A stretch of DNA of 64,000 bases from a virus (taxonomy: Duplodnaviria > Caudoviricetes): positions 123,795 through 187,794 of the IMG/VR virus record IMGVR_UViG_3300014204_000114. One strand, given 5' to 3'. Of this stretch, positions 1-64,000 are shown one piece after another (positions within the stretch are counted from its first letter, which is position 1; the number at the start of each line of letters is the position of its first letter). Both the position numbers and the translations under genes were made by a program. Under the pieces are notes generated by a model. The model saw only the letters and a program-made list of their open reading frames with translations. It did not search any database and was not told the DNA's origin.

Positions 1-1
1 G

Positions 2-1138
2 TTTAAGCAGTATCTTAGAGAATGTTCTGATTTAGGGTTAAAGATAATGCCGCCGGATATAAATGAATCCGATAGAGGGTTTAGACCTGCAGGGGATGAT
101 TCGAATCCGGTTATCTATTTTGGTTTAAATGGTATTACAGGTATAGGATCTAAAGTCGTAGATGAGATATTGTTAGCCAGAGAATCCGGTCCTTTTATGA
201 ATATTAAAGATTTTGTTTCAAGAGTTAATACCAGAGTAGTTAATAAAGGCAAGAGAGAACTACTAGCCAAAATAGGCTGCTTTGATAAGTTTAATGTTAA
301 TAGAAGGGCTGTTGCTGAACAGCTAGAGGACTTAGTTGATTATGCGGCAAGAACAAGAACTTATAATGCCGCGCTGGATAAGTATCATGCTTATGTAGAC
401 AAGAGAAGAGAAGAAGGGAAAGATATAACAAAGGTCCCGCCTGCTAAACCTGTGTTCGAAAAGACTTATTCTCATGTGGAAAATTATATAGAGAAAGAGC
501 TATGTGATTTTGAAAGAGATTTCTTGGGGGCATACGTAACCAATCACCCGTTGATTAAGATAAGACAATTCAAGGGAGACTCTCAATATGTCATTTCGGA
601 CTTAAAGGATGACTATTATGTGGACCAGCCGATTCATCTCTACTGTATGGTAGAAGACGCCCGAAAGATAAAGACTAAGAATGGAACCAACATGGCGTTC
701 CTGAAAATCATAGACGAGTTTGATAGTATAGAATGCGTAGTGTTCCCTAAAGTGTATGAAGTATCTAAAAGTGTATTGGTAGATCCATATCTATCCGGCG
801 CGTATTTTATCGAGGGAATGCTTCGACCTAACTATCAAGACAGATCTGTAATGAATGTTATAGCTAATAAGATAATGCCTATAGAAAGCAGTGAAGGATT
901 AAGGCATAACTATAAATTAATTCTTAAGCCTAATAAGACATTCCATAAGCTTCTTAAGATGAAACCTCTTCTAAAACGCCACAGAGCTTATGAGAATAAC
1001 CTTAATATGATATCTCTTAAGATAGGCGACATCGAATTTGAATTCCGTAACTCAAGACAGTTCGAAGAAACAGGAAAGATCAGAGCTCTATTAAGAGAGA
1101 ACGGCATTGATGGAAATCTAGTATTGGAAAAACGTTAG
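2..1138 (+). CDS. dnaE: DNA polymerase III alpha subunit (DnaE), C-terminal part; 5' end lies outside the window
   Basis: Frame open from position 2 (FKQYLREC..GLKIMPPDINES); IYFGLNGITGIG HhH motif; ERDFLGAYVTNHPL; OB-fold KTKNGTNMAFLKIID..IECVVFPKVY. Confidence 0.93.
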   Translation, partial: FKQYLRECSDLGLKIMPPDINESDRGFRPAGDDSNPVIYFGLNGITGIGSKVVDEILLARESGPFMNIKDFVSRVNTRVVNKGKRELLAKIGCFDKFNVNRRAVAEQLEDLVDYAARTRTYNAALDKYHAYVDKRREEGKDITKVPPAKPVFEKTYSHVENYIEKELCDFERDFLGAYVTNHPLIKIRQFKGDSQYVISDLKDDYYVDQPIHLYCMVEDARKIKTKNGTNMAFLKIIDEFDSIECVVFPKVYEVSKSVLVDPYLSGAYFIEGMLRPNYQDRSVMNVIANKIMPIESSEGLRHNYKLILKPNKTFHKLLKMKPLLKRHRAYENNLNMISLKIGDIEFEFRNSRQFEETGKIRALLRENGIDGNLVLEKR

Positions 1139-1181
1139 AATAATCAACTAGATTTTATTTATTTTATTTTTCGGAGATAAG

Positions 1182-1391
1182 ATGGAGATCCAGACAAAGG
1201 TCCTATACCTGATAGGATTCATTTTATTATTATCTTTACTAATAGGAATGGCAGTTCTTTGCGTTCTGGTTAAGATAATAATCTATTTGGTAAGCAATTT
1301 TGGAATTTTTTTGTTGATTTTGTTTTTACTGTATTGTATAATACGGGATAATGGAAAGGGAGATAGCAATGGAGATATACAAGACGAATAA
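1182..1391 (+). CDS. small membrane protein (2 TM)
   Basis: GGAG RBS; two long hydrophobic stretches. Confidence 0.55.
   Translation: MEIQTKVLYLIGFILLLSLLIGMAVLCVLVKIIIYLVSNFGIFLLILFLLYCIIRDNGKGDSNGDIQDE
1314..1342 (+). promoter_or_regulatory. sigma70-type promoter
   Basis: TTGATT (1314-1319), 17 nt spacer, TATAAT (1337-1342), upstream of GGGAG RBS and ATG 1369. Confidence 0.55.
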
Positions 1392-2172
1392 GATTTCTCT
1401 GTCGGGCAATCGCAAAGTAGATCCGAACACGCTAGATATTTCTAAGGGATGTATAGGCGCTCAAAAGAGAGAGAATGGATGTTATAACGCCTGTTACGCC
1501 TGTAAGATGTCCAAGTTAGCCAACAAAGATTTCTCCGTTCCCGTCCCGCAGATATTAGACGAAAGTCTATTACGTAAACAGCTTAAAACTCTAAAGCAAA
1601 ACTGGGTTAGGATAGGAGTCTCCGGAGACCCATCTTCGGATTGGGATACTACAGTTAAAGTGTGTCAGATAGTCAGAGAGTCAGGGAGAACCCCGGTAGT
1701 CAAAACTAAATGCTGGACAGAACCAGAACAGATACATCTTAAGCAAATGGCTGTTTCTAATACCATCTTCCAAGTCTCTATGTCAGCACTAGATGATGAG
1801 GACGAAAGCAAACGAAGATCCAAAGCCTTGGCTTCTTACAGAGACCTCCTGCCAGGCTATTCTGTTCCTATGGTAAACTCGCTTGCGTTTAAGCCCGGAG
1901 AATTACACACCAGACAAGCTACTGATTCTGAATTACTTTTAAAGTTCTGCGGGAGTATCTTAGAAGTTCCAATAAGACTGTTTAAGACTAACCCTATATG
2001 GAAAGAGCTTGACGAGTCAAAATATCATCATCACGAATCAGTCATAAGTGGTAAGGAAGATTCCCAGTATACAGCCGGACTGGTAATAAATCTTACCGGC
2101 GTCTATCCATGTAATACTAAATGTAGTGAATGCGAGAACCAATGTATGGTCAATGTGTTGGAGAAAAAGTAA
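1369..2172 (+). CDS. radical-SAM-like Fe-S protein
   Basis: GC-x8-GCYNACYAC Cys cluster, RIGVSGDP, C-terminal CxxxCxxCxxxC; start moved to ATG 1369 behind GGGAG. Confidence 0.55.
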   Translation: MEIYKTNKISLSGNRKVDPNTLDISKGCIGAQKRENGCYNACYACKMSKLANKDFSVPVPQILDESLLRKQLKTLKQNWVRIGVSGDPSSDWDTTVKVCQIVRESGRTPVVKTKCWTEPEQIHLKQMAVSNTIFQVSMSALDDEDESKRRSKALASYRDLLPGYSVPMVNSLAFKPGELHTRQATDSELLLKFCGSILEVPIRLFKTNPIWKELDESKYHHHESVISGKEDSQYTAGLVINLTGVYPCNTKCSECENQCMVNVLEKK

Positions 2173-2173
2173 C

Positions 2174-2416
2174 ATGGTCCCTTACGGCTCTACTAAAAAA
2201 GACCCTTTGAAATTAGATAAAGTGGATCTTGAAACTTTATATAATAATTTTAAAGAGGGTTTGTTTGATACGCAGATTAAGGATTACGAATATATAATTG
2301 CTTCAAGACAATTAGTTGATACTACAGATGCTATCGGAAGATACGCTAATCACTTCGGTAATGACAACCAGATAATGGTTTGTACTGGATTGCAGTTTTC
2401 TAAGAAGGAGGACTAA
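2174..2416 (+). CDS. hypothetical protein
   Basis: ORF tightly packed between neighbours; start taken at ATG 2174. Confidence 0.6.
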   Translation: MVPYGSTKKDPLKLDKVDLETLYNNFKEGLFDTQIKDYEYIIASRQLVDTTDAIGRYANHFGNDNQIMVCTGLQFSKKED

Positions 2417-3681
2417 TGCAAACATTAAAGAAACCGGGATGGAACACAGAAGAAAGAGAATTGATCAAGGCTTTATACCCATACTTTGGGCCTGGAGTAG
2501 TAGCATATGTATTTCAAAGACTAGGGATTAGAAGAAACTATGGAGCTATAGAATCTCATGCCAGAAGAAATGGGATTAAGTTTACGAACTATCCTGATGA
2601 CTTTGATTCTTCTACAGTATCCGAAGATGTTCTCGCTATTATACAGGAGATGATTAATGACTCTAATGTAGATGATGAAATAGAGAATGATATAGACGCG
2701 GAATTAGATACGGAGACAGACGAGCCTTCTTATGTTCAGAAGTTTACTTCTAGAAAAGTGTCTACAACGATGGATGATCTAAAGTTGTCACTGGATAACT
2801 TGAGAAAAGAAATAGTTCCGCTGGAGATACCTGAACCAACAGATATGAATACCGGAGAGTCTTATTGCATATTACTTTCCGACCTTCATATAGGCTCTCT
2901 AATAGAGGATGAGAATAATGAAGTTATATACGACACTCAGATAGCTCTCGAAATGATTCGTGCTATGGCACAAAAGTTCTACGAGATTATACATCTGGTC
3001 AAGAAAGGGACTTTAATAGACGAGATAGTTTTAATCCTCGCCGGGGATTTAATAGAGAACGACGTCATATATGATAATCAGACATTCGAAATAGATTCTC
3101 ATGCAGGTATACAGCTTAGGAATACAACCAGAGCTATATGGGAACTGATAGTAAATTTGAGAGCTACATTTAAAGTCCCTGTAAGAGTCATCACGGTTAA
3201 AGGGAATCACGGCAGAACAGGGGCTATAACAAAAGCTAACTTCGATTCGATACTCTATGACTTCTTAGTCCTTCTAAGAGATGTACATGAAGACAATGGT
3301 ATCTCTATTAAGACTACTGATAGGGAGTACATTAAGTTTGAAGTTAAAGGATGGAAAGGGTTAGTGAGACATAAGTTACCCGCGGAAGATAAATCATCTG
3401 CGTCTCTCAAGAAGTTTGGAGGCTGGTACGCCCAGCATGGATTTGATTTTTGTGTAGGCGGACACTGGCATATGTGGGGAATAGGCAACTATGGCAATCG
3501 TCCAATTTTCAGGAACGGTGCATTATCTCCGGGGAATGAATACGCTGAGAGTTTGTCTCTGGGAGATGGAGAACCTACAATGTTAGTATGGGGAGCCACA
3601 AGAAAAAGAATCCCTACGTCTGTTTACCCTGTAAACTTTGGCATTGAGGAAAAAGAAGATGATGATCAAGAAAACGATTGA
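2416..3681 (+). CDS. calcineurin-like metallophosphoesterase with N-terminal HTH/Myb-like domain
   Basis: SDLHIG, AGDLIEN, KGNHG, GGHWH motifs; N-terminal WNTEERELIKALYP; acidic linker; AAGGAGG RBS. Confidence 0.85.
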   Translation: MQTLKKPGWNTEERELIKALYPYFGPGVVAYVFQRLGIRRNYGAIESHARRNGIKFTNYPDDFDSSTVSEDVLAIIQEMINDSNVDDEIENDIDAELDTETDEPSYVQKFTSRKVSTTMDDLKLSLDNLRKEIVPLEIPEPTDMNTGESYCILLSDLHIGSLIEDENNEVIYDTQIALEMIRAMAQKFYEIIHLVKKGTLIDEIVLILAGDLIENDVIYDNQTFEIDSHAGIQLRNTTRAIWELIVNLRATFKVPVRVITVKGNHGRTGAITKANFDSILYDFLVLLRDVHEDNGISIKTTDREYIKFEVKGWKGLVRHKLPAEDKSSASLKKFGGWYAQHGFDFCVGGHWHMWGIGNYGNRPIFRNGALSPGNEYAESLSLGDGEPTMLVWGATRKRIPTSVYPVNFGIEEKEDDDQEND

Positions 3682-3895
3682 AAAATTATCTGGGTTTCAG
3701 GTTGCTGATTTTTGGCACATAACTTTGGATGGCAAGTACCCATTATGTGTTCAAACGGAAGCTGATAAGAGATTTTGGGATGGATACGAAGTTAAGTTAA
3801 GTGACAGCGAAATTCCGGAAGATGGTTTCGTCTGCGGAATATGTTTTGTTTTACAAGGAAAGGAGAAAAGGAAAAATGAAGTTAGTATTGAATGA
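3659..3895 (+). CDS. hypothetical protein (H..C..CxxC, possible Zn site)
   Basis: GAGG RBS before ATG 3659; WH..PLC..CGIC. Confidence 0.55.
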   Translation: MMIKKTIEKLSGFQVADFWHITLDGKYPLCVQTEADKRFWDGYEVKLSDSEIPEDGFVCGICFVLQGKEKRKNEVSIE

Positions 3896-4160
3896 GGGAG
3901 ATGTACAGCTTGAACTTAAGAAAGAATTTTGCGAAGAGTTCGGGATAGATAAAGATAATTGCGAAGCTCCAAGTCCCCAAGAAAGAGCTAATATGGACTT
4001 TATTGTAGGAGTTGAAAAGTGGATAAAAGAAAATAAGAATCCCGGAGTTGATGGAGTCAAACTTGTGATAGTAGAGGCAGACGACTCTAAAGATTTCTAT
4101 CTTAATACTCATAGCGAATGGACAGCTAACGAGTTTATAGAGTACACGGAGTTTGAATGA
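3876..4160 (+). CDS. hypothetical protein
   Basis: AGGAG upstream of ATG 3876; ATGA overlap with next gene. Confidence 0.65.
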
Positions 4161-4438
4161 AACTAATTGACGTATTAGTATTCTGCGATCTATGTAAAAG
4201 CAAATCAGAAGCTCGTAGGCTGATTCAACAAGGGGCTGTTCAGGTGGACGGAATAAAGATTAAGGACATTGACACTCTGGTTAACCCAACAAAGAAAGAA
4301 GCAGAAGAATATTTTGAAAAACATAAAGACGAATCAAATATAGAAGTCATGACGAACAGTTTTCAAATGAAGAAAATAGTATGGATGGATACGGAACCGG
4401 TAGTGATGGAAAATAAGGAGAATTCATCGTGTTTATAG
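4157..4438 (+). CDS. stand-alone S4 RNA-binding domain (TyrRS C-terminal type)
   Basis: [26 protein letters not shown] matches the S4 consensus of tyrosyl-tRNA synthetase C-termini. Confidence 0.8.
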
Positions 4439-4782
4439 AATTAGCATATGAAAAATTTAAGCCGTTGGTTGATGTCTGTTATATAGAAGTTAATACCGAA
4501 TGGACAGATAATGGGATAAACCAAAAGGTAGATAATTTTACAGCTGTAATTACTTCACTTCAACTGAATGACCAATTCTTAGCTATAGAATTTTCTGATA
4601 TAGCTCCATATCCTTTAAGTAGCACTGGTACCCACTGTAGAAAACAGTACGTCACAGCTATAACTAACTCTAATGCAAACCTATTTTATCGCGGGAACCA
4701 AGAAAAAATAGCATGCTGGGATTTTCTATCTAAAAAAATGACAACATTTATAATAAAGCCAATAGCGACAAAAAATGATTAA
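4429..4782 (+). CDS. hypothetical protein
   Basis: AAGGAG RBS, GTG start, overlaps neighbours. Confidence 0.6.
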
Positions 4783-4942
4783 ACAGCCGAGATCAAGAAT
4801 CTGGAAAGACTTAGAATATGATGAGCTCGTATTTGAGATACGTATGCATAACAGCTGGGTCGCCCAAAAGAATATAAGATTAAGACTTGCTTGGCTTTTA
4901 ATCAAAAAAGCTTTTACTGTCTTATTATTTTGGGAGGGATGA
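4775..4942 (+). CDS. small hypothetical protein (55 aa, not in ORF track)
   Basis: [32 protein letters not shown]; fills the gap and overlaps the next start (ATGA). Confidence 0.55.
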   Translation: MIKQPRSRIWKDLEYDELVFEIRMHNSWVAQKNIRLRLAWLLIKKAFTVLLFWEG

Positions 4943-5220
4943 TGGTGTATTATACAACAAATTATGCAAATTCAACTACTAGCGCTAGCCATGATGGTTA
5001 TTACTATTATCCTTATTATGCTTCAGCGCCAGTAAAAAGTCTAAGACAGAAAGTCATGGACGTAGTTGATGGCTTTAGAAGAGGCCATATAGATTATGAG
5101 GAAGCCAGAAAGGATATATTTAGTCTGACCAACCAAGACTCGCAAGACGAAAGGCAAGAAGGTATAGAAACTATAAACGAAATAAATAGAGTAAACAATC
5201 TTATACCTACAGGAGGGTAA
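4939..5220 (+). CDS. hypothetical protein with Tyr-rich N-terminus
   Basis: GGGAGG RBS before ATG 4939/4942. Confidence 0.6.
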   Translation: MMVYYTTNYANSTTSASHDGYYYYPYYASAPVKSLRQKVMDVVDGFRRGHIDYEEARKDIFSLTNQDSQDERQEGIETINEINRVNNLIPTGG

Positions 5221-5227
5221 GGATAAA

Positions 5228-5461
5228 ATGTCTACAATAAGATTTGGTAATACTAACGACATCCCTAAAGGAGGAAACAGATATATAGAAGTACATAGGA
5301 ACCCTAGTCCAGGAAACATAGTATCAATACTTATAAAATTCCCTGAGCGATATCCCGAGACGATTGATCTGACTGAAGAGGATGTTATGGTGCTGAAGGC
5401 ACAGCTTAGTAATATCTTATCGGATTTGAAATATCAAAGACTGAAAGAAATAAAGTATTAA
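5228..5461 (+). CDS. hypothetical protein
   Basis: GGAGG/AAGGA RBS; operon packing. Confidence 0.6.
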   Translation: MSTIRFGNTNDIPKGGNRYIEVHRNPSPGNIVSILIKFPERYPETIDLTEEDVMVLKAQLSNILSDLKYQRLKEIKY

Positions 5462-5463
5462 AT

Positions 5464-6018
5464 ATGATATTCTTTACTTCAGATCTCCATCTCAATCACT
5501 GGTCTAGTCCGGACAGGAATATCATAAAGTACTGCGATCGACCGTTCGAAGACATTAACGAAATGAACGAGTCTATTATTAATAATTGGAACAGTATTGT
5601 ATCTAAGAATGATACAGTATACCATCTTGGTGACTTTGCATTTCATTGGGTAAAAGACTTAAAGCATAATGAGATTGTACCTTATTGGGAATCTAGATTA
5701 AATGGTAAGATAGTCCATATAAAGGGTAATCATGATGATTCCATACGGCCTTGTATAGAGGTTGCGGTGATTAAGTTCAGCGGATTAAATATACTTATGC
5801 AGCATCACCCTCCCTTCAGTCTATTGGAAGTGCCTGAGTTTTGTAATTTAGTTTTATGTGGGCACGTACACGAGAAATGGAAAGTCCAATGGCTGGATTA
5901 TCCGGAGGGTCGTAGAGTACCTATAGTTAACGTAGGCGTAGATCAATGGGGTTTTAAACCTATATTGAAGGATGATTTAATTAAATTTTATAAAATGCTA
6001 CAGAAAGAAGAAAAATGA
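5464..6018 (+). CDS. calcineurin-like metallophosphoesterase (small phage type)
   Basis: FTSDLHLNH, YHLGDF, KGNHD, LCGHVH, NVGVD motifs. Confidence 0.9.
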   Translation: MIFFTSDLHLNHWSSPDRNIIKYCDRPFEDINEMNESIINNWNSIVSKNDTVYHLGDFAFHWVKDLKHNEIVPYWESRLNGKIVHIKGNHDDSIRPCIEVAVIKFSGLNILMQHHPPFSLLEVPEFCNLVLCGHVHEKWKVQWLDYPEGRRVPIVNVGVDQWGFKPILKDDLIKFYKMLQKEEK

Positions 6019-6470
6019 TTATAACGATCCCGTTCATGACTCTACTATATCTTAATGTATTCTTACAGGATTTAACAGGCTCTTGCGTAGAGAAAGCATT
6101 TGACTGTTTTGGGGTCGGAGACGACTATGTAAGGACTGTATACAATGATTTTGATGACGCGTTTGGATATACTTGGTTTTCGAATGATGCTATGATGGGT
6201 GTTTCCGAAGGACAATTGCATCTAATCTCTCCGGAGCCCGATGGTACATGCGCTATTATAGATCAAGTAGGAGTAGTTAGCGATGATATGATATCCGTAT
6301 TTTATAATATAGAAAATGTTCATACTACTGATTTGTATACAATTGAACTGCATGTTAGAAGAGATAAAGACGGAGAGCTAAACGAGACTAATATAATCCG
6401 CAGATGTAATGACACATTTGAATACGTAGACTACGATCTAATAGATACGATAGGAGGATTTGATGGATAA
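6015..6470 (+). CDS. hypothetical protein, possibly exported
   Basis: Hydrophobic N-terminus; acidic Cys-containing body. Confidence 0.55.
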   Translation: MIITIPFMTLLYLNVFLQDLTGSCVEKAFDCFGVGDDYVRTVYNDFDDAFGYTWFSNDAMMGVSEGQLHLISPEPDGTCAIIDQVGVVSDDMISVFYNIENVHTTDLYTIELHVRRDKDGELNETNIIRRCNDTFEYVDYDLIDTIGGFDG

Positions 6471-6930
6471 GTTCGATATGCCATATTACTGGTGGATATC
6501 TCAAAAGAAATTCAGAATAAAGATGTGGCTTCAGAGGCTATTCAGAGGATACGCCGACGAAGATATCTGGAGCGCGGATGTTTGGATAGCCAAAAGAATA
6601 GTAACAGCTACTAAAAGATTACAAGAAGATATTGCCGGGTACCCATGTCCTCTAAAAGACGACGAAGAATGGGAGAGTATCCTTAAAAAGATACAGGAAG
6701 GTTTTGAAGCATTAATTATTCTTGAGACAGATGATTACGAAGTGGGTGTAGATAGCGGAGATTTTCATACAGAACCTACTGGAGATGGATATTATAAAAT
6801 GGTTAGAGATGATCCAGAAGCTTGGGAGAGATGGCATGCGGTTAATTCCATCAAAATATCCTTACTAGAAGAGAAGTATAAGATAGGGATGGAATTACTT
6901 GTAAAATATTTCAGGTATTTATGGAATTAA
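6460..6930 (+). CDS. conserved phage hypothetical protein
   Basis: QRLFRGYADEDIW..GYP..EWESILKKIQEGF..YFRYLW pattern typical of a widespread phage family; AGGAGG RBS. Confidence 0.65.
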   Translation: MMDKFDMPYYWWISQKKFRIKMWLQRLFRGYADEDIWSADVWIAKRIVTATKRLQEDIAGYPCPLKDDEEWESILKKIQEGFEALIILETDDYEVGVDSGDFHTEPTGDGYYKMVRDDPEAWERWHAVNSIKISLLEEKYKIGMELLVKYFRYLWN

Positions 6931-7091
6931 AAAAAGAAAATTTGGCTAAAGCCTTAACTATCTTAGAAGCTATCTGGAAAGAAGGAGAGATCTCCTGGAT
7001 GACATATATGTTTGATACCCCGGGTATAAATATCAACAGAGATATAGAAGATATTATAAAGAAAGCTAAAGAGGAATTAGAGCAAATATGA
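6921..7091 (+). CDS. small hypothetical protein (56 aa, not in ORF track)
   Basis: MELKKENLAKALTILEAIW..KEELEQI; fills the gap, ATGA overlap with 7088. Confidence 0.55.
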   Translation: MELKKENLAKALTILEAIWKEGEISWMTYMFDTPGININRDIEDIIKKAKEELEQI

Positions 7092-7519
7092 ATATATATA
7101 TATTAAAATATAACTATTTTGAATGCAGCCGTATCTTTGGAGCAACATTTAATAAGGAGTATGCGGAGTTAGTAAAAGCTGATAGCGATATCCCTAAGGA
7201 TATAGGTATAGAAGAAGTCGAGTTAGACATCCCATTTTATTCTATTAAGAATTATTGGGAAGTATTTATGTCTGATACGGATTATACTGAAAATATATCT
7301 TTATGGGCACTGCTGGTTAATACCAGTGAAGGAGAAATTGACGACTCTCTGATAGAATATTATCAGGAAGAAGGGTATTTCCATTGTATAACGCGATTCA
7401 GAGTTAAGGATTATACTAAGGAAGAAGCTGAAGTAAAAGCTAAAGAGTTGTTCACTAAGTTTTTAAATAAATATGAACCATTTGAAAGAAAAGAATTTAC
7501 TCTTATAAAGGATGTATAA
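7088..7519 (+). CDS. hypothetical protein
   Basis: MNIYIL..IFGA..KEYAE..IEEVELD, a common small phage protein N-terminus. Confidence 0.65.
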   Translation: MNIYILKYNYFECSRIFGATFNKEYAELVKADSDIPKDIGIEEVELDIPFYSIKNYWEVFMSDTDYTENISLWALLVNTSEGEIDDSLIEYYQEEGYFHCITRFRVKDYTKEEAEVKAKELFTKFLNKYEPFERKEFTLIKDV

Positions 7520-7840
7520 ATGAAGATTGAAACAACGCTAAGAGAATTTGCAAAAAGCGATTATCTATGGAATTCTTGTAGACGTTTGTGGCTTTCCCCA
7601 GGTGATATTCGTGATCGTATAAATCAATATAGAATAGAAGAGGTTAACGAGAGTGTATACATATTAATGATTACGATGTTTTATTTATCGTTTTATATAT
7701 TACTCGTTCCTTGGCTAACTCTTCTTTTAATTCTTTTTATATCGACTCTTGTCGTAGCTATCCCTCAAGGATTACTGCTCGGAATATTTAGTATTAAAGA
7801 TCAAAATCAATCAAAAGCTCGTTGGAAATCTAGACAATAA
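7520..7840 (+). CDS. hypothetical membrane protein
   Basis: Long hydrophobic segment; last gene before the strand switch. Confidence 0.55.
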   Translation: MKIETTLREFAKSDYLWNSCRRLWLSPGDIRDRINQYRIEEVNESVYILMITMFYLSFYILLVPWLTLLLILFISTLVVAIPQGLLLGIFSIKDQNQSKARWKSRQ

Positions 7841-7851
7841 TGTTAAATAGT

Positions 7852-8379
7852 TTAAGAAAAAATCTTATCCCTTATCTCAGACAGCGAATACTTGATTTTG
7901 CGTACGCTCACAAAGAGTCTATCCGCAATCTCATTAAGAGTCTTATCCTCAAGATAATAAAGATATATTATCTTCTTCTCGAATTGAGTAAGAAAACTTG
8001 GGAGTTCCTCGCTGAATATAAACCAAGTGTTGATAGCTTCGTTTTGTATCTGCTCGGCTTTAATATCCCTGATAAGCCTGTCGCTATTGAGAAGGGGATC
8101 GTTCCTTTTCTTTAACTTCTGAAGCCATTTAGCTATCTCGAAGCTTGCATAGTAAGAAGCGAATACATGTCTTGGTAGTCTTGTGGATTTCCTTCTGATT
8201 CTCTTTTGGTATTTATCTATTACCGTAAGGAGGATAGCATAATACTCGTTATAAAGATCCTCTTTCTCATAATAATCCAGTACCCATTCCATATTAAGAC
8301 GCGTTTTTAATACGAGTCTTTCAATAAAACTATTGAAGTACTTCAGTTCCTGTTCTGTTAATTGTCTCTTGTCTTCCAT
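7852..8379 (-). CDS. compact sigma70-family factor (regions 2 and 4)
   Basis: EDLYNE..L..IDKY..FASYY (region-2-like); LTQFEKKIIYLYYLEDKTLNEIADRLFVSVRKIK (region 4 HTH). Confidence 0.7.
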   Translation of the reverse strand: MEDKRQLTEQELKYFNSFIERLVLKTRLNMEWVLDYYEKEDLYNEYYAILLTVIDKYQKRIRRKSTRLPRHVFASYYASFEIAKWLQKLKKRNDPLLNSDRLIRDIKAEQIQNEAINTWFIFSEELPSFLTQFEKKIIYLYYLEDKTLNEIADRLFVSVRKIKYSLSEIRDKIFS

Positions 8380-8890
8380 ATTCAGCTAGTAACGCCGCCT
8401 CAGCTATTCCATCTTGTTCTACTTCTTTACCGTCAGGTATGAGCTCTATGTCGGGAAATAGTTTTTTAGCAGTTATAATCGCTAATCCTTTTCTTTGTTT
8501 TTTAAGTTGTGCTTTCTCTTGCTCAGTCAAACCTTTCGGGGTCGATATAGTAATACCTAATTTTGCCTTCCATGTCGCCGGATGCACTAAACGAAATTCT
8601 ATATTTTCGAATATGAGCATAGCTAATATCATCCCGTAGCCTACTCCATAAGTAAACATAGAAGCGACACCCTGCCTAGGCATCGACTGTGCCTTCTCTA
8701 AATAGACTATCATCTTTTCGTCAAGGCTTAAAGGTTCGTGCTTTATGAATCTATATATCTCAGTGATGTCTATTAATTTCTCGCCTTCGATTTTTTTAGA
8801 GGTCATTGGAGCTGTTTTAATTAGATTCCCCTCGTCATCTATCATCGCCATTGCGCCTTTAGCACCGGGATCAATACCTATATAAATCAT
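8330..8890 (-). CDS. RuvC-like Holliday junction resolvase
   Basis: IGIDPGAKGA, YLEKAQSMPRQGVASMFTYG, HPATWK, DGIAEAALLAEY. Confidence 0.88.
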   Translation of the reverse strand: MIYIGIDPGAKGAMAMIDDEGNLIKTAPMTSKKIEGEKLIDITEIYRFIKHEPLSLDEKMIVYLEKAQSMPRQGVASMFTYGVGYGMILAMLIFENIEFRLVHPATWKAKLGITISTPKGLTEQEKAQLKKQRKGLAIITAKKLFPDIELIPDGKEVEQDGIAEAALLAEYGRQETINRTGTEVLQ

Positions 8891-9288
8891 AACTTTCTCT
8901 TTTTGCAATTGCATCCGACCATAGGCAACTCATTATTGGTCAGGAAATCATGCAGCCATTGTGCTAGTCTTTCGGTGTCGTCCTCGCTTAAGTATATACA
9001 AGCCTTAAAAGTCATAGCGTGAACCATCTCATGAAGGAATACTTCCTGGGCGAACTGCTCCGGGATACCATCCTCTATCTCTATTACCTGAGTACATTCA
9101 TCGTACTGACCTACATCACCTAAACTATATTCAGAGTTAACTCTTTGAGGCTTATCTTTGCTTTTCTCTTTGTCGATGTCCGTAATTTCAGGGACAGCTG
9201 TTATTTGTATGACGTTGCCGCCAAGTTTTATAAAGTCCCCAAATGAGGATCCCCAAGGATGCCCTGCTTGTGAATTTTTAGACGGCAT
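8887..9288 (-). CDS. HEXXH zinc metallopeptidase-like phage protein
   Basis: GQYD..QVIEI..EVFLHEMVHA..E. Confidence 0.7.
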   Translation of the reverse strand: MPSKNSQAGHPWGSSFGDFIKLGGNVIQITAVPEITDIDKEKSKDKPQRVNSEYSLGDVGQYDECTQVIEIEDGIPEQFAQEVFLHEMVHAMTFKACIYLSEDDTERLAQWLHDFLTNNELPMVGCNCKKRKL

Positions 9289-9811
9289 TTTCTTTCCAAA
9301 ATTTCTTTTTCATTAAATAGTCTACTTCAACTAGAGTCTTTGCTTTGTATACTTCTAAAGCTTCGGACTGCACATGCACGGAGTCCTGCTGTCTCCAGAA
9401 GTACCCTGCATTAAGACCTAGCTTCTTAGCTTCCTTAGCATAAACTTTATAGCCTTTATCACTAGAGCTCCATATAGCCTCGCCGTTTTTACCAACTACA
9501 AAGCAGTCTATGGCCAATCCCCAGTTATGCCAGGAGTAGCCCGGGATGGCATTCGTAGCCCATTTGCCATTACTGGGACCTACTGTTTCAAGGCAGTAAG
9601 CAAGATACTTAGCTCCCTTAGTCCGGAGTTCGGCTATCTTAGTCATGATTTCTTCTTTACTTCTGGACTGTCTATAAAGTGAGGCTTGTTCGTATACATC
9701 TCTGAGCGTAAAAAAAGGACGCATGATAACGCCCTGTGCGGCGCAGTTCAAAATAAGCTGCTGCGCCTTATCCTTAAAAGTAGCATCAAGCAATTCTAAA
9801 TTAGCGGCCAT
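9278..9811 (-). CDS. M15-family peptidoglycan peptidase (endolysin candidate)
   Basis: TLR..EQASLY, TNAIPGYSWHNWGLAID, DSVHVQ Zn-ligand motifs. Confidence 0.85.
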   Translation of the reverse strand: MAANLELLDATFKDKAQQLILNCAAQGVIMRPFFTLRDVYEQASLYRQSRSKEEIMTKIAELRTKGAKYLAYCLETVGPSNGKWATNAIPGYSWHNWGLAIDCFVVGKNGEAIWSSSDKGYKVYAKEAKKLGLNAGYFWRQQDSVHVQSEALEVYKAKTLVEVDYLMKKKFWKENAV

Positions 9812-10418
9812 AATTCTTTTTCCATTCTTTGAAGTTCTTGTATTGTTTCTTTCTGTATTCTTTTGCCTTTTGCTTTTGCTCTTCCTTCTTTTTTTTCTGG
9901 GCGTCTGTGAGAGCCCTTTTTACCCTCTTTTTTCTTTCCGCAGGATCAGGTTCGCGCTGGCTAATCCAATCATCTATTTCTACTCTCTTATCTATAGCCT
10001 CTATAATTCTATTATACAATAATTCGGGGGTAAGAGAAGCAAGTTCTTCGCGTTGTATTTCAAGGTAGGAATAACCGGCGCCTATAGCAGCTCTTTTTTT
10101 AAGATCATCATATCTTTTTTGTTTGACTAGCTGCGTCAAAGCCCTGAAGTTATTATCTACATGCTCTTCTTTACCAAATACTATAGGTTTATAGTGCTGC
10201 TCCCCCTGGCATTCTATAATAAGCTTAAGATCCTTTATGAACCAGTCATACTTAAGCCTTTTGTTTGTTATAGAAGAGTTGAGTTTGTAGGAAGGATACT
10301 CCTGCAGGATGTTAAATAGGTTAAACTGAGGGATCTTATTAAGTAGTCTGCCTATAGTCTTATGAAAGTCGGATGCGTTTTTAGCGTATTTTTGATTTTG
10401 TATGGGCATAGATTCCAA
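9801..10418 (-). CDS. Vsr/DUF559-like endonuclease
   Basis: QEY..LKYDWFI..LIIECQGEQHY..DDLKK..AGYSYLEI; basic C-terminal tail. Confidence 0.75.
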   Translation of the reverse strand: MESMPIQNQKYAKNASDFHKTIGRLLNKIPQFNLFNILQEYPSYKLNSSITNKRLKYDWFIKDLKLIIECQGEQHYKPIVFGKEEHVDNNFRALTQLVKQKRYDDLKKRAAIGAGYSYLEIQREELASLTPELLYNRIIEAIDKRVEIDDWISQREPDPAERKKRVKRALTDAQKKKKEEQKQKAKEYRKKQYKNFKEWKKNYGR

Positions 10419-10674
10419 TAGTCCTTTGTAAATCTAAAAGTTTAAGTTCGTTTAAGAACTGCCCTAAGTCATTAAATACAATATCATCATCGATAAATTC
10501 GAGCTGGCCTCCCTTCAATTCCTCTAAATACATTTTATTTGTTTCTGCGTCGAAGAACTGAAGGAAGGTCCTAAGCCCTGCTGAAGTAGTAGACATGTGC
10601 CAATATCTCTCATTGGTGCCTACTAGAGGGTATATATTAGAATCAACAAGTTTAAATTTGGTATTTACTATCAT
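10381..10674 (-). CDS. hypothetical protein
   Basis: ORF coupled to neighbours. Confidence 0.6.
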   Translation of the reverse strand: MIVNTKFKLVDSNIYPLVGTNERYWHMSTTSAGLRTFLQFFDAETNKMYLEELKGGQLEFIDDDIVFNDLGQFLNELKLLDLQRTIGIYAHTKSKIR

Positions 10675-10985
10675 AGTTTACTGGGGTTAGCTTCTGAATC
10701 CTCAAGCTCTTTAAGAAGTGCTGCATAGATTTTTCCGTAATGATCCCCGCCGTTATAAGTAATGCCGGGAACTTCATGGACGGCTCCACAGCGAGAGCAC
10801 TTAAGGAAGTCAAAAGAGATTATGGCTGATGCGGGAGCCCCAAGCATTAAGGAATACTCGGCTTTAATCCTGGATATTTTTATCCTCTCGAACCACGTTG
10901 ACTTGCACACCTGGCACTCTAGAATCTCTTCCTTTTTTTGTTCCTGGTTTTGTACGACGATTTCTTTTCCTTTGTATATCTTCAT
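10671..10985 (-). CDS. zinc-ribbon protein
   Basis: CQVC..CSRC; AAGGAG RBS. Confidence 0.7.
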   Translation of the reverse strand: MKIYKGKEIVVQNQEQKKEEILECQVCKSTWFERIKISRIKAEYSLMLGAPASAIISFDFLKCSRCGAVHEVPGITYNGGDHYGKIYAALLKELEDSEANPSKL

Positions 10986-11091
10986 CTTCTTTCTCCTTTT
11001 CTTCTTCTGTTTTTTCTTCTAAATTAATAATATTGCCTTCGTCGTCTATTTTGAACTTTGTCTTTTTTGTCTTGTCTTTAAAAGTTATCAC
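10864..11091 (-). CDS. small charged hypothetical protein
   Basis: GGGGAG RBS with GTG start; overlaps downstream gene by 122 nt. Confidence 0.45.
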   Translation of the reverse strand: MITFKDKTKKTKFKIDDEGNIINLEEKTEEEKEKEDEDIQRKRNRRTKPGTKKGRDSRVPGVQVNVVREDKNIQD

Positions 11092-11827
11092 TCTTATGCT
11101 CCCCTTGTTTTACCGTTATGCACTTTTCGTAGAAGTCACAGCTGTTACAATGCGCCCCAATATTGGGGTATACAACCGCTTCACTAATATTAGTATACAC
11201 TGCCTCGACTGATTTTGCAACTGTTTTCTTCAGGTCTGGAGGGATTGATAACTCTTCTACATGAACAGATTTTTCTCCTATTACATGAGCGTTGACTTTT
11301 AGGGCTTTCCCGCCGTTTAATTTATCCAGAGCGTAGAACTTAGTCAGAGTAGCGAAGTCATTTGTTATACTTTTATAGTTAAAGCTAGAGGGCTTATCGA
11401 AAAACTGCACAAGCTCAACGCTTTTGTCCTTCATAAAGACTATATCAAATTCAATATCCACAGGGATTTTAGAGATGGGAAACGTCGCGCAGATATTAGT
11501 GATACTTTTGTCTTTCTTAGTTAAGTAGTACTCTGAGTAGTACTTATGTAGGATAGAGAGTATAGATATTGATTGACCTTTTATTTTATCGTAAGTGTCT
11601 AATGTCTTATCTGTTTCCGCGGACCAAAGTTCTCTGTCTACAGCCTTATTGATATGTTTGATAGAAGCATCAACGCCTGTTTCTTCCCTAAAACTATAGA
11701 GATACTGAATGCACCTTTTTATTATTACCTGTCGTTTGTCAGGCTCTGTAGGTGTGAACCCCCGCGATTTATAATTAAAGAACTTGCGAGGACACTGGAT
11801 ATAATATACTGCTTCTGAAGGGTTCAA
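11078..11827 (-). CDS. Cas4/RecB-like PD-(D/E)XK fold protein, catalytic motif degenerate
   Basis: N-terminal YIQCPRKF and C-terminal CNSCDFYEKC (4 Cys); motif III reads VQFFDK. Confidence 0.65.
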   Translation of the reverse strand: MNPSEAVYYIQCPRKFFNYKSRGFTPTEPDKRQVIIKRCIQYLYSFREETGVDASIKHINKAVDRELWSAETDKTLDTYDKIKGQSISILSILHKYYSEYYLTKKDKSITNICATFPISKIPVDIEFDIVFMKDKSVELVQFFDKPSSFNYKSITNDFATLTKFYALDKLNGGKALKVNAHVIGEKSVHVEELSIPPDLKKTVAKSVEAVYTNISEAVVYPNIGAHCNSCDFYEKCITVKQGEHKSDNF

Positions 11828-12222
11828 GACTCTGATCTTTTAATAAGTACCGCCGCGCCTTTATAATCAGTGAACCTAGGACTCAAAATTCCATTATCCC
11901 CTATAAGCCACCGAGGACAGAACTCCCTGGCGCCGAGTATATTATAGTCTACAAAATAGATCACATCATGAGCATTCCACCGGTCGTAATTGGGCTGGTA
12001 ATTAGCGAAGTATACCGACAAAAATTGCCTGTATGCTATTCCTCCGAATTTGGAAACAGCATGAGTGGTCCTGAGTTTATTATTGATAATGTCGGATTCT
12101 TCGTATCTAGGAACGACTATGAGGGGAGTGTCGCTATTGAGAGCCATATTATAAGCAGCGTGAAGAGCATCACCTTTCGCTTCCCTTACAAGTACCATAC
12201 CTCCCAAGTTCTTCTTGCTCAT
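11824..12222 (-). CDS. hypothetical protein
   Basis: AAGGAG RBS; coupled to neighbours. Confidence 0.6.
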   Translation of the reverse strand: MSKKNLGGMVLVREAKGDALHAAYNMALNSDTPLIVVPRYEESDIINNKLRTTHAVSKFGGIAYRQFLSVYFANYQPNYDRWNAHDVIYFVDYNILGAREFCPRWLIGDNGILSPRFTDYKGAAVLIKRSES

Positions 12223-12380
12223 TTCTTTCTCCTTAGTAATTGAAGAAGCTGTAGAGCTCTCTCAACCTCTTCAGGGTTTATATCTTTTGTGTTAAGCTTC
12301 TTTCTCTTGAGCGGAGAGAAATTAGCGAATAAATCTTTTAAATACTTATCTCTAGCCTCTTCTCTTTCATTGTCTACCAC
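12219..12380 (-). CDS. small hypothetical protein (53 aa, not in ORF track)
   Basis: GTG-VDNEREEARDKYLKDLF..LLRRKK; fills the gap and overlaps both neighbours. Confidence 0.5.
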   Translation of the reverse strand: MVDNEREEARDKYLKDLFANFSPLKRKKLNTKDINPEEVERALQLLQLLRRKK

Positions 12381-13168
12381 GGATAAACCTGTACCCCTGC
12401 CAGAATCATATTGTTTGTGAGGGATCTTCCATAGAATGCTCCAATAGCTATATTAGGGAATACTCTATACATTACCCCCGCGGCTACATGAGATTGAGAA
12501 ACATCCTGAGGGGTTACAGAAACATAACTAGATATGGCTAAAGGACTTTTTACGAGAGGGTTAAAGTTGATAACCTCAAGCCCTACTCCAACCCCAGTAT
12601 ATGTAAATTTATCTTCCTTGCTGTCTTGATAACCCGCATCTACAGTCAGTATAGGTCTTAAAGAAAATATCTTTTCTTTAGGTATTACAGGCAGAATCAC
12701 ATCTGTGACAAGAAGCTTCTTAAATTCGTCTGTGTACTCAGCGTCTTTTAGAGTAGAGACAAAAGCCCCGTCAGAGGAATTATATCTTAATACGTCATGT
12801 AAACGAAAGTACTTATCTGAGTGTACGTAGTCTATATCTATAGCTTCAAAGCAGTCCTCACATACAGTCTGTATCGGAGGTCCTGAGTCGTCCGGATTCT
12901 CCGGAGTCCTGTATATCACTTTAACTGTAGTTTTGCTTTTCTTTTCGGACTCAAATTCGAGTTTTCTTATTGTCTCCACTAAAGCTTTATCCAGCCTCTC
13001 GTACTGTATACCTGCTTCCTTAAGCTGTGCCGCAGCGTTACTGCCATACTTTTCGGCAATCATTAATTCGCTTTTCAGATCGTTGTATTGCCTTATACCT
13101 AAGTACAAAATAGTACAAAGCACTACGACTAAAGCTATTAGAAATAATGTCGGTTTTGTTTTATCCAT
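12374..13168 (-). CDS. membrane-anchored protein: N-terminal TM, coiled coil, C-terminal amphipathic beta-strands (spanin candidate)
   Basis: TLFLIALVVVLCTILYLGI TM; TGVGVGLEV..VAAGVMYR..IAIGAFYG..ILAGVQVYPW. Confidence 0.55.
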   Translation of the reverse strand: MDKTKPTLFLIALVVVLCTILYLGIRQYNDLKSELMIAEKYGSNAAAQLKEAGIQYERLDKALVETIRKLEFESEKKSKTTVKVIYRTPENPDDSGPPIQTVCEDCFEAIDIDYVHSDKYFRLHDVLRYNSSDGAFVSTLKDAEYTDEFKKLLVTDVILPVIPKEKIFSLRPILTVDAGYQDSKEDKFTYTGVGVGLEVINFNPLVKSPLAISSYVSVTPQDVSQSHVAAGVMYRVFPNIAIGAFYGRSLTNNMILAGVQVYPW

Positions 13169-13493
13169 TCTTCTTTGTTCTCTTTTTCTTCTTTTTATCT
13201 TTTGGCTTCTTTGTCAGGTACTCGTACTGTTTTAACAGGTTTATTTCCCGCGTATTATCATCGCTATCTATTACCACATTTATTATACCATCATTTTGGA
13301 GAGCTGTCTCTATCACTTCTTTTAAAGCTCTGCAGTTCTTTTGCTGTCTATGTCTTCCTGTATCAGTCAAAAACAGATCTGTACATCTTTCGAGACAAAC
13401 TATTACCGCTCTCCGCTGTTCCCTAAACGGACACCAGATATAATGGAATTCATTAGCTGGTCTTACCGCCTGTATTGTTTTACTCTTCTTCAT
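13161..13493 (-). CDS. Cys-rich basic hypothetical protein
   Basis: WCPF..VCLERC..NC; Lys-rich C-terminus. Confidence 0.55.
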   Translation of the reverse strand: MKKSKTIQAVRPANEFHYIWCPFREQRRAVIVCLERCTDLFLTDTGRHRQQKNCRALKEVIETALQNDGIINVVIDSDDNTREINLLKQYEYLTKKPKDKKKKKRTKKNG

Positions 13494-16011
13494 TCTCTTC
13501 TTCTCTTTCCTTATCTTCAACGCCGCAGCCCTTATCTATCATATCAAATGAACTTTGGCTAGACGAGAACTGCCTTTTCTCTCTTTTAGCTTTTGCTTCC
13601 TCTACTCTCTTTTGATTCTCAGCCTCTACTTCGTCAGCGCTAACACTTAAGCATATTGAAGACGCTGGGAAAAAATCCAAATATGTCGTCTTTTTATAAT
13701 CGCTTATCTTGTTTTTGCCAACTATAAACTCAAGTCGAGGGAGCTTAGCGGGTCTTCCATAACTATCATTTCCTATATGATAACATGTAGCATACTGTCC
13801 AGACTCGTGCATGTCATTATATAGGTGACTTATGAAATTAGTACGATATTGTATAGCAACAGTCTCAGATATATTGTTGTTGCTCGGCCTTATCCCGGGA
13901 CCTAATTTTGTATACTCCATAGTACTAAAAATAGGTATGTGTAACTCTACAGCCAATCCTTTTACTACGTCAGCCATAGTTTTGAACCTAACACGCTCAT
14001 CTTTATTACTAACATCTCTAAAATCGCCAAGGTTATGGAAGTTATCTAAGAAATAAACAACTTGTCTATCTGGATATTTACCTTGCCAATACTTTATTAA
14101 GTCTCTTGAATATTCTAAAGAGTTACCATTTGTTGCATCCTTCACGATAAAACGGCCACTGTTAGCCATATCTACGAGTTTTTTATATCCAGCTTCTCTT
14201 ATACTTCTGATCCTTTTTTCCGTACTCTTATCGTCGAAGAACGGATGTTTGATCTGATTGATAGATGGATATTCTTGTGGACCCATGTCTAAGACATCTG
14301 CCGCAGCAATACATATAAACTTGGGTAGGAGCTGCTGGAGCGAATCATCAATAGTATGATAAATGCACACAGCATTATTATCAACTTCCATTTTAGCTAT
14401 CTCGTAACAGATCTGGGCCGCGAGGCTGCTTTTTCCGGAATTCTCCTTTCCGCCTATGACTAACCAGACATCTTTTCTACACTCTCCGTCTATAGCTTCT
14501 TCTATATTTTTGAGTCTATCTAATTTAAAACCCCACTCTTTATCTGGGTCTTCCTCTGAAGCCTTTTGGTCATTTACCGTGTCTACAAAACTTAAAGAGT
14601 CGTAAGCTTCCAGAGCTCTAGAACCTTCCACTTCGTGTAGTTCTTTAATAGCACGCGTGAGAATGAGAGGAGCCTGTTCTGGATTTCTCCTCGCTTCCCT
14701 AAAAGTATTTTCTATAACATCATTTTGTCTAAATCTTACCTCTCTACCTTTTTCGGATTGAAGTCTCTGTAGTTCCGCGAGGATAAATGATACGTCTACT
14801 CCGCTCATAAGAGATAGTTTTTTTGCTAAGGGCTCCTGCAGAATAAGACTTCCTTCATTTAGAATAAAGGGGATCATCGTCTGGCAGACTTCCCGCCCGT
14901 CTAATTGGTCATCAAGTCTTGATAGCTGCCATTCGAAAGCTGTCCATGGCTCAAGAGCTTTAAAGGAGTCTATACCTCTTTCTCTTATATAATCGTCAGG
15001 ATCCATATCGAATGGTATTTTAACTATCCTAACACGCATATCCGTAAGGCCGCTAAAGAATTTCTTAAGAACGTCCTCTACTTTTTCTTGCCCTTCAAAA
15101 TCCCCGTCAAAACATAAGACTATATCGTTAATCTTCAATCTTCGAAGTTCGCTGACGTGAGACTCTGTAAAGGCCGTACCTCCTACGCAGACGACATTCT
15201 CCATTCCATGATGCCATGCTGTAATAGCGTCTGGATACCCTTCAACTATATATAGAGGTCCAGGAGCTTTCCTGGCTATATTAATACCGTATAGTCTTTT
15301 CCTTTTCTCGTATATATTAATCTCTCCGGAGCTTGTTTGATTAACGTATTTTGATGCGCCGCCGCCTTTAACAAAATCTAGATTCTTAGAAGCGAATCCT
15401 ATAGGAGTACCATACTCATCTTTGATAGTAAAAATCAAACAGTTTTGAGAGAAAAGATCACTTCTGGAGAGGTCGGCTTTTTTTAAAAACTCGGGAGTAT
15501 ACCCATTAGAGCCCATCATTTCGTGCCAGAATTCATCAAATGTAGAGACTGAACCTATACCCCACTCCCTTACTTTCTCTTCTTCCCATCCTCTACGAGC
15601 TATTTCCTGCTTCACTCTTTCTGAGAATATAGAAGTTGTAATGATTTGGTGAGCTACTTCGTAAGCGGAATAGACTTCAAGTCTTGCAAGTTGAGACTCA
15701 TCCAGTATTTCTTCATAAGGTTCTTCAAATAATTCGCATAAGTACTTGAGAGTGTCAGTAAAAAACTCAGGACCATGTGTTGGTTTGTCATCTAGGATCT
15801 TGCACGCGGAGAAGATATCAAATACCTTACCGCACCCAAAACAATAAAGATTGACTTTGTCCGGGGTTACATGCAGAGAAGCATTAGTGTCTGAGTGGTC
15901 TGGATTTATGCACCTATATAGACCGTTTTTAGCTCTTGGGATTTTCTTTAATTCGAGGTAGTCTTCTATATAAGGTTTAAATATCGCCTTTACATCTTCT
16001 ATAGTACGCAT
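13480..16011 (-). CDS. DnaG primase - DnaB-like helicase fusion
   Basis: CHC2 Zn finger (CINPDH..CFGC), SKYVN, TOPRIM VEGYPD and FDGD..DMDPDD, Walker A GGKENSGKS, Walker B YFLDNFH. Confidence 0.92.
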   Translation of the reverse strand: MRTIEDVKAIFKPYIEDYLELKKIPRAKNGLYRCINPDHSDTNASLHVTPDKVNLYCFGCGKVFDIFSACKILDDKPTHGPEFFTDTLKYLCELFEEPYEEILDESQLARLEVYSAYEVAHQIITTSIFSERVKQEIARRGWEEEKVREWGIGSVSTFDEFWHEMMGSNGYTPEFLKKADLSRSDLFSQNCLIFTIKDEYGTPIGFASKNLDFVKGGGASKYVNQTSSGEINIYEKRKRLYGINIARKAPGPLYIVEGYPDAITAWHHGMENVVCVGGTAFTESHVSELRRLKINDIVLCFDGDFEGQEKVEDVLKKFFSGLTDMRVRIVKIPFDMDPDDYIRERGIDSFKALEPWTAFEWQLSRLDDQLDGREVCQTMIPFILNEGSLILQEPLAKKLSLMSGVDVSFILAELQRLQSEKGREVRFRQNDVIENTFREARRNPEQAPLILTRAIKELHEVEGSRALEAYDSLSFVDTVNDQKASEEDPDKEWGFKLDRLKNIEEAIDGECRKDVWLVIGGKENSGKSSLAAQICYEIAKMEVDNNAVCIYHTIDDSLQQLLPKFICIAAADVLDMGPQEYPSINQIKHPFFDDKSTEKRIRSIREAGYKKLVDMANSGRFIVKDATNGNSLEYSRDLIKYWQGKYPDRQVVYFLDNFHNLGDFRDVSNKDERVRFKTMADVVKGLAVELHIPIFSTMEYTKLGPGIRPSNNNISETVAIQYRTNFISHLYNDMHESGQYATCYHIGNDSYGRPAKLPRLEFIVGKNKISDYKKTTYLDFFPASSICLSVSADEVEAENQKRVEEAKAKREKRQFSSSQSSFDMIDKGCGVEDKEREEENEEE

Positions 16012-16040
16012 TCGCTTACCCTCTTTTTGAAGTTTAGGTT

Positions 16041-16069
16041 AGATTAGCAGATTTTTAGGGAGATTGCAA
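16041..16069 (-). promoter_or_regulatory. sigma70-type promoter for primase-helicase
   Basis: Minus strand TTGCAA, 17 nt spacer ending TGC, TAATCT; GAGGG RBS downstream. Confidence 0.55.
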
Positions 16070-16074
16070 GCAAA

Positions 16075-17004
16075 TTATTCATCATCGTCTTCATCTGTCG
16101 GAGGTTGGATAGCTTCGCCGGCATAACATAGCTTTCTATAGTCACAATAAGAGCATTGGAAGTCGCCTACTGTCTTGCCTTTATAGAAATTCTCCATTTT
16201 TGTTTTTGAAATGAGCCCTAATTGGAAGTATCTTTTAGCTTTATCTTCAGTATAGGCGTAATCATAATCTCTCGGAGGGACTACGTCTTCTTTTATGTAG
16301 CGGCCTAGTAAAGCGAACCTGTCATATATATCTTCCATCGAGAAGTTAGCAACCAGCTCATAAGTTATATTCTCTTCTCTTTTATAGAGGGGTAGTCTTA
16401 CCATTCTGCCTGTAATAGGATCAGGAGTAGGATCACTTATAGCTACGTCGTAAACTATTCTTTTCGCATTGCCGCGGTCTATATAAAATAACTTAAAAGC
16501 TTCGTATTCTTTGAAATGATCTCTGTATAACAAGGTTTGTAGAAGGTGCTGGTCTTTGGGCTGGCCTCTTCTCTTTACTGTTCCTATAATTGTCGCGTCG
16601 GCCATATAAGAGTAAATGGTTTTAACTTCTACTCCTATTAAGCCCCCGGTTTCTTTGTTTTTTAATACCCCGTCTATCTTTCCGGAGATATTATAATTCT
16701 CATCCCTAAATTCTACCTGCGTACCTGCCAACACTTCTCCGTATCTCCAGAACTCCATTAAGGAGTCTTCTATATCCTTGCCGAATTGGCAGATATACTC
16801 CCCTCTGGCGGACATTGGAAGGGCGTCCTGACCTTTATTGGTTAATCTATAGTACGACTTGCGTATGCAGCCGCCTATAACGCGGGTAGATCCATCGATT
16901 TCTCTGCTTATAACAGAGGCTTCGGAAGGATAGAAGTATCCTGATACTTTTCTACCTGAATTATGGGTAGTAATAAGTTTGTCAGTAAACTCTAAGAGGT
17001 TCAA
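16075..17004 (-). CDS. Cas4-like PD-(D/E)XK exonuclease
   Basis: GCIRKSYY, ISGKIDG, VEVKT, HLLQTLLY, CSYCDYRKLC. Confidence 0.85.
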   Translation of the reverse strand: MNLLEFTDKLITTHNSGRKVSGYFYPSEASVISREIDGSTRVIGGCIRKSYYRLTNKGQDALPMSARGEYICQFGKDIEDSLMEFWRYGEVLAGTQVEFRDENYNISGKIDGVLKNKETGGLIGVEVKTIYSYMADATIIGTVKRRGQPKDQHLLQTLLYRDHFKEYEAFKLFYIDRGNAKRIVYDVAISDPTPDPITGRMVRLPLYKREENITYELVANFSMEDIYDRFALLGRYIKEDVVPPRDYDYAYTEDKAKRYFQLGLISKTKMENFYKGKTVGDFQCSYCDYRKLCYAGEAIQPPTDEDDDE

Positions 17005-17210
17005 AGATTATTAACTCGATTCGTTAGTACCGTTAATTGTGATTGTATACTATTAACTGTCGTTTGAAGTGTTTCTAGTGACGACTGTAATAGGACCATT
17101 AATTCGTTTAACTGTTTCTTAGAGGCTAGTTGGTCTGTTTTTTCTTGTAACAAATTAACTTGCTCTTCAATGTTGACTATCCTCTCTGTTTCAGCGGCAG
17201 ACCACGTCAT
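17001..17210 (-). CDS. small coiled-coil protein
   Basis: GGAG RBS before ATG 17210 (MTWSAAETER); heptad pattern. Confidence 0.6.
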   Translation of the reverse strand: MTWSAAETERIVNIEEQVNLLQEKTDQLASKKQLNELMVLLQSSLETLQTTVNSIQSQLTVLTNRVNNL

Positions 17211-17512
17211 GGTTTTATCTCCTCCGGGATTGATTCCTTTTCGCCCTCGCAACCAAGTTGGGGAGCTTCGGTTTTATTTTTCGTGTCTACGTAGTGGTGA
17301 CCGACATTTGCCGCGAAATATCCGCCGAGCGCAGCCAGCACTATCGTTGAAAGTATACCCTCGCTGAGAGGAAGACTCCACTGAATCCCAAAGGATCCAA
17401 GAGTTTGGACCAATATCCATGTGGATATATAGAGTCCGTAACTAACCTGAATAACCCATTTGGATAGTTTATACTTTCTCGAATCTCCGTTTATCTCAGC
17501 ATAGGTCGCCAT
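17207..17512 (-). CDS. holin-like 2-TM protein
   Basis: SRKY..TM..TM ending GGYFAANV, charged C-terminus. Confidence 0.6.
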   Translation of the reverse strand: MATYAEINGDSRKYKLSKWVIQVSYGLYISTWILVQTLGSFGIQWSLPLSEGILSTIVLAALGGYFAANVGHHYVDTKNKTEAPQLGCEGEKESIPEEIKP

Positions 17513-17513
17513 A

Positions 17514-17549
17514 TTATTTACAGCCCTTTTTCTTCTTTTTATCCGCCAT
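17514..17549 (-). CDS. 11-aa minigene MADKKKKKGCK
   Basis: GGGAGG RBS 8 nt upstream of ATG 17549; stop TAA lies 1 nt before the holin ATG. Confidence 0.45.
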   Translation of the reverse strand: MADKKKKKGCK

Positions 17550-17563
17550 TTTTTATTCCTCCC

Positions 17564-17914
17564 TTATTGATGATTTCCATTCCCATTAAGTTTGCCTATT
17601 AACCTACTAAGTTCTTGGGCAACTTCGGATATGGATTTATTGATTTCTTGGATTGTTTTATTGAAGTTAGAGGCTATTTCGGATACTGCTTTTTCCGTAG
17701 TGAACAGTCTCATTTCTGTTTTTTCAACGTCGCTTTTTTGGACAAAGGTTTTGAATGCATCGACTTGACATTTTTGGCACTCCTCTTTCTGGTGCTGGGT
17801 TTGAGTCTCGACAACATCAATCCTGCGTCCAAAAGTTATTGCGAAAAATGTAGAGACTACACCCCCGACAAAACCTGCAATTGCAAATAGGATTTTTATG
17901 AGTTCGCCGTCCAT
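17564..17914 (-). CDS. TM plus coiled-coil protein (holin/XhlA-like)
   Basis: N-terminal TM ILFAIAGFVGGVVSTFFAITF, CxxC, long coiled coil. Confidence 0.6.
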   Translation of the reverse strand: MDGELIKILFAIAGFVGGVVSTFFAITFGRRIDVVETQTQHQKEECQKCQVDAFKTFVQKSDVEKTEMRLFTTEKAVSEIASNFNKTIQEINKSISEVAQELSRLIGKLNGNGNHQ

Positions 17915-17943
17915 ATGGATCCTTGTTCAGTATTAAATTATAA

Positions 17944-17969
17944 GTGAGGGTGCAATTTGCCCCTGTCAC
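17944..17969 (-). terminator. imperfect hairpin at the end of the modification operon
   Basis: GTGA.GGG.GCA/loop/TGC.CCC..TCAC in a 67-nt intergenic gap; weak U tract. Confidence 0.3.
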
Positions 17970-17981
17970 CTATAGTATACA

Positions 17982-18800
17982 TTAAAGTTTAAGTTGGTCA
18001 ATAGAGCGTGCTACAAAGAGTGACAATTCCCCATTAGATTCTTTATTTAGGAACTTCTCTATCATTTTTCTCACTCCACCTTCAGATTCGTATTGGTACG
18101 GCGCGCCATCTATAACTATATCTCTAACTGTTTTAAATTTATGTTGTCTGTACTCATCTAATGAGACTATAAAATCCCGATCTTCGAATTCAAAGGCATC
18201 TCTTATAGCTGATAGGGTTATCATTATATCTCCGACACTACTTTTATACATTATCCTAGACCATATCGGAACCTTCTTCGAATCTGGCAGTTCGTTATAA
18301 TAAAGCAGTTGTAAATCTTTTACATTTAAAGCGTGCAGCACACTAAAGATATGACTTCCAGACATGGTCAGTATGCTCTCTCTTCTTGTACGTCCGCACT
18401 GGAGAGATCTTATATGTATCTGATGATGCTTTTTATCATCTAAAACAGACCTTATTTTTAGAAGTTTATCGCTAACTGAGTTTAAGTAATCGATAGTCAA
18501 TGTCAGATTTTGTTCTCTTGCTAAGGTAACTAACTCTTCTGTTTGGAATAAAGTCTCAGTAAAAATCTTTTCGCAGAATACATTCTTACCGCCAAGAAGC
18601 ATCTTCTTTGTTATCTCGTAATGAGTAGGAACTGGCGTGGCTATAAAAACATGTGAGATGTTATTATCTTTGGCTACGTCATCTATTGTTACGGCAGACG
18701 AAGTATTAACCTGTATAACTTTCGAGGTATCATAAAAGCTAGACAGCTCTTTTAGTATAACAGAGCCCCAATGTTTATTGCCTATTAGCGCATAACTCAT
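17982..18800 (-). CDS. Gfo/Idh/MocA-family oxidoreductase
   Basis: HVFIATPVPTHY..GKNVFCEK; Rossmann start LIGNKHWG (GxGxxG degenerate). Confidence 0.8.
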   Translation of the reverse strand: MSYALIGNKHWGSVILKELSSFYDTSKVIQVNTSSAVTIDDVAKDNNISHVFIATPVPTHYEITKKMLLGGKNVFCEKIFTETLFQTEELVTLAREQNLTLTIDYLNSVSDKLLKIRSVLDDKKHHQIHIRSLQCGRTRRESILTMSGSHIFSVLHALNVKDLQLLYYNELPDSKKVPIWSRIMYKSSVGDIMITLSAIRDAFEFEDRDFIVSLDEYRQHKFKTVRDIVIDGAPYQYESEGGVRKMIEKFLNKESNGELSLFVARSIDQLKL

Positions 18801-18802
18801 AT

Positions 18803-19348
18803 CTATCTTTTCCAGAAGTTAGGATTTATATTATACTGCTCATCAGTAATATTAAATATAGATTTTATGATGTCTTTTGTTAGTAGGCCCCAATTAGGTT
18901 CTTGGTTCGTGACACTTAGACCACTCCTAGTCAGCAAGTTAGTCCTGACTATCTCGTATTTACTCCTTGACTTTAAGACTTTGCATGGGGAGCCAGCAGC
19001 AATACAGTCAGAAGGAATACTTTTAGTCACAACACTACCAGCGCCTATAATCGTTCTGTCTCCTATCTTAACTCCTGGCAAGATAATACATCCGAAACCT
19101 ATCCATACATCATGCCCTATATGCACCCCAATCCACCCATCATCCATCCCAGTAATAGGACAATGGCAACATATCCTAGTGTCCCCGCCTACAACCGTAA
19201 AATCGCCAATTCTTATATCTACTGGCTTCCCGGGCTTTGGAACTCTAGTATCAAGAAAGCCCCAAATTCTAGCCCCCTCACCAATTTTACAACCTAGCTT
19301 CACATACTTATCATTTTCAACTTGTGTTAAACTTATTATTTTAGCCAT
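18803..19348 (-). CDS. hexapeptide-repeat (LbH) O-acetyltransferase
   Basis: VHIGHDVWIG..ILPGVKIGDRTIIGAGSVVTKSIP..AAGSPCK. Confidence 0.9.
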   Translation of the reverse strand: MAKIISLTQVENDKYVKLGCKIGEGARIWGFLDTRVPKPGKPVDIRIGDFTVVGGDTRICCHCPITGMDDGWIGVHIGHDVWIGFGCIILPGVKIGDRTIIGAGSVVTKSIPSDCIAAGSPCKVLKSRSKYEIVRTNLLTRSGLSVTNQEPNWGLLTKDIIKSIFNITDEQYNINPNFWKR

Positions 19349-20516
19349 TTTGTAGCCTCTTGTAAGTTGTATTTATTTCTAGCCCTTGCCTATTACATCG
19401 CAACCCCTTAGAAAAACACATCTTTTCGCAATCAAAATTTGGGTTATAATTAGATAGTACTATCTTATTAAACTCTTCTACATCGTCAGTGATTTTCCCA
19501 AGTCTACATTGTTTGCCGGTTGGAGTCGAAACAGTAGAACACTTATATGCGTATCCGTCTGCCCCATATGTTATTTGATAATATCCATAAATACATTGTT
19601 TGAAATTAAACCTATCAACATCTGTAAATTCTGGTCCAGTATAAAAAATATAAGGTTTGTCGTTTTGGCTCAAGGACAAGTAAGGAGCTAGCATTTCTCG
19701 GTACTTTGTACCTAACGGAATCTCTATGCTCTCTTTGTATTGTCTTATCTTTTCGAACGATTGGTTATAGTTGCCGAACGGTATCGAAAACCTTAGAGAG
19801 TCTACCTGGTGGTCTTTTGCCCAATTAACTATCGAAGCAAAATCTTCAGTAGTTCCGCTATGTTTTGAGATAAGATAACACAGTCTAATCGCATGCGTCG
19901 GTTTGTACTTTTTTCTAGCCTCCAAACAAGCTTCTAAACTACTAAGAATCTCTTCGAACCAATGTATATTCTTAGTGCCTTTTGTTTTCCCCCATGAAGT
20001 TGGCAACCCTGCATCTAAACTAACTGACAGATAATCAGTTTCGTCAGTAGCTAATCTATTTAATTCTTCTGCGAAACCAAAATTATCTATCAGTGCCTTA
20101 AGAGCTACTCCGTTAGTATGTATGCCAAAATGGTTACCATACTTCTTTGTCATTGCTATATAAGCCAAGAAGTAGGGGTTCATCAAAGGCTCTGTATAAG
20201 CTCCGCCATATATATGATACGGAATTTTACCTTCTAGCTTATCTAACAAACTCAGACCTTTTATTTCCCAGCGGTCTAATGCGTGATCGAAATATTTCCC
20301 CCCACAATGTGAGCAGTGTAGTTGGCACTTACTTAAATGATTGCCTGGCAAATGGATTTCAAACTGGCGCGGATATATTAAATCGCCATTAAAAAATGCA
20401 TCAATACTGTTACTGGTAGAAGTTAAGTGCTCCTCTAGCTGTTTCCAATATAAATAATAATCAGGTCGTGGGTCTACTGAATTTTGTTCCATTTGACAAC
20501 ACCTTATAGGATTCAT
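19341..20516 (-). CDS. radical SAM enzyme with C-terminal Cys-rich (SPASM/twitch-like) domain
   Basis: CQLHCSHC, GG..EPLMNP, HTNG, SVSLDAG; C-terminal CIYG..YKC..C..C. Confidence 0.88.
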   Translation of the reverse strand: MNPIRCCQMEQNSVDPRPDYYLYWKQLEEHLTSTSNSIDAFFNGDLIYPRQFEIHLPGNHLSKCQLHCSHCGGKYFDHALDRWEIKGLSLLDKLEGKIPYHIYGGAYTEPLMNPYFLAYIAMTKKYGNHFGIHTNGVALKALIDNFGFAEELNRLATDETDYLSVSLDAGLPTSWGKTKGTKNIHWFEEILSSLEACLEARKKYKPTHAIRLCYLISKHSGTTEDFASIVNWAKDHQVDSLRFSIPFGNYNQSFEKIRQYKESIEIPLGTKYREMLAPYLSLSQNDKPYIFYTGPEFTDVDRFNFKQCIYGYYQITYGADGYAYKCSTVSTPTGKQCRLGKITDDVEEFNKIVLSNYNPNFDCEKMCFSKGLRCNRQGLEINTTYKRLQNG

Positions 20517-21291
20517 CTGTAGTTTCTAAAATACCTATCAAGTCTTCCATAGCTTTATATACTCTTATGTAATCTTTGCCGTGCTGCTCAAAGTGTTTCA
20601 TCCAATGAGTATTCATAGCTTTTAGTTCGTAAGCTCTATGAAAGAGTTTATACATAAGTCTATCTCTCCTTTCTTGGTACCCTGGAGAGTTTAGATAAGT
20701 CTTAAAGTTGTCATGTAACAAGTATATGTTACTATCCCCATATTTAAGTTTTAGTTGAGGGTCTATACCTTGATGTATCATCCCAACAATTGGGACTCTA
20801 TGCTTTCTATTAATGATTCTGCAAGCCTGCACAAATCTTTCTACGACGCCGTCTGCTGATCTTTTATTCAACATAAAAGTATTATAAACGCTACAAGACG
20901 TGTCTAATTTTTTTTGATCTTCGGGTATGTATATCCTAAAATCCGAATTTAGAGAAAATACCCAATCGTTTTTCGGGTCGCACATATTAATACCTAGCAT
21001 CTCTAATTCGCTGAAGCCATGCGTATATATCCATCCTAAAGGAATATGCACAACTTTGTACCCCTGATCTATACACCATTGAGTGGTACCGTCATTTGAA
21101 TCATTATCCAGTATGACTACCTCATTAACAAACGGGAGAATACTATTTATCATCTCTTTAAGATGCCCTAACTGGCTAGAAGTATGGCACAGCAACGACA
21201 TGCCTCCAAGATCTGCATACTGACATGGATACTTATAATTGAGTAAGTAAGGGTACAGATCAGTAATACTTTTATTAATTTCGTTAGGCAT
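20461..21291 (-). CDS. GT2 (GT-A) glycosyltransferase, SunS/beta-1,4-GT-like
   Basis: NEVVILDNDSNDGT, DWVFSLNSD (DxD position reads NSD), GMIHQ. Confidence 0.75.
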   Translation of the reverse strand: MPNEINKSITDLYPYLLNYKYPCQYADLGGMSLLCHTSSQLGHLKEMINSILPFVNEVVILDNDSNDGTTQWCIDQGYKVVHIPLGWIYTHGFSELEMLGINMCDPKNDWVFSLNSDFRIYIPEDQKKLDTSCSVYNTFMLNKRSADGVVERFVQACRIINRKHRVPIVGMIHQGIDPQLKLKYGDSNIYLLHDNFKTYLNSPGYQERRDRLMYKLFHRAYELKAMNTHWMKHFEQHGKDYIRVYKAMEDLIGILETTDESYKVLSNGTKFSRPTT

Positions 21292-21297
21292 TTTACA

Positions 21298-21675
21298 TTA
21301 AGCTTTTATGTATTTTATAATCTTTGCTGGATTACCGACTACGACAGCATTTGCGGCGACGTCCTTAGTTACTACAGACCCTGCCCCTACTACCGCATTC
21401 TCTCCTATAGTAACTCCCGGTAATATAATAGAGAAAGAGGCAACCCATACTCCATCTTTTATTACCACAGACTTATTATATATAGCTGTTTGTCTTTTAA
21501 AACCAAGCTCCATATAGTCGTGATACCCAGTCAAAATTTTAACTCCATGCCCAAAAAATACGTTATCTCCTATAAAAATCTCGCCATTAGTATCTAAAAA
21601 TGCATCATTTAAAATTACATTTTTACCTATATGTATTTTATCATAATTATTCAAATATACTATAGTCTTTTCCAT
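21298..21675 (-). CDS. hexapeptide-repeat (LbH) acyltransferase
   Basis: IGDNVFFGHGVKILTGYH..ILPGVTIGENAVVGAGSVVTKDV..VGNPAK. Confidence 0.9.
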   Translation of the reverse strand: MEKTIVYLNNYDKIHIGKNVILNDAFLDTNGEIFIGDNVFFGHGVKILTGYHDYMELGFKRQTAIYNKSVVIKDGVWVASFSIILPGVTIGENAVVGAGSVVTKDVAANAVVVGNPAKIIKYIKA

Positions 21676-22142
21676 TACTTGAACCCTATAGCTAGAAAAT
21701 TTACAAGATCAGTTTCTTTAGGTCCATCAGTTATTTCGATATTTTTAAATCCTATTTTCTCTAAAATTTGCTTCATTGTAGCTTTTGTGTAACACCATTT
21801 ATGGTAATTATATTCATACTCCTGTCCGCCATAAAGATGCTTAAAAAATAATTCAAGCTGATTTTTTAAATACAAATTGATATATACTCTATCAAAATCT
21901 ATTGTCCTTATAAACAGCTTCCCGTTAGGCGATAAGACTCTATACCATTCCTTAAGGAGAGGCTCCTGTTCGGCCTTAGAAAAATGCTCTATAATATCAC
22001 TGGCGTAAATCTCGTTTGCTGAACAGTCAGGATAGTCCAGCTCTCTAACATCCATACGTTTGATGCCAGGAATATCACGTATATCTATATTAACATATCC
22101 TTCTTTAAGGTCAAAACCGGAACCTAAATTCAGTTTCATCAC
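21675..22142 (-). CDS. class I SAM methyltransferase (Methyltransf_11-like)
   Basis: KLNLGSG..GYVNID, IYASDIIEH, EWYRVLSPNG. Confidence 0.88.
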   Translation of the reverse strand: MMKLNLGSGFDLKEGYVNIDIRDIPGIKRMDVRELDYPDCSANEIYASDIIEHFSKAEQEPLLKEWYRVLSPNGKLFIRTIDFDRVYINLYLKNQLELFFKHLYGGQEYEYNYHKWCYTKATMKQILEKIGFKNIEITDGPKETDLVNFLAIGFK

Positions 22143-22963
22143 TTTTCCCCAAATAAAACTATTCCCGATAAATGACCGAGTTTAGTTTCGCTAGTAGATT
22201 TCAATTGAAGATTTAATTTCGCGCCAGCAGTAATATATTCGTTTATAGAGGGTCTGAATTCATGCACTCCAAATTCGATTTCTTTGCTCATTAAATGCTT
22301 ATACTTGTTTATGTAGTCTTTTTCCGTTATGTCTTCTGGACGATAAGCTTCATTAAGAGCATAAAATCTCCCACCAGGTTTTAAAATTTTATAAACTTGA
22401 TTTGAAAGAAGCGATAAATCCGACGCGTGATGCAAAGCATCTAATGTAAAGATTATATCAATACTGTCTTCTTTAAAAGGGAGATTGAGCATATCAGAAA
22501 TGACACAATCAAAATCAATGTTAAATTTTTCTTTATAAGCAGCCGTCCTACCTAATCCCATAATCGGATCGTCATTACAATCTAAAGCTATAAGATTAGC
22601 GTTAGGATATTTTGTATTAAGTATATAAGCTTCAGCCCATCCTAGGCAAGCTCCAATATCAAGAACTACTTTACCATTTAGGTCTTCTACTCCTAGTAAA
22701 TAATCCAGATGTTCTTTCGGAGCCTTATAATATTTCTCAGGTAATTCAAATTGCCATTCGCCCGTAAAATACATCCCGAGATCTTTAAATACATTTATCC
22801 AAGCCGTCTTCTCTTTTTCGCACTCGTTATATGTTGGATTTTCTTGATCTAAAAGATAATAAAGTCCATTTTTGAATACGCCTTTATGCCCACAAGAACA
22901 GACAAGATCGTCTGATAATTTTGATTTACATTTAGGGCAGCATAATATGTCTCTAATATCCAT
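22139..22963 (-). CDS. class I SAM methyltransferase with N-terminal Trm112-like Zn finger
   Basis: ILCCPKC..CSCG; VLDIGACLGW; LPFKEDSID..ALHH; ILKPGG. Confidence 0.88.
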   Translation of the reverse strand: MDIRDILCCPKCKSKLSDDLVCSCGHKGVFKNGLYYLLDQENPTYNECEKEKTAWINVFKDLGMYFTGEWQFELPEKYYKAPKEHLDYLLGVEDLNGKVVLDIGACLGWAEAYILNTKYPNANLIALDCNDDPIMGLGRTAAYKEKFNIDFDCVISDMLNLPFKEDSIDIIFTLDALHHASDLSLLSNQVYKILKPGGRFYALNEAYRPEDITEKDYINKYKHLMSKEIEFGVHEFRPSINEYITAGAKLNLQLKSTSETKLGHLSGIVLFGEK

Positions 22964-23760
22964 TATTTTATAACCTTATCTACGTAGCTACTATAGAGCC
23001 AGTCAGGACGTACGTATTGTTCTTTCTGTGTTGCGTTTTTAGCTAATATAAAAATATACTGTCCATGATTTTTATATGAACTTCTCTCGTCTATATCTAT
23101 ATTCTCGCCATAATAAGGATGCACATCTCGCGTGAATATTTTTTCTATTTCAAAGCCAAGTTCGCCAAGAAGCTCTTTTAATTCCTCTACAGTATACTCT
23201 CTATTATGTCTGCCATAAGAGCCATTAGCAGAGTAAGGATCGTAGAAATTTTTACCATTTAAAACTTTTACCACGTTCTCGTGTCGTACAGCATTAGGAG
23301 TGGTGAGAATCATATATCCATTAGGTTTAATACTTTTCTTCACATTCAAGAGAGCTGCCATAGGGTCATTAGTCATATGTTCTAATATCTCACAGAAGAA
23401 AACAAGATCGAACTCTTTATCATATGGCGTCTCATTTTCTATATTAAAATGACTGAAAGCTAAAGGAATAACGCCAGCGCCATTTATCTCTTTTACTTCC
23501 TGTATTCCTCCTGCACCAAACGTAGATCCGAAATAATTAGCAAATCTCATATGTAGTTTAGTATGTCTGAGCAAGAGCAGGCTTAAGTAATAAGGGTTAG
23601 CTCCAAGTTCTAAAGCTTCGCCTTCCTGGATTGGAATTAAATCCATTGTATAAATCAAGCGCTTGAGGGACGTGTTCAAATATCCCATCATAGCATCTAC
23701 TGGGGCGTCGGCTACGCAAAATTTAGAAAGTAAATTTCTTACTTCTCTTTCATCCAACAT
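22963..23760 (-). CDS. class I SAM methyltransferase
   Basis: ALELGANPY, FDLVFFCEILEH, LTTPN, HNREYT. Confidence 0.88.
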   Translation of the reverse strand: MLDEREVRNLLSKFCVADAPVDAMMGYLNTSLKRLIYTMDLIPIQEGEALELGANPYYLSLLLLRHTKLHMRFANYFGSTFGAGGIQEVKEINGAGVIPLAFSHFNIENETPYDKEFDLVFFCEILEHMTNDPMAALLNVKKSIKPNGYMILTTPNAVRHENVVKVLNGKNFYDPYSANGSYGRHNREYTVEELKELLGELGFEIEKIFTRDVHPYYGENIDIDERSSYKNHGQYIFILAKNATQKEQYVRPDWLYSSYVDKVIK

Positions 23761-24880
23761 TTATAGCCTCCAGTCTGTTTTTCATAAGCTGGCCGACCGT
23801 AGTGAAGTTATAATTAGCTAACATGTCTTTACGAGCTTTTTCGCCCTTTTTTATTGCCTCTTCGCGGTTTTCGTATACATGCCTCATTAAGTCTCTGCAA
23901 TGTAATGTATGAGGTTGAGCCCAGTTTTGATTCCCATTATATAATCCGCACCAAGGCATATGAGCTACGGGGACTTCGTGGCAGTCTATTAAGTATGAAT
24001 TAGATTCATTCATAAAATCTAAGTGAGAGGAGTAATTTGTAGCTATACAAGGCTTACCCATTAGCATAGCCTCGGCATAAGGCATACCAAAACCTTCGGC
24101 CCGGGTAGGCAGAACAAAACAATCCCCAAGAGCATTAAGTCTTATCATATCTTCTTTAGGTAAAATATTACCTATAAAATATACAGGGGGATAATTCTGC
24201 ATATTCATATCTATCTTCATTCTTTGGATTTCGCTTTTTATGATATTCTGTTCGCTTTGGGAATCGTTGGAGCGGTACGACTTTATTATCAGAACTACTT
24301 TATCATTAGAAGTAAACGCTGCATAATAAGCTTTTAAAAGCCCCAAAAAATTCTTGCGTTCCGTCCATTGCCCTATAGCATAAAATTTATAAGCATCAGG
24401 GCCCAATCCATCTATCTTCAAAGGTTCTATTTTAGGATCGTATTCACTTATATCGAGAGGAGTAGGCATTACAGTTATAGGAATTTTTATGCCGTCTCTT
24501 TTATATGTCTCCGCGTTCCATTTGCACGAAGCCCAAATTTCCTGCATGAAAGGAGTGTTCTGTATCCAAAGTTCCGGAGTTTTACTTGTCTCCCAGTAAG
24601 GAAACGAAATATTATACTTAAGTTGTTCGTGGAACTTTTTGCAGTGTTCCATACCTACATGCATTATAACGAATTGATAAGGTATAGATCTATCTACTAA
24701 AGACTTAACTATCTCTCCGGTCTTACCGTAATCAGTTCTTGCTTTGTCCCAACTAACCACTTTAACAGTAACGTCAACTCCTGCTTTATGAAGCGCCGCG
24801 ATACAATTTCTATTAGCTTCTGCGTATCCAGAAGGATCAAATACGGGACCTATGTACTTTACACCTATTCTTTTAGTCAC
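23750..24880 (-). CDS. GT4 (GT-B) glycosyltransferase
   Basis: SGYAEA, WET, ERKN, PTRAEGFGMPYAEAMLMGKPCIAT. Confidence 0.92.
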   Translation of the reverse strand: MTKRIGVKYIGPVFDPSGYAEANRNCIAALHKAGVDVTVKVVSWDKARTDYGKTGEIVKSLVDRSIPYQFVIMHVGMEHCKKFHEQLKYNISFPYWETSKTPELWIQNTPFMQEIWASCKWNAETYKRDGIKIPITVMPTPLDISEYDPKIEPLKIDGLGPDAYKFYAIGQWTERKNFLGLLKAYYAAFTSNDKVVLIIKSYRSNDSQSEQNIIKSEIQRMKIDMNMQNYPPVYFIGNILPKEDMIRLNALGDCFVLPTRAEGFGMPYAEAMLMGKPCIATNYSSHLDFMNESNSYLIDCHEVPVAHMPWCGLYNGNQNWAQPHTLHCRDLMRHVYENREEAIKKGEKARKDMLANYNFTTVGQLMKNRLEAINVG

Positions 24881-26157
24881 TACATTACCTTTGCTTTGGT
24901 GATTAATTCTTGTTTTGATTTTAACGCGGCTTTAATAAAAACTTCTTTCCATTTCTCACAAACATTTTGCCAGCTGTTATCTATACAAAACTGTTTGGCG
25001 TTTTTCTTTACCTCTTCAATTTTAGGATCGTTACTCTTAACCATATTATATACCAGATCCATTTTCTCGACAAGGTCTTCTACGTTAGTTTGAGGTCTGA
25101 ATCCTGAAGAATCAACTACTGTCATATTAGAAAGAATATCACCTGACTTTACTAGGAAGCCGCGCTCGGAATTTTCTCCTAAGATCTCAGCGAGAGAAGT
25201 ATTATTGGGGCCTATATAGATACACTCGGACGACATGCATTCTGTGGTCGTCAAAGACCATCCTTCACCTAGGGTAGTACTCACAAATGCGTCCGCAGCA
25301 TTGTAAACCATATTGATATACGAGTCTGTGTAAGCAGGGTTCTTATAAATACCCATCGGCATATTTACGCACTTCTCGCTAAAGTTTAAATCCGCAGCAA
25401 TCTGAATAAGATTCAGTCCGTTATCTATTGGGTCCGCGTGAATATATAATATGTTATCCTGATGTTTTTCCCTAAAAGCCCTGTAGGCTAACAGAGTTCT
25501 CGCTATGTCTTTCCTTAAGCTGTTTCTATTTACATTAACAAATAAGAACTTATCTTCGGGGACTTTAAGTATGTCTCTTCGAAATACCTTTATGACATCC
25601 CTGTCAGGTATTTTATGGTAGATATTCCCATCTACTCCATGGTAGATATATGCAAGCTTTTCAAAGACTTGCGGCGGGAGAGTTTTCTTACACTCGTCCA
25701 TTGCAAACTTAGTATATGTTACGGGAAAGTCCGCGGCCTCTACCATTCCCATATGTTGTTTCTGCAGATGACAGTCAATAGGAAAGTAATAGACTAAAGA
25801 GAAGTGTTTTCTTTTATTCCCTGCGAGATTAGCCTGAATCTGAACTAACTTTTCAGCTACATGACTTACAGAGAACGTATCATTAATGATAAAAATAACA
25901 TCGTATTTTCCGGACTGAGCGAACTCAAGGAAGGCTTTAGAGCCATATGGATCTTTTGAGTCTTTTAAAATCGCAGGAACTATCTGATAAGGGAACTCTT
26001 CTCTGTTGTAAAAGTCGCCGAAAAAATTTATAGCGAACTGATCAAATTCAAAAAGTCCGGTTGAGTAAACATGCTTAAGAATATTACGAGCTACATTTCC
26101 AAACCCCGTTCTTGCTGTTACGGAGTCTGACCATACCAGTACATTGTACTTTTCCAT
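24880..26157 (-). CDS. GT4 (GT-B) glycosyltransferase
   Basis: TGFGNV, IYHGVD, NRNSLRKD, TTLGEGWSLTTTECM. Confidence 0.9.
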   Translation of the reverse strand: MEKYNVLVWSDSVTARTGFGNVARNILKHVYSTGLFEFDQFAINFFGDFYNREEFPYQIVPAILKDSKDPYGSKAFLEFAQSGKYDVIFIINDTFSVSHVAEKLVQIQANLAGNKRKHFSLVYYFPIDCHLQKQHMGMVEAADFPVTYTKFAMDECKKTLPPQVFEKLAYIYHGVDGNIYHKIPDRDVIKVFRRDILKVPEDKFLFVNVNRNSLRKDIARTLLAYRAFREKHQDNILYIHADPIDNGLNLIQIAADLNFSEKCVNMPMGIYKNPAYTDSYINMVYNAADAFVSTTLGEGWSLTTTECMSSECIYIGPNNTSLAEILGENSERGFLVKSGDILSNMTVVDSSGFRPQTNVEDLVEKMDLVYNMVKSNDPKIEEVKKNAKQFCIDNSWQNVCEKWKEVFIKAALKSKQELITKAKVM

Positions 26158-26167
26158 ATTACCCTTT

Positions 26168-27274
26168 CTAAAGTATGTCAGCTTTTATTAAATCTGTTGC
26201 TATTTGAAGTGTTTTAACTTCCTGTTTATAACCTACGCTTATCTTCCCCAATTTACCTAATATATTCTTAGTAAGGTCGAATATTGTATCTTCGTTGAAT
26301 GTTCTCATGCATGCCATTGCGCTTTGGCAATTACCGTACCAACAAGGATAACACGCTAATCTTTTCCCGCCTTCTATAGCTATAATGTTTTTATAGAGGC
26401 TCACCCTTGAAGGAGCATATGTAGGACCAAATATTGCCACCCCAGGCTTCTCCAGAGCCCCTGCAACGTGTAGAAGGCTTGAGTCTGGCACAATGACCAT
26501 ATGACACTCATTAATGACTGCAGCGACCTGTCTGATGCTGTAGTCCTTCATTTCCGTAACTCGATCAAAGCTCCATCTGGTTTTATACTTATTTGAATAG
26601 GTAAAGACTATAATAAACGCATTTGGATATTCATTAGTTATCTTAGCTATGGATCTTTTTATGACATTTATGTCAGGGTCTCTTCTGTCTGTAGAAGAGT
26701 TGGCTTGCACGCCTATTATTATTCTGGATGGACTTTTGGTTATGCCGATTTTTTCTATGAATTTCTTAGCCCACTTCTGCTCTTCGTCAGTTACTACATA
26801 GATAGGAAGATAAGAAGAAGGAGAGACTCCCGCATGCTCGGCAAATATTTCCATTCTTGAAGGAGGAGTAGATTTAGGCTGTTCTAGAGCAACACAAGGA
26901 CAAGTCATTCTGGAAAATATATCAAAGCCAGCTTCTCTTACAGCTTTTGAATTTTCTATCTTATCTATAAAAGGGTTATTTAAAAGGATGTCTTTAAGTG
27001 AGCCGTTTAAGTAAGAAGGGTCTACCGCGAATGTAAGGTGGCACCCGGGAAACATTTCCTTATATCCAAGACAAGTAGGAGTGATCATTAAGACGTCGCC
27101 TATACCGCCCCTATCTCTATGGACACATACAGATATTTTCTTCTTACCTTCGATAATGTCTTTTAGTCTGGCCGGTTGGAGATTTAATGAAACTGATTCA
27201 TTGCTGTCCCTATTAGGCTTCAGTACGCCCGGTTTGCTTGGTCTCACTATCCCACCTATCAATCTATTGTTCAT
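26168..27274 (-). CDS. GT9-family (ADP-heptose transferase-like) glycosyltransferase
   Basis: RGGIGDVLMITP, PDSSLLHVAGALEKPGVAIFGPT, CYPCW..C..C. Confidence 0.88.
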   Translation of the reverse strand: MNNRLIGGIVRPSKPGVLKPNRDSNESVSLNLQPARLKDIIEGKKKISVCVHRDRGGIGDVLMITPTCLGYKEMFPGCHLTFAVDPSYLNGSLKDILLNNPFIDKIENSKAVREAGFDIFSRMTCPCVALEQPKSTPPSRMEIFAEHAGVSPSSYLPIYVVTDEEQKWAKKFIEKIGITKSPSRIIIGVQANSSTDRRDPDINVIKRSIAKITNEYPNAFIIVFTYSNKYKTRWSFDRVTEMKDYSIRQVAAVINECHMVIVPDSSLLHVAGALEKPGVAIFGPTYAPSRVSLYKNIIAIEGGKRLACYPCWYGNCQSAMACMRTFNEDTIFDLTKNILGKLGKISVGYKQEVKTLQIATDLIKADIL

Positions 27275-28281
27275 ATGCTTGTTGCTATCGTGCAGCCTCT
27301 TGCTATTGTATAAATGCCGTTTTTAGTTCTTTCTACCGAAGTAGGATTGAACTGTAGAGGAGTACTCGTTAGTTGGTTTTTGAACACTTCTACAAAACCG
27401 TCTATTAGGGATGTCCCGCCAGCTATAACTACAGGCATATCTCTTAAATTATTAAGGTTCTTATTCTTTAGAGCGTTGACTGTATAAGCTACGGAGTACT
27501 CTATCATTCTTTTATAATAGCCAGCTATAGCTAGATGGAGATCGTCAGAATCGTTTGGTTTGAATATGTTAACGCCGCCTTTTTCTTTTTCCATCTGGAC
27601 TACACTGTCTTTAAGATTAGTGGCAATCGCGGCATTTCTATCAACCCAGTCTCCTGAACGAACTACTGAAAAAGTAAAGATTTCTTCGCCTTCAGCTACG
27701 ATAACTATATTAACCATACCGGCACCGTAATCAAAAACCATACCAGTAAGGTCGTTATCTAAGAGTTCAGAATAAGCAACTGCGGTAGCTTCATTTAAAG
27801 CCTCAGCATCATACCCTAAAGCTGTAAGCCAAGTCTTCATAAAGTCCTGGTGGTAGCCAACTGAGAAGTCTTCCGAGCTTTCGTCTACAGGTGCCGCCGG
27901 GATAGAATAAATAAGCTTCTCGCCTTTAGCGATAGGTTCCCCCACAACATCTTTTATAAGTGCTTTTAGAACAGGGAATGCATCCTTCTGACCCGGAGAA
28001 AGGACTCCACGTTTCATAGGTCTTTCCGCGGATTCATTCTTTTCTATAGCTTTTCCGATTGCATCTTCGCCAAGAACATAGAAGGTATTAGTTTCGGAGT
28101 CCTTATAAAACTTTTTCCCTGCAAGACCCTTCTCAATCATAGATCCAGCTAAAGGAGTAGAGGGTTTAATTTTAAAATATGCGTCGCGGATTAAAGAATA
28201 CTCAACCCCGTTTTCCTTTTCCCTTCCAGAGATAATAGTAGCGGTCCCAATATCAAGACCGCATCCTGCTTTTAACCCCAT
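27271..28281 (-). CDS. actin-like ATPase, volactin (VolA)-like
   Basis: Phosphate-1 GLDIGT, RPMKRGVL, YSIPAAPVD..YHQ, connect-1 LNEATAVAYSEL, phosphate-2 DYGAGMVN, RSGDWVD, adenosine AGGTS, ARG; start at ATG 28281 behind AAAGGT. Confidence 0.85.
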   Translation of the reverse strand: MGLKAGCGLDIGTATIISGREKENGVEYSLIRDAYFKIKPSTPLAGSMIEKGLAGKKFYKDSETNTFYVLGEDAIGKAIEKNESAERPMKRGVLSPGQKDAFPVLKALIKDVVGEPIAKGEKLIYSIPAAPVDESSEDFSVGYHQDFMKTWLTALGYDAEALNEATAVAYSELLDNDLTGMVFDYGAGMVNIVIVAEGEEIFTFSVVRSGDWVDRNAAIATNLKDSVVQMEKEKGGVNIFKPNDSDDLHLAIAGYYKRMIEYSVAYTVNALKNKNLNNLRDMPVVIAGGTSLIDGFVEVFKNQLTSTPLQFNPTSVERTKNGIYTIARGCTIATSI

Positions 28282-28282
28282 A

Positions 28283-28717
28283 CTATTTACCTTTCTTGAA
28301 TCTTCTGAGTTTTTCTTTTTGCTCTTCGATTGCGTCATCTGTTGATTCCTTTTCTACTTCGACTCCAATAAAACTAACTTTACTTTTAGCCCCAAGGACC
28401 ATAATTGTATCGTCGGTCTTCGGAACTTCTATTCCATCCTTAATCATATTTTGTATGTTACCAGAAACGCTTAAGGATTGCAAGTACTTTTTTATCTCTA
28501 TTTTAACTTCGGCGGCTATCTTAGAAGCAAGATCCTGGATTTCTTTATCTGACATATCAGATTTAACCCCGAATTCTTTATTTAAATTCGGGAGATTAAT
28601 CCTTACCTGTTGCATTTCTTCTCCTCTTCCAGGAATAAAACTCCTGACGAGCTTGCCTCCCTTAAGTTTGTAGTTAAACATTAAACCTTTTAATATTTTG
28701 CAAATTAAATCAAACAC
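28283..28717 (-). CDS. hypothetical protein, putative actin partner
   Basis: Stop lies 1 nt before the actin start; C-terminal amphipathic helix DDAIEEQKEKLRRFKK. Confidence 0.6.
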   Translation of the reverse strand: MFDLICKILKGLMFNYKLKGGKLVRSFIPGRGEEMQQVRINLPNLNKEFGVKSDMSDKEIQDLASKIAAEVKIEIKKYLQSLSVSGNIQNMIKDGIEVPKTDDTIMVLGAKSKVSFIGVEVEKESTDDAIEEQKEKLRRFKKGK

Positions 28718-29047
28718 TTACAATATGCTTATAATGGTCGTTGATGTACCGTCGCACTCCATTAATATCTCGCAGATAGGCATATCTTTAGACATAACAA
28801 GCTGAACTCCGGAAGCAATCTGGAACGGACTCATAGATAAGTCTGTATCTTCATCCCTATTGAACCATACTCTAAGATCGTCTGTCCCAACTATGGTAAC
28901 TTCTTTAGCCCATCTGCCGAGATCAGCCTCGCAATCAATCCTAAAACCATTCCCGGAACCTCCGGAAACAGTTATAGTATAGTTCTGATAGCGCTTAACC
29001 ATATCCATTCCGTTATATACTGGATAACTAACTGTAGTTACTGACAT
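28718..29047 (-). CDS. small beta-rich protein (possible virion decoration)
   Basis: AAGGAG RBS; TVSG, GGSG, IASG in 109 aa. Confidence 0.65.
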   Translation of the reverse strand: MSVTTVSYPVYNGMDMVKRYQNYTITVSGGSGNGFRIDCEADLGRWAKEVTIVGTDDLRVWFNRDEDTDLSMSPFQIASGVQLVMSKDMPICEILMECDGTSTTIISIL

Positions 29048-29063
29048 TTTTAAATTCTCCTTT

Positions 29064-29112
29064 TGTGCCTATCTGCACATTTTTATTATAACATCATTTT
29101 ATTCGACAGCAA
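29064..29112 (-). promoter_or_regulatory. sigma70 extended -10 promoter with overlapping palindrome
   Basis: TTGCTG (29112-29107), 16 nt spacer ending TGT, TATAAT (29090-29085); TGTGC-N6-GCACA at 29064-29079 spans the predicted +1. Confidence 0.6.
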
Positions 29113-29344
29113 GTTCGAACTCACGCCTGAATTCATCGTCTTGCATAACCCTAATAACGCCAGAAGAGTACTCCAATATCCACATACCGGACGAAACAAA
29201 TTTAGATGTCAGCCCCATCAGTACACCACCTTCATAATATGGTATATAAACATTCCCCTCTTCAGTCACCTGTATAGCTTTAACGGTCGTCCTTTTATAT
29301 TCAGGAGCTGAAAAAATTGTACTTACGTCTAATATATCTGACAT
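29099..29344 (-). CDS. small conserved phage protein
   Basis: K..VKAIQ..GMWI..G....DEF..EFE pattern of a common phage family; GGAGGG RBS. Confidence 0.6.
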   Translation of the reverse strand: MSDILDVSTIFSAPEYKRTTVKAIQVTEEGNVYIPYYEGGVLMGLTSKFVSSGMWILEYSSGVIRVMQDDEFRREFELAVE

Positions 29345-29353
29345 ATTCCCTCC

Positions 29354-30034
29354 TTATATATACTCTATTGTTAAAGACCTAAAATAAACATCAGCGGGAG
29401 CCGCTGCTACTGCTGTTCTTGTTAAAAATACTAAACGATTACCGGTGTAACTCCTTATTGATGTATGCCCTTCATAATCATGCCATGCTGAATCTTGTGG
29501 GTCATAACAACTAATACATCCATTTTGATGTTTCAATTTATAAGTTTGAATTCCAGGATTGGTTTTTGCTGTTCCGGTCCAAACAGCCACGCCAGTATCA
29601 CCTCCACTATTTGATACTAGCATTGCTTGAAATTGATGAACCACAGTACTATTATCTCTAACTTGTAAAAAATAACCACTATGATTAGAATCTGAAATAT
29701 CCCCAAAAAACAAATAAGCAGTTTCACTAACATCAATCTGAGCATGTTTTAATTGTATTGTCATTATAAAGTCGGCATATTTTAATGGTAACATAAAAGC
29801 GGAACAGTGATTTTTAACTGCAACTACTGTTGGTAGCCAACCCTCTCCTGCTACATAATTCCAAGTACCATCAATACTGTAAGCACTTGCTCCAATCATC
29901 CCTGCAACAGATAACGGAAATAGACTAGTTATATCATCATTAAAAACTAACCCCTTAGCTTTACAAGCAGCCTTTGTAGTGTCAGTATTAATAAAATCAA
30001 AAGATAAATTTTTAGGTTGTGGTATATACGACAT
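29354..30034 (-). CDS. putative receptor-binding beta-sandwich protein, paralogue 3
   Basis: Shares MSY..P.N.SFDF..TKA.C.A..FNDD and W.DYEGH with the two upstream genes. Confidence 0.6.
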   Translation of the reverse strand: MSYIPQPKNLSFDFINTDTTKAACKAKGLVFNDDITSLFPLSVAGMIGASAYSIDGTWNYVAGEGWLPTVVAVKNHCSAFMLPLKYADFIMTIQLKHAQIDVSETAYLFFGDISDSNHSGYFLQVRDNSTVVHQFQAMLVSNSGGDTGVAVWTGTAKTNPGIQTYKLKHQNGCISCYDPQDSAWHDYEGHTSIRSYTGNRLVFLTRTAVAAAPADVYFRSLTIEYI

Positions 30035-30717
30035 TATATTTCACTATTCGCTAAATAAGTTATATCTAATTTTTGTAAATATACAGGAGCTAAATTAATT
30101 TCTGTATATTTATAAACTCCTACAAAAACATGACTATATGAATAACTTAATCCCGCGACTTGATGTCCTTCATATTCATGCCAGCTATCATCCAAATCAT
30201 CATAAACAGATAAGACGCTATTAATAGACTTAAATTTATAAATTCTATTACCTGTTCCCGCTAACGCTGCTCCAACATATTGATTAGTATAAGAATCATC
30301 ACCATCATTAGTATCTAAAATACATACTAATTCACTTGCGGCAGCATTAATATCAAGCATACGAGCAAAAGCACCTAAATGATTTGAAGGTGTTAAGCCG
30401 CCTAAAATAATAGCAACTTCGTCTCCGTCAGCAGCAGGTTCAAAATCTAAGTATAGATCAGCTTGCCAGTCTCCTCTTTCCAATTTAATTATAAATCCTG
30501 CAATTTGATCATCACCCTGTCCAGAAGATAACCAACCAGTATCAGCAGTGTATGCCCACGTGCCACCAAACGCCGTATATATACCTAACGAAGTTGGAAA
30601 CAAACAATCTACATCATCATTAAACCAAATTTTTGCAGCATTGCACTTAGCTTTGGTATCATAATCTGTACCAGTAAAATCAAAAGACTGATTAATTGGA
30701 TTTGAACTATAACTCAT
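30034..30717 (-). CDS. putative receptor-binding beta-sandwich protein, paralogue 2
   Basis: SFDFTGT.Y.TKAKCNAA, SNH.G, TNDGDD, GAALAGTG, SW.EYEGHQ. Confidence 0.6.
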   Translation of the reverse strand: MSYSSNPINQSFDFTGTDYDTKAKCNAAKIWFNDDVDCLFPTSLGIYTAFGGTWAYTADTGWLSSGQGDDQIAGFIIKLERGDWQADLYLDFEPAADGDEVAIILGGLTPSNHLGAFARMLDINAAASELVCILDTNDGDDSYTNQYVGAALAGTGNRIYKFKSINSVLSVYDDLDDSWHEYEGHQVAGLSYSYSHVFVGVYKYTEINLAPVYLQKLDITYLANSEI

Positions 30718-31402
30718 TGTTATTTATATACGTTATATCAATTTTTCTAATGTAAATAGGCGCTAATGCTTTAGCCGCAGTTTTGTAATTAAAGAACCCA
30801 ACATAATTATAAGTATAACTCCTACCTACGTCTTGATGTCCTTCATAATCGTTCCAGCTATCATTTTGATCATCATATATAGAAATGACGCCATTAACAG
30901 ATTTTACTTTTAAATACCTAACACCAGTTCCCGCTAACGCAGCTCCAGTGTATTTATTTGTTAAAGTATCATCTCCGTCATTTGTCCATAAATTCCATAC
31001 CAATTGAGGGGCACCTGCATCATCATTTTCATCATATGCCTGACCCCCAAAACCGATATGATTTGAATCAGTGATACAGCAAATACGCATATAGCCTCTT
31101 TCGTTAGCTGCACCACTTTCCTCATAATCAAATTCTAAATCTACTTGAAAATTTTGTTTCGTTAGCCTAATAATAAAATCTGCATTCTGACTCTCCCCTA
31201 TACTAGATGCAATCCAACCATTGCCAGCAGAATGAGTCCACGTACCACTCTGAACTGTAAACCCAGCTATACCAAAACTTGTAGGGTAGTAACCACCATC
31301 ATCATGAAAATATATCCCGGCGGCATTACATTTAGCCTTAGTGTTATACTGAGTGCCTGTAAAGTCAAAAGACTTATTGATTGGATTTGGATAATAACTC
31401 AT
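30707..31402 (-). CDS. putative receptor-binding beta-sandwich protein, paralogue 1
   Basis: Same motifs as paralogue 2; coupled to the upstream tail fibre gene. Confidence 0.6.
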   Translation of the reverse strand: MSYYPNPINKSFDFTGTQYNTKAKCNAAGIYFHDDGGYYPTSFGIAGFTVQSGTWTHSAGNGWIASSIGESQNADFIIRLTKQNFQVDLEFDYEESGAANERGYMRICCITDSNHIGFGGQAYDENDDAGAPQLVWNLWTNDGDDTLTNKYTGAALAGTGVRYLKVKSVNGVISIYDDQNDSWNDYEGHQDVGRSYTYNYVGFFNYKTAAKALAPIYIRKIDITYINNNEL

Positions 31403-33813
31403 ACTATACCGTAATTGATCCCGTCCGTTGTTAGTATAACTGCTCCATAAGACTCTTCGATAGTAAAAGTAGATTGTCCATCAATGGTTTTTCCGTTAGC
31501 GTCTAAAATAATTCCAAACTGATTTGCATGCCCACAAAAATCTTTTACTCTTAAAAAATCCCCGGCATGCCCAGAAGTAGTAGGAAGAGTCAAAGTCCTA
31601 TCGGCAGTTAGATCGGTATAACAAATCAATTCCCACCAGGAAGGAGTCGCATAGTCCGCGTCATTTATACCCGAATAAGTAAAACGAGTCGTATCAACAT
31701 AAGTCTTAATTGCTTTTTCGGTTGGAACGACCGAGTCTGAATCTCCTGACAAGGTTCCGTCAGTAGAAAATTCGTTTACTGAAGCGCCTGTTGCTAAAGT
31801 AAGTGCTCCGTCAGACCCTAAAGTTACGTTATCCAACCAACCATTTAATTCTGTATATTCGCCGCTTGTTAGATGGTAATACTGATCAGATGTCCCGCCT
31901 TGAATACCAGTTAAGTTATTGTGAGGAGTTGCTCCACCTACAGAATCATCAACGTACTTCTTAGTTACTATCTGATGGTCAGTAGTAAATGTTTTGCCAT
32001 CATTATAAGATACTATGCCGGTAAAGGCTCTAGTGCCGTCTACCAAACTATATTGAGTATGATCATCATCAGTAAGACCAGTTAAATTCCCATGGTCAGA
32101 CGCAGCAGCCATAGTAAATACATTTGTAAAGGCAGACTCGACTGCAATAGGGGCGTCTACGCTTTTCTTAATAATAATCCTACCTACCAAAAGCCCAATC
32201 TCACGTATATGTACGGGTAGATTAGAAGGAGATTCTACGATCTCGGCTTCTGCGGCTGTATTATATTGAGCTTGGGGATATACAAGAGCTACCCCCGGCG
32301 TCCCATTATTCATTTCTCCGTACACCCAGACATTACAATATTTATTATTGTCCATTGTTTGGAGAGTAGTCTGAGTGACATCATTCCATTGAGTAACCGA
32401 ATACTGCGTAACGTCACTGACCTGCCAGCCGGTTCCCGCTTTATACCAGTAGTATTCTACCGTACCAGATACATTAGTATCTATTCCAGCAAAATCAACC
32501 TCGTCTAAAGTAGCCCAAATAGTCCCGGCAGTAACAGCTATATTTCTGGTGCCAGTCACAGAAAGAATAAGCCCGCCTACCGTTGCATCGCGTCTAATAT
32601 AACCAAAGCTTCTTAATGCTTCGGCTATGTTTGTCATCCCGTCCGTAATCCACCAAGGAGAGTAGCCGATATAAATTTCTTCCGCGCCGTTTATAGTTTC
32701 ATTGACTATTCGACCTAGAGGAAATTCGGAATCAAAATCCCAATTATAGCTTGTTCTGGAAACTACTTGCGGAGTACCCGAGTTATATTCTACGCCTATG
32801 TATCTTATAGAGTCTGCGGGGATTGTTATATCTGCAGGAGCAGGCCAATCAAAAAACATTAGCTGAGCATTATCATCGTCTGTAGCTTTTATAAACCCAG
32901 TGCCTGCCGTAACTGCGACTTTACTAGAACCGGCATCTGTAATAAGTCCGCCGGTCTTTCTTCCACAAGAACCAAACGAATTACAAAAATCATTAATAGT
33001 CGAATAAGTAGGGGTGCCTAAAATCTGGTTGGGTATCTTAACACCATCTTCGTCTATTATAAGTTTAGTGTCAAGTCCGGATGCCATGAACCTGATATCA
33101 CTACCAGATTTTCGCGTAGAGATAACTATACCATCAGCCGCCGCACCAAAATCTCCGGTATCTCCAGCTTGTAAAACAATTCTATTGGCTAATGCGGAAG
33201 TAGGGTTATTAATAGAAGTAGTATAGAGACCGCCAATTTGCCCCTCGTCGTTTTCTAAGATCAGGCCAGTTAATGCACTAGACCCAGCGTTTGGATTAGA
33301 TAGTATTGTAATGGCAGAATCATTCTCGTCAGACGAAACTTTAAAGTCTACCCCGGCTGCTAAATTAAGCTTTACATTAGAGCTATCAAATAGTAACTCC
33401 GCGTCATCCCCGGCTCCTAGAACTACGCCAGCATTATCACCCAAATGAATAGTACCATCTGTTTCTAAAGTAACATTATCTAGCCATGCGTTTACTTCAG
33501 TGTACTCTCCGGAAGTCATATGGTAGTACTGATTAGTAGTACCACCTTGTAAGCCAAGTAAACTATTATGGTTTGTAGTTAATCCAGCAATAGCAGTGTC
33601 AACATAAGTCTTGGTAGCCTTCTCTGTAGGAACAGCAGAGTTTGAATCGCCACTTAAAGTAACATCCGAGGAAAACTCGTTAATTGAGACTCCGGCAGCA
33701 AGCTGCATAGAGCCATCAGCCCCGAGCGTAACGCTATCCAGCCAATCAGTAAGCTCAGTTACATTGGTAATAACTTTATTATCAGTACTCAGTCCTATTG
33801 TTTTTATAGGCAT
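31399..33813 (-). CDS. tail fibre protein with modular repeats
   Basis: Two EFS.D.TLSGDS.S.VPTEKA.KTYVD modules, two HN.L.G.QGG..YYH.TSGEY modules, DHGNLTGL.DDDHTQY, C-terminal TLTLP..G..VKD..G..IDG..DG domain. Confidence 0.8.
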   Translation of the reverse strand: MPIKTIGLSTDNKVITNVTELTDWLDSVTLGADGSMQLAAGVSINEFSSDVTLSGDSNSAVPTEKATKTYVDTAIAGLTTNHNSLLGLQGGTTNQYYHMTSGEYTEVNAWLDNVTLETDGTIHLGDNAGVVLGAGDDAELLFDSSNVKLNLAAGVDFKVSSDENDSAITILSNPNAGSSALTGLILENDEGQIGGLYTTSINNPTSALANRIVLQAGDTGDFGAAADGIVISTRKSGSDIRFMASGLDTKLIIDEDGVKIPNQILGTPTYSTINDFCNSFGSCGRKTGGLITDAGSSKVAVTAGTGFIKATDDDNAQLMFFDWPAPADITIPADSIRYIGVEYNSGTPQVVSRTSYNWDFDSEFPLGRIVNETINGAEEIYIGYSPWWITDGMTNIAEALRSFGYIRRDATVGGLILSVTGTRNIAVTAGTIWATLDEVDFAGIDTNVSGTVEYYWYKAGTGWQVSDVTQYSVTQWNDVTQTTLQTMDNNKYCNVWVYGEMNNGTPGVALVYPQAQYNTAAEAEIVESPSNLPVHIREIGLLVGRIIIKKSVDAPIAVESAFTNVFTMAAASDHGNLTGLTDDDHTQYSLVDGTRAFTGIVSYNDGKTFTTDHQIVTKKYVDDSVGGATPHNNLTGIQGGTSDQYYHLTSGEYTELNGWLDNVTLGSDGALTLATGASVNEFSTDGTLSGDSDSVVPTEKAIKTYVDTTRFTYSGINDADYATPSWWELICYTDLTADRTLTLPTTSGHAGDFLRVKDFCGHANQFGIILDANGKTIDGQSTFTIEESYGAVILTTDGINYGIV

Positions 33814-33816
33814 AAT

Positions 33817-34002
33817 TTACAACAGTTTATTTACGTCGAATAATATATCATTAACCGTTTTAGTCTCAAGTTCTATAAGGACTAAAACCTTCTTCCGCGC
33901 AAGTTCAAGATCAGCCATTTGTTTATCTAGAAGCTCTATTTGAGCTTTGTGTGAGGCTAACCTCTCATCTATCTTTTTTAACATATCTGTTCTGTCTGAC
34001 AT
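33817..34002 (-). CDS. small coiled-coil protein (possible fibre chaperone)
   Basis: GAGGT RBS before ATG 34002; heptad pattern. Confidence 0.6.
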   Translation of the reverse strand: MSDRTDMLKKIDERLASHKAQIELLDKQMADLELARKKVLVLIELETKTVNDILFDVNKLL

Positions 34003-34004
34003 AG

Positions 34005-34586
34005 CTACCTCTTTTGAAAACTTAACTCTTCTATGACAACCCAATACCTTTTTATCATAACGAACTTATCGCCGGGAGTTATTGTAATAATAATTTTATC
34101 CCCTTCTTTTAAAGTCTCATAATAGTTTACAAATATCATATCGTTCGTAGTGGTATAATCCGAAAGTACATTCTCTCCAGCTTGAACATTAAATCTGCAA
34201 GAGTCGCCATCTTTTTCCACATATACTTTAATTTCGTATTCCCCGTCAGTCTTAACAGCAGGAGCGACAAGAAATGGGAGTTCCTTAGAAGTATCCGCGG
34301 GGATGTTTAAAGGTTCGCCAGTATACTTATACACTTTCTCAATTCTGGATCTTGGATCTACTTGAGTTTTTCCTATAAATAACTTGTCAGTTTCAATAAG
34401 TCTATTTGAAAGTGCGTAGGCCTCTTCTAAAACCTTTAGCCGTTTCTCGTGGTCAAGAAAATCTTCTCTGGACAACTGATCTAATATGGCCTCTAAGGGC
34501 TTCCTTATCCCTAGAAACTCTAATGGATCGCCATTAAATGTTTCATGGCGTTTTGTCTGTTCATTCATTACAACTAATTTTGCCAT
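34005..34586 (-). CDS. hypothetical tail-associated protein
   Basis: Short coiled coil (DHEKRLKVLE) plus beta-rich C-terminal domain; lies between fibre genes. Confidence 0.6.
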   Translation of the reverse strand: MAKLVVMNEQTKRHETFNGDPLEFLGIRKPLEAILDQLSREDFLDHEKRLKVLEEAYALSNRLIETDKLFIGKTQVDPRSRIEKVYKYTGEPLNIPADTSKELPFLVAPAVKTDGEYEIKVYVEKDGDSCRFNVQAGENVLSDYTTTNDMIFVNYYETLKEGDKIIITITPGDKFVMIKRYWVVIEELSFQKR

Positions 34587-34595
34587 ACTAATCCT

Positions 34596-37229
34596 TTATA
34601 TAACAGTAGGAGTTAAAATCCTGACAGCCATCTCGTCTGTCGATTTAGATATACCAACTCTTAAAGAGACGTCCCCAGCTGTATAACTTGATATATCTAA
34701 TGTAGCTGTACCGTCTTTCGCAAGATAATAAACCTGTCCGGCAGTTAAACCAGCTAACCCAGTGACTAACCCTTCTACGCACACGTTTATATTCTCTCCT
34801 GAGGCCACGGTAGCCAAAGCCATCCCAACTGTCGTGTCGCATGTGTCTATATCATCCGCGCTCGCTACGGCAACTCTATCATCCTGCCCCGAAACAGAAT
34901 ATACGAAGTCTCCTGCTGACACTGATTCGTATGCCACATAAGGTATAACTGTAGACTTCGCGGAAGCTGCTAGCGCACTTGTAGTCACATAAGTTACAAC
35001 CGCCTTTTCTGTTGGAATAGCTAAATCGGAGTTCCCAGCCATTGTCCCATCTGAACTAAACTCATTAATGCGGACGCCGTTCTCTAATTGAACCCCACTA
35101 TAAGTAGCGTTTAAAGAGTCGTGATAAGTTGCCCCGCCATCTTTTTGTTTAAAGACGATGTCCTGGCTTGACCCTTCGGTGTCTATAAGTATGCCATTCC
35201 CATCATACCCCATTGCCCCGCCGTCAGAGACTAATACAACTCTGTCTCTAAATGTGGCAGAAGTATGATCCGCCGGGTAGCCTAATACGCCTCCTAAAAG
35301 TCCATTAGAATTAGTGACAAGCAGACCCGCGACTGCTCCTACGCCAGACCCAGTATTAACTACATTAATGAAGTATGGCGCAGCAGAATTACCACTTAGT
35401 GCCATTTGTCCATCAGTGCCTAAAGTTACATTATCTAGCCAGCCATTTAGTTCTGTATATTCGCCAGACTTTAAGTGATAATATTCATTCGCTTGGCCGC
35501 CCTGGAGACCAACTAAATCATTATGCGTATCTGGTATCTGCGCGTCTACATAAGTTTTTACGGCTTTTTCAGTCGGGACTGCAGAATCACTATCACCAGC
35601 TAAAGTTCCATCGATACTAAATTCATCTATAGTTGCACCGGACGCCAAAGAGATACCGCTCGAAGTTATAGTAGCTAGAATAGTCAAATCCGTTAGCTCT
35701 TGCCATTGGCCAGAAGTGACATGATATCTATCGTTTAATGCGCCGCCAGTTAATCCGTCCAAGCTGTTATGGTCGACTATATGCTCAGCTTCAATTACTC
35801 CTGACCCGGCATTAATTCGAGTTACGATCATATTAACGCCGCCCTCAGTATCTACCTGAGTAGCTGTTACATTATGAGGATTAGTATAGTCTGTTATATG
35901 GACTTGGTGCCCCGAAGCTATTTCCTGTAAGGCTCCTTCTGCATTTGAGGAAGAATAGTACCACCCAGAATCTACTATACTTACTCTTGTGGCAGGAACG
36001 TCATCTGCGGTTTCAGCTAGGACCTGAGGGATTGTTACATGATGAGGATTAGCTAAATCAGCTAAGTGAGCTGCCAGTCCGGAAGTAGTGACTGTAGATA
36101 CGTTATATAAGCCTAGATCTAAAGCTCCTATAGCAGTTTCGAGAGAAGTTCCATTTGTTACATAATGAGTAGTGGAATAAGCCGGGGAAAAATCTGTCGC
36201 ATCAGCTTGTCCTGTGAATAGTTGTATATTCCCAAGGACATTAACCCCCGCGGTTAGTCCTTCTATATCAGTATAAGCATAACCCCATGGGTTAGAAGCT
36301 GATTTTGTACCAGTTCCTTTTGTAGAAACTAAAAGATCTTCAAGGCTATCTGCTCCGCCAGTATATAATGGAGTTAATGCGGTCGTCCATGCCGCCGTAC
36401 CTTTTAGCTCTTTAACCTTGTATCTTATATTATTAATGTCGTCGTTTAAATTAGATGGAGTCCCGTCCCATGCATCTACTAAGCCCGTAATACCTACTTT
36501 AGATGCTGTTATAGGATCAGACATACCTGTCCCGGCAACTATATCATCATTAGAGATAAGATGGATTAAGGTTATGTCAGAATCCCAAGTTCCGCCATGT
36601 TGGGTTAAGAGAGCACTAATCATCTCTTTTATGTCGTAATTAACTAAGGATGCCGTGCCGTCATTTTTTAAAGTGCCAGTAGAACCATATATATCTAAAG
36701 CTAACTGGTTGATATTGAGTCTGTTTATTTCAGACTTGCCATCCAGAGAGGTAGAAGAAGAGGATTTGGTTACGTCAAATATATGCCAGCCGATAGCTGC
36801 TTTCTGCGCGTCTGTTAGTTCTCCGGAGTCTTCCCCTCCGCCGCTATTTATTAAGTTTTCAAGATATACTTTTACAGCATCTACATAATCGTAGATGGTT
36901 AGCATTGACTCTTTTATTGTAGAGGGTCTGCTGTCTGTAGTGTCCCAAAAATAACCATCGTCGGATATACTTGTGGCTTCGTTATCAGCATAGATGTTAG
37001 CCCCATCTAAGTAATTCCCAAACGCGTTAATATCCGCATCATCTGTACCATCCGGAAGAGTATTGAGCATAGGGATAATTTTAAGATTAAGCTCGTCGGA
37101 GATATTGGATAAGTCCGCCAGAATTTCATCTATGGTAGAGTTCCATGTGTCGGTATCTAATCCGGCGCCTCTGCTCGGAAGTCGTCTGCTGATAAGATTT
37201 ACTATTATAGTATCAATATAATTTGCCAT
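34596..37229 (-). CDS. tail fibre protein
   Basis: NPH.VT repeats, GTSLETAIGALD, modules A and B, C-terminal capsid-cement/DUF2190-like domain (ESVSAGD..GMAL..GLTAGQVYYL). Confidence 0.8.
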   Translation of the reverse strand: MANYIDTIIVNLISRRLPSRGAGLDTDTWNSTIDEILADLSNISDELNLKIIPMLNTLPDGTDDADINAFGNYLDGANIYADNEATSISDDGYFWDTTDSRPSTIKESMLTIYDYVDAVKVYLENLINSGGGEDSGELTDAQKAAIGWHIFDVTKSSSSTSLDGKSEINRLNINQLALDIYGSTGTLKNDGTASLVNYDIKEMISALLTQHGGTWDSDITLIHLISNDDIVAGTGMSDPITASKVGITGLVDAWDGTPSNLNDDINNIRYKVKELKGTAAWTTALTPLYTGGADSLEDLLVSTKGTGTKSASNPWGYAYTDIEGLTAGVNVLGNIQLFTGQADATDFSPAYSTTHYVTNGTSLETAIGALDLGLYNVSTVTTSGLAAHLADLANPHHVTIPQVLAETADDVPATRVSIVDSGWYYSSSNAEGALQEIASGHQVHITDYTNPHNVTATQVDTEGGVNMIVTRINAGSGVIEAEHIVDHNSLDGLTGGALNDRYHVTSGQWQELTDLTILATITSSGISLASGATIDEFSIDGTLAGDSDSAVPTEKAVKTYVDAQIPDTHNDLVGLQGGQANEYYHLKSGEYTELNGWLDNVTLGTDGQMALSGNSAAPYFINVVNTGSGVGAVAGLLVTNSNGLLGGVLGYPADHTSATFRDRVVLVSDGGAMGYDGNGILIDTEGSSQDIVFKQKDGGATYHDSLNATYSGVQLENGVRINEFSSDGTMAGNSDLAIPTEKAVVTYVTTSALAASAKSTVIPYVAYESVSAGDFVYSVSGQDDRVAVASADDIDTCDTTVGMALATVASGENINVCVEGLVTGLAGLTAGQVYYLAKDGTATLDISSYTAGDVSLRVGISKSTDEMAVRILTPTVI

Positions 37230-37237
37230 TATTCCCT

Positions 37238-39469
37238 CTAGTTACTAACCTTGATTCTGACAAGGCTGCAAGTCGGAGTCTCTTCCGTACTGTCAGTCGT
37301 AAGTTTTATCCTTAGTTTTATCTTATTAAAAATTTCCTGATCCATTCCAAACGATATTAAAAACTCCTCGCTTAAAAGATCATCATGAGTTATATCAGCC
37401 TTTATAACGAAGACTTTATTGCCGCCTTCGTAAGCTTCCGATACTCCACCAACTGTAGCAATCGTAGACCCAAGATCGGAGTCTATAGCAAAGTATTTAT
37501 ATCCGTCAGAAGCTATGTTGCTTATCATATCAAACACACTAACTTTCTCCATATAAAACTCGGCAAATAAGTCAACCCCGACATACACTTGAGTCACGTC
37601 GGTAGACCAGCCAGAACCGTAATCATAGCCTTCTATCAAATACTTATGATTATATGGATAAAGTTTATCTTCAGCTATAAGGGCTGCTAACGTATTATAA
37701 TCATTAGATATTGTTAGCCAGTTGTCCTTATGCACTTTTATATCATGCCTTCCCCTTACTATAGATATTTTACCATAGATAGGAATCCCGTCAATTATAG
37801 AAGCTGATGCTGCTGTTTTTGGGTTGCCGAAATCTATTTCTATCTGGTCTTTCTCCACATATATAGTAGTAGAATAGTAAGGGTCTACATAACCCCATCC
37901 TTTAGGATTGCCTCTAACTAAACTAGTGCTCCCAAGAGTCCCGGTATTACGCCATACTTCAAGACTCTTTTTATCCATTACTACATCGCTTTCGACTCTA
38001 AGATTAAGAATCCTGTCTTCAGGGTTGTTAAACATATAGGTCTGAGCGCCGTCAGAATAGTTATTAGCTAAACTTCCTATTACTACATCCACTTCATTTA
38101 GAGTAGTAGTCCATCTTAACAGATTAAAATCTGATTTGGCGGGGATGTACCTGTAAGTGTTCACGCCGGAATTTACTATTTCCTGACTTACTGTCACTCC
38201 TGTTTTCTCATACTCTACAAGAGAGTCAAACTTTATAAAAGAGGGTTCGTTAGAAGAAGATCTGTTTAAGGGGCATATCTTCCCGCCTTCCCAGGGAGTC
38301 CACGCAGATAAAGTATCGCTTCCTGCAGATAGCCAGTATTCTATCTTCGTATTATCAGACATACTTTCACAGACTTCTATCGCGGCCTTATTGAATGTTA
38401 CTTCATTATTGTCTTCATCGTAGAAGTAGATTTCTCCGGTCTGTACGTATCCTTCTAAGTCGTCATAAGAATAAGTGTATAAGGAGATGTCCCCGCCGAA
38501 ATAATAAGCGTTTAAATCATTAGCTAAACTCTCGTCCTGCATATCCTTAGTAAAACCTATCTTAAGATAAGAGAAGGTTATAGACGGGAAGGTAAACACG
38601 CAAGAATCTTTCATAGCCTGAATATAGTCAGCTATTGGAAGATTGTTCCATGTGTACCCGTCGGTAGAATATTGAGGATGTATAACTACATTACCGCTTC
38701 TGTTATTAGCATTCCATTTTATAGCTAGTCTGGTCGCGGTTACTTCTTCGTCGAAAGAGACTCTCATTACAGCGGTTACAGTCGTAGGCTTTGTCGTCCT
38801 AACTACAGTCAACCATGTTTCGTCAGTATCCCTAAAAGCATACTCTACTTTTGATCCCTCTATATTAGACTGACTGTGATAGTAATCCCTTGAGATGACT
38901 TCGAATTTAACATTATCTCCAGTCAGCTCGTTGGTGTTTATTTTCGCGGAGTCGCCGGTAGGTTCGAGGGCTATAATTCCATAGGATGTGTCTATCATAC
39001 ATCCGTCCGTATAATCGCTCGTAAAATCTATAGAATCGCTATTAGTAAGGTTAACTATAGCAAATGCGAAATATCCTTCCGTGTCTTTTCTGACTAATAA
39101 TAAACCTTCAAGTTCGTCTTCTAGCTCTAAAAGCTTACGAGAGATTCTATCTATCTCATTACCCCATTTAGTTTCTCTGTTAACTATCGCGCCGCCTATA
39201 TCAGAAGCAGCTAGATACAAAGCGTCTATATCTCTTCTTATTCTTTCCTGCTTATCGTTAAAGTCCGCCGCGGAAGATTCTTCAAGTCTTACGTATGAAT
39301 CATCCTCAGATATATCTGGGGTCATAAGGTCCGGATTAGTTTCAAGATAATCGACATACTCATCCATAACTTCGGAGGCTAAAATGCTCTCTCCGTTAAT
39401 CATCTTCTGTTTAACTATGTCCTCGATGACTATGGCTGAATATACTTCTTTGAAATCTTTATAACTCAT
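37238..39469 (-). CDS. baseplate-peripheral structural protein (coiled coil plus discoidin-like domain)
   Basis: DFN..I..DIDALYL coiled coil; DTDETW, YSTDGYTW. Confidence 0.65.
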   Translation of the reverse strand: MSYKDFKEVYSAIVIEDIVKQKMINGESILASEVMDEYVDYLETNPDLMTPDISEDDSYVRLEESSAADFNDKQERIRRDIDALYLAASDIGGAIVNRETKWGNEIDRISRKLLELEDELEGLLLVRKDTEGYFAFAIVNLTNSDSIDFTSDYTDGCMIDTSYGIIALEPTGDSAKINTNELTGDNVKFEVISRDYYHSQSNIEGSKVEYAFRDTDETWLTVVRTTKPTTVTAVMRVSFDEEVTATRLAIKWNANNRSGNVVIHPQYSTDGYTWNNLPIADYIQAMKDSCVFTFPSITFSYLKIGFTKDMQDESLANDLNAYYFGGDISLYTYSYDDLEGYVQTGEIYFYDEDNNEVTFNKAAIEVCESMSDNTKIEYWLSAGSDTLSAWTPWEGGKICPLNRSSSNEPSFIKFDSLVEYEKTGVTVSQEIVNSGVNTYRYIPAKSDFNLLRWTTTLNEVDVVIGSLANNYSDGAQTYMFNNPEDRILNLRVESDVVMDKKSLEVWRNTGTLGSTSLVRGNPKGWGYVDPYYSTTIYVEKDQIEIDFGNPKTAASASIIDGIPIYGKISIVRGRHDIKVHKDNWLTISNDYNTLAALIAEDKLYPYNHKYLIEGYDYGSGWSTDVTQVYVGVDLFAEFYMEKVSVFDMISNIASDGYKYFAIDSDLGSTIATVGGVSEAYEGGNKVFVIKADITHDDLLSEEFLISFGMDQEIFNKIKLRIKLTTDSTEETPTCSLVRIKVSN

Positions 39470-42400
39470 TAGAACCTTCTTTTAGGAGAAACTCTTATAG
39501 CTATATCGCTTAAAACAGGAGTAAAATAATTCTCCAGCTCTTTTAAATACTCAGATATAGACACTACATACCTATAAGCTATTTTAACATATCTATCTAA
39601 AGACGTGTTTGATTTGGTAAGCCGGTCTATAATATCCTTGTCCTTTAAAGTGACTAACTGTTTGTCATAATTAACTTCGTACTGAGAGGCATCAAGTTGC
39701 GCCGCGATATTATATTGGATCCTATAGTCAGTATACTGATATGTTACTTCTATTGCGTCAGGCAAGTCAGAATAGCTCCATGTATTTTGAGTGTAAGGAT
39801 CCGGTCCGAATAAACCATTCCGGGTATAGATAACACCCTTCTTATAATCTATCGAATACAAGCCCCAGTCATCGGACGTAGGATCCGTATACTGGTAGCC
39901 GATTTGCCCTGCATTTAAGCTACTTACGCTTAACACACCTTTGTAGAAGTAAATTCTCTGCGAAGTTGATTCATAATACCAGTCTCCTAAAGCGCTGACA
40001 GCGCCAAGCGAAGATTCTCTATTATTAAAGAAGGACGTGTCAGAGAAATAAGGCGGAGCATCAGTCACAGAGTATAAAGGGTTAAGTAAAGAGAAATAAG
40101 CTATGTTAGTGTCGGTATATTCCGTCACTCCCAGTATGTCCTGGGTTGAAGTTACTAACGCGCCTTTGAATTCAGTGTCGCCGTCTATGTAGGGGACTTC
40201 TTTTCTAAAGGTTCTATATTCAGAATCTACCTGAGCCCCGGACACAGTCTCGTTAAAAGTGACTCCATGAGCTATTGAGAAGTCAGGAAGAACTAATCTA
40301 TGTTCGCCGCTTAAGATTATAGGAATGCTATAAGCAAGTTCGTCTTTTGTTGTATACGCCGCGTCGTTTACTATAATAGTATTTGACAGATTGTTGTAAA
40401 AATACCATTCGGTATCCAAAAGCTTATACACAGGCGTAGCTTCAAACGTTACCATAGTCTTCTGAGAGCCTGCTATCGGAGCACTTGTATAGAGTGTGCC
40501 GTGTTCGTAGTCTACAGAATAGTAACCCTCGGTTTCGGAATCTAGATTATATTCCTGTCCCGGAGTTATCGATCCGTATAAAGCTTCTATGAACTCTACA
40601 TAACCGTCTTTAAAAACCAGCTCAGATGCCAGATAGCCCCCAGGGTCAACTGAAGAAAGAATGCCACTAAGAGTAATTTCTTCGTCATAAACGATCCTCC
40701 CGTCGGAATATATCTTATGCTCCCTTTCTCCTGCCTTTAACACAATGTTACTAACTATGACATTTTCGTCATATCTATATAAGTTAACATTTTCCTGTAC
40801 TCCGTCAGAAGCAAAATCTAATACACTCTTATGAGGAACGAATGAAGAAGGAGCTAATCTCTCTTCTTTTAATTTAAGTGTTGCGGTTGCGCCGCTTGCG
40901 GGTTTTTCTCCGTTTGTGCTGTCGCCAAAAGTCACAGCCCCGGTTCTATAGTTGAGACTATATACTTTACTTGTACTGCCGATACCTGAGACAGTAAGGT
41001 TATTTACCTTATCCCATTTTCTTCCGTCTACATATAAGGATTCTTGTTGCGTCCTATCTACCTGATACACCCCACTCATTGTAGCCCCGGAGTCTTCGTA
41101 TTTTCTCCAGCCGGAGATCTTATCTAAAGCAGGAAGAATACCTCCATGAGAAACATCAGCCCAAGGGAGGACAAACGAGATGTTAGGAGCTGTAGATCTG
41201 ATAACAGAAGTCTGGAAGAATACTTCATCTTTACCTCTACCTCCGAATACAGGATCTATAATAGTTACAGAATCCTGTACCGGCTTTTCCGAGAGATCGA
41301 TAGTGTAAGGGTTACGAGTAGGTATCGCGAAAACTTCGCTGATGGGCTTCTCTACTTCGTTCTTGCCGCCCTTTGAGAACGCATCACTGTTTCTATAGAG
41401 CTCAGCTTTGTAAGTTAAAGAAGTAACATCCTGGCTAGTATTTATAGAGTTACTTTCACTATTATTAAAGTTTAAAAGTCTTGGGGTAGACTGGTCGCTA
41501 GACTCGAAGTCTTTCGGACTTATCTGGTACCATGTTTGTCCGTCGTCAGGAGACACAAAATGGTCTATCCCTGCTAAAGAAGATTCAGCTATAGGGGTCT
41601 GCGCCGAAGTTAAAACTACCTTATCTATAGGAGCGCCAAAGTCTATCCTCTTAGAAATAAGCTGCGAAGAAGATTCAAATTTATAGCCGTAAACATTAAT
41701 AGTTCTTAGCCCTATTGCGTATCTATATTGTTTCCCTATAGGAGTACTTATTAAATGGGGGTACCTCTGCTTTATAACTATTCTTACGAACTTAACTTTG
41801 CGAGGAGTGAATGTCCAACACCCTGTACCTCTATATCTAGAAGCTGCAGGAGAGAGAAGGAATATATTCTCGGGATCGTCAGCTAAAAAGTCCGCGACAG
41901 ATAAATCATCTTTTATAGAAGACCAAGTACTGCCGTCTAAAGAAGTATCTATAGAAACTATCTCTGGGTATTTTATCGTGCCAAAATTAATAGGATCTAA
42001 ATATACTCTATTTATTATCTTAGGAGAATCGTATATAAGAGACATATCCAGAATTAAAGGGGCGTCATTAATAGCTATCGACTTAACTACCTTCTCATAC
42101 TCATACCATGTAGAAGGGTCATTGTCTGTTATAGCTTGTAGGTCGTCTCTTCTTTGCGCACCGATTTCCTGATTATTCCCCGCTACCCCATTCGAAGCCG
42201 CATTAATTCTTACGGAATTAGGAGTCGCTAAAGGGGTATCCCCCTCTCGAATATCTAATGTAGCTATACCTTCCTGAAGGTTTATATCACAAAAATTACC
42301 TTTCAGAGCGGACGAAGTGGGATTCATCCCAGTCATGCTGGAGAAGCTTTCCTTAAAATATAAAACGTCAGAAGATCTATCTGAAGCAAAAAGTATATAA

Positions 42401-42789
42401 TCAGCGAGCTTTGAATAAACAGCCTGAAGCCTATAATCAAGCTGTCCTAATTTTAGGACAACTGTATTAAACGAGTTTATAATAAGCCCTTCTAGAACTT
42501 CGGATTCAGCAAATAGAACTGTAAGGTCGTCGGTTATGGCTTTTAATATCTCGTTAAACTTAGCAGGATCAGGTAATGTATTCGCCCTGACTTTTTTAGG
42601 AGAGAAGAACGCAGTGCTATCTTCGTCTAAGTAGACCTTCACCAATCTGGCGAGTTCGGACATAAGAGCAGCCTTAGTCTCGATGGTCCCCTGGCTGTAG
42701 GCTGAACTCAATTCATTCCTAATAACAGTCAGCTTCTGTTCGAGAATAGTGCTGGAAACTTTTTTCAAATAGTCGTTATTAGTACTCAT
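39469..42789 (-). CDS. large baseplate-peripheral structural protein
   Basis: KFNEIL..DL..LFAE; DNDPSTW, SLDGSTW; YRTGAVTFGD..G..P and repeated YS(V/I)DY..G motifs. Confidence 0.7.
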   Translation of the reverse strand: MSTNNDYLKKVSSTILEQKLTVIRNELSSAYSQGTIETKAALMSELARLVKVYLDEDSTAFFSPKKVRANTLPDPAKFNEILKAITDDLTVLFAESEVLEGLIINSFNTVVLKLGQLDYRLQAVYSKLADYILFASDRSSDVLYFKESFSSMTGMNPTSSALKGNFCDINLQEGIATLDIREGDTPLATPNSVRINAASNGVAGNNQEIGAQRRDDLQAITDNDPSTWYEYEKVVKSIAINDAPLILDMSLIYDSPKIINRVYLDPINFGTIKYPEIVSIDTSLDGSTWSSIKDDLSVADFLADDPENIFLLSPAASRYRGTGCWTFTPRKVKFVRIVIKQRYPHLISTPIGKQYRYAIGLRTINVYGYKFESSSQLISKRIDFGAPIDKVVLTSAQTPIAESSLAGIDHFVSPDDGQTWYQISPKDFESSDQSTPRLLNFNNSESNSINTSQDVTSLTYKAELYRNSDAFSKGGKNEVEKPISEVFAIPTRNPYTIDLSEKPVQDSVTIIDPVFGGRGKDEVFFQTSVIRSTAPNISFVLPWADVSHGGILPALDKISGWRKYEDSGATMSGVYQVDRTQQESLYVDGRKWDKVNNLTVSGIGSTSKVYSLNYRTGAVTFGDSTNGEKPASGATATLKLKEERLAPSSFVPHKSVLDFASDGVQENVNLYRYDENVIVSNIVLKAGEREHKIYSDGRIVYDEEITLSGILSSVDPGGYLASELVFKDGYVEFIEALYGSITPGQEYNLDSETEGYYSVDYEHGTLYTSAPIAGSQKTMVTFEATPVYKLLDTEWYFYNNLSNTIIVNDAAYTTKDELAYSIPIILSGEHRLVLPDFSIAHGVTFNETVSGAQVDSEYRTFRKEVPYIDGDTEFKGALVTSTQDILGVTEYTDTNIAYFSLLNPLYSVTDAPPYFSDTSFFNNRESSLGAVSALGDWYYESTSQRIYFYKGVLSVSSLNAGQIGYQYTDPTSDDWGLYSIDYKKGVIYTRNGLFGPDPYTQNTWSYSDLPDAIEVTYQYTDYRIQYNIAAQLDASQYEVNYDKQLVTLKDKDIIDRLTKSNTSLDRYVKIAYRYVVSISEYLKELENYFTPVLSDIAIRVSPKRRF

Positions 42790-44738
42790 TATGCCTCACT
42801 GAACTTATCTTCATTATACTCGCTTACGAGCAAATAGTAATCATATACCGAAGGAGATATGTATTTGTCCGGCGATATCTTTCTAATTATAACCTGTAAG
42901 AATATGTCTGAATGATCTATATCAATTCCGAGAGTAGAGTCGTCGCATATTAGATGATCGGTTATCATCCTGACGGATTGGTCGCCTACCATATCTACTA
43001 CCATATAAGGATCGTCGGATACAGCATAAGCCGCGTTATATTTAGCTGCGCCGTCTGAAATTTTAGGAGTATAAGATGCAGTATAAACTACTCCGTACTG
43101 AGGACTGTTTATTTTAATCTCTACTCTCATTGGAGAACCAGCTCCGGGAGAAGAAATGTCATTATCGTCGGGGAAGGTCCAGTCGGTAGAAAATGTGAGC
43201 TCTGAACCGTTCGCGTATACTTTTACTTCGTCCCCAGGGTCTGCAGGGGGCGCAGCTGTTAATAAAGGATAAAACCTTAAAGCGGTTCTGCTCTTATTAT
43301 CTAATACGCAAACTTCATGCTCTACTGTTGTCCTACCGACTGGTAGTATAGGTATGAGATTAGATGAAATTACATCTCCGTCAGAGTTGTAATTTACTTT
43401 TAGGATGGAATATTCAATTGAGCCGGCGTTTATATTAAAGGTGTCAGCAGGAACATCATCATTGACCCTTAACGCTATTTGTCCTAATTTGCCAGATAAA
43501 GAAGCACCAGCGAATATTCCGACATGTTTATAGTTACTTAGGCCGAATTTAACATTGTCTAAAGAGAAAGGATACACGTTCTTCTTACTAACATATGTAT
43601 AAGTAGTGCCGGTTGAGAAGTTAATCTCATCCGCGATTTGAGAGGTCCGCAGTACGTTCGCGACCATCCCATTTATGTCTGTAAGAGTATATCCGCCTTG
43701 TCCCATTAAAGACCTGTATCGATCATAATAGAACTCGGTCACTCCAGCCACTGTCGTTTGCACGAATTTCAGCCTAAATTTTCTTGTGTTAGTAGTAGTG
43801 AAATCTATTCTATGGTAAGAATTCTGTAAATAAGTCTCGTCGTTTACTAGGTTTACCCATGACCCGTCCGGACCAGCATAGTCAACAGAGGTTAAATAGA
43901 ACGGGCACGAGCCTGCAGGTTCGACTATTATATGGTTTATATCCGACTGGGGGACTTCAAAAACGAGATACATTATAGCTCCGTCCGCTAATTGCGTATC
44001 CATTAGGTATGCACGATTAAAGAATGTGGCATTTTGGTTATCGATTAAGTTCCTTATATCAGACTTGTCAAAGTTGACGTCAAAGTCAGATACTGTAGCG
44101 TCGCCTTCACTCCATTCCTGATATACGTTCTTTGCAAATACCTGCTTTGTAGTAGAAGCTAATAAGAGCCTGTCGTTAGTTAAGTCTGTATAACAAAGGT
44201 TCTTGTCCGAGAAGAATGTACGTGCGCGCCAATCATAGTAAAGCATATTAGCATAAGTATCGCTGAAGGAAGATTCGAGATTCTCTCCGCCGTTAAAAGT
44301 GTTATACTGAGCGTTAGAGTAGTTATAGTCGCTTCCGTATATAGTCTTGTATATCTGAATTTTGTTCTCCAGAGAATTGATTGAGTTCCACATCCCCTTA
44401 AGAATCATAGTGTCTATAATTTGGTCGTGGGTAACATTCAACTGAAGTAACGTGTCCATTTCTAAGAAGAGAGTCTGTAAGTCATACCCAAGCTTAAGCA
44501 TCATTTCGTTAAACGCCGCGACTTTTATTAAGTTGCTATTGGCCGCATAGTAAGGTTTGAAGTAAGGCTTTATATCAGACTTTAATCTGTCTGTTAATTG
44601 AGCGAGTCTTGTAGCGTAGTCGTTGTCCGTAATGATTTCGCCGGATTCAATTTTAGTACGAATTTCTTTATAAAACTGCTTCGCCTGCTGTTTGCCTAAA
44701 ACCGAATCTATTTTATCTATTAATCTTAACTTGCTCAT
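42789..44738 (-). CDS. baseplate-peripheral structural protein (paralogue of the two downstream genes)
   Basis: AFNEMM..DLQTLFLE; LIDNQNATF; PDGSW. Confidence 0.65.
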   Translation of the reverse strand: MSKLRLIDKIDSVLGKQQAKQFYKEIRTKIESGEIITDNDYATRLAQLTDRLKSDIKPYFKPYYAANSNLIKVAAFNEMMLKLGYDLQTLFLEMDTLLQLNVTHDQIIDTMILKGMWNSINSLENKIQIYKTIYGSDYNYSNAQYNTFNGGENLESSFSDTYANMLYYDWRARTFFSDKNLCYTDLTNDRLLLASTTKQVFAKNVYQEWSEGDATVSDFDVNFDKSDIRNLIDNQNATFFNRAYLMDTQLADGAIMYLVFEVPQSDINHIIVEPAGSCPFYLTSVDYAGPDGSWVNLVNDETYLQNSYHRIDFTTTNTRKFRLKFVQTTVAGVTEFYYDRYRSLMGQGGYTLTDINGMVANVLRTSQIADEINFSTGTTYTYVSKKNVYPFSLDNVKFGLSNYKHVGIFAGASLSGKLGQIALRVNDDVPADTFNINAGSIEYSILKVNYNSDGDVISSNLIPILPVGRTTVEHEVCVLDNKSRTALRFYPLLTAAPPADPGDEVKVYANGSELTFSTDWTFPDDNDISSPGAGSPMRVEIKINSPQYGVVYTASYTPKISDGAAKYNAAYAVSDDPYMVVDMVGDQSVRMITDHLICDDSTLGIDIDHSDIFLQVIIRKISPDKYISPSVYDYYLLVSEYNEDKFSEA

Positions 44739-46814
44739 TTATAACACCATCGAAGTAACGATTTCTTCCTTAGGAGTCTCTACACTATCTATTAACGTAA
44801 CGATTGAAACGTCGTATGTTTTATTATTGGTTAGTCCGCTCACGACATAAGTATTCACTCCGGAGGTCAAACTATTAACCGGAGAAGCATTATGCTTAGT
44901 CCAGTTATTAGTCCCGTACTCTTTATAATAGAAATTGTACTCGTCAGTAGGATCCTGTAGATACCAATAGATACCCATCAATCCGCTTGCTACGTAGATA
45001 CCGCTAATAGAAGGAACGCTGTCGTAAGTATATTTGAGGTATGGATAAGTTCCCGCGGCGGGATGCCTATCGACAATAGCTACTACATCATCTTCGGAAA
45101 ACTCTCCGCCATAAGTATCCAAAACATCATAAGGAGTCATAACAAAGAAAGACGCAGGCTGCATATGAGGTAACGGTATGTCTGTATACCATTGTATTTC
45201 AGGATAATAAGTTAAAGCTTCTGCAGTTTTCTCTTTTACTACTCCGCCGCCTTTTACTCTAGTATCAAATAGTAGTATGGCGTCATTATCTATAGCTTCG
45301 CTGACTGAAAGCTCGCCAAGAATAAGATACTGATATAAGTTCCCGGACGATAATACGGAATAAGAGGTTTGGAATCCAGAGTACGTCATAGCTTCTACAG
45401 TAGAAGATATATTCATGTTACCGTCGGGAGTCCCCGTAGAAGTAGGAGACAAGTCATTCCTTTGACTACAGTATTCTACGTTATCTCCATCGTCAATAAT
45501 TAAGTGGTAGATAGATCTGCTTCTAGAAGAGTTATCGTTAGGAGTCGCTTCCGGAACACAGTAGAGGCATATCTTCTTTCCTATTATATCTCTGTTGTGT
45601 AGAGGGTTAAAGTTCACGAGGGGATAAAGGTAAGTGTCCAACTGATGGTAATACGTTACTTTAGCCGTATAATCCATCGACAGATTTTTGTTTAACTGGA
45701 TAAAGCCGCCATAAGTATCGACATACTGAATATATCCATAGGAAAAATCGACTCCATAATCAGACTCTGTGCCGTCCTTATCCTGATCTGTAGTGAAGGC
45801 ATATAAGCACGTATCGTTCGTGTCAAATATAAATACATCTATATCAAATCCTTCCGCGGAATCATAATAGACTCCACCAAATTGGGCTTTTACTATATAC
45901 GGATAGACTAGTAATGCGTCTTCGTTTATAGCTGCTATGTATGGGTAATAGGGATAGAAAGATTGGTTGTAAAATTCCGGCACGTCATATACGTAATTGT
46001 ACCCGCTAAAAGATCTCGCAAATCCGTCCGTTGTGACTCTTACATTCCATGATGCATCAGAATCTAAGTTCTCAGGGACTAGTATTCTAACTCCGTCTGC
46101 ATCCTCAGCCTTATAGGAGTATGTCGTAGATTGTGGTAAAGTGAACTCGTAGCTTCCGGCGCTGTATTCCATTATATAAGCTTTAGCTGTAGTTTTTAAT
46201 GTTCCGCCGCCAGTTAAGTCATCTATAGTCGCAGCATGGAATAAAGGGGAATTATCCAAAAGCTCAGTATAAGTGGTATAAGTCGTTCCGTCTTTAACGA
46301 CATATCTTACATAATAAAGCTGCAAGTCTCCAGAAAAGTCATCATACTTATTCTCTAATAGATTGAATATGTTGCCAGTATATAATCCCGTGCCACCATC
46401 TTCCTCTAGCGTAAACCCATAAGTCACTTCAGCCATATTAATGTCATATATTACTATAGACATTACTTCTTGAGTGCCGCCAAAAGTAAAGTTCTTTAAA
46501 GCGTGATTAAAGAACAGAGGAGCAGCTATTGAGTTAGACGCCGTACTGACATATTCATCCGTGACTAAGATGTCGTCAAACTTAGAACTAAACGTAGAGC
46601 TCGTAAAAGTTAGATAAACGGACTCGTCTAAAGCGTATACATTCTCTTTCAAAACTGAATGCTTGTCTACCAATCCAATATTATTATTAGACTTTAATTT
46701 CTCCGATACATAATAAGCCAATATTACATTATCAGGTCTGGTCGAAGAGACCGCCCGAATCTTATGTATATCCCTTATAATATATAATCTAGTATCACAA
46801 GAAATAGTAGGCAT
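44739..46814 (-). CDS. virion structural protein with C-terminal Fn3 domain
   Basis: DTRVKGGG motif; C-terminal YW..YNFYY..YVVSGLTNNKTYDVSI (Fn3). Confidence 0.7.
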   Translation of the reverse strand: MPTISCDTRLYIIRDIHKIRAVSSTRPDNVILAYYVSEKLKSNNNIGLVDKHSVLKENVYALDESVYLTFTSSTFSSKFDDILVTDEYVSTASNSIAAPLFFNHALKNFTFGGTQEVMSIVIYDINMAEVTYGFTLEEDGGTGLYTGNIFNLLENKYDDFSGDLQLYYVRYVVKDGTTYTTYTELLDNSPLFHAATIDDLTGGGTLKTTAKAYIMEYSAGSYEFTLPQSTTYSYKAEDADGVRILVPENLDSDASWNVRVTTDGFARSFSGYNYVYDVPEFYNQSFYPYYPYIAAINEDALLVYPYIVKAQFGGVYYDSAEGFDIDVFIFDTNDTCLYAFTTDQDKDGTESDYGVDFSYGYIQYVDTYGGFIQLNKNLSMDYTAKVTYYHQLDTYLYPLVNFNPLHNRDIIGKKICLYCVPEATPNDNSSRSRSIYHLIIDDGDNVEYCSQRNDLSPTSTGTPDGNMNISSTVEAMTYSGFQTSYSVLSSGNLYQYLILGELSVSEAIDNDAILLFDTRVKGGGVVKEKTAEALTYYPEIQWYTDIPLPHMQPASFFVMTPYDVLDTYGGEFSEDDVVAIVDRHPAAGTYPYLKYTYDSVPSISGIYVASGLMGIYWYLQDPTDEYNFYYKEYGTNNWTKHNASPVNSLTSGVNTYVVSGLTNNKTYDVSIVTLIDSVETPKEEIVTSMVL

Positions 46815-46817
46815 TTA

Positions 46818-49766
46818 TTATCCTAACTTTGCTTCGAGTTTAGCTAGTCTCTCCTCTAGTTCTATATTCTTATCACGGAGCTTCTTCATCTCAGGGAGCA
46901 TAAGAACTGCAAGTAACGGATAGTCAACAGCGTCTGGTTCTTTGTTTTTGTCAAAAACGGCAAGCTGAGGCATGACCATAGCTACCTCTTCCGCTATTAG
47001 ACCAATCGAAGTTTTTTTATTTTTTTTCCATATAAATGAAACCGGCCTAAGGTCATATACTTTACTGGTATCCAACAGCATATCTTTAATATCTTCTTTA
47101 TACTTCTTAGACGACGCGCTCCTAAATACCATTTTATCGCCAGAATCATCATACTTTAAGTAATAATCACCGCCGACACCTGGATCTTGTTCAAGAAAAA
47201 CATTTCCTGTAAAGTGCGAGTTGCTGCCATTACTAACTGTAAAACCGTCGTCTACATATAAATGATTAACAACTTCTACGTTGTCGCTAAGTAACAAGTT
47301 GCCAACTGACGATCTTATGTAGCCGCCAGAAGTCATAACTAAATTTCCTGTTATATCAGCGCCTCCAGCGTTGATGGTCAATCCTCCAGAATTTACGACT
47401 ATCGCAGCGTTAGAATAAATACCACCAACCCCACTCGTACCATCTACATATACACCATAGCCTGAACTAGAAGACCCTGTTGTGATTACATATAGGTCTC
47501 CTCCTCCAGCTATAGTTGCCCTGCCATCAATGTAAGCGCCACCTCCACCAATTAAAAGGCCATATCCGCTTCCGGTACTACTCCCTACGCGAATACCATA
47601 CTGAGTCCATAAGCTATAATCCTGCAGGGCTTCGCCACTACTAATGCCAGACCCGCCAGATATTTTACCGTTAATCTGAGCTCCGCCAGCTCCCCCTACT
47701 CCGTTGCCATTAACATACAGTGCTGTTCTCGTGTTCCCAGCTGTACCATATCCACCGTCTATCCATAAACCATAAACAGCTCTCATAGACCTAGAATTGT
47801 AAGGATCACCTACACTTACTCCGGCAGCATAAATACAGCCAGCGCTGGCAATTATATTCCCTGCAGTAGCTGTAATGTTACCACTAGTCACGCCTAAATT
47901 ACCAACTGAGACAGTTAGATTATTTCTACAGTCTATCGTCGTAGCTGCCGAACCATTATATCCAGAAATATTACCTAAATATAATATACCGGCTACAGCG
48001 CCTTCACTTATAAGACCTGACTGATAGATTTCAAAATGATCAGTTGTGGATTTTAAAAGCCATTTTTGATCAGTATGGAGAGTTCCACCGTACATATAAA
48101 TACGGCCACCAATCGTTGTGTCGTATCCGCCTATATGCAAACTGCCAGCGCCGCCTGTCGAAAGACCCGCGGTTCCACCACTAGTACCAGTCAGTCTAAC
48201 ATCTCCACTACCACCTATAAAATCATAAGCTCCACCAGTTACAGTAGTAAAGGTCAGAGCTGTATTTCCTTGGTCGTAATAAATACTTGGACCTGTATAT
48301 GCTCCAGCAACACTTAAAGAACCAAAGACTATTCTTCTAGAGTCATCCGTAATATTGTTATACCTAGTGCCTGAATTTTTACTTGCGAGAAGTAGATCTC
48401 CAAGCATAGCATTGCCGTATGGATCCCTCTGGTATTCTGAAGTTGTAGGATCAGTACTTCCTAAAGGTCTTCCATCCCAACCCCATCTATGTAAGTATTG
48501 GACATGATCGTCCTGTTGCCATCTGGAAGGGGGAATGGTTATTCTTGTTTGAGTTGCAGGTAAACCTGTATCAGCTGAAGTTGGAATAAGTCCTTCTAAA
48601 TCAGCATGATCTATTCTATATGTTGGGTCTCCCGTAGGAGTATTAGCACCATCATCATTATAGTCTCTTTTATGCTTGTGGTTTAGAAGGAGATATCTAT
48701 TGTAATCTAATTGGGATGTTAGATCTGCTCCGCCGGTACTATTCATAACTATCAGGATGTAATCGCTTGAAGGAGTTGCGCTGGTTGTTAAAAGTCCCGC
48801 GGCGCTATCGTCTGCATATATCTCGGTAGACCCAGCCACAAAACTCTTAGTAGTAAATGTCACGCCTTGGATTATAGACTGAGTACTAACTTTATATATC
48901 ATCATTAGGCCTTGGGGGACAGCCGCGCCAGTTCCAAGAGCTACAATATTAGGAGGGAGAGACATAGACTGAGCCCAATATGCTGCAGATTCAGAACCAG
49001 AAGGAACCTGATCAGATGTTTTTCCGGACGCGTCAAGAGTCGATCTTGTGCCCGAACTACCTACTGCTCCTATACTAGCAGGAAGAGTGATTAAATAATC
49101 GTGGCCGCCGGAACCAGTATTTATAGTAAGTCTTTTAACAGGGTCTAAAGTCGCAATATCAAACGGTGCAGGATACATGGTTAAATAACTATTAGGTCTC
49201 CATGCTCCACCACCCGCATAATACATTCCTATGTCTGAAGGTATGTCCGCACTGTATGTAGCTTCAATACCAGCCGTTAAGTCGTCATAGCAATAAAGCA
49301 CGCCAGCAGAGCTGACATAATAATCTCCAGTCCCATTTACTCCAAACTTCCCATCGTTAGGGGGGGTGCCATTGCCGTCGTAATGACAGGTACCGCCTTG
49401 TAGAGGCGCGGAGTCAAAACTTATACCGCTAACGGTAGTACTTAAATCATCATGAGGACAGAAAGGCAGAACATGAACAGTGCCAGCACCTAAAGTTATG
49501 GCTACTTCCACATCTGATGCCGGATAAGATCTCGGAGTTAGATGTTTGAGCATACCTATAGTTCTGGCTATGTTTATAACTGCTGGGTTGTCTTGACCTG
49601 TTGTTCCGTAATACTCTCCCCAAACATCGCCTATTACTTTCTCTAAAATAGTAACCGCAGCCTTAGCCTGAGAAGATAAGTAAGTAAGCTTAACAGCAGT
49701 AGGTTGCTCGCTGCTATAAAAATCTATATCAACCGGATAAGTTGTGCCTTTTTTATCGTCAGCCAT
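46818..49766 (-). CDS. tail fibre/spike with C-terminal intramolecular chaperone (Peptidase_S74)
   Basis: Gly-rich beta region; SSKKYKEDIKD..LRPVSF.W..GLIAEEV..VDY..coiled coil; HKH and DDHVQYLH motifs. Confidence 0.88.
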   Translation of the reverse strand: MADDKKGTTYPVDIDFYSSEQPTAVKLTYLSSQAKAAVTILEKVIGDVWGEYYGTTGQDNPAVINIARTIGMLKHLTPRSYPASDVEVAITLGAGTVHVLPFCPHDDLSTTVSGISFDSAPLQGGTCHYDGNGTPPNDGKFGVNGTGDYYVSSAGVLYCYDDLTAGIEATYSADIPSDIGMYYAGGGAWRPNSYLTMYPAPFDIATLDPVKRLTINTGSGGHDYLITLPASIGAVGSSGTRSTLDASGKTSDQVPSGSESAAYWAQSMSLPPNIVALGTGAAVPQGLMMIYKVSTQSIIQGVTFTTKSFVAGSTEIYADDSAAGLLTTSATPSSDYILIVMNSTGGADLTSQLDYNRYLLLNHKHKRDYNDDGANTPTGDPTYRIDHADLEGLIPTSADTGLPATQTRITIPPSRWQQDDHVQYLHRWGWDGRPLGSTDPTTSEYQRDPYGNAMLGDLLLASKNSGTRYNNITDDSRRIVFGSLSVAGAYTGPSIYYDQGNTALTFTTVTGGAYDFIGGSGDVRLTGTSGGTAGLSTGGAGSLHIGGYDTTIGGRIYMYGGTLHTDQKWLLKSTTDHFEIYQSGLISEGAVAGILYLGNISGYNGSAATTIDCRNNLTVSVGNLGVTSGNITATAGNIIASAGCIYAAGVSVGDPYNSRSMRAVYGLWIDGGYGTAGNTRTALYVNGNGVGGAGGAQINGKISGGSGISSGEALQDYSLWTQYGIRVGSSTGSGYGLLIGGGGAYIDGRATIAGGGDLYVITTGSSSSGYGVYVDGTSGVGGIYSNAAIVVNSGGLTINAGGADITGNLVMTSGGYIRSSVGNLLLSDNVEVVNHLYVDDGFTVSNGSNSHFTGNVFLEQDPGVGGDYYLKYDDSGDKMVFRSASSKKYKEDIKDMLLDTSKVYDLRPVSFIWKKNKKTSIGLIAEEVAMVMPQLAVFDKNKEPDAVDYPLLAVLMLPEMKKLRDKNIELEERLAKLEAKLG

Positions 49767-49775
49767 TTTTTAACC

Positions 49776-51920
49776 TCATACGAAATAGCCGCCGCTTAGA
49801 CCGCTATTTACATTAACAAATACAGCGCCATCTAACGCGGAAGCATGTCTGTAAATTCCAGACGGAATTCTAAATCCTAAAGGAATCCTTACTTCTCCAG
49901 ACGGTACATTAGCAGGATAAATGCCAAAATAATCGAAGGCTTCCCACAAAGTTTGCTTGTCGCTCATACCATCTGTAAGTATTGTAACACCCTTCATATA
50001 ATCGGGCAATAAGATGTTTATATCTACCTCATTGCTATATACTAATCCTCTTAATTGACTATACGCGAAAGCTCTGACTGTAGTGACGCCTTCGGATATT
50101 AGCTCGTAGCCCCTCAAGCTCCCTGAAACTCCGCTTAAAGTATATGGATATATGACGTTTGTTCCGCTTATAGTCGTCGGCATAATCGGAGCGTTAGTCC
50201 CTATTAGTCCTGTAATTGGATCGTAAGCTAGAGCGTCAGAAGTACATACCATCATCCTACGAGCATTTCTAACTTCATCTCTATAAGCTACTGGAACGGG
50301 AAGACCAAAGAACTCGCGCCGGGCTATTTCTCTATCTATAACTTCCTGAGATATACCGCTAACTGTAGGATAGAATCCTTCGTCTACTAAGTATTGTTTT
50401 ATAGCGTCATTTACACTATCTACAGATAAGAGATCGTCATCGCTATATAAAGCGTAAAGATAAACACTATCAGTATCTCCATATACTTCCGTACTAAATA
50501 CTAAATTCGAATATAAGCCAGATGTAGTTACAGAAGAAGTAAAGTTGGTTAGAGAGTTAATGGTTGTAGGCGCAGTCAAATAAGTATATGCTTTGCCTTC
50601 AGCATTAGTATATGAAGTTATGGAATCTGAAGAGCCGCCTAGTAAGCCTATCACCGGCTCGGATATTATTTCAAACGTTACTTGTATATCAGATAAGACA
50701 GACCCGCTCTTATCATAAACAGTAGCCATTAAAACCGAATAGTTGTTACCTACGTTCAGGAAGTATTCGCCGCTGGTATTTTTAGATTCAAGCACTACGG
50801 AATACGGGTCGTCTATAAACGGGCTCATAACTATAAAGCCCTTATCCGTACCATTTACTAAAGGATACATATTTAAGTAGTTTATTAGTCTTGTGTCTTC
50901 CGTATCATCAGCTTCATATTCGAGAGAAGGTCCGTATTTATATCTTATGTAGAACTCTGATGTTTCGTCCGGCCTGATTCCGTGAGTGCCATTACCAGTT
51001 CTGAATTGGCCTATTTTCCAATCTACTTCTACGGAGTGGTCTCCAGAAGCGCAGGTTAATAAGTTATCTACCGGCGTCCAGGATGTATAAGAGCCGCCGT
51101 CTATAGAATAAATGTCTACGTTTGAGATGCCGGAAATGAGAGGGTAGTAACTACTGAAGAAAGCACCATTCTCTGCACTTTCAGATATCGTGCCTTTGTA
51201 TTCCAGCATCATTATGTCATCGAGGCCGGTTACGGTTATGTTGTCCCATGGAGCCTGAATATAGTTCTTATTATATATAGCTGTTGGAGGACTAGTAGAC
51301 CTGTCTAAAGTAAATTCATCGTAAGAGTCGTCAACGTTCGCCCAGACTATATTGTTACCCGAGTCTATTGTAGATTGCTCTTCTCCAGAAACTACAACTC
51401 CAGTGAATCGATAAACGTGCTTTATATCTCTTAAAACATTAACAGCTTCTTCGTCGTACCTACTATAGTATTTAGATTTTAAAGGAACTCCGCGTTTTGG
51501 TTCATACAGCAGCTGTATTTCGTTAGTCCCTTCCGAGTTTAAGCCTGAAGGAACAGGCTGTGAAATACACCCATCCGAATGAAAATAGAAGTCATCAGTC
51601 CTAAAGAAGTAAGTTCCATGGTCTATATTCGGCGACCATAAATCGACACCAGAAGTATAAACCTTATCTATACTTTCTACGTATAAATCATCATCATCGC
51701 CTATGCCCGCCTGCAGATAACCAGAGTTAATGTATTTTATATTAACCCCGGAAAGCTTATTCATTATGCAAGTTTCGGGATAGTCGGCAGCTCTAGCCCA
51801 CGCAGAATCATCCCATAGCCAACCTGAAACATCTTTAGAGGTTGAATATGCGCCGATCCTGAAATCTCTTTCATTCAGCTTATAGACTACAACTTTCGTG
51901 TCACAATATATAGTAGTCAT
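49776..51920 (-). CDS. baseplate/virion protein with Ig-like (Big_1) domain
   Basis: ATVYDKSG..SDIQVTF..TNAEGKA; VDWKIGQFRTGNGTHG.RP wedge-type motif; start MTTIYCDT at 51920. Confidence 0.7.
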   Translation of the reverse strand: MTTIYCDTKVVVYKLNERDFRIGAYSTSKDVSGWLWDDSAWARAADYPETCIMNKLSGVNIKYINSGYLQAGIGDDDDLYVESIDKVYTSGVDLWSPNIDHGTYFFRTDDFYFHSDGCISQPVPSGLNSEGTNEIQLLYEPKRGVPLKSKYYSRYDEEAVNVLRDIKHVYRFTGVVVSGEEQSTIDSGNNIVWANVDDSYDEFTLDRSTSPPTAIYNKNYIQAPWDNITVTGLDDIMMLEYKGTISESAENGAFFSSYYPLISGISNVDIYSIDGGSYTSWTPVDNLLTCASGDHSVEVDWKIGQFRTGNGTHGIRPDETSEFYIRYKYGPSLEYEADDTEDTRLINYLNMYPLVNGTDKGFIVMSPFIDDPYSVVLESKNTSGEYFLNVGNNYSVLMATVYDKSGSVLSDIQVTFEIISEPVIGLLGGSSDSITSYTNAEGKAYTYLTAPTTINSLTNFTSSVTTSGLYSNLVFSTEVYGDTDSVYLYALYSDDDLLSVDSVNDAIKQYLVDEGFYPTVSGISQEVIDREIARREFFGLPVPVAYRDEVRNARRMMVCTSDALAYDPITGLIGTNAPIMPTTISGTNVIYPYTLSGVSGSLRGYELISEGVTTVRAFAYSQLRGLVYSNEVDINILLPDYMKGVTILTDGMSDKQTLWEAFDYFGIYPANVPSGEVRIPLGFRIPSGIYRHASALDGAVFVNVNSGLSGGYFV

Positions 51921-52894
51921 CACTGCCCCCAATAAATAGCAGCTTCTTCGAGCTGACTATTAAGAAAATCTATGCCTAATTTGGTAGGCAGGCTATATAC
52001 ATAATTACCATAAGCGTCGGTAGTATAATGAAAGAGCTTGTCTTTGAAGTTGTCTTCGTATGGACTATAAATCATTACAGGCGCAGCCTTTAATGTAAAT
52101 GGAAAATCGTTATACTTATATCTGATTGAGGATGCTGCGGCGGGAGTAGAATACGAATAAATCTTGCCGTTCTGATAGTCGATATAAAAATCGCCAACAA
52201 CAGCCATATCAGACTCTTGATTCTTTTCGCCCGCAAAGACATTAGCACTTATTCTGTATGTAGAAGGATTTGGTACGTTCCCGTCATATGCGTAAGTATA
52301 CTGTTTATATGCTATCTGGTCCGAGAAGTAAATGCTGCCTTTTACTACGTTTGTATTTTTAAGGCTGTATGCAGGGAGAGAAGGAATCGATTCGCTCGCA
52401 ATTAACTTACAACTTATCTGGTCGTAAACCTTCATGCTTCGAACATAACTACCACATTCTAAAGTTGCCGTGAAGCACGTAGAATTAGCATTTATATAAT
52501 CGACTAAGTCCCCTACAAAATACCCATCCCCGCGGTTAAACAAATCTATGTTTAATTCTTCTGTTAATACATCATAAGTATAATCTGAATAAAGGATAAG
52601 CTTGCTCGCTTTAACTTCTACTGCCGGATTGGTCGCAACGTAAACGCCGCCGCTATAATTCGGAGTGATAGTCAAAGCGTCAAATAATTCATATCCTAAA
52701 TCCCTATTAATAGCATATATAATCCCCATATAATCAGAGCCTGATTTATGAGACATACTGTCATAAATTCTTAACTTATAGGAGGCGTTACTTTCATCAG
52801 GCAGTCTCTCTACGCCATAGAATAAACCTATATCGTCTAACCCGTTGAATGAGTTATAGAAATTTAAAGTACCTGTTGCGGTAGAGACTGTCAC
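51920..52894 (-). CDS. baseplate wedge protein (gpI/gp7-like N-terminus)
   Basis: LDDIGLFYGVERLPDESNASYKLRI motif. Confidence 0.7.
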   Translation of the reverse strand: MTVSTATGTLNFYNSFNGLDDIGLFYGVERLPDESNASYKLRIYDSMSHKSGSDYMGIIYAINRDLGYELFDALTITPNYSGGVYVATNPAVEVKASKLILYSDYTYDVLTEELNIDLFNRGDGYFVGDLVDYINANSTCFTATLECGSYVRSMKVYDQISCKLIASESIPSLPAYSLKNTNVVKGSIYFSDQIAYKQYTYAYDGNVPNPSTYRISANVFAGEKNQESDMAVVGDFYIDYQNGKIYSYSTPAAASSIRYKYNDFPFTLKAAPVMIYSPYEDNFKDKLFHYTTDAYGNYVYSLPTKLGIDFLNSQLEEAAIYWGQ

Positions 52895-54486
52895 GTATAC
52901 TTAACCTCTACGGTTCCATAATCTTCGGTAAAGAAAACCATTAGCCTAGAGTAATCTATCAAAGCTAGATCTCTGTGTAATACTAGTTTATGATACTTTC
53001 CGTCCGCGGTCAATATCCAAAGGTTTCTATCTGAGTCAAATGCCATACCTATCATATTAGAACTGAATAAAGAGTAGAGATAGATCTCTTGTTTTGGCGC
53101 CAAAGTATTTACAGATATTATCTTTTGATCCCTCGAAACAGTCTGATCTTCATATAAACATTCAAGAGTAAATAAGTAGTCTCCTGTTTGGTCTACAGTA
53201 AAGTCATAGTAGAAGGAATCGACAAAACGTCCTATTTCAAAGTCTGCGTAAACGCTATCTCCTACAGTCACTACTCCGCTTTTTGTAATTTGTCTTTGGG
53301 TGCCGTCGGGATAATCAACCAGTATTCTATATTTGTTTACTGGAGAAATCGGTCTGCGGTTCCATACCTGGAATGTAATCTCTTCGTTTAGATAAGCAAA
53401 ATACCTTTCGAAAAGGAGGATGCAGTTTGCGTCATAATCCTTTATTTTTAGAAGGGAGAAGTCAGGTGTCTGCTGAGGGTACTCTGCCACGTATAGTTTC
53501 GTAGAGTCTATATAGTATACATGTTTTCGTAGATGATCTACTTCTACATCTAAAGCGGTAATAGAGTAGCCGTTAGAATCGATAAGCTTAGCGGCATAGA
53601 ATACGTCTCGTTCTGTATACCCTAATTTCAGTAAGTCTAGGTCGTTCACTGCATATGTGGAATGTTCTATATAGCTACCGTCGTTCATCCCAGAGACATT
53701 GATAAAGTAAGGTTTAGCGACTCTCGAATTTACATCGTAGTAAGTATCATAATAGCACTTTCTGTATTCTATATTAAACGGCATACTTAATAAGAGTATA
53801 GAAGAATCATCATTATACATTCTCTTAAACTCAATTCCATCTATATGAGAAAACTCGCCAGGCATAATATTTGGACCGGGGCATACAAAATTCATCTTCA
53901 TCGTAGAGTCTTCAGCGACTCTATTTAAGCCCGAGTAAGCTATTTCGCCTATCGAATATTCTTCTTCTATGGAAGACTCACCGGATACGACTAAAGTTAT
54001 CTGGCCGCTAGCTACACCTAAATCCGTATCTAAAGATAAGGATTGATTATATCCGCTTAGTATCCCCGCATATAAAATATGGGATTCGCCGCTAACAGTT
54101 TCTGCAACCGTAACTCTATTGGGCGCTGAATCATACCAGAACTCATCTATCGTATTTGGTATAACCGGAGATATCTGAGTCAGACTTCCGGAGATAGTAA
54201 CATAAACTAGAGGAGGAATGTAATCAGGGACATGCTGATCTGTCGCGCCCATTTCAAATTCAAAGTCCGCGGGGAGCTCAAAAGTATATAAGGGACCCAT
54301 CTCGTCAAGATTAAACGAAGTCAAATTAAGATTATTAGTCTTAGATTTAGCATAATGAGAAAGCTCTTCTATAGGCTCACATAAAGCACACAGAAGTTGC
54401 TTTATTACGCTCTGATCGTCCATTCTAGCATCGGACCATTGCGGAAAGTTTAAAGAAACCAGATCTACAAATGAAGGCTTATCCAT
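52891..54486 (-). CDS. baseplate structural protein
   Basis: Directly after baseplate J; FPQWS N-terminus; acidic and beta-rich. Confidence 0.65.
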   Translation of the reverse strand: MDKPSFVDLVSLNFPQWSDARMDDQSVIKQLLCALCEPIEELSHYAKSKTNNLNLTSFNLDEMGPLYTFELPADFEFEMGATDQHVPDYIPPLVYVTISGSLTQISPVIPNTIDEFWYDSAPNRVTVAETVSGESHILYAGILSGYNQSLSLDTDLGVASGQITLVVSGESSIEEEYSIGEIAYSGLNRVAEDSTMKMNFVCPGPNIMPGEFSHIDGIEFKRMYNDDSSILLLSMPFNIEYRKCYYDTYYDVNSRVAKPYFINVSGMNDGSYIEHSTYAVNDLDLLKLGYTERDVFYAAKLIDSNGYSITALDVEVDHLRKHVYYIDSTKLYVAEYPQQTPDFSLLKIKDYDANCILLFERYFAYLNEEITFQVWNRRPISPVNKYRILVDYPDGTQRQITKSGVVTVGDSVYADFEIGRFVDSFYYDFTVDQTGDYLFTLECLYEDQTVSRDQKIISVNTLAPKQEIYLYSLFSSNMIGMAFDSDRNLWILTADGKYHKLVLHRDLALIDYSRLMVFFTEDYGTVEVKYT

Positions 54487-55705
54487 TTATAATAGTAACC
54501 CCTATAGGAGTCGCGGTCGGCTCTATAGAAATCTTATCATATGTATCCGCAGTATAGTTATCAGTTATGAGTTTGCTTGTTCTCTTATTGTCTTCAAGTT
54601 CAGATTGCTCATACATAACTATAGCCGTGAACGGCTTTGTCGCCGAACCTATTTCTTTTATTTTAGAAGACGCTGATTGGGCAGCTGTAAGCATCGCATT
54701 AACCACGAAGTCTTGACCTATAGAAAGATTATTGACATAGTCTATGCATGCTCTCTGTATGTCTCTTACGATTTGGTTCTGTTCGTACGCCGCAAGTTTT
54801 TCCACAAACTTAACAGTAGTACTAGCTGTAATACCTATTTCTCTGGGCTTCCTAGCATAGCCAGTAAGAGGGAAGGCAGTTACGTTATTAATAGCTATAT
54901 TGACAGCTTCGACTAGAGAATCAGGTGTCCTGGGAGTAGTAGCCTGGACTATAATATCGTAGGTTCCTATCCCGCGCTTATTCTTTATAATGCGTATATC
55001 TGAAACTCCAGGTACGCTAAGAGCAGCTATTCTTACCGCGGTAGCATTAGCTCTCTCTCTAGACGTCATAGAGTTTATAATTCTGAATCTGTAATTGGCG
55101 TCAGTTTCTACGCTTTCGCCGTTTACGATAGCTTCCTGGTTCGTAACAAGTAAAGTCTTATTAGCGCTATCGGTATAATTCGTAAAGTCGTGGAATCTTA
55201 GAGAGTAAGTTCCTACATTCCCATCTTCTCCATCTTCCGTACTTTGGATACTGACATATTCTCTGTTAGCCGCAGAACCTAAAGTTATTGCGGAGGAGGT
55301 TCTATAAACAGTCCCCCCGTCAGTTGTAGATAGGTCACGAGTTGCCAGTTTTGTCCCTTGCGGAATGGTTATGCTCGCGCCGTTATTAATAGCTCCGAAG
55401 GTTCCGGTCAATACATAGAAGTAAGCTACTTGGTTTGCTGCGTCAGTGAAACTAGGAGATCCCTGATTCCTATAAACGCCGACTATATCTCCAAATACAT
55501 CAAGATATTCTCCATACGCAGTAGAGACCATACGCTGAGCTATCTTATTATCAAAGCCCGAATAAAGAGCTCCAAGCTCATTCATCAAAGCGTCGATTAT
55601 AGCCCTGGCTTTTCCGCCCGGAGACAACCTTGTTATATTCGTAGTACTAGAGAGCCTATCTATAGCCCTCTGGATCATTTCGTCTGTTCGTTTTATAGTG
55701 GTCAT
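54479..55705 (-). CDS. baseplate J / gp6-like wedge protein
   Basis: AYGEYLD..G.IVGVYR, IPQGT, GEDGNV, VTNQEAIVNGESVETDANYRFRI, AALSVPGV. Confidence 0.9.
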   Translation of the reverse strand: MTTIKRTDEMIQRAIDRLSSTTNITRLSPGGKARAIIDALMNELGALYSGFDNKIAQRMVSTAYGEYLDVFGDIVGVYRNQGSPSFTDAANQVAYFYVLTGTFGAINNGASITIPQGTKLATRDLSTTDGGTVYRTSSAITLGSAANREYVSIQSTEDGEDGNVGTYSLRFHDFTNYTDSANKTLLVTNQEAIVNGESVETDANYRFRIINSMTSRERANATAVRIAALSVPGVSDIRIIKNKRGIGTYDIIVQATTPRTPDSLVEAVNIAINNVTAFPLTGYARKPREIGITASTTVKFVEKLAAYEQNQIVRDIQRACIDYVNNLSIGQDFVVNAMLTAAQSASSKIKEIGSATKPFTAIVMYEQSELEDNKRTSKLITDNYTADTYDKISIEPTATPIGVTIING

Positions 55706-56163
55706 GCCGTACCCCTAGCAACATTAACATATGTTAGCTTTAGCTTTCTCTCGTCTTCGTAACTAAACGTCGATGCTATTTCTACCAGTCTAGTCATCTC
55801 GTTAGCTTCTGTAGGTATAACTCTTATCTTCATATATATCATTAACTCGTCTATTGCTACAGGAAAAATATCAATACTTAGGTCGGACGGATAAACTACT
55901 CTAGAAGAAACAGTTAGAGACATTACTATTCTTTGTTTGATCTTATCCGCCAAAGCTTTTGTGTTAGCTTCCCCGATAAAATCGCTGAGTGCCGCAGCAT
56001 TAGCAGGATATAGACTCCAGTCATCTATATCACATCTTAATACGTCAAAAATATCCTGTATTAATGACTGAAGAGGAGAGTCTTCCGTAGAGCCAATATC
56101 CCCGCCTTCTATTTTATAGTCGCCGCTCCAGCACCAATCAAAATCAGTGACGTCGTATAGCAT
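55702..56163 (-). CDS. gp25/gpW-like baseplate protein (sheath initiator)
   Basis: GDI..LQSLIQDI...L....DW.LYP....L.DFIG pattern; sits before baseplate J. Confidence 0.75.
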   Translation of the reverse strand: MLYDVTDFDWCWSGDYKIEGGDIGSTEDSPLQSLIQDIFDVLRCDIDDWSLYPANAAALSDFIGEANTKALADKIKQRIVMSLTVSSRVVYPSDLSIDIFPVAIDELMIYMKIRVIPTEANEMTRLVEIASTFSYEDERKLKLTYVNVARGTA

Positions 56164-56567
56164 TATCCTACAAAAGCCTTCATTAACTCTAACATATCTT
56201 TAAGGTATCCGACGCTCGCCATTGGCGGCACCATAACTCTCATAGGTATAGGAGTAACAATAGTAGAAGGAATCATTTGAAGTAAGTCATTCTGCTCCAC
56301 GAAAAATGCAGATCTTCTTACAGAACTACTAGGAGCCATTAAGTGAGTTTTACCTCTAATAGTAACGCCTTGTTCAGAAGCAGCTAGATAATTGTATTTG
56401 TCCCCGGTTACATAAGCAGTTTTATTTGTCACCCTCATAGAAGCAGGAGAATTAGAGGTAACTTTCATGGTGCGGCTTTCTTCTTTTAGCCGCCCTTCCT
56501 CATAAGTCTCTTCTACTTCAGTCTTAACTGGGGTTGTCGTCACTTCGCTTTTTGGTTTAACTGCCAT
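56163..56567 (-). CDS. putative central-spike-associated protein
   Basis: Position between hub/OB-fold gene and gp25; short beta-strands. Confidence 0.45.
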   Translation of the reverse strand: MAVKPKSEVTTTPVKTEVEETYEEGRLKEESRTMKVTSNSPASMRVTNKTAYVTGDKYNYLAASEQGVTIRGKTHLMAPSSSVRRSAFFVEQNDLLQMIPSTIVTPIPMRVMVPPMASVGYLKDMLELMKAFVG

Positions 56568-56576
56568 GTCTTTCCT

Positions 56577-57008
56577 TTATAATGCCATAAAAAACGGGTC
56601 TTCAAACATTCTAAATAAATCTTGTGTATCTGTTCTGTCAGCTCCCGTTATATTCTCTGCTATATCGTCCGGTATAAAACTCATAATAACGGCATTATTC
56701 TTAGCTCTATTGTTCCTATACAAAACGATACACTTCATGCCTACTTTTATTTTACCATACTTTAAAGCAATAACATTAGCTGGTTCTAAACATGGAATAG
56801 GACTACCTAAATTAAGTAAGTTATCAGACGTAGATTGGATTAGTTTAACTATTGCCAAATTGTGAGTTGCGTCAATAAGTTCCTGTATGACCCCTATATC
56901 TATTACCCATGCAGAACGGTCGTATTCTACCCTCTCTCTATAATCGTGCTCGTCTAGAGATCTTTGGGTAACCTTCGGGGATAACCCCATATTTCTTTTA
57001 TAGTCCAT
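56577..57008 (-). CDS. putative spike OB-fold (gpV/gp5 N-terminal-like) protein
   Basis: GVI..IDA....A.VKL..KVGMKCIVLY pattern; follows hub gene. Confidence 0.45.
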   Translation of the reverse strand: MDYKRNMGLSPKVTQRSLDEHDYRERVEYDRSAWVIDIGVIQELIDATHNLAIVKLIQSTSDNLLNLGSPIPCLEPANVIALKYGKIKVGMKCIVLYRNNRAKNNAVIMSFIPDDIAENITGADRTDTQDLFRMFEDPFFMAL

Positions 57009-59672
57009 TTACTTAGTCCTAATGCTAGGCTCTAATAAAGAGCCTAATTGTTCTGTAGCTTCTTCGAGTATCCCTGCGTCTATAAGGCCCGCTTTGCCTC
57101 CTCGCAACTTACTTCTAATATCTTCCATAATTGGCGACCCTGTATCACTATAGACTTTCCACTCTTCTCCGTTAACAGTGAGGCTACCGCCAGTATGAAC
57201 ATCCGCAAGCCAAGAAGTAAAATCCTGGAAGAATTGGAAGTCCATCATGTCTGGCAAGTCGCCTTGAGATACTGCTTTCCATGCGTTCCTTAACTTATAC
57301 CACATCTTCTCTTCTGACGTGTCTGGGATGCCACCAAGTATAGGCTTGCCTCCTATAATTAGAGGGGTAATAATTATGGGCTGTGCGAATCTAGTTAATC
57401 CTACATATTGATATAATTTGTAACCGCCATAAAGAGCAGCTAAAGCAAGAGCTGATACTGTAGCGGGTGTTGACCATGCCGCGGCTAAGGAAGTTCCTGC
57501 GGCCTCTGCGGCCATAACAACTTCTCCTGCTGCTGTAACTAAAGCTTTAGCTACTGTGCCTCCAGCAACTATTTCAGCGGCAGTTCCTATAGTTTTCGGA
57601 GCGTTCTTACCCAAACCTTTAATAGACTCATAAGGGTCTGTATCCCAACCAAATAACTTTTTAGTTAATTCGGACATAAGATTACACATAGTCTCTAAGG
57701 ATGTATCATGTACCCATTCGTTCACTCCGACTACAGCTTTGGGATATATTTCGGAAATGAATCCTTCTTCAGGAGACATAATATGTACGACTCTTTTCAC
57801 AGCTACAGGCCCCATCATATCCGTTCTAAAATCAGCTATATAGCATATGTCATGAGGCTTCACATCTGGGCAACCTAAAACGATAAAAGAACCAGTATAC
57901 ATATTAGCTATAGATTTAGCAAGTAGTGAAGTAGCATACATTCCAGCCATTGCTTGAGTAGCTACATTTTCGAACATTACATATAATGTCCTTTTGTCCT
58001 CGGCTTTCATATCTACATCATAACTGACTTCAAGCATATCGCCATCATCAAAGAACCAATCCGTTCTTTCAGCTCTGTCATTATTTATATCAAACCCTTC
58101 ATCAAAGAAAGGGTCGCCTTTTTTATATTGTATCTTGACAGAATTGAATACTTCCGCCGCGGACACTTTTATCTTATTAGCTACTATGTGGTGAGAAGAA
58201 GTGAATAGGAAGTAATTCCTAAATCTCTTTATAGGACGGCCATATCTTCTTATAGTCTTTAAATAGTCTTCTTCGGATAGCAACTGGCTATCAACTGGCC
58301 TGTCTGCTCTAGCTCTATAATTAAAGTCGGGGAGCCCGAAAAACACAGTAGATCTATTCTCATACGGGACTACAGCAGAGACCCAGCCAGGGTGTCTTAG
58401 TTCCAACTCTTTTATCACTTCCCAGATAGTCTGCTTATAGATACCAAATCTGGCATTATCAAACCATCCAGAGATCAAACTATCATCGTACGACTTCCAC
58501 ATTAGCCAATCATACTTCACAGGGGCAAATATATTGTCGTCGACTAAGCTATAAGAAGCCAGATGAGAATTTTCTATATCCCATCCTTCCTGCGCTGTCT
58601 GGGCGTCGTCTATTAGAGCGTCGAACCAATTAGTCATCTTACCTAAAAGGCTTTCGCCTAAAGTCTTCTTATTCTGCTCTAGTTTCTTACTTAACTTTTC
58701 GAACATCTTTAGTAAGCCGGATTCGTTCTGGGTATATGGGTTAACGCGGCCTAGATGAACAAGTTCGGGCTCACATAAAAGTCTGGATATAATATTACCT
58801 GTAAAAGCCTCGTCGTCGTCGAAAGTCCACGCTGCACCATCATTCATCTTTATATCTTGGAGAAGTTCATAGCCATATCCTTGAGCGACTACCGTAACTA
58901 GTGAACCTCCCTCAGTCCTCTGGATCTCCATTACCGTACCATTAAATTTAAGAGGTAGTTCCATTGGATCGGCGCCATATCCAAATCTTAGCTGACAGGG
59001 AACTCCCTGCCGTAACATGATAGACTTTATGTCGCTTTCTATCTTGGTATTTTTATCAAGTGTCTCCGTGGATCTTTCCGCCATCTCACCCTTACTATTT
59101 AAGGTGTTCCACTGATCGGACATCTTATAATTGTTAAGGACTCCAAAAGGATCTAAGATTTCTATAATTAATGTATCCGCAGGACTGTCTTCATCTTGAA
59201 TTAACCTAATGCTTCTAATAGCTTTTATCTCAAAAAACTCTCCATAAGCAGGAATAATCTTCCCTATATTAGCTTCAAGTCTTTTAAGTTCATCTGTATA
59301 TATATAAAATTTATAAGCAGGAAAAGCCCTGCGCATACTTAATGTATCTTGGTTATTATCATAAAAGCAGTTAGCTATACCTTGTAAGAAGTCAGGTGTT
59401 TTGCCTTTCGCGGATTTTTCATTTCTGCGTTTCTCGAACTCGGAAATCTCGCCCATCTTTTCGACTTTGTAAGTTCTCCCGTCGGATAAAGTTCCAGTAA
59501 CATACTGTTTGGCAGCGGACTCTCCTCCAGTAGGTTGGGACTCTACAGGTATAGGAGCCGTACCCATCCCTAAATTGATCTGCTGGGAAGTAGGTAATTG
59601 CGCCGCAGTATTATCAGTAGCAACGCTTTCTGTCACATCTCCTACATCTAATTTTGCTTCTTGAGGAGTCAT
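57009..59672 (-). CDS. baseplate hub protein (gp27/gpD-like)
   Basis: QLRFGYG...LPLKFNGTVMEI..VVAQGYG; TIWEVI; YTGSFIVLGCPDVKPHD; VKRVVH. Confidence 0.75.
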   Translation of the reverse strand: MTPQEAKLDVGDVTESVATDNTAAQLPTSQQINLGMGTAPIPVESQPTGGESAAKQYVTGTLSDGRTYKVEKMGEISEFEKRRNEKSAKGKTPDFLQGIANCFYDNNQDTLSMRRAFPAYKFYIYTDELKRLEANIGKIIPAYGEFFEIKAIRSIRLIQDEDSPADTLIIEILDPFGVLNNYKMSDQWNTLNSKGEMAERSTETLDKNTKIESDIKSIMLRQGVPCQLRFGYGADPMELPLKFNGTVMEIQRTEGGSLVTVVAQGYGYELLQDIKMNDGAAWTFDDDEAFTGNIISRLLCEPELVHLGRVNPYTQNESGLLKMFEKLSKKLEQNKKTLGESLLGKMTNWFDALIDDAQTAQEGWDIENSHLASYSLVDDNIFAPVKYDWLMWKSYDDSLISGWFDNARFGIYKQTIWEVIKELELRHPGWVSAVVPYENRSTVFFGLPDFNYRARADRPVDSQLLSEEDYLKTIRRYGRPIKRFRNYFLFTSSHHIVANKIKVSAAEVFNSVKIQYKKGDPFFDEGFDINNDRAERTDWFFDDGDMLEVSYDVDMKAEDKRTLYVMFENVATQAMAGMYATSLLAKSIANMYTGSFIVLGCPDVKPHDICYIADFRTDMMGPVAVKRVVHIMSPEEGFISEIYPKAVVGVNEWVHDTSLETMCNLMSELTKKLFGWDTDPYESIKGLGKNAPKTIGTAAEIVAGGTVAKALVTAAGEVVMAAEAAGTSLAAAWSTPATVSALALAALYGGYKLYQYVGLTRFAQPIIITPLIIGGKPILGGIPDTSEEKMWYKLRNAWKAVSQGDLPDMMDFQFFQDFTSWLADVHTGGSLTVNGEEWKVYSDTGSPIMEDIRSKLRGGKAGLIDAGILEEATEQLGSLLEPSIRTK

Positions 59673-62600
59673 TAACCATATATCCCTAATAGCACTTTGT
59701 AATGTGCTTCTATAGCATCAATATAAAAGAGATGCTCGTTCGAATTATTAATCCAAGTCTTTAAAACTGCCTTAGAGTTAGCGTATGCCTGATATGCTAC
59801 ATTTGCGTTTACGAAGCTGTAACTAGTTACGTTAGGGTTCATCCTATTTGGGTATATGTTAAATAGATCATTGGCCGACATTCTACTGACAGAAACTAAT
59901 CTATTTAAATAAGCCGGGCCGCTGTGGTATCCTTGTAACGCAGCTCTTATATTATTACCTCCAGCTTTCGATGTCAAAAACGAAGACAGATACCTAGCAC
60001 ATGCCGGGACTGCTTTATAGGGATTTAGCGCATTATCATGCTTGGTGTCTTTTGTAACTTGTAGCCATGTGCTTTTGGTGAATTGGGCTATGCCTTTAGC
60101 CCCGCCCGAATTAGCCCCCGCGTTAGCATTAAACGAACTCTCTTGATATAACAGAGCTTTCACATACAGCCACGCGTTAGGGATAGACGTACCAATATAA
60201 TCATCTGCGGCCTTTTTAATTTCCTTATCTAAATCGAATGTTCCCCCATTGTACTGTATGGTATTAACCGACAGCGAAGACTTAGAGCCACCTTTAAGAT
60301 TGGCTTTCTGAGAATACGCAGAAGTGTCCCCCACATTAATAGAAGCATCCCCAGTCGAAAATAATTTATTAGATATGTCTGACCCAGTCGCCGGGACAGT
60401 ATCGATGCCGTTGGCTGCGTGCTTGGATAGTTCTATATTAGACGATGTAGCGGGAGTAATATAAGAACCTTTAAACTTCTCATGGTCGAAAGTCGGACTT
60501 TCTGAGATGCTAACAAGCTGCTGTATCTGTTTTACCTGAGAGTCTGTGCCTTTGCCCTGATCTAAAGTATCTAAAAGTGTCTGTAATTTCTTTTTCTCTT
60601 TCGCTATGACTTCACCTTGAACTAGCTTAGTCATTACGTCGTAATGCGCCGTAGAAGTTTCCATTCCTTTTTGTATTGCATCATAAGCGACACTAGGGTC
60701 CAGAACCCCTGAGATATTATAGCCAGAAGTCTTCTCGTAAAATGGATAATTGACATCCATATAATTATCTATCCCAGTCGGAAGCAGTAGGTCGGGGTAA
60801 CAAGTCGTCCCGACTAATTCCCCTATAGTATCCATGTTAATCGTTTTGCCATTAACTTTAAAATCTTGTTTACTACTTAAGATTGTCATTCTATATTCAG
60901 GGGTTAATGCTATTGCGTCAGAGACAGCTTTACAGATAACCCCAAATGCTACTAGCTTACCTTTGTAAGTTCTAGCCGTTTCATAATCTTTATTATAATC
61001 ATCTTCTGCTTTTTCTCTATCCCCTGACGATTCAAGTTTTTTACTAGAAGGGAAGACTATACCTTGAGAAGCAAGTTCCATGTGCTGCGCAAAAGTTCTT
61101 TGTACGTTCGATATAGTATTATACCCAGCCGATTCTGGAGACAAAGTAGATACTTCCTCTGCTATAGTAAGATTAGTTGACGCTAAAGCGGAAAGCCCCA
61201 GCATTCCACCTTCATTGATAAAGGTATCTCTATATACGACAGCAAGATTTAGATACGTCTGATCTGTTGGTTGCGCGGGTTTATTTTCAGTAATAAGAGT
61301 GATCCCAGCTATTATTGTAGCTGCCGCCGACGGACCCTTCTGGACAACATCAAACACTTCTTTGTCTGATTTTATATCCTTCATGATAACGAGTTTTCTG
61401 ATAGCATTGCATACGACTTCCGTAAAAGAACGCCTTATGGGTTCTCCCGCACCGACTAAATTTTTGACCGTCATTCCTTTAAAAGGGTTCAAGCCTTTCC
61501 CAAAGAACGGCATTGTCAACTGTATGCCAGAAAACAACTTAGCTATAATTGCTTGGTTTATAGCGGCGCTCGTTACAAATATATTACCAAAGATTCTATA
61601 GTCGGGATCTACAGAAGTTAAAGAAAGCGTCATTCTTATTATATCGGGTCTGCCCGGGACAGTTTCCGTCTGGACATTTTCTACCATATAAAGATTAGCG
61701 CCCACTAAACTCGCTATCTCGTTAGTCACGGTAATAAAAGACACGGTTGGTATCTGAGGATATTTGGCAGAATTCTTTTCGGTGGTAGATCTCATTAAAA
61801 CTATATCGTTGACAAAATCTTCCCCTCGCCGGAAGGATGTATCTACTTCAAATACCACTTCTATATTGACGTCGCTTTTGCCAAAATATTGCTGGGTATA
61901 ATACCTCTCCCCTACTAAAGGAAGAACAGATAGAATATGACTATAAGATACCGTGAACCCTAAAGGTACTACAGCTGGCGGCCCTATCAAAGCCTCTCCC
62001 AGCTTCTCTCTGTAGTCGTCGACTCTTATTGAATTGGCTTGCATGCCAAGTACAGCATTATTAAAACCCATTATATTCTTATTATTAATAACGCTATAGC
62101 CAGCCTGCTTTGCCTCTTCTATTGTCTTGAAAGCTCGTATGAAATTAAATGTAAGATCGATATTCTTAGCGCTCTCTACAGAACCTATTTTCCCAGACCT
62201 ACTAACAGCTTCTTCTATATACTCAAGGAATCTGCTAGACATCCCCGGCGAGTTCACAGGAGAAACTACAGTTTTACCGCCCTCCTTTACCTCATTAGCA
62301 AATAAGAAGTTCTGAGAGAAAGGAGAATAGTTAAATAACGATGCCGTTAGATTCAACCATAATATGTCAGGAGTAGACTCGTTATAACTTATAGCGACGT
62401 TAATAATAGTCAAAGCCATATTCTGACCTATTAGCGTACTAAACCCGCCACCAATAGCTTGCCTTATAGTTTGGTTGTTTACGTATACGAATGGAGAAGT
62501 TTTCAGTTCAGCTATCAATCTAATTAATTTGGTAATAGACTTATTGTCAGTGCTTAATCCCTTAGTGACCACAGTGTCTGTCTTAAAAGGAATAGAAAGT

Positions 62601-62806
62601 AAGATAGTAGCGTCGCCCTGACCTGACTTTATCTTTATCGCAGAGGAGGTTCTTAAGCCCTGCCAAGAATAATTCGCGGCTCTATCTATAATAGACATTT
62701 GGGTCGGAGGGTCCCCACTCCCAGGGCCAAAAGGTATATCATTGAGGAATAAATCCCCAATATCACTAGAAGCGAAAGGAGGTTTTGCTGTAAAAAGCGT
62801 ACTCAT
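59672..62806 (-). CDS. tail protein with C-terminal soluble lytic transglycosylase (SLT) domain
   Basis: ALLYQESSFNANA..GAKGIAQFTKSTW..ARYL..ALQGYHSG. Confidence 0.8.
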   Translation of the reverse strand: MSTLFTAKPPFASSDIGDLFLNDIPFGPGSGDPPTQMSIIDRAANYSWQGLRTSSAIKIKSGQGDATILLSIPFKTDTVVTKGLSTDNKSITKLIRLIAELKTSPFVYVNNQTIRQAIGGGFSTLIGQNMALTIINVAISYNESTPDILWLNLTASLFNYSPFSQNFLFANEVKEGGKTVVSPVNSPGMSSRFLEYIEEAVSRSGKIGSVESAKNIDLTFNFIRAFKTIEEAKQAGYSVINNKNIMGFNNAVLGMQANSIRVDDYREKLGEALIGPPAVVPLGFTVSYSHILSVLPLVGERYYTQQYFGKSDVNIEVVFEVDTSFRRGEDFVNDIVLMRSTTEKNSAKYPQIPTVSFITVTNEIASLVGANLYMVENVQTETVPGRPDIIRMTLSLTSVDPDYRIFGNIFVTSAAINQAIIAKLFSGIQLTMPFFGKGLNPFKGMTVKNLVGAGEPIRRSFTEVVCNAIRKLVIMKDIKSDKEVFDVVQKGPSAAATIIAGITLITENKPAQPTDQTYLNLAVVYRDTFINEGGMLGLSALASTNLTIAEEVSTLSPESAGYNTISNVQRTFAQHMELASQGIVFPSSKKLESSGDREKAEDDYNKDYETARTYKGKLVAFGVICKAVSDAIALTPEYRMTILSSKQDFKVNGKTINMDTIGELVGTTCYPDLLLPTGIDNYMDVNYPFYEKTSGYNISGVLDPSVAYDAIQKGMETSTAHYDVMTKLVQGEVIAKEKKKLQTLLDTLDQGKGTDSQVKQIQQLVSISESPTFDHEKFKGSYITPATSSNIELSKHAANGIDTVPATGSDISNKLFSTGDASINVGDTSAYSQKANLKGGSKSSLSVNTIQYNGGTFDLDKEIKKAADDYIGTSIPNAWLYVKALLYQESSFNANAGANSGGAKGIAQFTKSTWLQVTKDTKHDNALNPYKAVPACARYLSSFLTSKAGGNNIRAALQGYHSGPAYLNRLVSVSRMSANDLFNIYPNRMNPNVTSYSFVNANVAYQAYANSKAVLKTWINNSNEHLFYIDAIEAHYKVLLGIYG

Positions 62807-63999
62807 TAATCTCCGAGCATTTTATCTATTTTATCCGCCGTTAGATCTCCTCTTCCGTTGTCTAAATCAAACATACGCATAGAGGAAAATCCTGAGCTAC
62901 CAGCGGAATGTCTACTATGTCTCATTATACCATATTTATCTACCGGGCCGGAAGACATAGCATCAATTCTCATTCTTTGATAAGTTCTATCTCCGGTTCT
63001 TAGAGGGGCTACCATCGCAGGAGTTTGAGGGAGCGCTCTTTGAGGTATAGGAGAGGGGGTTTCGCCACCGACCATATCCAGACCAGACTGCTGTTCGAGA
63101 GGTCTTGACATGTTCATAGTATCTTCGGGATTAACTGCCGGGGCTATCGTTCTTGGTTTGTTTATTAGAACAGCTAAGGCTACAGTCCCCGCAGCGCCTA
63201 TAAGAACAGGAAGCGTATACTTTCTGGCAGTATCAGATTTTATGGCATCAGATAAAGCTCCCATGACTCTTCTGGATTCGTTGGCCATTTTATTAACTGC
63301 GCCGCGGAATTTATTTTCCGCAGTCTGAACCTTATTCAAGCCAGCCGTACCTTCAGTGAATTGAGTCTCCATCTGATCCAGCATCATATTCTGCCAACCC
63401 GCGCCAGCTTCCTTTCTGGCTATAGAAACACTTCGGGCGAATTCTTCTATCATGTCTCTATTGCCGGTAGCATATTGGAAGTTAGCTTGTCTGCCGCCAT
63501 ATTGAAAATCAATACTCCCGGACAATTTAGACACCGCATCAGAAGGCATTAAAGCCCTCATCTCATTAATTAACCTAGCTTCTCCGGCAGCAGTATCAGT
63601 CTGTCCAAAGGCCTGAGAGACACTTGAGAACATAGCATCCATAACAGAGGCGGTCTTCTGGCTAAGCTTTTTAGAGGAGATAACTAACTGTTCCATAGAG
63701 CTTGCTATATTGCCAGTCATCATCATCTTTTCCATTACGTATTCGTCTGCGGTTCCTGTATATTTGCCGGCTTTTATTAACTCGTTAGCTTGACTTGCCC
63801 ATTCCGCATGAAGGTTTTTGGAGTTAGCCGTCGCGAATTTTACCCTAGTTAAAGCGTTTGAAAATGCTCCAGTTTCACCACCGGAACTAGTTTGAGCATT
63901 TAAGAAGTAAGAGCCTATTCTATTAAGTTCTCTGTCCACTTCTGCCGCACTGGCTTTTGGCATGTTAGCAGCTATCGCGTTTCTTAATTCATCTTGTTT
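62806..63999 (-). CDS. probable tape-measure protein C-terminus; gene continues beyond the window
   Basis: Frame open to the window edge (KQDELRNAIAANM..); helical Ala/Met-rich with a hydrophobic segment; position upstream of hub and baseplate genes. Confidence 0.55.
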   Translation of the reverse strand, partial: KQDELRNAIAANMPKASAAEVDRELNRIGSYFLNAQTSSGGETGAFSNALTRVKFATANSKNLHAEWASQANELIKAGKYTGTADEYVMEKMMMTGNIASSMEQLVISSKKLSQKTASVMDAMFSSVSQAFGQTDTAAGEARLINEMRALMPSDAVSKLSGSIDFQYGGRQANFQYATGNRDMIEEFARSVSIARKEAGAGWQNMMLDQMETQFTEGTAGLNKVQTAENKFRGAVNKMANESRRVMGALSDAIKSDTARKYTLPVLIGAAGTVALAVLINKPRTIAPAVNPEDTMNMSRPLEQQSGLDMVGGETPSPIPQRALPQTPAMVAPLRTGDRTYQRMRIDAMSSGPVDKYGIMRHSRHSAGSSGFSSMRMFDLDNGRGDLTADKIDKMLGD

Positions 64000-64000
64000 G

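What the first reader, a model, noticed from the sequence alone, without database searches (positions are those of the whole stretch)
17982..27274. All-soluble glycan building and decorating operon adjacent to tail genes
Seen: 11 overlapping or abutting genes in order GT9, GT4, GT4, MTase, Trm112-MTase, MTase, acyltransferase, GT2, radical SAM, acetyltransferase, Gfo/Idh/MocA. None has a TM segment or signal peptide, and there is no flippase, GtrAB or nucleotide-sugar synthesis gene. Established: serotype-conversion systems need membrane components, and DNA glycosylation usually needs a base hydroxymethylase, which is absent from this window. Inference: an initiating GT, extending GTs and methyl/acetyl/deoxy tailoring enzymes build an elaborate glycan on a cytoplasmic substrate, most likely the virion.
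Basis: partly seen in the sequence, partly recalled or inferred. Interest (0 to 1): 0.78.

Follow-up and report, generated by a model that had tools for sequence, protein, structure and literature searches.

The report
Phage fibre-linked glycan gene cluster
An uncultured 188-kb phage carries eleven membrane-free enzymes that build and decorate sugars. In its relatives this gene slot begins right after the tail-fibre gene, so the phage probably sugar-coats its own particle, something shown by experiment only in mycobacteriophages.

Summary
Window 17982-27274 (minus strand) has 11 abutting or overlapping genes: GT9, two GT4 (phrog_2170), three class-I methyltransferases (one with a Zn-ribbon), two hexapeptide acyltransferases, a GT2-like GT-A enzyme, a SPASM-type radical SAM enzyme and a short Gfo/Idh/MocA protein. 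None has a membrane segment.

The 99%-complete genome gives no match for a thymidylate-synthase-type hydroxymethylase, TET/JBP, C5-methylase, sugar nucleotidyltransferase, SDR epimerase, DegT, Wzx, Wzy/WaaL, Bac_transf or GtrA.

New here: the GT9 belongs to a phage-specific subfamily (466 representatives at E<=1e-30). In relatives the gene order is baseplate c4, c2, fibre c3, then GT9. The GT9 start lies -4 to +15 nt from the fibre stop in 9 of 11 loci. A lineage-specific island follows, with sulfo-, pyruvyl-, methyl- and acetyl-transferases, SDR, DegT and more GTs. The window's cluster is an expanded version of that slot.

Virion, probably fibre or baseplate, glycosylation is the best reading (about 0.45) but is unproven. 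Host-envelope and DNA targets remain rivals. The GT9 is not a TibC/BAHT member and not a WaaC/F/Q equivalog.

The scan noted this stretch again in an overlapping window. It also noted similar GT9-plus-fibre cassettes in other phage genomes. These are AI notes, not independent evidence.

The parts
26168..27274 (-). GT9-family glycosyltransferase, the proposed initiating enzyme. It belongs to a phage-specific subfamily. It has a basic, low-confidence N-terminal 45 aa and a C-terminal CxxCW-x4-C-x5-C motif (Cys 308/311/316/322).
   Evidence: PF01075. Fold Z 20-25 to 3tov, WaaF, TibC and WaaC. Profile hits 3tov and WaaC with the catalytic GD motif aligned. 466 representatives at E<=1e-30. ATGA overlap with the upstream actin-like gene.
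24880..26157 (-). GT4 glycosyltransferase a (GT-B, E-x7-E intact)
   Evidence: PF00534. phrog_2170 full length. 37% identical to Tetrasphaera phage TJE1 orf14. The GT9-GT4a-GT4b order is conserved in L004/L005/L061/L063/L068.
23750..24880 (-). GT4 glycosyltransferase b (paralogue, E-x7-E intact)
   Evidence: PF13692/PF00534. phrog_2170. An adjacent GT4a-like and GT4b-like pair also occurs in cultured Flavobacterium phage immuto.
22963..23760 (-). Class-I SAM methyltransferase 1
   Evidence: PF13489, 45.8 bits
22139..22963 (-). Zn-ribbon (Trm112-like pattern) plus class-I SAM methyltransferase 2
   Evidence: PF08241, 49.2 bits. Cys 8/9/12/22/24. Low GC3 of 0.255.
21675..22142 (-). Compact class-I SAM methyltransferase 3
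   Evidence: PF08241/PF13489. Homologues lie next to GT9 in L018, L025, L061/L063 and L065.
21298..21675 (-). Hexapeptide (LbH) O-acetyltransferase, WcaF/maltose-acetyltransferase-like
   Evidence: PF00132. NF007797 E 6e-24, below the cut-off.
20461..21291 (-). GT2-like GT-A glycosyltransferase
   Evidence: Pfam weak, E 3e-3. ESM Atlas features 0.97 to phage GT2 clusters and structure TM 0.65 to GT2.
19341..20516 (-). Radical SAM enzyme with a SPASM/twitch-like C-terminal Cys cluster. The real start is probably Met9 at 20492. Proposed to tailor a sugar.
   Evidence: PF04055. Cys motifs. The Atlas record starts at residue 9. Weak best matches to DesII by sequence and fold. It recurs with Gfo in L001-L003.
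18803..19348 (-). Hexapeptide (LbH) acetyltransferase 2
   Evidence: PF00132. A 37% homologue directly follows the radical SAM gene in L003.
17982..18800 (-). Short Gfo/Idh/MocA oxidoreductase (sugar dehydrogenase or ketoreductase type)
   Evidence: PF01408, 47.3 bits. PDB relatives are sugar oxidoreductases. Homologues lie near the radical SAM gene in L001-L003 and after GT9 in L066/L073.
27271..28338 (-). Volactin-family actin-like ATPase, coupled to GT9. It is a neighbour and its role in the system is unknown.
   Evidence: PF25216 E 1e-57. It lies directly upstream of GT9 in L005, L059, L061/L063 and L068, and near GT9 in L035 and L045.
34596..37229 (-). Tail-fibre protein of the 'c3' family, a candidate acceptor (inference)
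   Evidence: PHROG tail fibre. In relatives the GT9 gene starts -4 to +15 nt after this gene's stop.
31399..33813 (-). Second tail-fibre protein, which shares repeat modules with the c3 fibre. Candidate acceptor (inference).
   Evidence: PHROG tail fibre E 3.5e-41. Shared segments.
17001..17252 (-). Small conserved 'c6' protein that marks the far end of the variable slot in relatives
   Evidence: Clustering and BLAST

Best explanation
The cluster is a cytoplasmic, phage-encoded glycosylation system that decorates the phage's own virion proteins. The most likely targets are the tail fibres or outer baseplate proteins encoded just upstream.

Proposed steps (all inferred):
1. The GT9 enzyme puts the first sugar directly on the folded or folding protein. 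From its fold and conserved donor-site motifs, the donor is an ADP-heptose-like sugar taken from the host.
2. The two GT4 enzymes and the GT2-like enzyme extend the chain.
3. The three methyltransferases and two acetyltransferases cap hydroxyl or amino groups.
4. The radical SAM and Gfo/Idh/MocA pair reshapes one sugar by oxidation, deoxygenation or epimerisation, either on the nucleotide sugar or on the chain.

Shown: the gene content, the lack of membrane segments, the conserved slot after the fibre gene, and the lineage-specific turnover of tailoring genes.

Inferred: the acceptor, the donor sugars and the order of steps.
For: 1. Eleven intact soluble enzymes sit in one tightly packed co-directional block.
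2. The GT9 subfamily is phage-specific. There are 51 IMG/VR loci and 466 representatives at E<=1e-30. In prokaryote genomes the only good hits are a 1.8-kb contig and a 111.8-kb contig identical in length to an IMG/VR phage record.
3. Synteny is conserved: c4, c2, c3 fibre, then GT9. The GT9 start lies -4 to +15 nt from the fibre stop in 9 of 11 loci.
4. Loci seeded on the baseplate protein c2, independently of GT9, carry GT9 within 10 kb downstream in 23 of 52 cases, and five more carry it elsewhere in the record.
5. The genes after GT9 differ by lineage. They include sulfotransferase, a sulfotransferase-methyltransferase fusion, a pyruvyl-transferase-methyltransferase fusion, CmcI-type methyltransferases, SDR/GMD, DegT, GT25, extra GT9 and a HAD phosphatase. 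This pattern is expected for an exposed glycan under diversifying selection.
6. The middle tailoring genes of the window have lower GC3 (0.25-0.31 against 0.36 +/- 0.055 for the genome), which fits recent exchange.
7. The genome gives no match for any tested source of hydroxymethyl bases or for lipid-carrier pathway proteins.
8. GT4a homologues in cultured phages lie inside or beside head-gene modules together with methyltransferases: S-CBS4 between the portal and capsid genes, TJE1 just before the terminase.
9. Precedent: mycobacteriophage virions are glycosylated by phage glycosyltransferases (Freeman 2023, as described in PMC12363180). Chlorovirus capsid glycans are built by soluble viral GT and methyltransferase enzymes (PMC9614988 and PMC7826918).
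Against: - No acceptor was identified. Fibres of relatives with and without GT9 do not differ in Ser+Thr or Ser-Gly content.
- The slot is a module junction where accessory genes commonly collect.
- In lineage L006-L011/L072 the GT9 genes run with the replication genes and converge on the fibre genes.
- The characterised relatives of GT9 act mostly on LPS.
- Several complete distant relatives with the same baseplate proteins lack GT9, so it is not essential for this virion type.
- The GT9 N-terminus is a basic tail, which could equally bind membrane or nucleic acid.
- No cultured relative and no chemistry exist.
Confidence: 0.45

Rival explanations
1. Host-envelope remodelling. The soluble enzymes work at the cytoplasmic face of the inner membrane on host lipid-linked intermediates (lipid A-core, Und-PP-linked O-units or capsule units). 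Host flippases and ligases export the altered glycan. The altered surface would block superinfection or stop progeny from sticking to debris.
For: The closest solved and named GT9 relatives are LPS heptosyltransferases. From general knowledge, WaaC, WaaF and WaaG-type enzymes also lack membrane segments. The GT9 has a basic N-terminal tail. The tailoring enzyme types (WcaF-like acetyltransferase, pyruvyl transferase, sulfotransferase, GT25) are those of polysaccharide loci. Linkage to receptor-binding fibre genes would also make sense for receptor masking. The literature reads the GT and LPS genes of large cyanophages this way (PMC12801897).
Against: The genome gives no match for a priming transferase, flippase, polymerase/ligase or GtrA. 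The GT9 scores 31-37 bits against equivalog cut-offs of 134-185, and its subfamily is essentially absent from bacterial genomes. The carriers are 100-200-kb phages with their own replication genes, and the one related record classed as a provirus lacks GT9. Envelope turnover in a dying cell is slow (general knowledge). In many relatives a single GT9 is translationally coupled to the fibre gene.
Confidence: 0.2
2. DNA hypermodification. The GT-B enzymes glycosylate bases in phage DNA and the tailoring enzymes decorate that glycan, protecting the genome from restriction. This would resemble the TET- or ThyS-dependent DNA glycans of Pyle et al.
For: Phage GT-B enzymes resembling BshA and MshA install hexose, heptose and Kdo on 5hmC (bioRxiv 10.1101/2023.12.21.572611). 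The cluster borders a PD-(D/E)XK nuclease and a primase-helicase. In L006-L011 it is co-directional with them. In Flavobacterium phage immuto a similar cluster also follows a PD-(D/E)XK nuclease.
Against: The 99%-complete genome gives no match for the thymidylate-synthase family, TET/JBP or C5-methylases. A three- to four-GT chain with methyl and acetyl caps is more elaborate than most DNA glycans reported there. In the marine lineage GT9 is the last gene of the structural operon and is coupled to the fibre gene.
Confidence: 0.07
3. Another cytoplasmic target. The enzymes might glycosylate a non-virion protein, for example a host factor or the adjacent actin-like filament protein. Alternatively they might make a free oligosaccharide, glycolipid or small glycosylated metabolite.
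For: An actin-like gene lies directly upstream of GT9 in at least six related contigs. The radical SAM's weak best matches, DesII and BlsE, are enzymes of sugar-containing natural products.
Against: An 11-enzyme decorated glycan is excessive for inactivating a host protein. The actin-like gene is absent from most GT9 loci. No carrier, export or scaffold genes for a metabolite were seen.
Confidence: 0.1

Closest known systems
Mycobacteriophage virion glycosylation (Che8 gp110, Corndog gp38, Myrna; Freeman et al. 2023, described in PMC12363180)
   Same: Soluble phage-encoded glycosyltransferases are kept in phage genomes and glycosylate capsid and other virion proteins (PMC12363180). The proposed logic is the same: the phage decorates its own particle in the cytoplasm.
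   Different: No detectable homology was seen. The GT4a search hit no mycobacteriophage, and GT4b's listed hits are Streptomyces, Rhodococcus and Arthrobacter phages at 22-26% identity. Here a GT9 leads the cluster. The cassette is larger, with a radical SAM enzyme, Gfo and two acetyltransferases. The slot follows the tail-fibre gene, and the host was not identified. No chemistry exists.
Bacterial autotransporter heptosyltransferases TibC/Aah (BAHT; PDB 4RAP/4RB4; PMC4358343)
   Same: GT9-type GT-B fold (Z 22.3). Cytoplasmic O-glycosylation of a beta-helical protein before export is the best mechanistic analogy. A four-Cys motif sits in the C-lobe.
   Different: The phage enzyme has no room for the 97-residue N-terminal beta-barrel, because its Rossmann fold starts at about residue 48. 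The Cys spacing is x2/x4/x5, against x2/x15/x11 in TibC. No TibC or BAHT sequence match appeared with the single sequence, the family profile or NCBIfam. It is closer in sequence to 3tov and WaaC.
LPS inner-core heptosyltransferases WaaC/WaaF/WaaQ (GT9)
   Same: Same fold. The catalytic GD motif, the K/R-x-W motif and the D-S/T-G-x-x-H donor motif align.
   Different: Scores are 31-37 bits against equivalog cut-offs of 134-185. The phage subfamily often occurs as 2-4 fused GT9 modules and is encoded after fibre genes, not in LPS loci.
Phage DNA glycan hypermodification clusters (Pyle et al., bioRxiv 10.1101/2023.12.21.572611)
   Same: Phage gene clusters with GT-A and GT-B enzymes plus sugar-modifying enzymes. 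Heptose and Kdo are among the sugars used.
   Different: Those clusters depend on a C5-methylase plus TET-type dioxygenase, or on a ThyS-type hydroxymethylase. The searches found none of these in this genome.
Chlorovirus PBCV-1 capsid glycosylation (A064R, A111/114R; PMC9614988, PMC7826918)
   Same: Virus-encoded multi-GT and methyltransferase enzymes build an atypical glycan on the major capsid protein. That these enzymes are soluble and the glycan methylated is from general knowledge; I saw only the titles and abstract starts of these papers.
   Different: Eukaryotic virus, N-linked glycans, unrelated enzymes. It is an analogy only.
Glycan clusters of cultured large phages (Flavobacterium phage vB_FspM_immuto NC_055915; cyanomyoviruses such as S-SCSM2R, PMC12801897)
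   Same: The immuto phage has an adjacent GT4a-like and GT4b-like pair followed by GT2, aminotransferases, a methyltransferase, an LbH 'pilin glycosylation protein', an epimerase and further GTs, next to a PD-(D/E)XK nuclease. Function is untested there too.
   Different: The immuto phage has no GT9 and no detectable similarity in virion genes. Its cluster carries sugar-nucleotide enzymes that the window lacks.

Membership tests
Glycosyltransferase family 9 (Pfam PF01075, GT-B) | GT9-type two-Rossmann fold with an N-terminal catalytic GD motif and a C-terminal D-S/T-G-x-x-H donor motif | tested here: met
   PF01075 39.5 bits against a cut-off of 22. Z 20-25 to 3tov, WaaF, TibC and WaaC, against 15 or less for other GT-B folds. 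Motifs aligned to 3tov and WaaC. G56-D60, D264, S265 and H269 are invariant in the family.
LPS heptosyltransferases I/II/III (TIGR02193, TIGR02195, TIGR02201) | Score above the curated equivalog cut-off | tested here: not met
   31.0, 37.3 and 33.4 bits against cut-offs of 185.3, 134.6 and 170.2. Only the C-terminal 40-90 residues match.
BAHT (TibC/Aah protein heptosyltransferases) | N-terminal beta-barrel domain of about 97 residues before the catalytic domain (PMC4358343) | tested here: not met
   Only about 47 residues, mostly low-confidence and basic, precede the first Rossmann strand at 48-52.
BAHT (TibC/Aah protein heptosyltransferases) | Iron-finger: four Cys (TibC 339, 342, 358, 370) inserted in the C-lobe | tested here: inconclusive
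   Four nearly invariant Cys (308, 311, 316, 322) sit at a comparable place but with much shorter spacing. This segment of the model has pLDDT below 50.
BAHT (TibC/Aah protein heptosyltransferases) | Sequence membership (match to TibC or to a BAHT family model) | tested here: not met
   No TibC chain at E<=1 with either the single sequence or the family profile. No BAHT model among the NCBIfam hits at E<=0.01.
BAHT (TibC/Aah protein heptosyltransferases) | Dodecameric ring and a beta-hairpin thumb | not testable with these tools
Phage DNA glycan hypermodification (5hmC/5hmU-dependent) | A source of hydroxymethyl-pyrimidine: a ThyS-type hydroxymethylase, or a C5-methylase plus TET/5mYOX | tested here: not met
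   PF00303, PF12851 and PF00145 gave no match in a six-frame search of the 187,794-bp, 99%-complete genome. PF00303 and PF00145 were found in 10 of 14 control genomes; the PF12851 control had no match above its cut-off, so that negative is weaker.
Gtr-type serotype conversion (GtrA/GtrB/Gtr-type) | Membrane flippase GtrA and membrane-bound transferases | tested here: not met
   PF04138 gave no match in the genome. No hydrophobic segment in any of the 11 proteins.
Wzx/Wzy-type O-antigen or capsule locus | Priming phosphoglycosyl transferase, flippase, polymerase or ligase | tested here: not met
   PF02397, PF01943 and PF04932 gave no match in the genome. Host enzymes could substitute, so the mechanism is not excluded.
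Phage virion glycosylation cassettes (mycobacteriophage type) | Soluble phage GTs, with or without methyltransferases, encoded with structural genes | tested here: met
   Gene content and position. Coupling of GT9 to the fibre gene in relatives.
Phage virion glycosylation cassettes (mycobacteriophage type) | Glycans demonstrated on virion proteins | not testable with these tools
   This needs glycoproteomics on particles.
GT4 (PF00534; phrog_2170) | GT-B fold with a C-terminal E-x7-E motif | tested here: met
   PF00534/PF13692 above the cut-offs. phrog_2170 full length, E 1e-27 and 1e-29. E-x7-E read in both sequences.
DesII (TIGR04426, TDP-sugar radical SAM lyase/dehydrogenase) | Score above the equivalog cut-off | tested here: not met
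   18.1 bits against a cut-off of 450. DesII is only the weak best PDB match, from a model with pLDDT 56.

The most novel reading that the evidence does not exclude
A whole clade of uncultured 100-200-kb phages keeps a phage-specific GT9 enzyme, often fused in 2-4 copies, right after its tail-fibre gene. The enzyme directly glycosylates fibre or baseplate proteins. A rapidly exchanged island of sulfo-, pyruvyl-, methyl- and acetyl-transferases, radical SAM enzymes and extra GTs then gives each lineage its own 'virion O-antigen'. The window's 11-gene cluster would be one of the most elaborate versions, and its radical SAM/Gfo pair would make an undescribed sugar.
Probability: 0.35. Interest if true: 0.75.

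Novelty: new variant of a known kind. Interest (0 to 1): 0.6.

Why it matters
Glycosylation of phage particles has been shown chemically only for mycobacteriophages. For phages of other hosts the many annotated glycosyltransferase genes are usually assigned by default to DNA modification or host-surface change.

This cluster and its relatives give a concrete, testable case. A conserved initiating enzyme is tied to the tail-fibre gene, and a fast-evolving decoration toolkit follows it.

If the target is the fibre, virion glycans would become a general variable in phage host range, stability and recognition. The family would also supply new soluble protein-glycosylating and sugar-tailoring enzymes, including GT9 fusions and a DesII-like radical SAM enzyme.

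If the target is the host envelope or DNA, that would be equally informative, because none of the known required partner genes were found.

Tried and rejected
- Near-identity DNA search of the cluster in GenBank phages found nothing. The baseplate protein c2 has no relative among cultured phages, so no experimental relative exists.
I reconstructed context with the search for related loci and my own simple ORF calling and clustering. The cluster labels in relatives rest on BLAST to a few Pfam-annotated representatives.
- The promoter and terminator scan gave no more sites than shuffles, so it gives no operon boundaries.
- Acceptor search by composition failed. Ser+Thr and Ser-Gly counts of the fibre gene do not differ between relatives with and without GT9.
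- An apparent association of GT9 with 'c3-type' fibres (Fisher p = 0.005) was rejected. All fibres share the same N-terminal 200-280 residues, and the classes follow phylogeny.
- BAHT membership was rejected. Fold scores do not separate TibC from WaaC and WaaF.
- The radical SAM model had pLDDT 55.8. Its DesII, BlsE and SkfB matches (TM below 0.4) are leads only.
- PADLOC gave only generic methyltransferase and viperin-like radical SAM similarities, so there is no defence-system assignment.
- The prokaryote genome scan found only distant ordinary GT9 (24% identity or less), apart from two likely phage contigs. It gave no host clue beyond one contig binned with a Magnetovibrio MAG.
- Searches failed because I gave wrong coordinates.

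Full report
WHAT IS THERE

The window is the last 64 kb of a 187,794-bp IMG/VR phage record that CheckV rates 99% complete. From 64000 down to about 8000, nearly all genes are on the minus strand. The order is: baseplate and tail-fibre genes, three tandem 226-231-aa paralogues, two small genes, a Volactin-family actin-like gene (PF25216, E 1e-57), the 11 genes of the finding, three small genes, a PD-(D/E)XK nuclease and a primase-helicase.

They abut or overlap, with gaps of -56 to +10 nt.

The family calls hold, with two qualifications:
- The 'GT2' is below Pfam's threshold. It is supported by the ESM Atlas instead (features 0.97 to phage GT2 clusters, structure TM 0.65).
- 'Trm112' is only a Cys-ribbon pattern at the N-terminus of the second methyltransferase.

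Catalytic motifs are intact: E-x7-E in both GT4 enzymes, CX3CX2C plus six C-terminal Cys in the radical SAM enzyme, and motif I in all three methyltransferases. No protein has a hydrophobic stretch that could span a membrane.

WHAT THE GENOME LACKS

Six-frame family searches of the whole genome gave no match for any of these:
- the thymidylate-synthase/hydroxymethylase family, TET/JBP, or C5 DNA methylases;
- sugar nucleotidyltransferases, SDR epimerases/dehydratases, or DegT aminotransferases;
- Wzy/WaaL, priming phosphoglycosyl transferases, Wzx or GtrA.

The two GT4 genes are the only ones of that family in the genome. The phage must therefore draw activated sugars from its host. It supplies neither a known DNA-glycosylation precursor pathway nor any lipid-carrier machinery.

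THE GT9 ENZYME

A model built from ten family members (pLDDT 72) is a clear GT9-type GT-B fold. Scores are 3tov Z 25.5, WaaF 23.6, TibC 22.3 and WaaC 20.8, against 15 or less for other GT-B enzymes. The family profile aligns the catalytic GD motif and the donor-site motifs with 3tov and WaaC.

It is not an LPS heptosyltransferase equivalog (31-37 bits against cut-offs of 134-185).

It is not a member of the TibC/Aah family either:
- There is no room for TibC's 97-residue N-terminal barrel.
- No sequence match to TibC appeared.
- The four-Cys motif has x2/x4/x5 spacing, against x2/x15/x11 in TibC.

It belongs to a sizeable phage-specific subfamily. That subfamily has 466 representatives (50% identity clusters) at E<=1e-30, and many carry two to four fused GT9 modules. 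There are 51 IMG/VR loci. It is essentially absent from prokaryote genomes apart from two likely phage contigs.

THE CONSERVED SLOT

I clustered the ORFs of the GT9 loci. In a large group of relatives the order is baseplate proteins c4 and c2, a fibre gene c3 of very variable length (423-2918 aa), then GT9. The GT9 start lies -4 to +15 nt from the fibre stop in 9 of 11 loci. A short variable stretch follows, then a conserved 74-aa gene, c6.

The window has homologues of c2 (37238-39469), c3 (34596-37229) and c6 (17001-17252). Its 11-gene cluster, together with the extra fibre genes and the actin-like gene, fills the same slot.

Loci seeded on c2, independently of GT9, show GT9 within 10 kb downstream in 23 of 52 cases. 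Five more have it elsewhere in the record. All complete close relatives have it, while four complete distant ones lack it.

The window's nearest relatives share the order actin, GT9, GT4a, GT4b, followed by different tailoring genes:
- CmcI-type methyltransferases, SDR/GDP-mannose-dehydratase-like enzymes and a GT2 in L004/L005;
- an MT3-like methyltransferase and a GMD-like enzyme in L061/L063/L065.

Elsewhere the slot holds:
- a sulfotransferase, a sulfotransferase-methyltransferase fusion, a pyruvyl-transferase-methyltransferase fusion, a GT25-like gene and further GT9 genes;
- a small HAD phosphatase related to a 'capsule biosynthesis protein', present only where GT9 is present.

The radical SAM gene recurs with the Gfo gene in three other phage contigs (L001-L003). 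In L003 the pair sits in a cluster with DegT, GT2, sulfotransferase, LbH and GT4 genes. In the window the middle tailoring genes have distinctly lower GC3 than the genome.

The picture is a conserved initiating enzyme with a fast-turning-over decoration toolkit.

WHAT IT MOST LIKELY DOES

The best-supported reading is cytoplasmic glycosylation of the phage's own structural proteins, with the fibres or outer baseplate as first candidates. The grounds are:
- tight and often translational linkage of GT9 to the fibre gene;
- the phage-specific nature of the GT9 subfamily;
- the failure to find any prerequisite for DNA glycans;
- the failure to find any lipid-carrier gene;
- the hypervariable decoration genes;
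- GT4a homologues placed among or beside head genes, with methyltransferases, in cultured phages S-CBS4 and TJE1;
- experimental precedent in mycobacteriophages (PMC12363180) and chloroviruses.

The step order is inference from enzyme families: GT9 first, GT4/GT2 extension, methyl and acetyl capping, and radical SAM/Gfo reshaping of one sugar. The radical SAM's only leads are weak matches to the TDP-sugar enzyme DesII.

WHY CONFIDENCE IS ONLY ABOUT 0.45

- No acceptor signature was found.
- The slot is a module junction between fibre and replication genes.
- In lineage L006-L011 the GT9 genes are co-directional with the replication genes and convergent to the fibre genes.
- The characterised relatives of GT9 act on LPS.
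- Host-envelope remodelling (about 0.2), another cytoplasmic target or product (about 0.1) and DNA glycosylation (about 0.07; Pyle et al.) remain open.

COMPARISON WITH WHAT IS KNOWN

The cluster works most like the mycobacteriophage and chlorovirus particle-glycosylation systems. For the first step the nearest analogy is the TibC/Aah protein heptosyltransferases. It is a sequence member of none of these.

Large phages with unexplained glycan clusters are already on record, for example cyanomyoviruses (PMC12801897) and the cultured Flavobacterium phage immuto. The immuto cluster shares the GT4a/GT4b pair.

The new points are:
- leadership by a phage-specific GT9 subfamily;
- conserved coupling of that GT9 to the fibre gene;
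- the breadth of decoration chemistry, including a radical SAM enzyme.

I rate this a new variant of a known kind.

The same stretch was noted again in an overlapping window of this scan. Similar GT9-plus-fibre cassettes were noted in other phage genomes. Those are AI notes and I did not use them as evidence.

Noticed in passing
window 27271-28338 (-); L005 8906-9946; L059, L061/L063, L068; L035 11180-12190; L045 13791-14792: A Volactin-family actin-like ATPase gene sits directly upstream of GT9 (ATGA overlap in the window) in at least six related contigs, and within 4 kb of GT9 in two divergent ones. The two small genes before it (p109, p144) have no detectable homologues.
   Followed up: partly
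L012 13260-13733 and homologues in L013, L016, L019, L020, L022, L024, L026 (alignment A5): A small HAD phosphatase (DxDxT, T, GKP and DD motifs) related to PDB 1xpj and 9iqw ('capsule biosynthesis protein') occurs after GT9 in marine relatives. It is missing from sibling loci that lack GT9.
   Followed up: partly
Proteins P0069-P0217; L008 10001-11998; L013 9839-11842: Many members of the phage GT9 subfamily are single polypeptides with 2-4 GT9 modules (650-1300 aa), or GT9 fused to a GT4-like domain.
   Followed up: no
L004 14595-16559: A 654-aa ORF inside the glycan island of a close relative matches an intein splicing domain (PF14890, E 1e-9). The host protein was not identified.
   Followed up: no
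window 31399-33813 and 34596-37229; 29354-31402: The 804-aa and 877-aa fibre proteins share several repeated segments (40-60% identity). They are followed by three tandem paralogues of 226-231 aa (33-51% identity).
   Followed up: partly
window 17564-17914 (-): A 116-aa protein just after the cluster has a strong N-terminal hydrophobic segment (KD 2.31) and weak coiled-coil-type matches. It is the only membrane-type protein near the cluster.
   Followed up: no
NC_055915.1 48008-59988 (locus L191): Cultured Flavobacterium phage vB_FspM_immuto has a 12-gene glycan cluster: a GT4a/GT4b-like pair, GT2, two aminotransferases, a methyltransferase, a mannosyltransferase, an LbH 'pilin glycosylation protein', an epimerase and another GT. 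It lies right after a PD-(D/E)XK nuclease. This gives a tractable system for testing what such clusters modify.
   Followed up: partly
L016 / L110 (111,807-bp contig): A contig of the same length (111,807 bp) is listed both as an IMG/VR virus and as a contig of a Magnetovibrio MAG. It is probably the same phage contig binned into a bacterial genome, or a weak host hint.
   Followed up: no

Follow-up and report, generated by a model that had tools for sequence, protein, structure and literature searches.

Lineage-specific Ser-Gly excess in two neighbouring baseplate proteins of an uncultured phage, and virion glycosylation as a tentative explanation

Mycobacteriophages carry glycosyltransferase (GT) genes next to structural genes, and these are thought or have been shown to decorate virion proteins. 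Freeman et al. are said to have described, in 2023, sugars on the C-terminal extensions of the capsid and tail tube subunits of Che8, Corndog and Myrna. We know of no Ser-Gly sequon described for this system, which is mentioned in PMC11256854. The glycans of chloroviruses are N-linked to the major capsid protein, at sites that are atypical. Chloroviruses, which are viruses of eukaryotes, glycosylate their own virion proteins with soluble cytoplasmic enzymes and have the putative glycosyltransferase B736L (PDB 3oy2/3oy7). Among bacteria, the BAHT heptosyltransferases AAH and TibC modify the autotransporters AIDA-I and TibA (PMC4358343). The BAHT enzymes form a dodecameric ring, take heptose from ADP-heptose and place it on Ser of the substrate, and no other Ser-heptosylating family is known.

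The window analysed here is a stretch of 64,000 nucleotides from the 188-kb genome of an uncultured phage. A sequence-only reading had noticed that Ser-Gly (SG) outnumbers Gly-Ser (GS) in several of its virion proteins, and had proposed that these serines are acceptors for an adjacent phage GT operon. As in mycobacteriophages, GT genes lie beside structural genes; unlike there, the candidate substrates belong to the baseplate and the fibres, and their putative sites are scattered over loops. The similarity of the phage enzyme GT4a to the chlorovirus B736L holds at the level of the GT4 fold only. The likeness to AAH and TibC is that a soluble cytoplasmic GT-B enzyme would modify many serines of a surface protein that is already folded and rich in beta-strands, that the candidate sites are short loops between strands, and that a gene for a GT9-type enzyme lies close to those of the candidate substrates. 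However, these substrates are beta-sandwich chains and not beta-helices, the motif is SG-hydrophobic and not SGG repeats, and the presence of GT9 does not track the SG excess. The sites also resemble ST/Asx-turns and the Gly tight turns of Ig-like and Fn3 domains, with a polar residue and Gly at strand ends, then a hydrophobic residue opening the next strand, and with Gly more conserved than its neighbour. In ordinary turns N, D, S and T replace one another, and clade A of the homologues and T4 show this pattern, whereas here Ser alone was raised, 2.4-fold, in a lineage- and protein-specific manner.

Ser-Gly excess in the tail proteins

The tail genes under study are:
34596–37229, minus strand: 877-aa tail fibre protein (PHROG tail fibre), weaker excess
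44739–46814, minus strand: 691-aa tail protein, 8 SG against 1 GS, weaker excess
46818–49766, minus strand: 982-aa fibre with an S74 chaperone domain at the C-terminus
49776–51920, minus strand: outer baseplate protein of 714 aa, made of consecutive beta-sandwich domains (Ig/MG/Fn3-like)
52891–54486, minus strand: 531-aa baseplate protein, encoded immediately behind the gp6/J-like wedge protein
54479–55705, minus strand: gp6/Baseplate_J-like wedge protein, used as internal negative control and as anchor for finding related phages

All earlier hand counts, made for the 877-, 691-, 714- and 531-aa proteins, were reproduced. The 714-aa protein (49776–51920/51932) had 20 SG where 6.1 were expected (z 6.4), against 4 GS, and Ser preceded 20 of its 59 Gly. 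The preference for V/I/L/T/Y/C at position −2 was likewise recovered, at 14 of the 20 sites (background 0.385, p 0.004). No other combination of gene and dipeptide in the 188-kb genome was as strong an outlier as SG in this protein. When the whole proteome was shuffled 300 times, its p-value was matched once by any dipeptide and never by SG (family-wise p ~0.003). In the 531-aa protein, 8 SG were found for 2.3 expected (shuffle p 0.0005), with 2 GS; Ser preceded 8 of its 26 Gly, and six of the SG fell within residues 99–185. Homologous domains common to the two families were rejected as an explanation, as the families are not homologous (hhalign probability 0.1%).

An AF2 monomer model of the 714-aa protein, built with a 73-sequence alignment, reached a pLDDT of 84; its Foldseek matches were complement MG domains, the lambda tail tip, intimin and a CIS baseplate. 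The SG sites were mapped onto this model, and in its confident part Gly was in coil at 17 of 17 sites, next to strands, with several sites in two-residue hairpin turns. This model of the monomer predicts that the sites lie in exposed loops at strand ends. Shuffling within the coil and strand/helix classes of the model gave 6.1 ± 2.2 SG against the 17 present, which rejects a mere co-location of Ser and Gly in loops. The earlier statement that the asymmetry goes beyond composition was upheld. At SG sites, Ser was encoded by five different codons and Gly by each of its four. Because the codons vary, the excess acts on the protein and not on the DNA, and an origin in a DNA motif or codon pair was rejected. 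Flexible linkers of the GS type were rejected on the observed/expected ratio (O/E) of GS, 0.9. The excess requires Ser, Gly and this order of the two.

Elsewhere in the tail module the signal was weaker or absent. The 877-aa (15 SG against 4 GS, p 0.012), 691-aa (p 0.04, four SG at residues 604–659) and 982-aa proteins had a marginal excess, with p 0.01–0.04 uncorrected. The 982-aa fibre had 20 SG against 14 GS, showing little asymmetry because it is Gly-rich. No SG excess was found in the virion proteins 37238–39469, 42789–44738, 51920–52894, 54479–55705 (the wedge protein, 1 SG for 2.1 expected) and 57009–59672. The primase-helicase (13480–16011) had no strong bias, with 6 SG against 4 GS as counted before. 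By region, SG O/E was highest for the tail module (1.57), followed by the other structural region (1.20) and the remaining genome (1.11). A strong excess is thus confined to the 714-aa and 531-aa proteins. The claim of enrichment in virion proteins held for these two adjacent baseplate families and, less strongly, for a few others; as a general statement it was too broad, because other baseplate proteins and the outer proteins of T4 lack the excess.

Lineage pattern among the homologues

Homologues of the 714-aa protein were found neither by word-based search, nor by a single-protein search of IMG/VR, nor by tblastn against cultured phages; a full HMMER search gave 226. Over 149 of them, SG O/E was 2.12 (1696 against 799, z 32), and the other ratios were 0.97 for GS, 1.11 for NG, 1.03 for DG, 1.10 for TG and 0.65 for GG. 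In clade B (93 homologues), SG O/E rose to 2.42, with NG, DG and TG near 1. Clade A (44 homologues), which shares the family and the fold, had an SG O/E of 1.37. From clade A to clade B, the NG/DG ratios went from 1.29/1.20 to 1.03/0.96. The sites turned over while their density was maintained: SG occurred in 256 alignment columns, and columns with at least 30% SG held only 21% of all SG.

The unrelated 531-aa family co-varied with the 714-aa family. Its orthologues had 50 SG for 16.8 expected in the seven SG-high genomes (O/E 2.98) and 8 for 7.8 in the three SG-low genomes (O/E 1.03). In each of the seven, both families came first or close to first when the genome's proteins were ranked by SG. 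In SG-high genomes, observed and expected sums were 45/26.9 for the 691-aa family and 37/21.6 for the 877-aa family; in SG-low genomes, those of the 691-aa family were 15/16.2. The 982-aa family had O/E 1.33 in SG-high and 1.24 in SG-low genomes. Families other than the 714-aa and 531-aa ones had about 1.24 and 1.21, respectively. T4 outer virion proteins showed no excess (SG O/E 1.05), so the excess is not generic to baseplate and fibre proteins; together with the non-enriched neighbours, this control rejects a generic trait of outer virion, Ig-like or fibre proteins. The SG excess is a lineage trait.

Two further observations were made in this comparison. An apparent third SG-rich family adjoins the capsid gene (G000 15188–17257); two genes of G000 correspond to one fused gene in four relatives, so the ORFs of this family were counted twice in the per-family SG sums. 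The relative G011 is SG-low yet nested in the SG-high clade, and its contig ends short of the expected cassette position.

The glycosyltransferase cassette beside the tail genes

The cassette consists of:
27271–28338, minus strand: Volactin-like actin-fold protein, first in the cassette (Pfam PF25216, E 1e-57)
26168–27274, minus strand: GT9-family glycosyltransferase (PF01075, 39.5 bits, cut-off 22)
24880–26157, minus strand: GT4-family glycosyltransferase GT4a (PF00534, 36.3 bits, cut-off 26.4)
23750–24880, minus strand: GT4-family glycosyltransferase GT4b (PF00534, 44.1 bits, cut-off 26.4)

These four genes adjoin the tail genes in seven of seven SG-high relatives, and the Volactin-like gene before GT9 was conserved in G003, G004, G007, G012 and G014. 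Orthologues of GT9 above the PF01075 cut-off were present in G003, G004, G007, G009 and G012–G015, hence in SG-high and SG-low relatives alike. The SG excess recurs in relatives whose tail genes adjoin this cassette. Its expected co-occurrence with GT9 was not supported, as GT9 cassettes occur in the SG-low G007 and G009 too and GT9 was missing from five of five distant phages ranked SG-high. GT4b was found in all SG-high relatives, and its form in the SG-low G009 has 833 aa with a LAGLIDADG insert. GT4a was present in seven of seven SG-high and none of three SG-low relatives, the sole complete profile of this kind among the screened G000 genes; this correlation coincides with a single phylogenetic split. 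Its nearest solved relative is B736L (3oy2, E 4e-16).

In the complete genome of G017, none of six GT Pfam families was matched, while the two orthologues together had 15 SG for 6.3 expected; equal enrichment in orthologues from phages lacking GTs, which the sequence-only reading had named as speaking against its proposal, was thus found in a weak form only. G025, too, lacks GTs, and its excess was milder and less asymmetric. The distant, GT-rich phages G027, G028 and G031 had SG-low baseplate proteins. In the distant phage G023, GT4-GT2 genes lie within the baseplate cluster, between SG-rich ORFs. The association of SG excess with the presence of any GT was not significant (Fisher p 0.18–0.26).

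The analogy drawn between GT9 and AAH/TibC did not survive comparison. Searches of all PDB sequences with the single GT9 sequence and with a seven-sequence profile returned 3tov, 1psw (WaaF) and 2gt1/2h1f/6dfe (WaaC), and no chain of TibC even at E ≤ 10. Near its C-terminus, GT9 has a compact four-Cys cluster, C-x2-C-x4-C-x5-C, of which two of four Cys are invariant among the seven phage GT9s; the G003 enzyme has only two Cys. The iron-finger insertion of TibC has Cys339, 342, 358 and 370, that is, C-x2-C-x15-C-x11-C (PMC4358343). The core motif GGIGDVLMITP of GT9, aligned to 3tov residues 8–19, starts near residue 50–58, so the N-terminal extension comprises about 50 poorly conserved residues. 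By this alignment it is too short for a TibC-type beta-barrel of ~97 residues before the GT-B core. Membership of GT9 in the BAHT group was rejected on these three grounds, and judged by its sequence the phage enzyme is an ordinary GT9, not TibC/AAH-like.

Explanations for the excess

Selection in this lineage appears to favour Ser right before the turn Gly of exposed strand-loop-strand elements, in the pattern hydrophobic/Thr-x-Ser-Gly-hydrophobic, and it would act on a small set of virion proteins that face outward, chiefly the 714-aa and 531-aa proteins of the baseplate. Most economically, some trans-acting factor would recognise Ser-Gly in loops of this kind. As the best single explanation we tentatively favour a glycosylation sequon, a structural turn preference being nearly as likely. 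The soluble GT-B cassette next to the tail genes, with its actin-like protein, GT9, GT4a, GT4b and tailoring enzymes, would O-glycosylate the SG serines while virions are being assembled in the cytoplasm. If the cassette glycosylates, the lineage-specific GT4a is a better candidate than GT9 for the SG-reading step. We counted in favour of glycosylation the order-specificity of SG, its action at the level of protein, the outcome of the structure-class shuffle, the lineage pattern, the co-variation of the non-homologous neighbour, the high rank of both families in seven genomes, the turnover of sites at constant density, the T4 control, the cassette with the profile of GT4a, the kinship with B736L and the layout of G023; against it we counted GT9 in SG-low relatives, the GT-rich distant phages with SG-low baseplate proteins, the GT-less G017 and G025, the non-significant association with any GT, the single phylogenetic split, the conservation of Gly over Ser, the replacement of Ser by T, D and N, and the dissimilarity of GT9 to the BAHT enzymes. 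A wider version is slightly less probable: SG-hydrophobic in exposed strand-loop-strand elements would serve as acceptor code for a virion glycosylation system not described before, belonging to large uncultured phages with contractile tails, where a soluble GT-B cassette glycan-coats chosen baseplate and fibre proteins and the sites drift in position like a glycan shield. Were the serines glycosylated, phage virion glycosylation would have a sequence-readable code, glycan-coated baseplates and fibres could be predicted from metagenomes, and there would be a bearing on host recognition, particle stability and antibody evasion by therapeutic phages.

The turn preference could quite possibly account for the excess without modification. 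Gly would take up the position with positive phi in a tight turn or bulge where a beta-sandwich strand ends, Ser would cap it by a side-chain-to-backbone hydrogen bond (ST-turn), and Ser would have displaced Asn, Asp and Gly in the lineage. The position of all SG in coil beside strands fits well, hairpin turns included, and so does the greater retention of Gly than of Ser at clade-B SG sites (aligned clade A: 40% xG, 21% Sx). The replacement spectrum S > T > D ~ N matches that of classical capped turns; NG, DG and GG drop in clade B as SG climbs; and the excess occurs both with and without GT genes. Left unexplained are the preference for Ser only (NG and DG normally form turns no less well than SG), the same fold without excess in clade A and T4, the joint shift of two non-homologous proteins, and the density kept despite site turnover. 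Even without modification, a 2.4–3-fold dipeptide excess that is lineage- and order-specific, affects two unrelated neighbours and keeps its density is an unusual evolutionary signal, pointing to some constraint on outer virion proteins not yet understood. The SG-high and SG-low clades, equal in fold and gene order, offer a natural contrast for experimental design.

Some other lineage-specific pressure on exposed loops is unlikely, although the co-variation within the lineage implies a shared cause of whatever kind, and the modest excess in G017 came with no detected GT. Phosphorylation, acylation or a host enzyme would be one form of it, but no kinase or other enzyme tracked the SG trait, and the G000 gene screen gave only GT4a. 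Avoidance of labile Asn-Gly and Asp-Gly in long-lived particles would agree with the lower NG and DG of clade B; both pairs are, however, at expectation and not depleted, and the loss of ~200 pairs is far below the SG gain of ~590. Ser/Gly-rich receptor-contact loops would by composition impose no order, and they do not fit because GS O/E stays at 0.9. Chance, a composition artefact or a DNA-level motif is highly improbable. It would suit the uncorrected p-values of the three weaker proteins, but for the 714-aa and 531-aa families it is refuted by the family-wise test and the z-score over the homologues, the replication in seven genomes, the diverse SG codons and the persistence of the excess in secondary-structure-constrained shuffles.

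Ser-Gly counts in the window and the whole genome

The tail proteins in question are encoded on the minus strand, in the order wedge, 531-aa protein, 324-aa protein, 714-aa protein, S74-chaperone fibre and more large tail proteins.

54479-55705, minus strand: baseplate wedge protein (gp6/Baseplate_J-like), heading the gene order
52891-54486, minus strand: outer baseplate protein of 531 aa
49776-51920, minus strand: outer baseplate protein of 714 aa from ATG (718 from an upstream TTG)

On recount, all hand counts of Ser-Gly (SG) dipeptides in the sequence-only reading were right. The 714-aa protein has 20 SG and 4 GS, with 6.1 SG expected from its own composition, and Ser precedes 20 of its 59 Gly. 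V, I, L, T, Y or C stands at -2 in 14 of the 20 sites (background 0.385, p 0.004). The 531-aa protein has 8 SG against 2.3 expected, 6 of them within residues 99-185. SG and GS counts were 8 and 1 at 44739-46814, 15 and 4 at 34596-37229, and 6 and 4 in the primase-helicase.

Every dipeptide was tested in every gene of the 188-kb genome (G000), with 300 whole-proteome shuffles as the null. SG in the 714-aa protein was the top outlier of all these tests; its p-value was matched by any dipeptide in one of the 300 shuffles, and by SG in none. The 531-aa protein ranked second for SG. Enrichment had been ascribed to virion proteins, which holds for these two and is marginal for the three others named (p 0.01-0.04). 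No SG excess was seen in the per-gene test for several virion proteins, the wedge among them, so the class as a whole is too broad. Observed/expected (O/E) SG reached 1.57 for the tail module, compared with 1.20 for the remaining structural region and 1.11 for all other genes.

Simple causes were ruled out. The codons at SG sites are varied (five Ser and all four Gly codons), which excludes a DNA motif, and GS is not elevated, which excludes linker-like low complexity. The outer proteins of T4 (gp7-12, Wac, Hoc, gp34-37) showed no excess (O/E 1.05 for SG, 1.03 for GS); the trait is therefore not general to baseplate, fibre or Ig-like proteins. Among Ser codons, AGC was over-used before Gly (7 of 12 AGC codons in 49776-51920, 4 of 7 in 52891-54486, 4 of 10 in 44739-46814) and AGT never occurred there (0 of 10, 0 of 3 and 0 of 5 AGT codons, respectively), a skew that may be a codon-pair effect.

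Fold, family and co-variation

A word-based search found no relatives of the 714-aa protein, and there were none among cultured phages; a full HMMER search gave 226 homologues. In the AF2 model (73-sequence alignment, pLDDT 84), beta-sandwich domains follow one another in a chain, with likeness to intimin, the lambda tail tip, complement MG domains and a baseplate protein of a contractile injection system. In the confident part of the model, Gly lies in coil at all 17 SG. Several SG form two-residue hairpin turns (S90-G91, S178-G179), and at some sites Ser is the final strand residue (S467, S585). Shuffling residues inside the coil or inside the strand/helix classes gave 6.1 +/- 2.2 SG against the 17 observed, so sharing of loops by Ser and Gly was rejected as the cause.

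Across 149 homologues with pairwise identity of at most 50%, SG was the leading dipeptide by a wide margin (1696 vs 799, O/E 2.12, z 32; GS 0.97, NG 1.11, DG 1.03, TG 1.10, GG 0.65). SG sites typically have V/I at -3, a hydrophobic residue or Thr at -2 and I/M/V/L following Gly, and K/R/E are depleted around them. Their positions are not fixed: in the 73-sequence alignment, 256 columns hold at least one SG, and the columns with SG in at least 30% of sequences hold just 21% of all SG. The family tree splits into two clades, and in clade A the pattern is the usual "polar-Gly" one. Where clade B has SG, clade A retains Gly in 40% and Ser in 21%, with T, D and N replacing Ser.

Dipeptide O/E in the two clades of the 714-aa family.
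Clade; SG; NG; DG; GG; GS
B (93 representatives, query included); 2.42; 1.03; 0.96; 0.59; 0.90
A (44 representatives); 1.37; 1.29; 1.20; 0.83; 1.12

With an alignment of wedge proteins, 56 loci in IMG/VR and a number of whole genomes were retrieved. Baseplate synteny was kept in both clades. Although the 531-aa and 714-aa families are not homologous (hhalign probability 0.1%), their SG levels shift together. In every SG-high genome the two proteins lead the SG ranking of all genes or come close to leading it.

SG in shared protein families (observed / expected, or O/E).
Family; SG-high (7 genomes: G000, G003, G004, G012-G015); SG-low (3 genomes: G007, G008, G009)
714-aa; 118 / 48.0; 17 / 10.9
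531-aa; 50 / 16.8; 8 / 7.8
All other shared families; O/E 1.24; O/E 1.21

A capsid-adjacent protein was SG-rich in three SG-high genomes, G013-G015 (283-334-aa orthologues, 19 vs 5.1 expected, GS 1); family sums for this protein count fused ORFs twice. In G000, outside the window (15188-17257, L160), two genes past the major capsid gene encode 370 aa (Big_5 Ig-like domains) and 315 aa, and may be head decoration proteins. They are fused into a single ORF of ~600 aa in G003, G004, G007 and G009. A 997-aa ORF (L070:12723-15713) that follows the wedge gene downstream in a distant phage, on a contig of 45.6 kb, has 20 SG, 5 GS and 5.9 SG expected (p 4e-6), a profile parallel to that of the 714-aa protein.

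Glycosyltransferases and the origin of the excess

23750-28338: glycosyltransferase (GT) cassette of volactin-like actin, GT9, GT4a and GT4b

Each of the seven SG-high genomes has this cassette next to its tail genes. The sequence-only reading had taken SG as a candidate acceptor sequon for it, by analogy with AAH/TibC heptosyltransferases. For GT9 the results went against that proposal. Its profile matches ordinary GT9s (3tov, WaaF, WaaC), with TibC not among them; its Cys cluster is spaced C-x2-C-x4-C-x5-C, whereas that of TibC is Cys339/342/358/370; and the ~50 residues ahead of its GT-B core leave no room for TibC's 97-residue barrel. Nor does the SG excess track GT9. Of the SG-low relatives, G007 encodes it as a GT9-GT2-GT9 fusion accompanied by GT2 and sulfotransferase genes, and G009 encodes it alongside sugar-synthesis genes and a GT4b with an apparent intein; two SG-low distant phages have it as well. 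None of the five distant phages ranking highest for baseplate-ORF SG O/E carries GT9, and of those five just G022 and G023 have a clean SG-over-GS asymmetry.

All G000 genes were screened for those found in the SG-high genomes but missing from the three SG-low ones. The only one with the complete profile was GT4a (24880-26157), whose closest solved relative is the chlorovirus glycosyltransferase B736L. This distribution fits a sequon, but coincides with a single phylogenetic split.

Equal enrichment in orthologues from phages without GTs had been named as evidence against a sequon, and was seen only weakly. In the complete 170-kb phage G017, with zero matches to six GT families, the two orthologues have 10/4.6 and 5/1.7 SG (observed/expected), ~2.4-fold yet barely above the clade-A baseline; in G025, also without such matches, the excess was milder and less asymmetric. 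Conversely, G027, G028 and G031 carry several GTs, yet their baseplate proteins are SG-low. G023 has GT4-GT2 genes within the baseplate cluster, between SG-rich ORFs. Carrying any GT was not significantly associated with the SG trait (Fisher p 0.18-0.26).

We tentatively rank first a modification of the SG serines, in which a trans-acting factor would read Ser-Gly loops of a few outer virion proteins. Judged from sequence, O-glycosylation by the adjacent cassette would be the most plausible form, with GT4a rather than GT9 as the putative lineage-specific component. Such a reader would account for why Ser and residue order matter, why the effect is confined to a few outer proteins, why unrelated proteins shift jointly, why sites turn over while their density is maintained, and why T4 and clade A lack the excess in spite of having the same fold. 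A purely structural preference for Ser-Gly in turns explains none of these; what it does explain is that Gly is conserved, that substitutions follow an S/T/D/N spectrum and that the trait is independent of GT genes, and it is a possible though doubtful second. Because of this difference in explanatory reach it is placed just below modification, and another selective cause, which we consider unlikely, comes last.

Gene content around the cassettes

The volactin-like actin-fold protein (27271-28338; PF25216, E 1e-57) lies immediately ahead of GT9 (26168-27274), and their stop/start overlap in the window had already been pointed out. Five relatives keep this pairing, with 38-43% identity (loci L007, L008, L090 and L093); four of them are SG-high and the fifth is SG-low G007. 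SG-low G008 has an actin-like match at 29% identity, without GT9. In G017 (147631-152941, L170), the primase-helicase genes come immediately after the tail module, and the slot of the cassette is empty. The GTs in the baseplate cluster of G023, a distant 211-kb phage (L075:15577-18944), are a 918-aa GT4-GT2 fusion and a 227-aa GT2, bordered by SG-rich ORFs of 864 aa (16/6.0) and 579 aa (11/3.0, GS 1). Where the window has its cassette, G007 has a glycan cassette of other composition (L158); one 909-aa ORF (7192-9921) matches GT9, GT2 and GT9 again, and after it come GT2 and a sulfotransferase-like gene. In G009 the GT4b orthologue (L157:7103-9604, 833 aa) looks intein-interrupted, with a LAGLIDADG domain at residues ~574-631; downstream are an HNH endonuclease, another GT1-family gene, a sugar dehydratase and a DegT aminotransferase.
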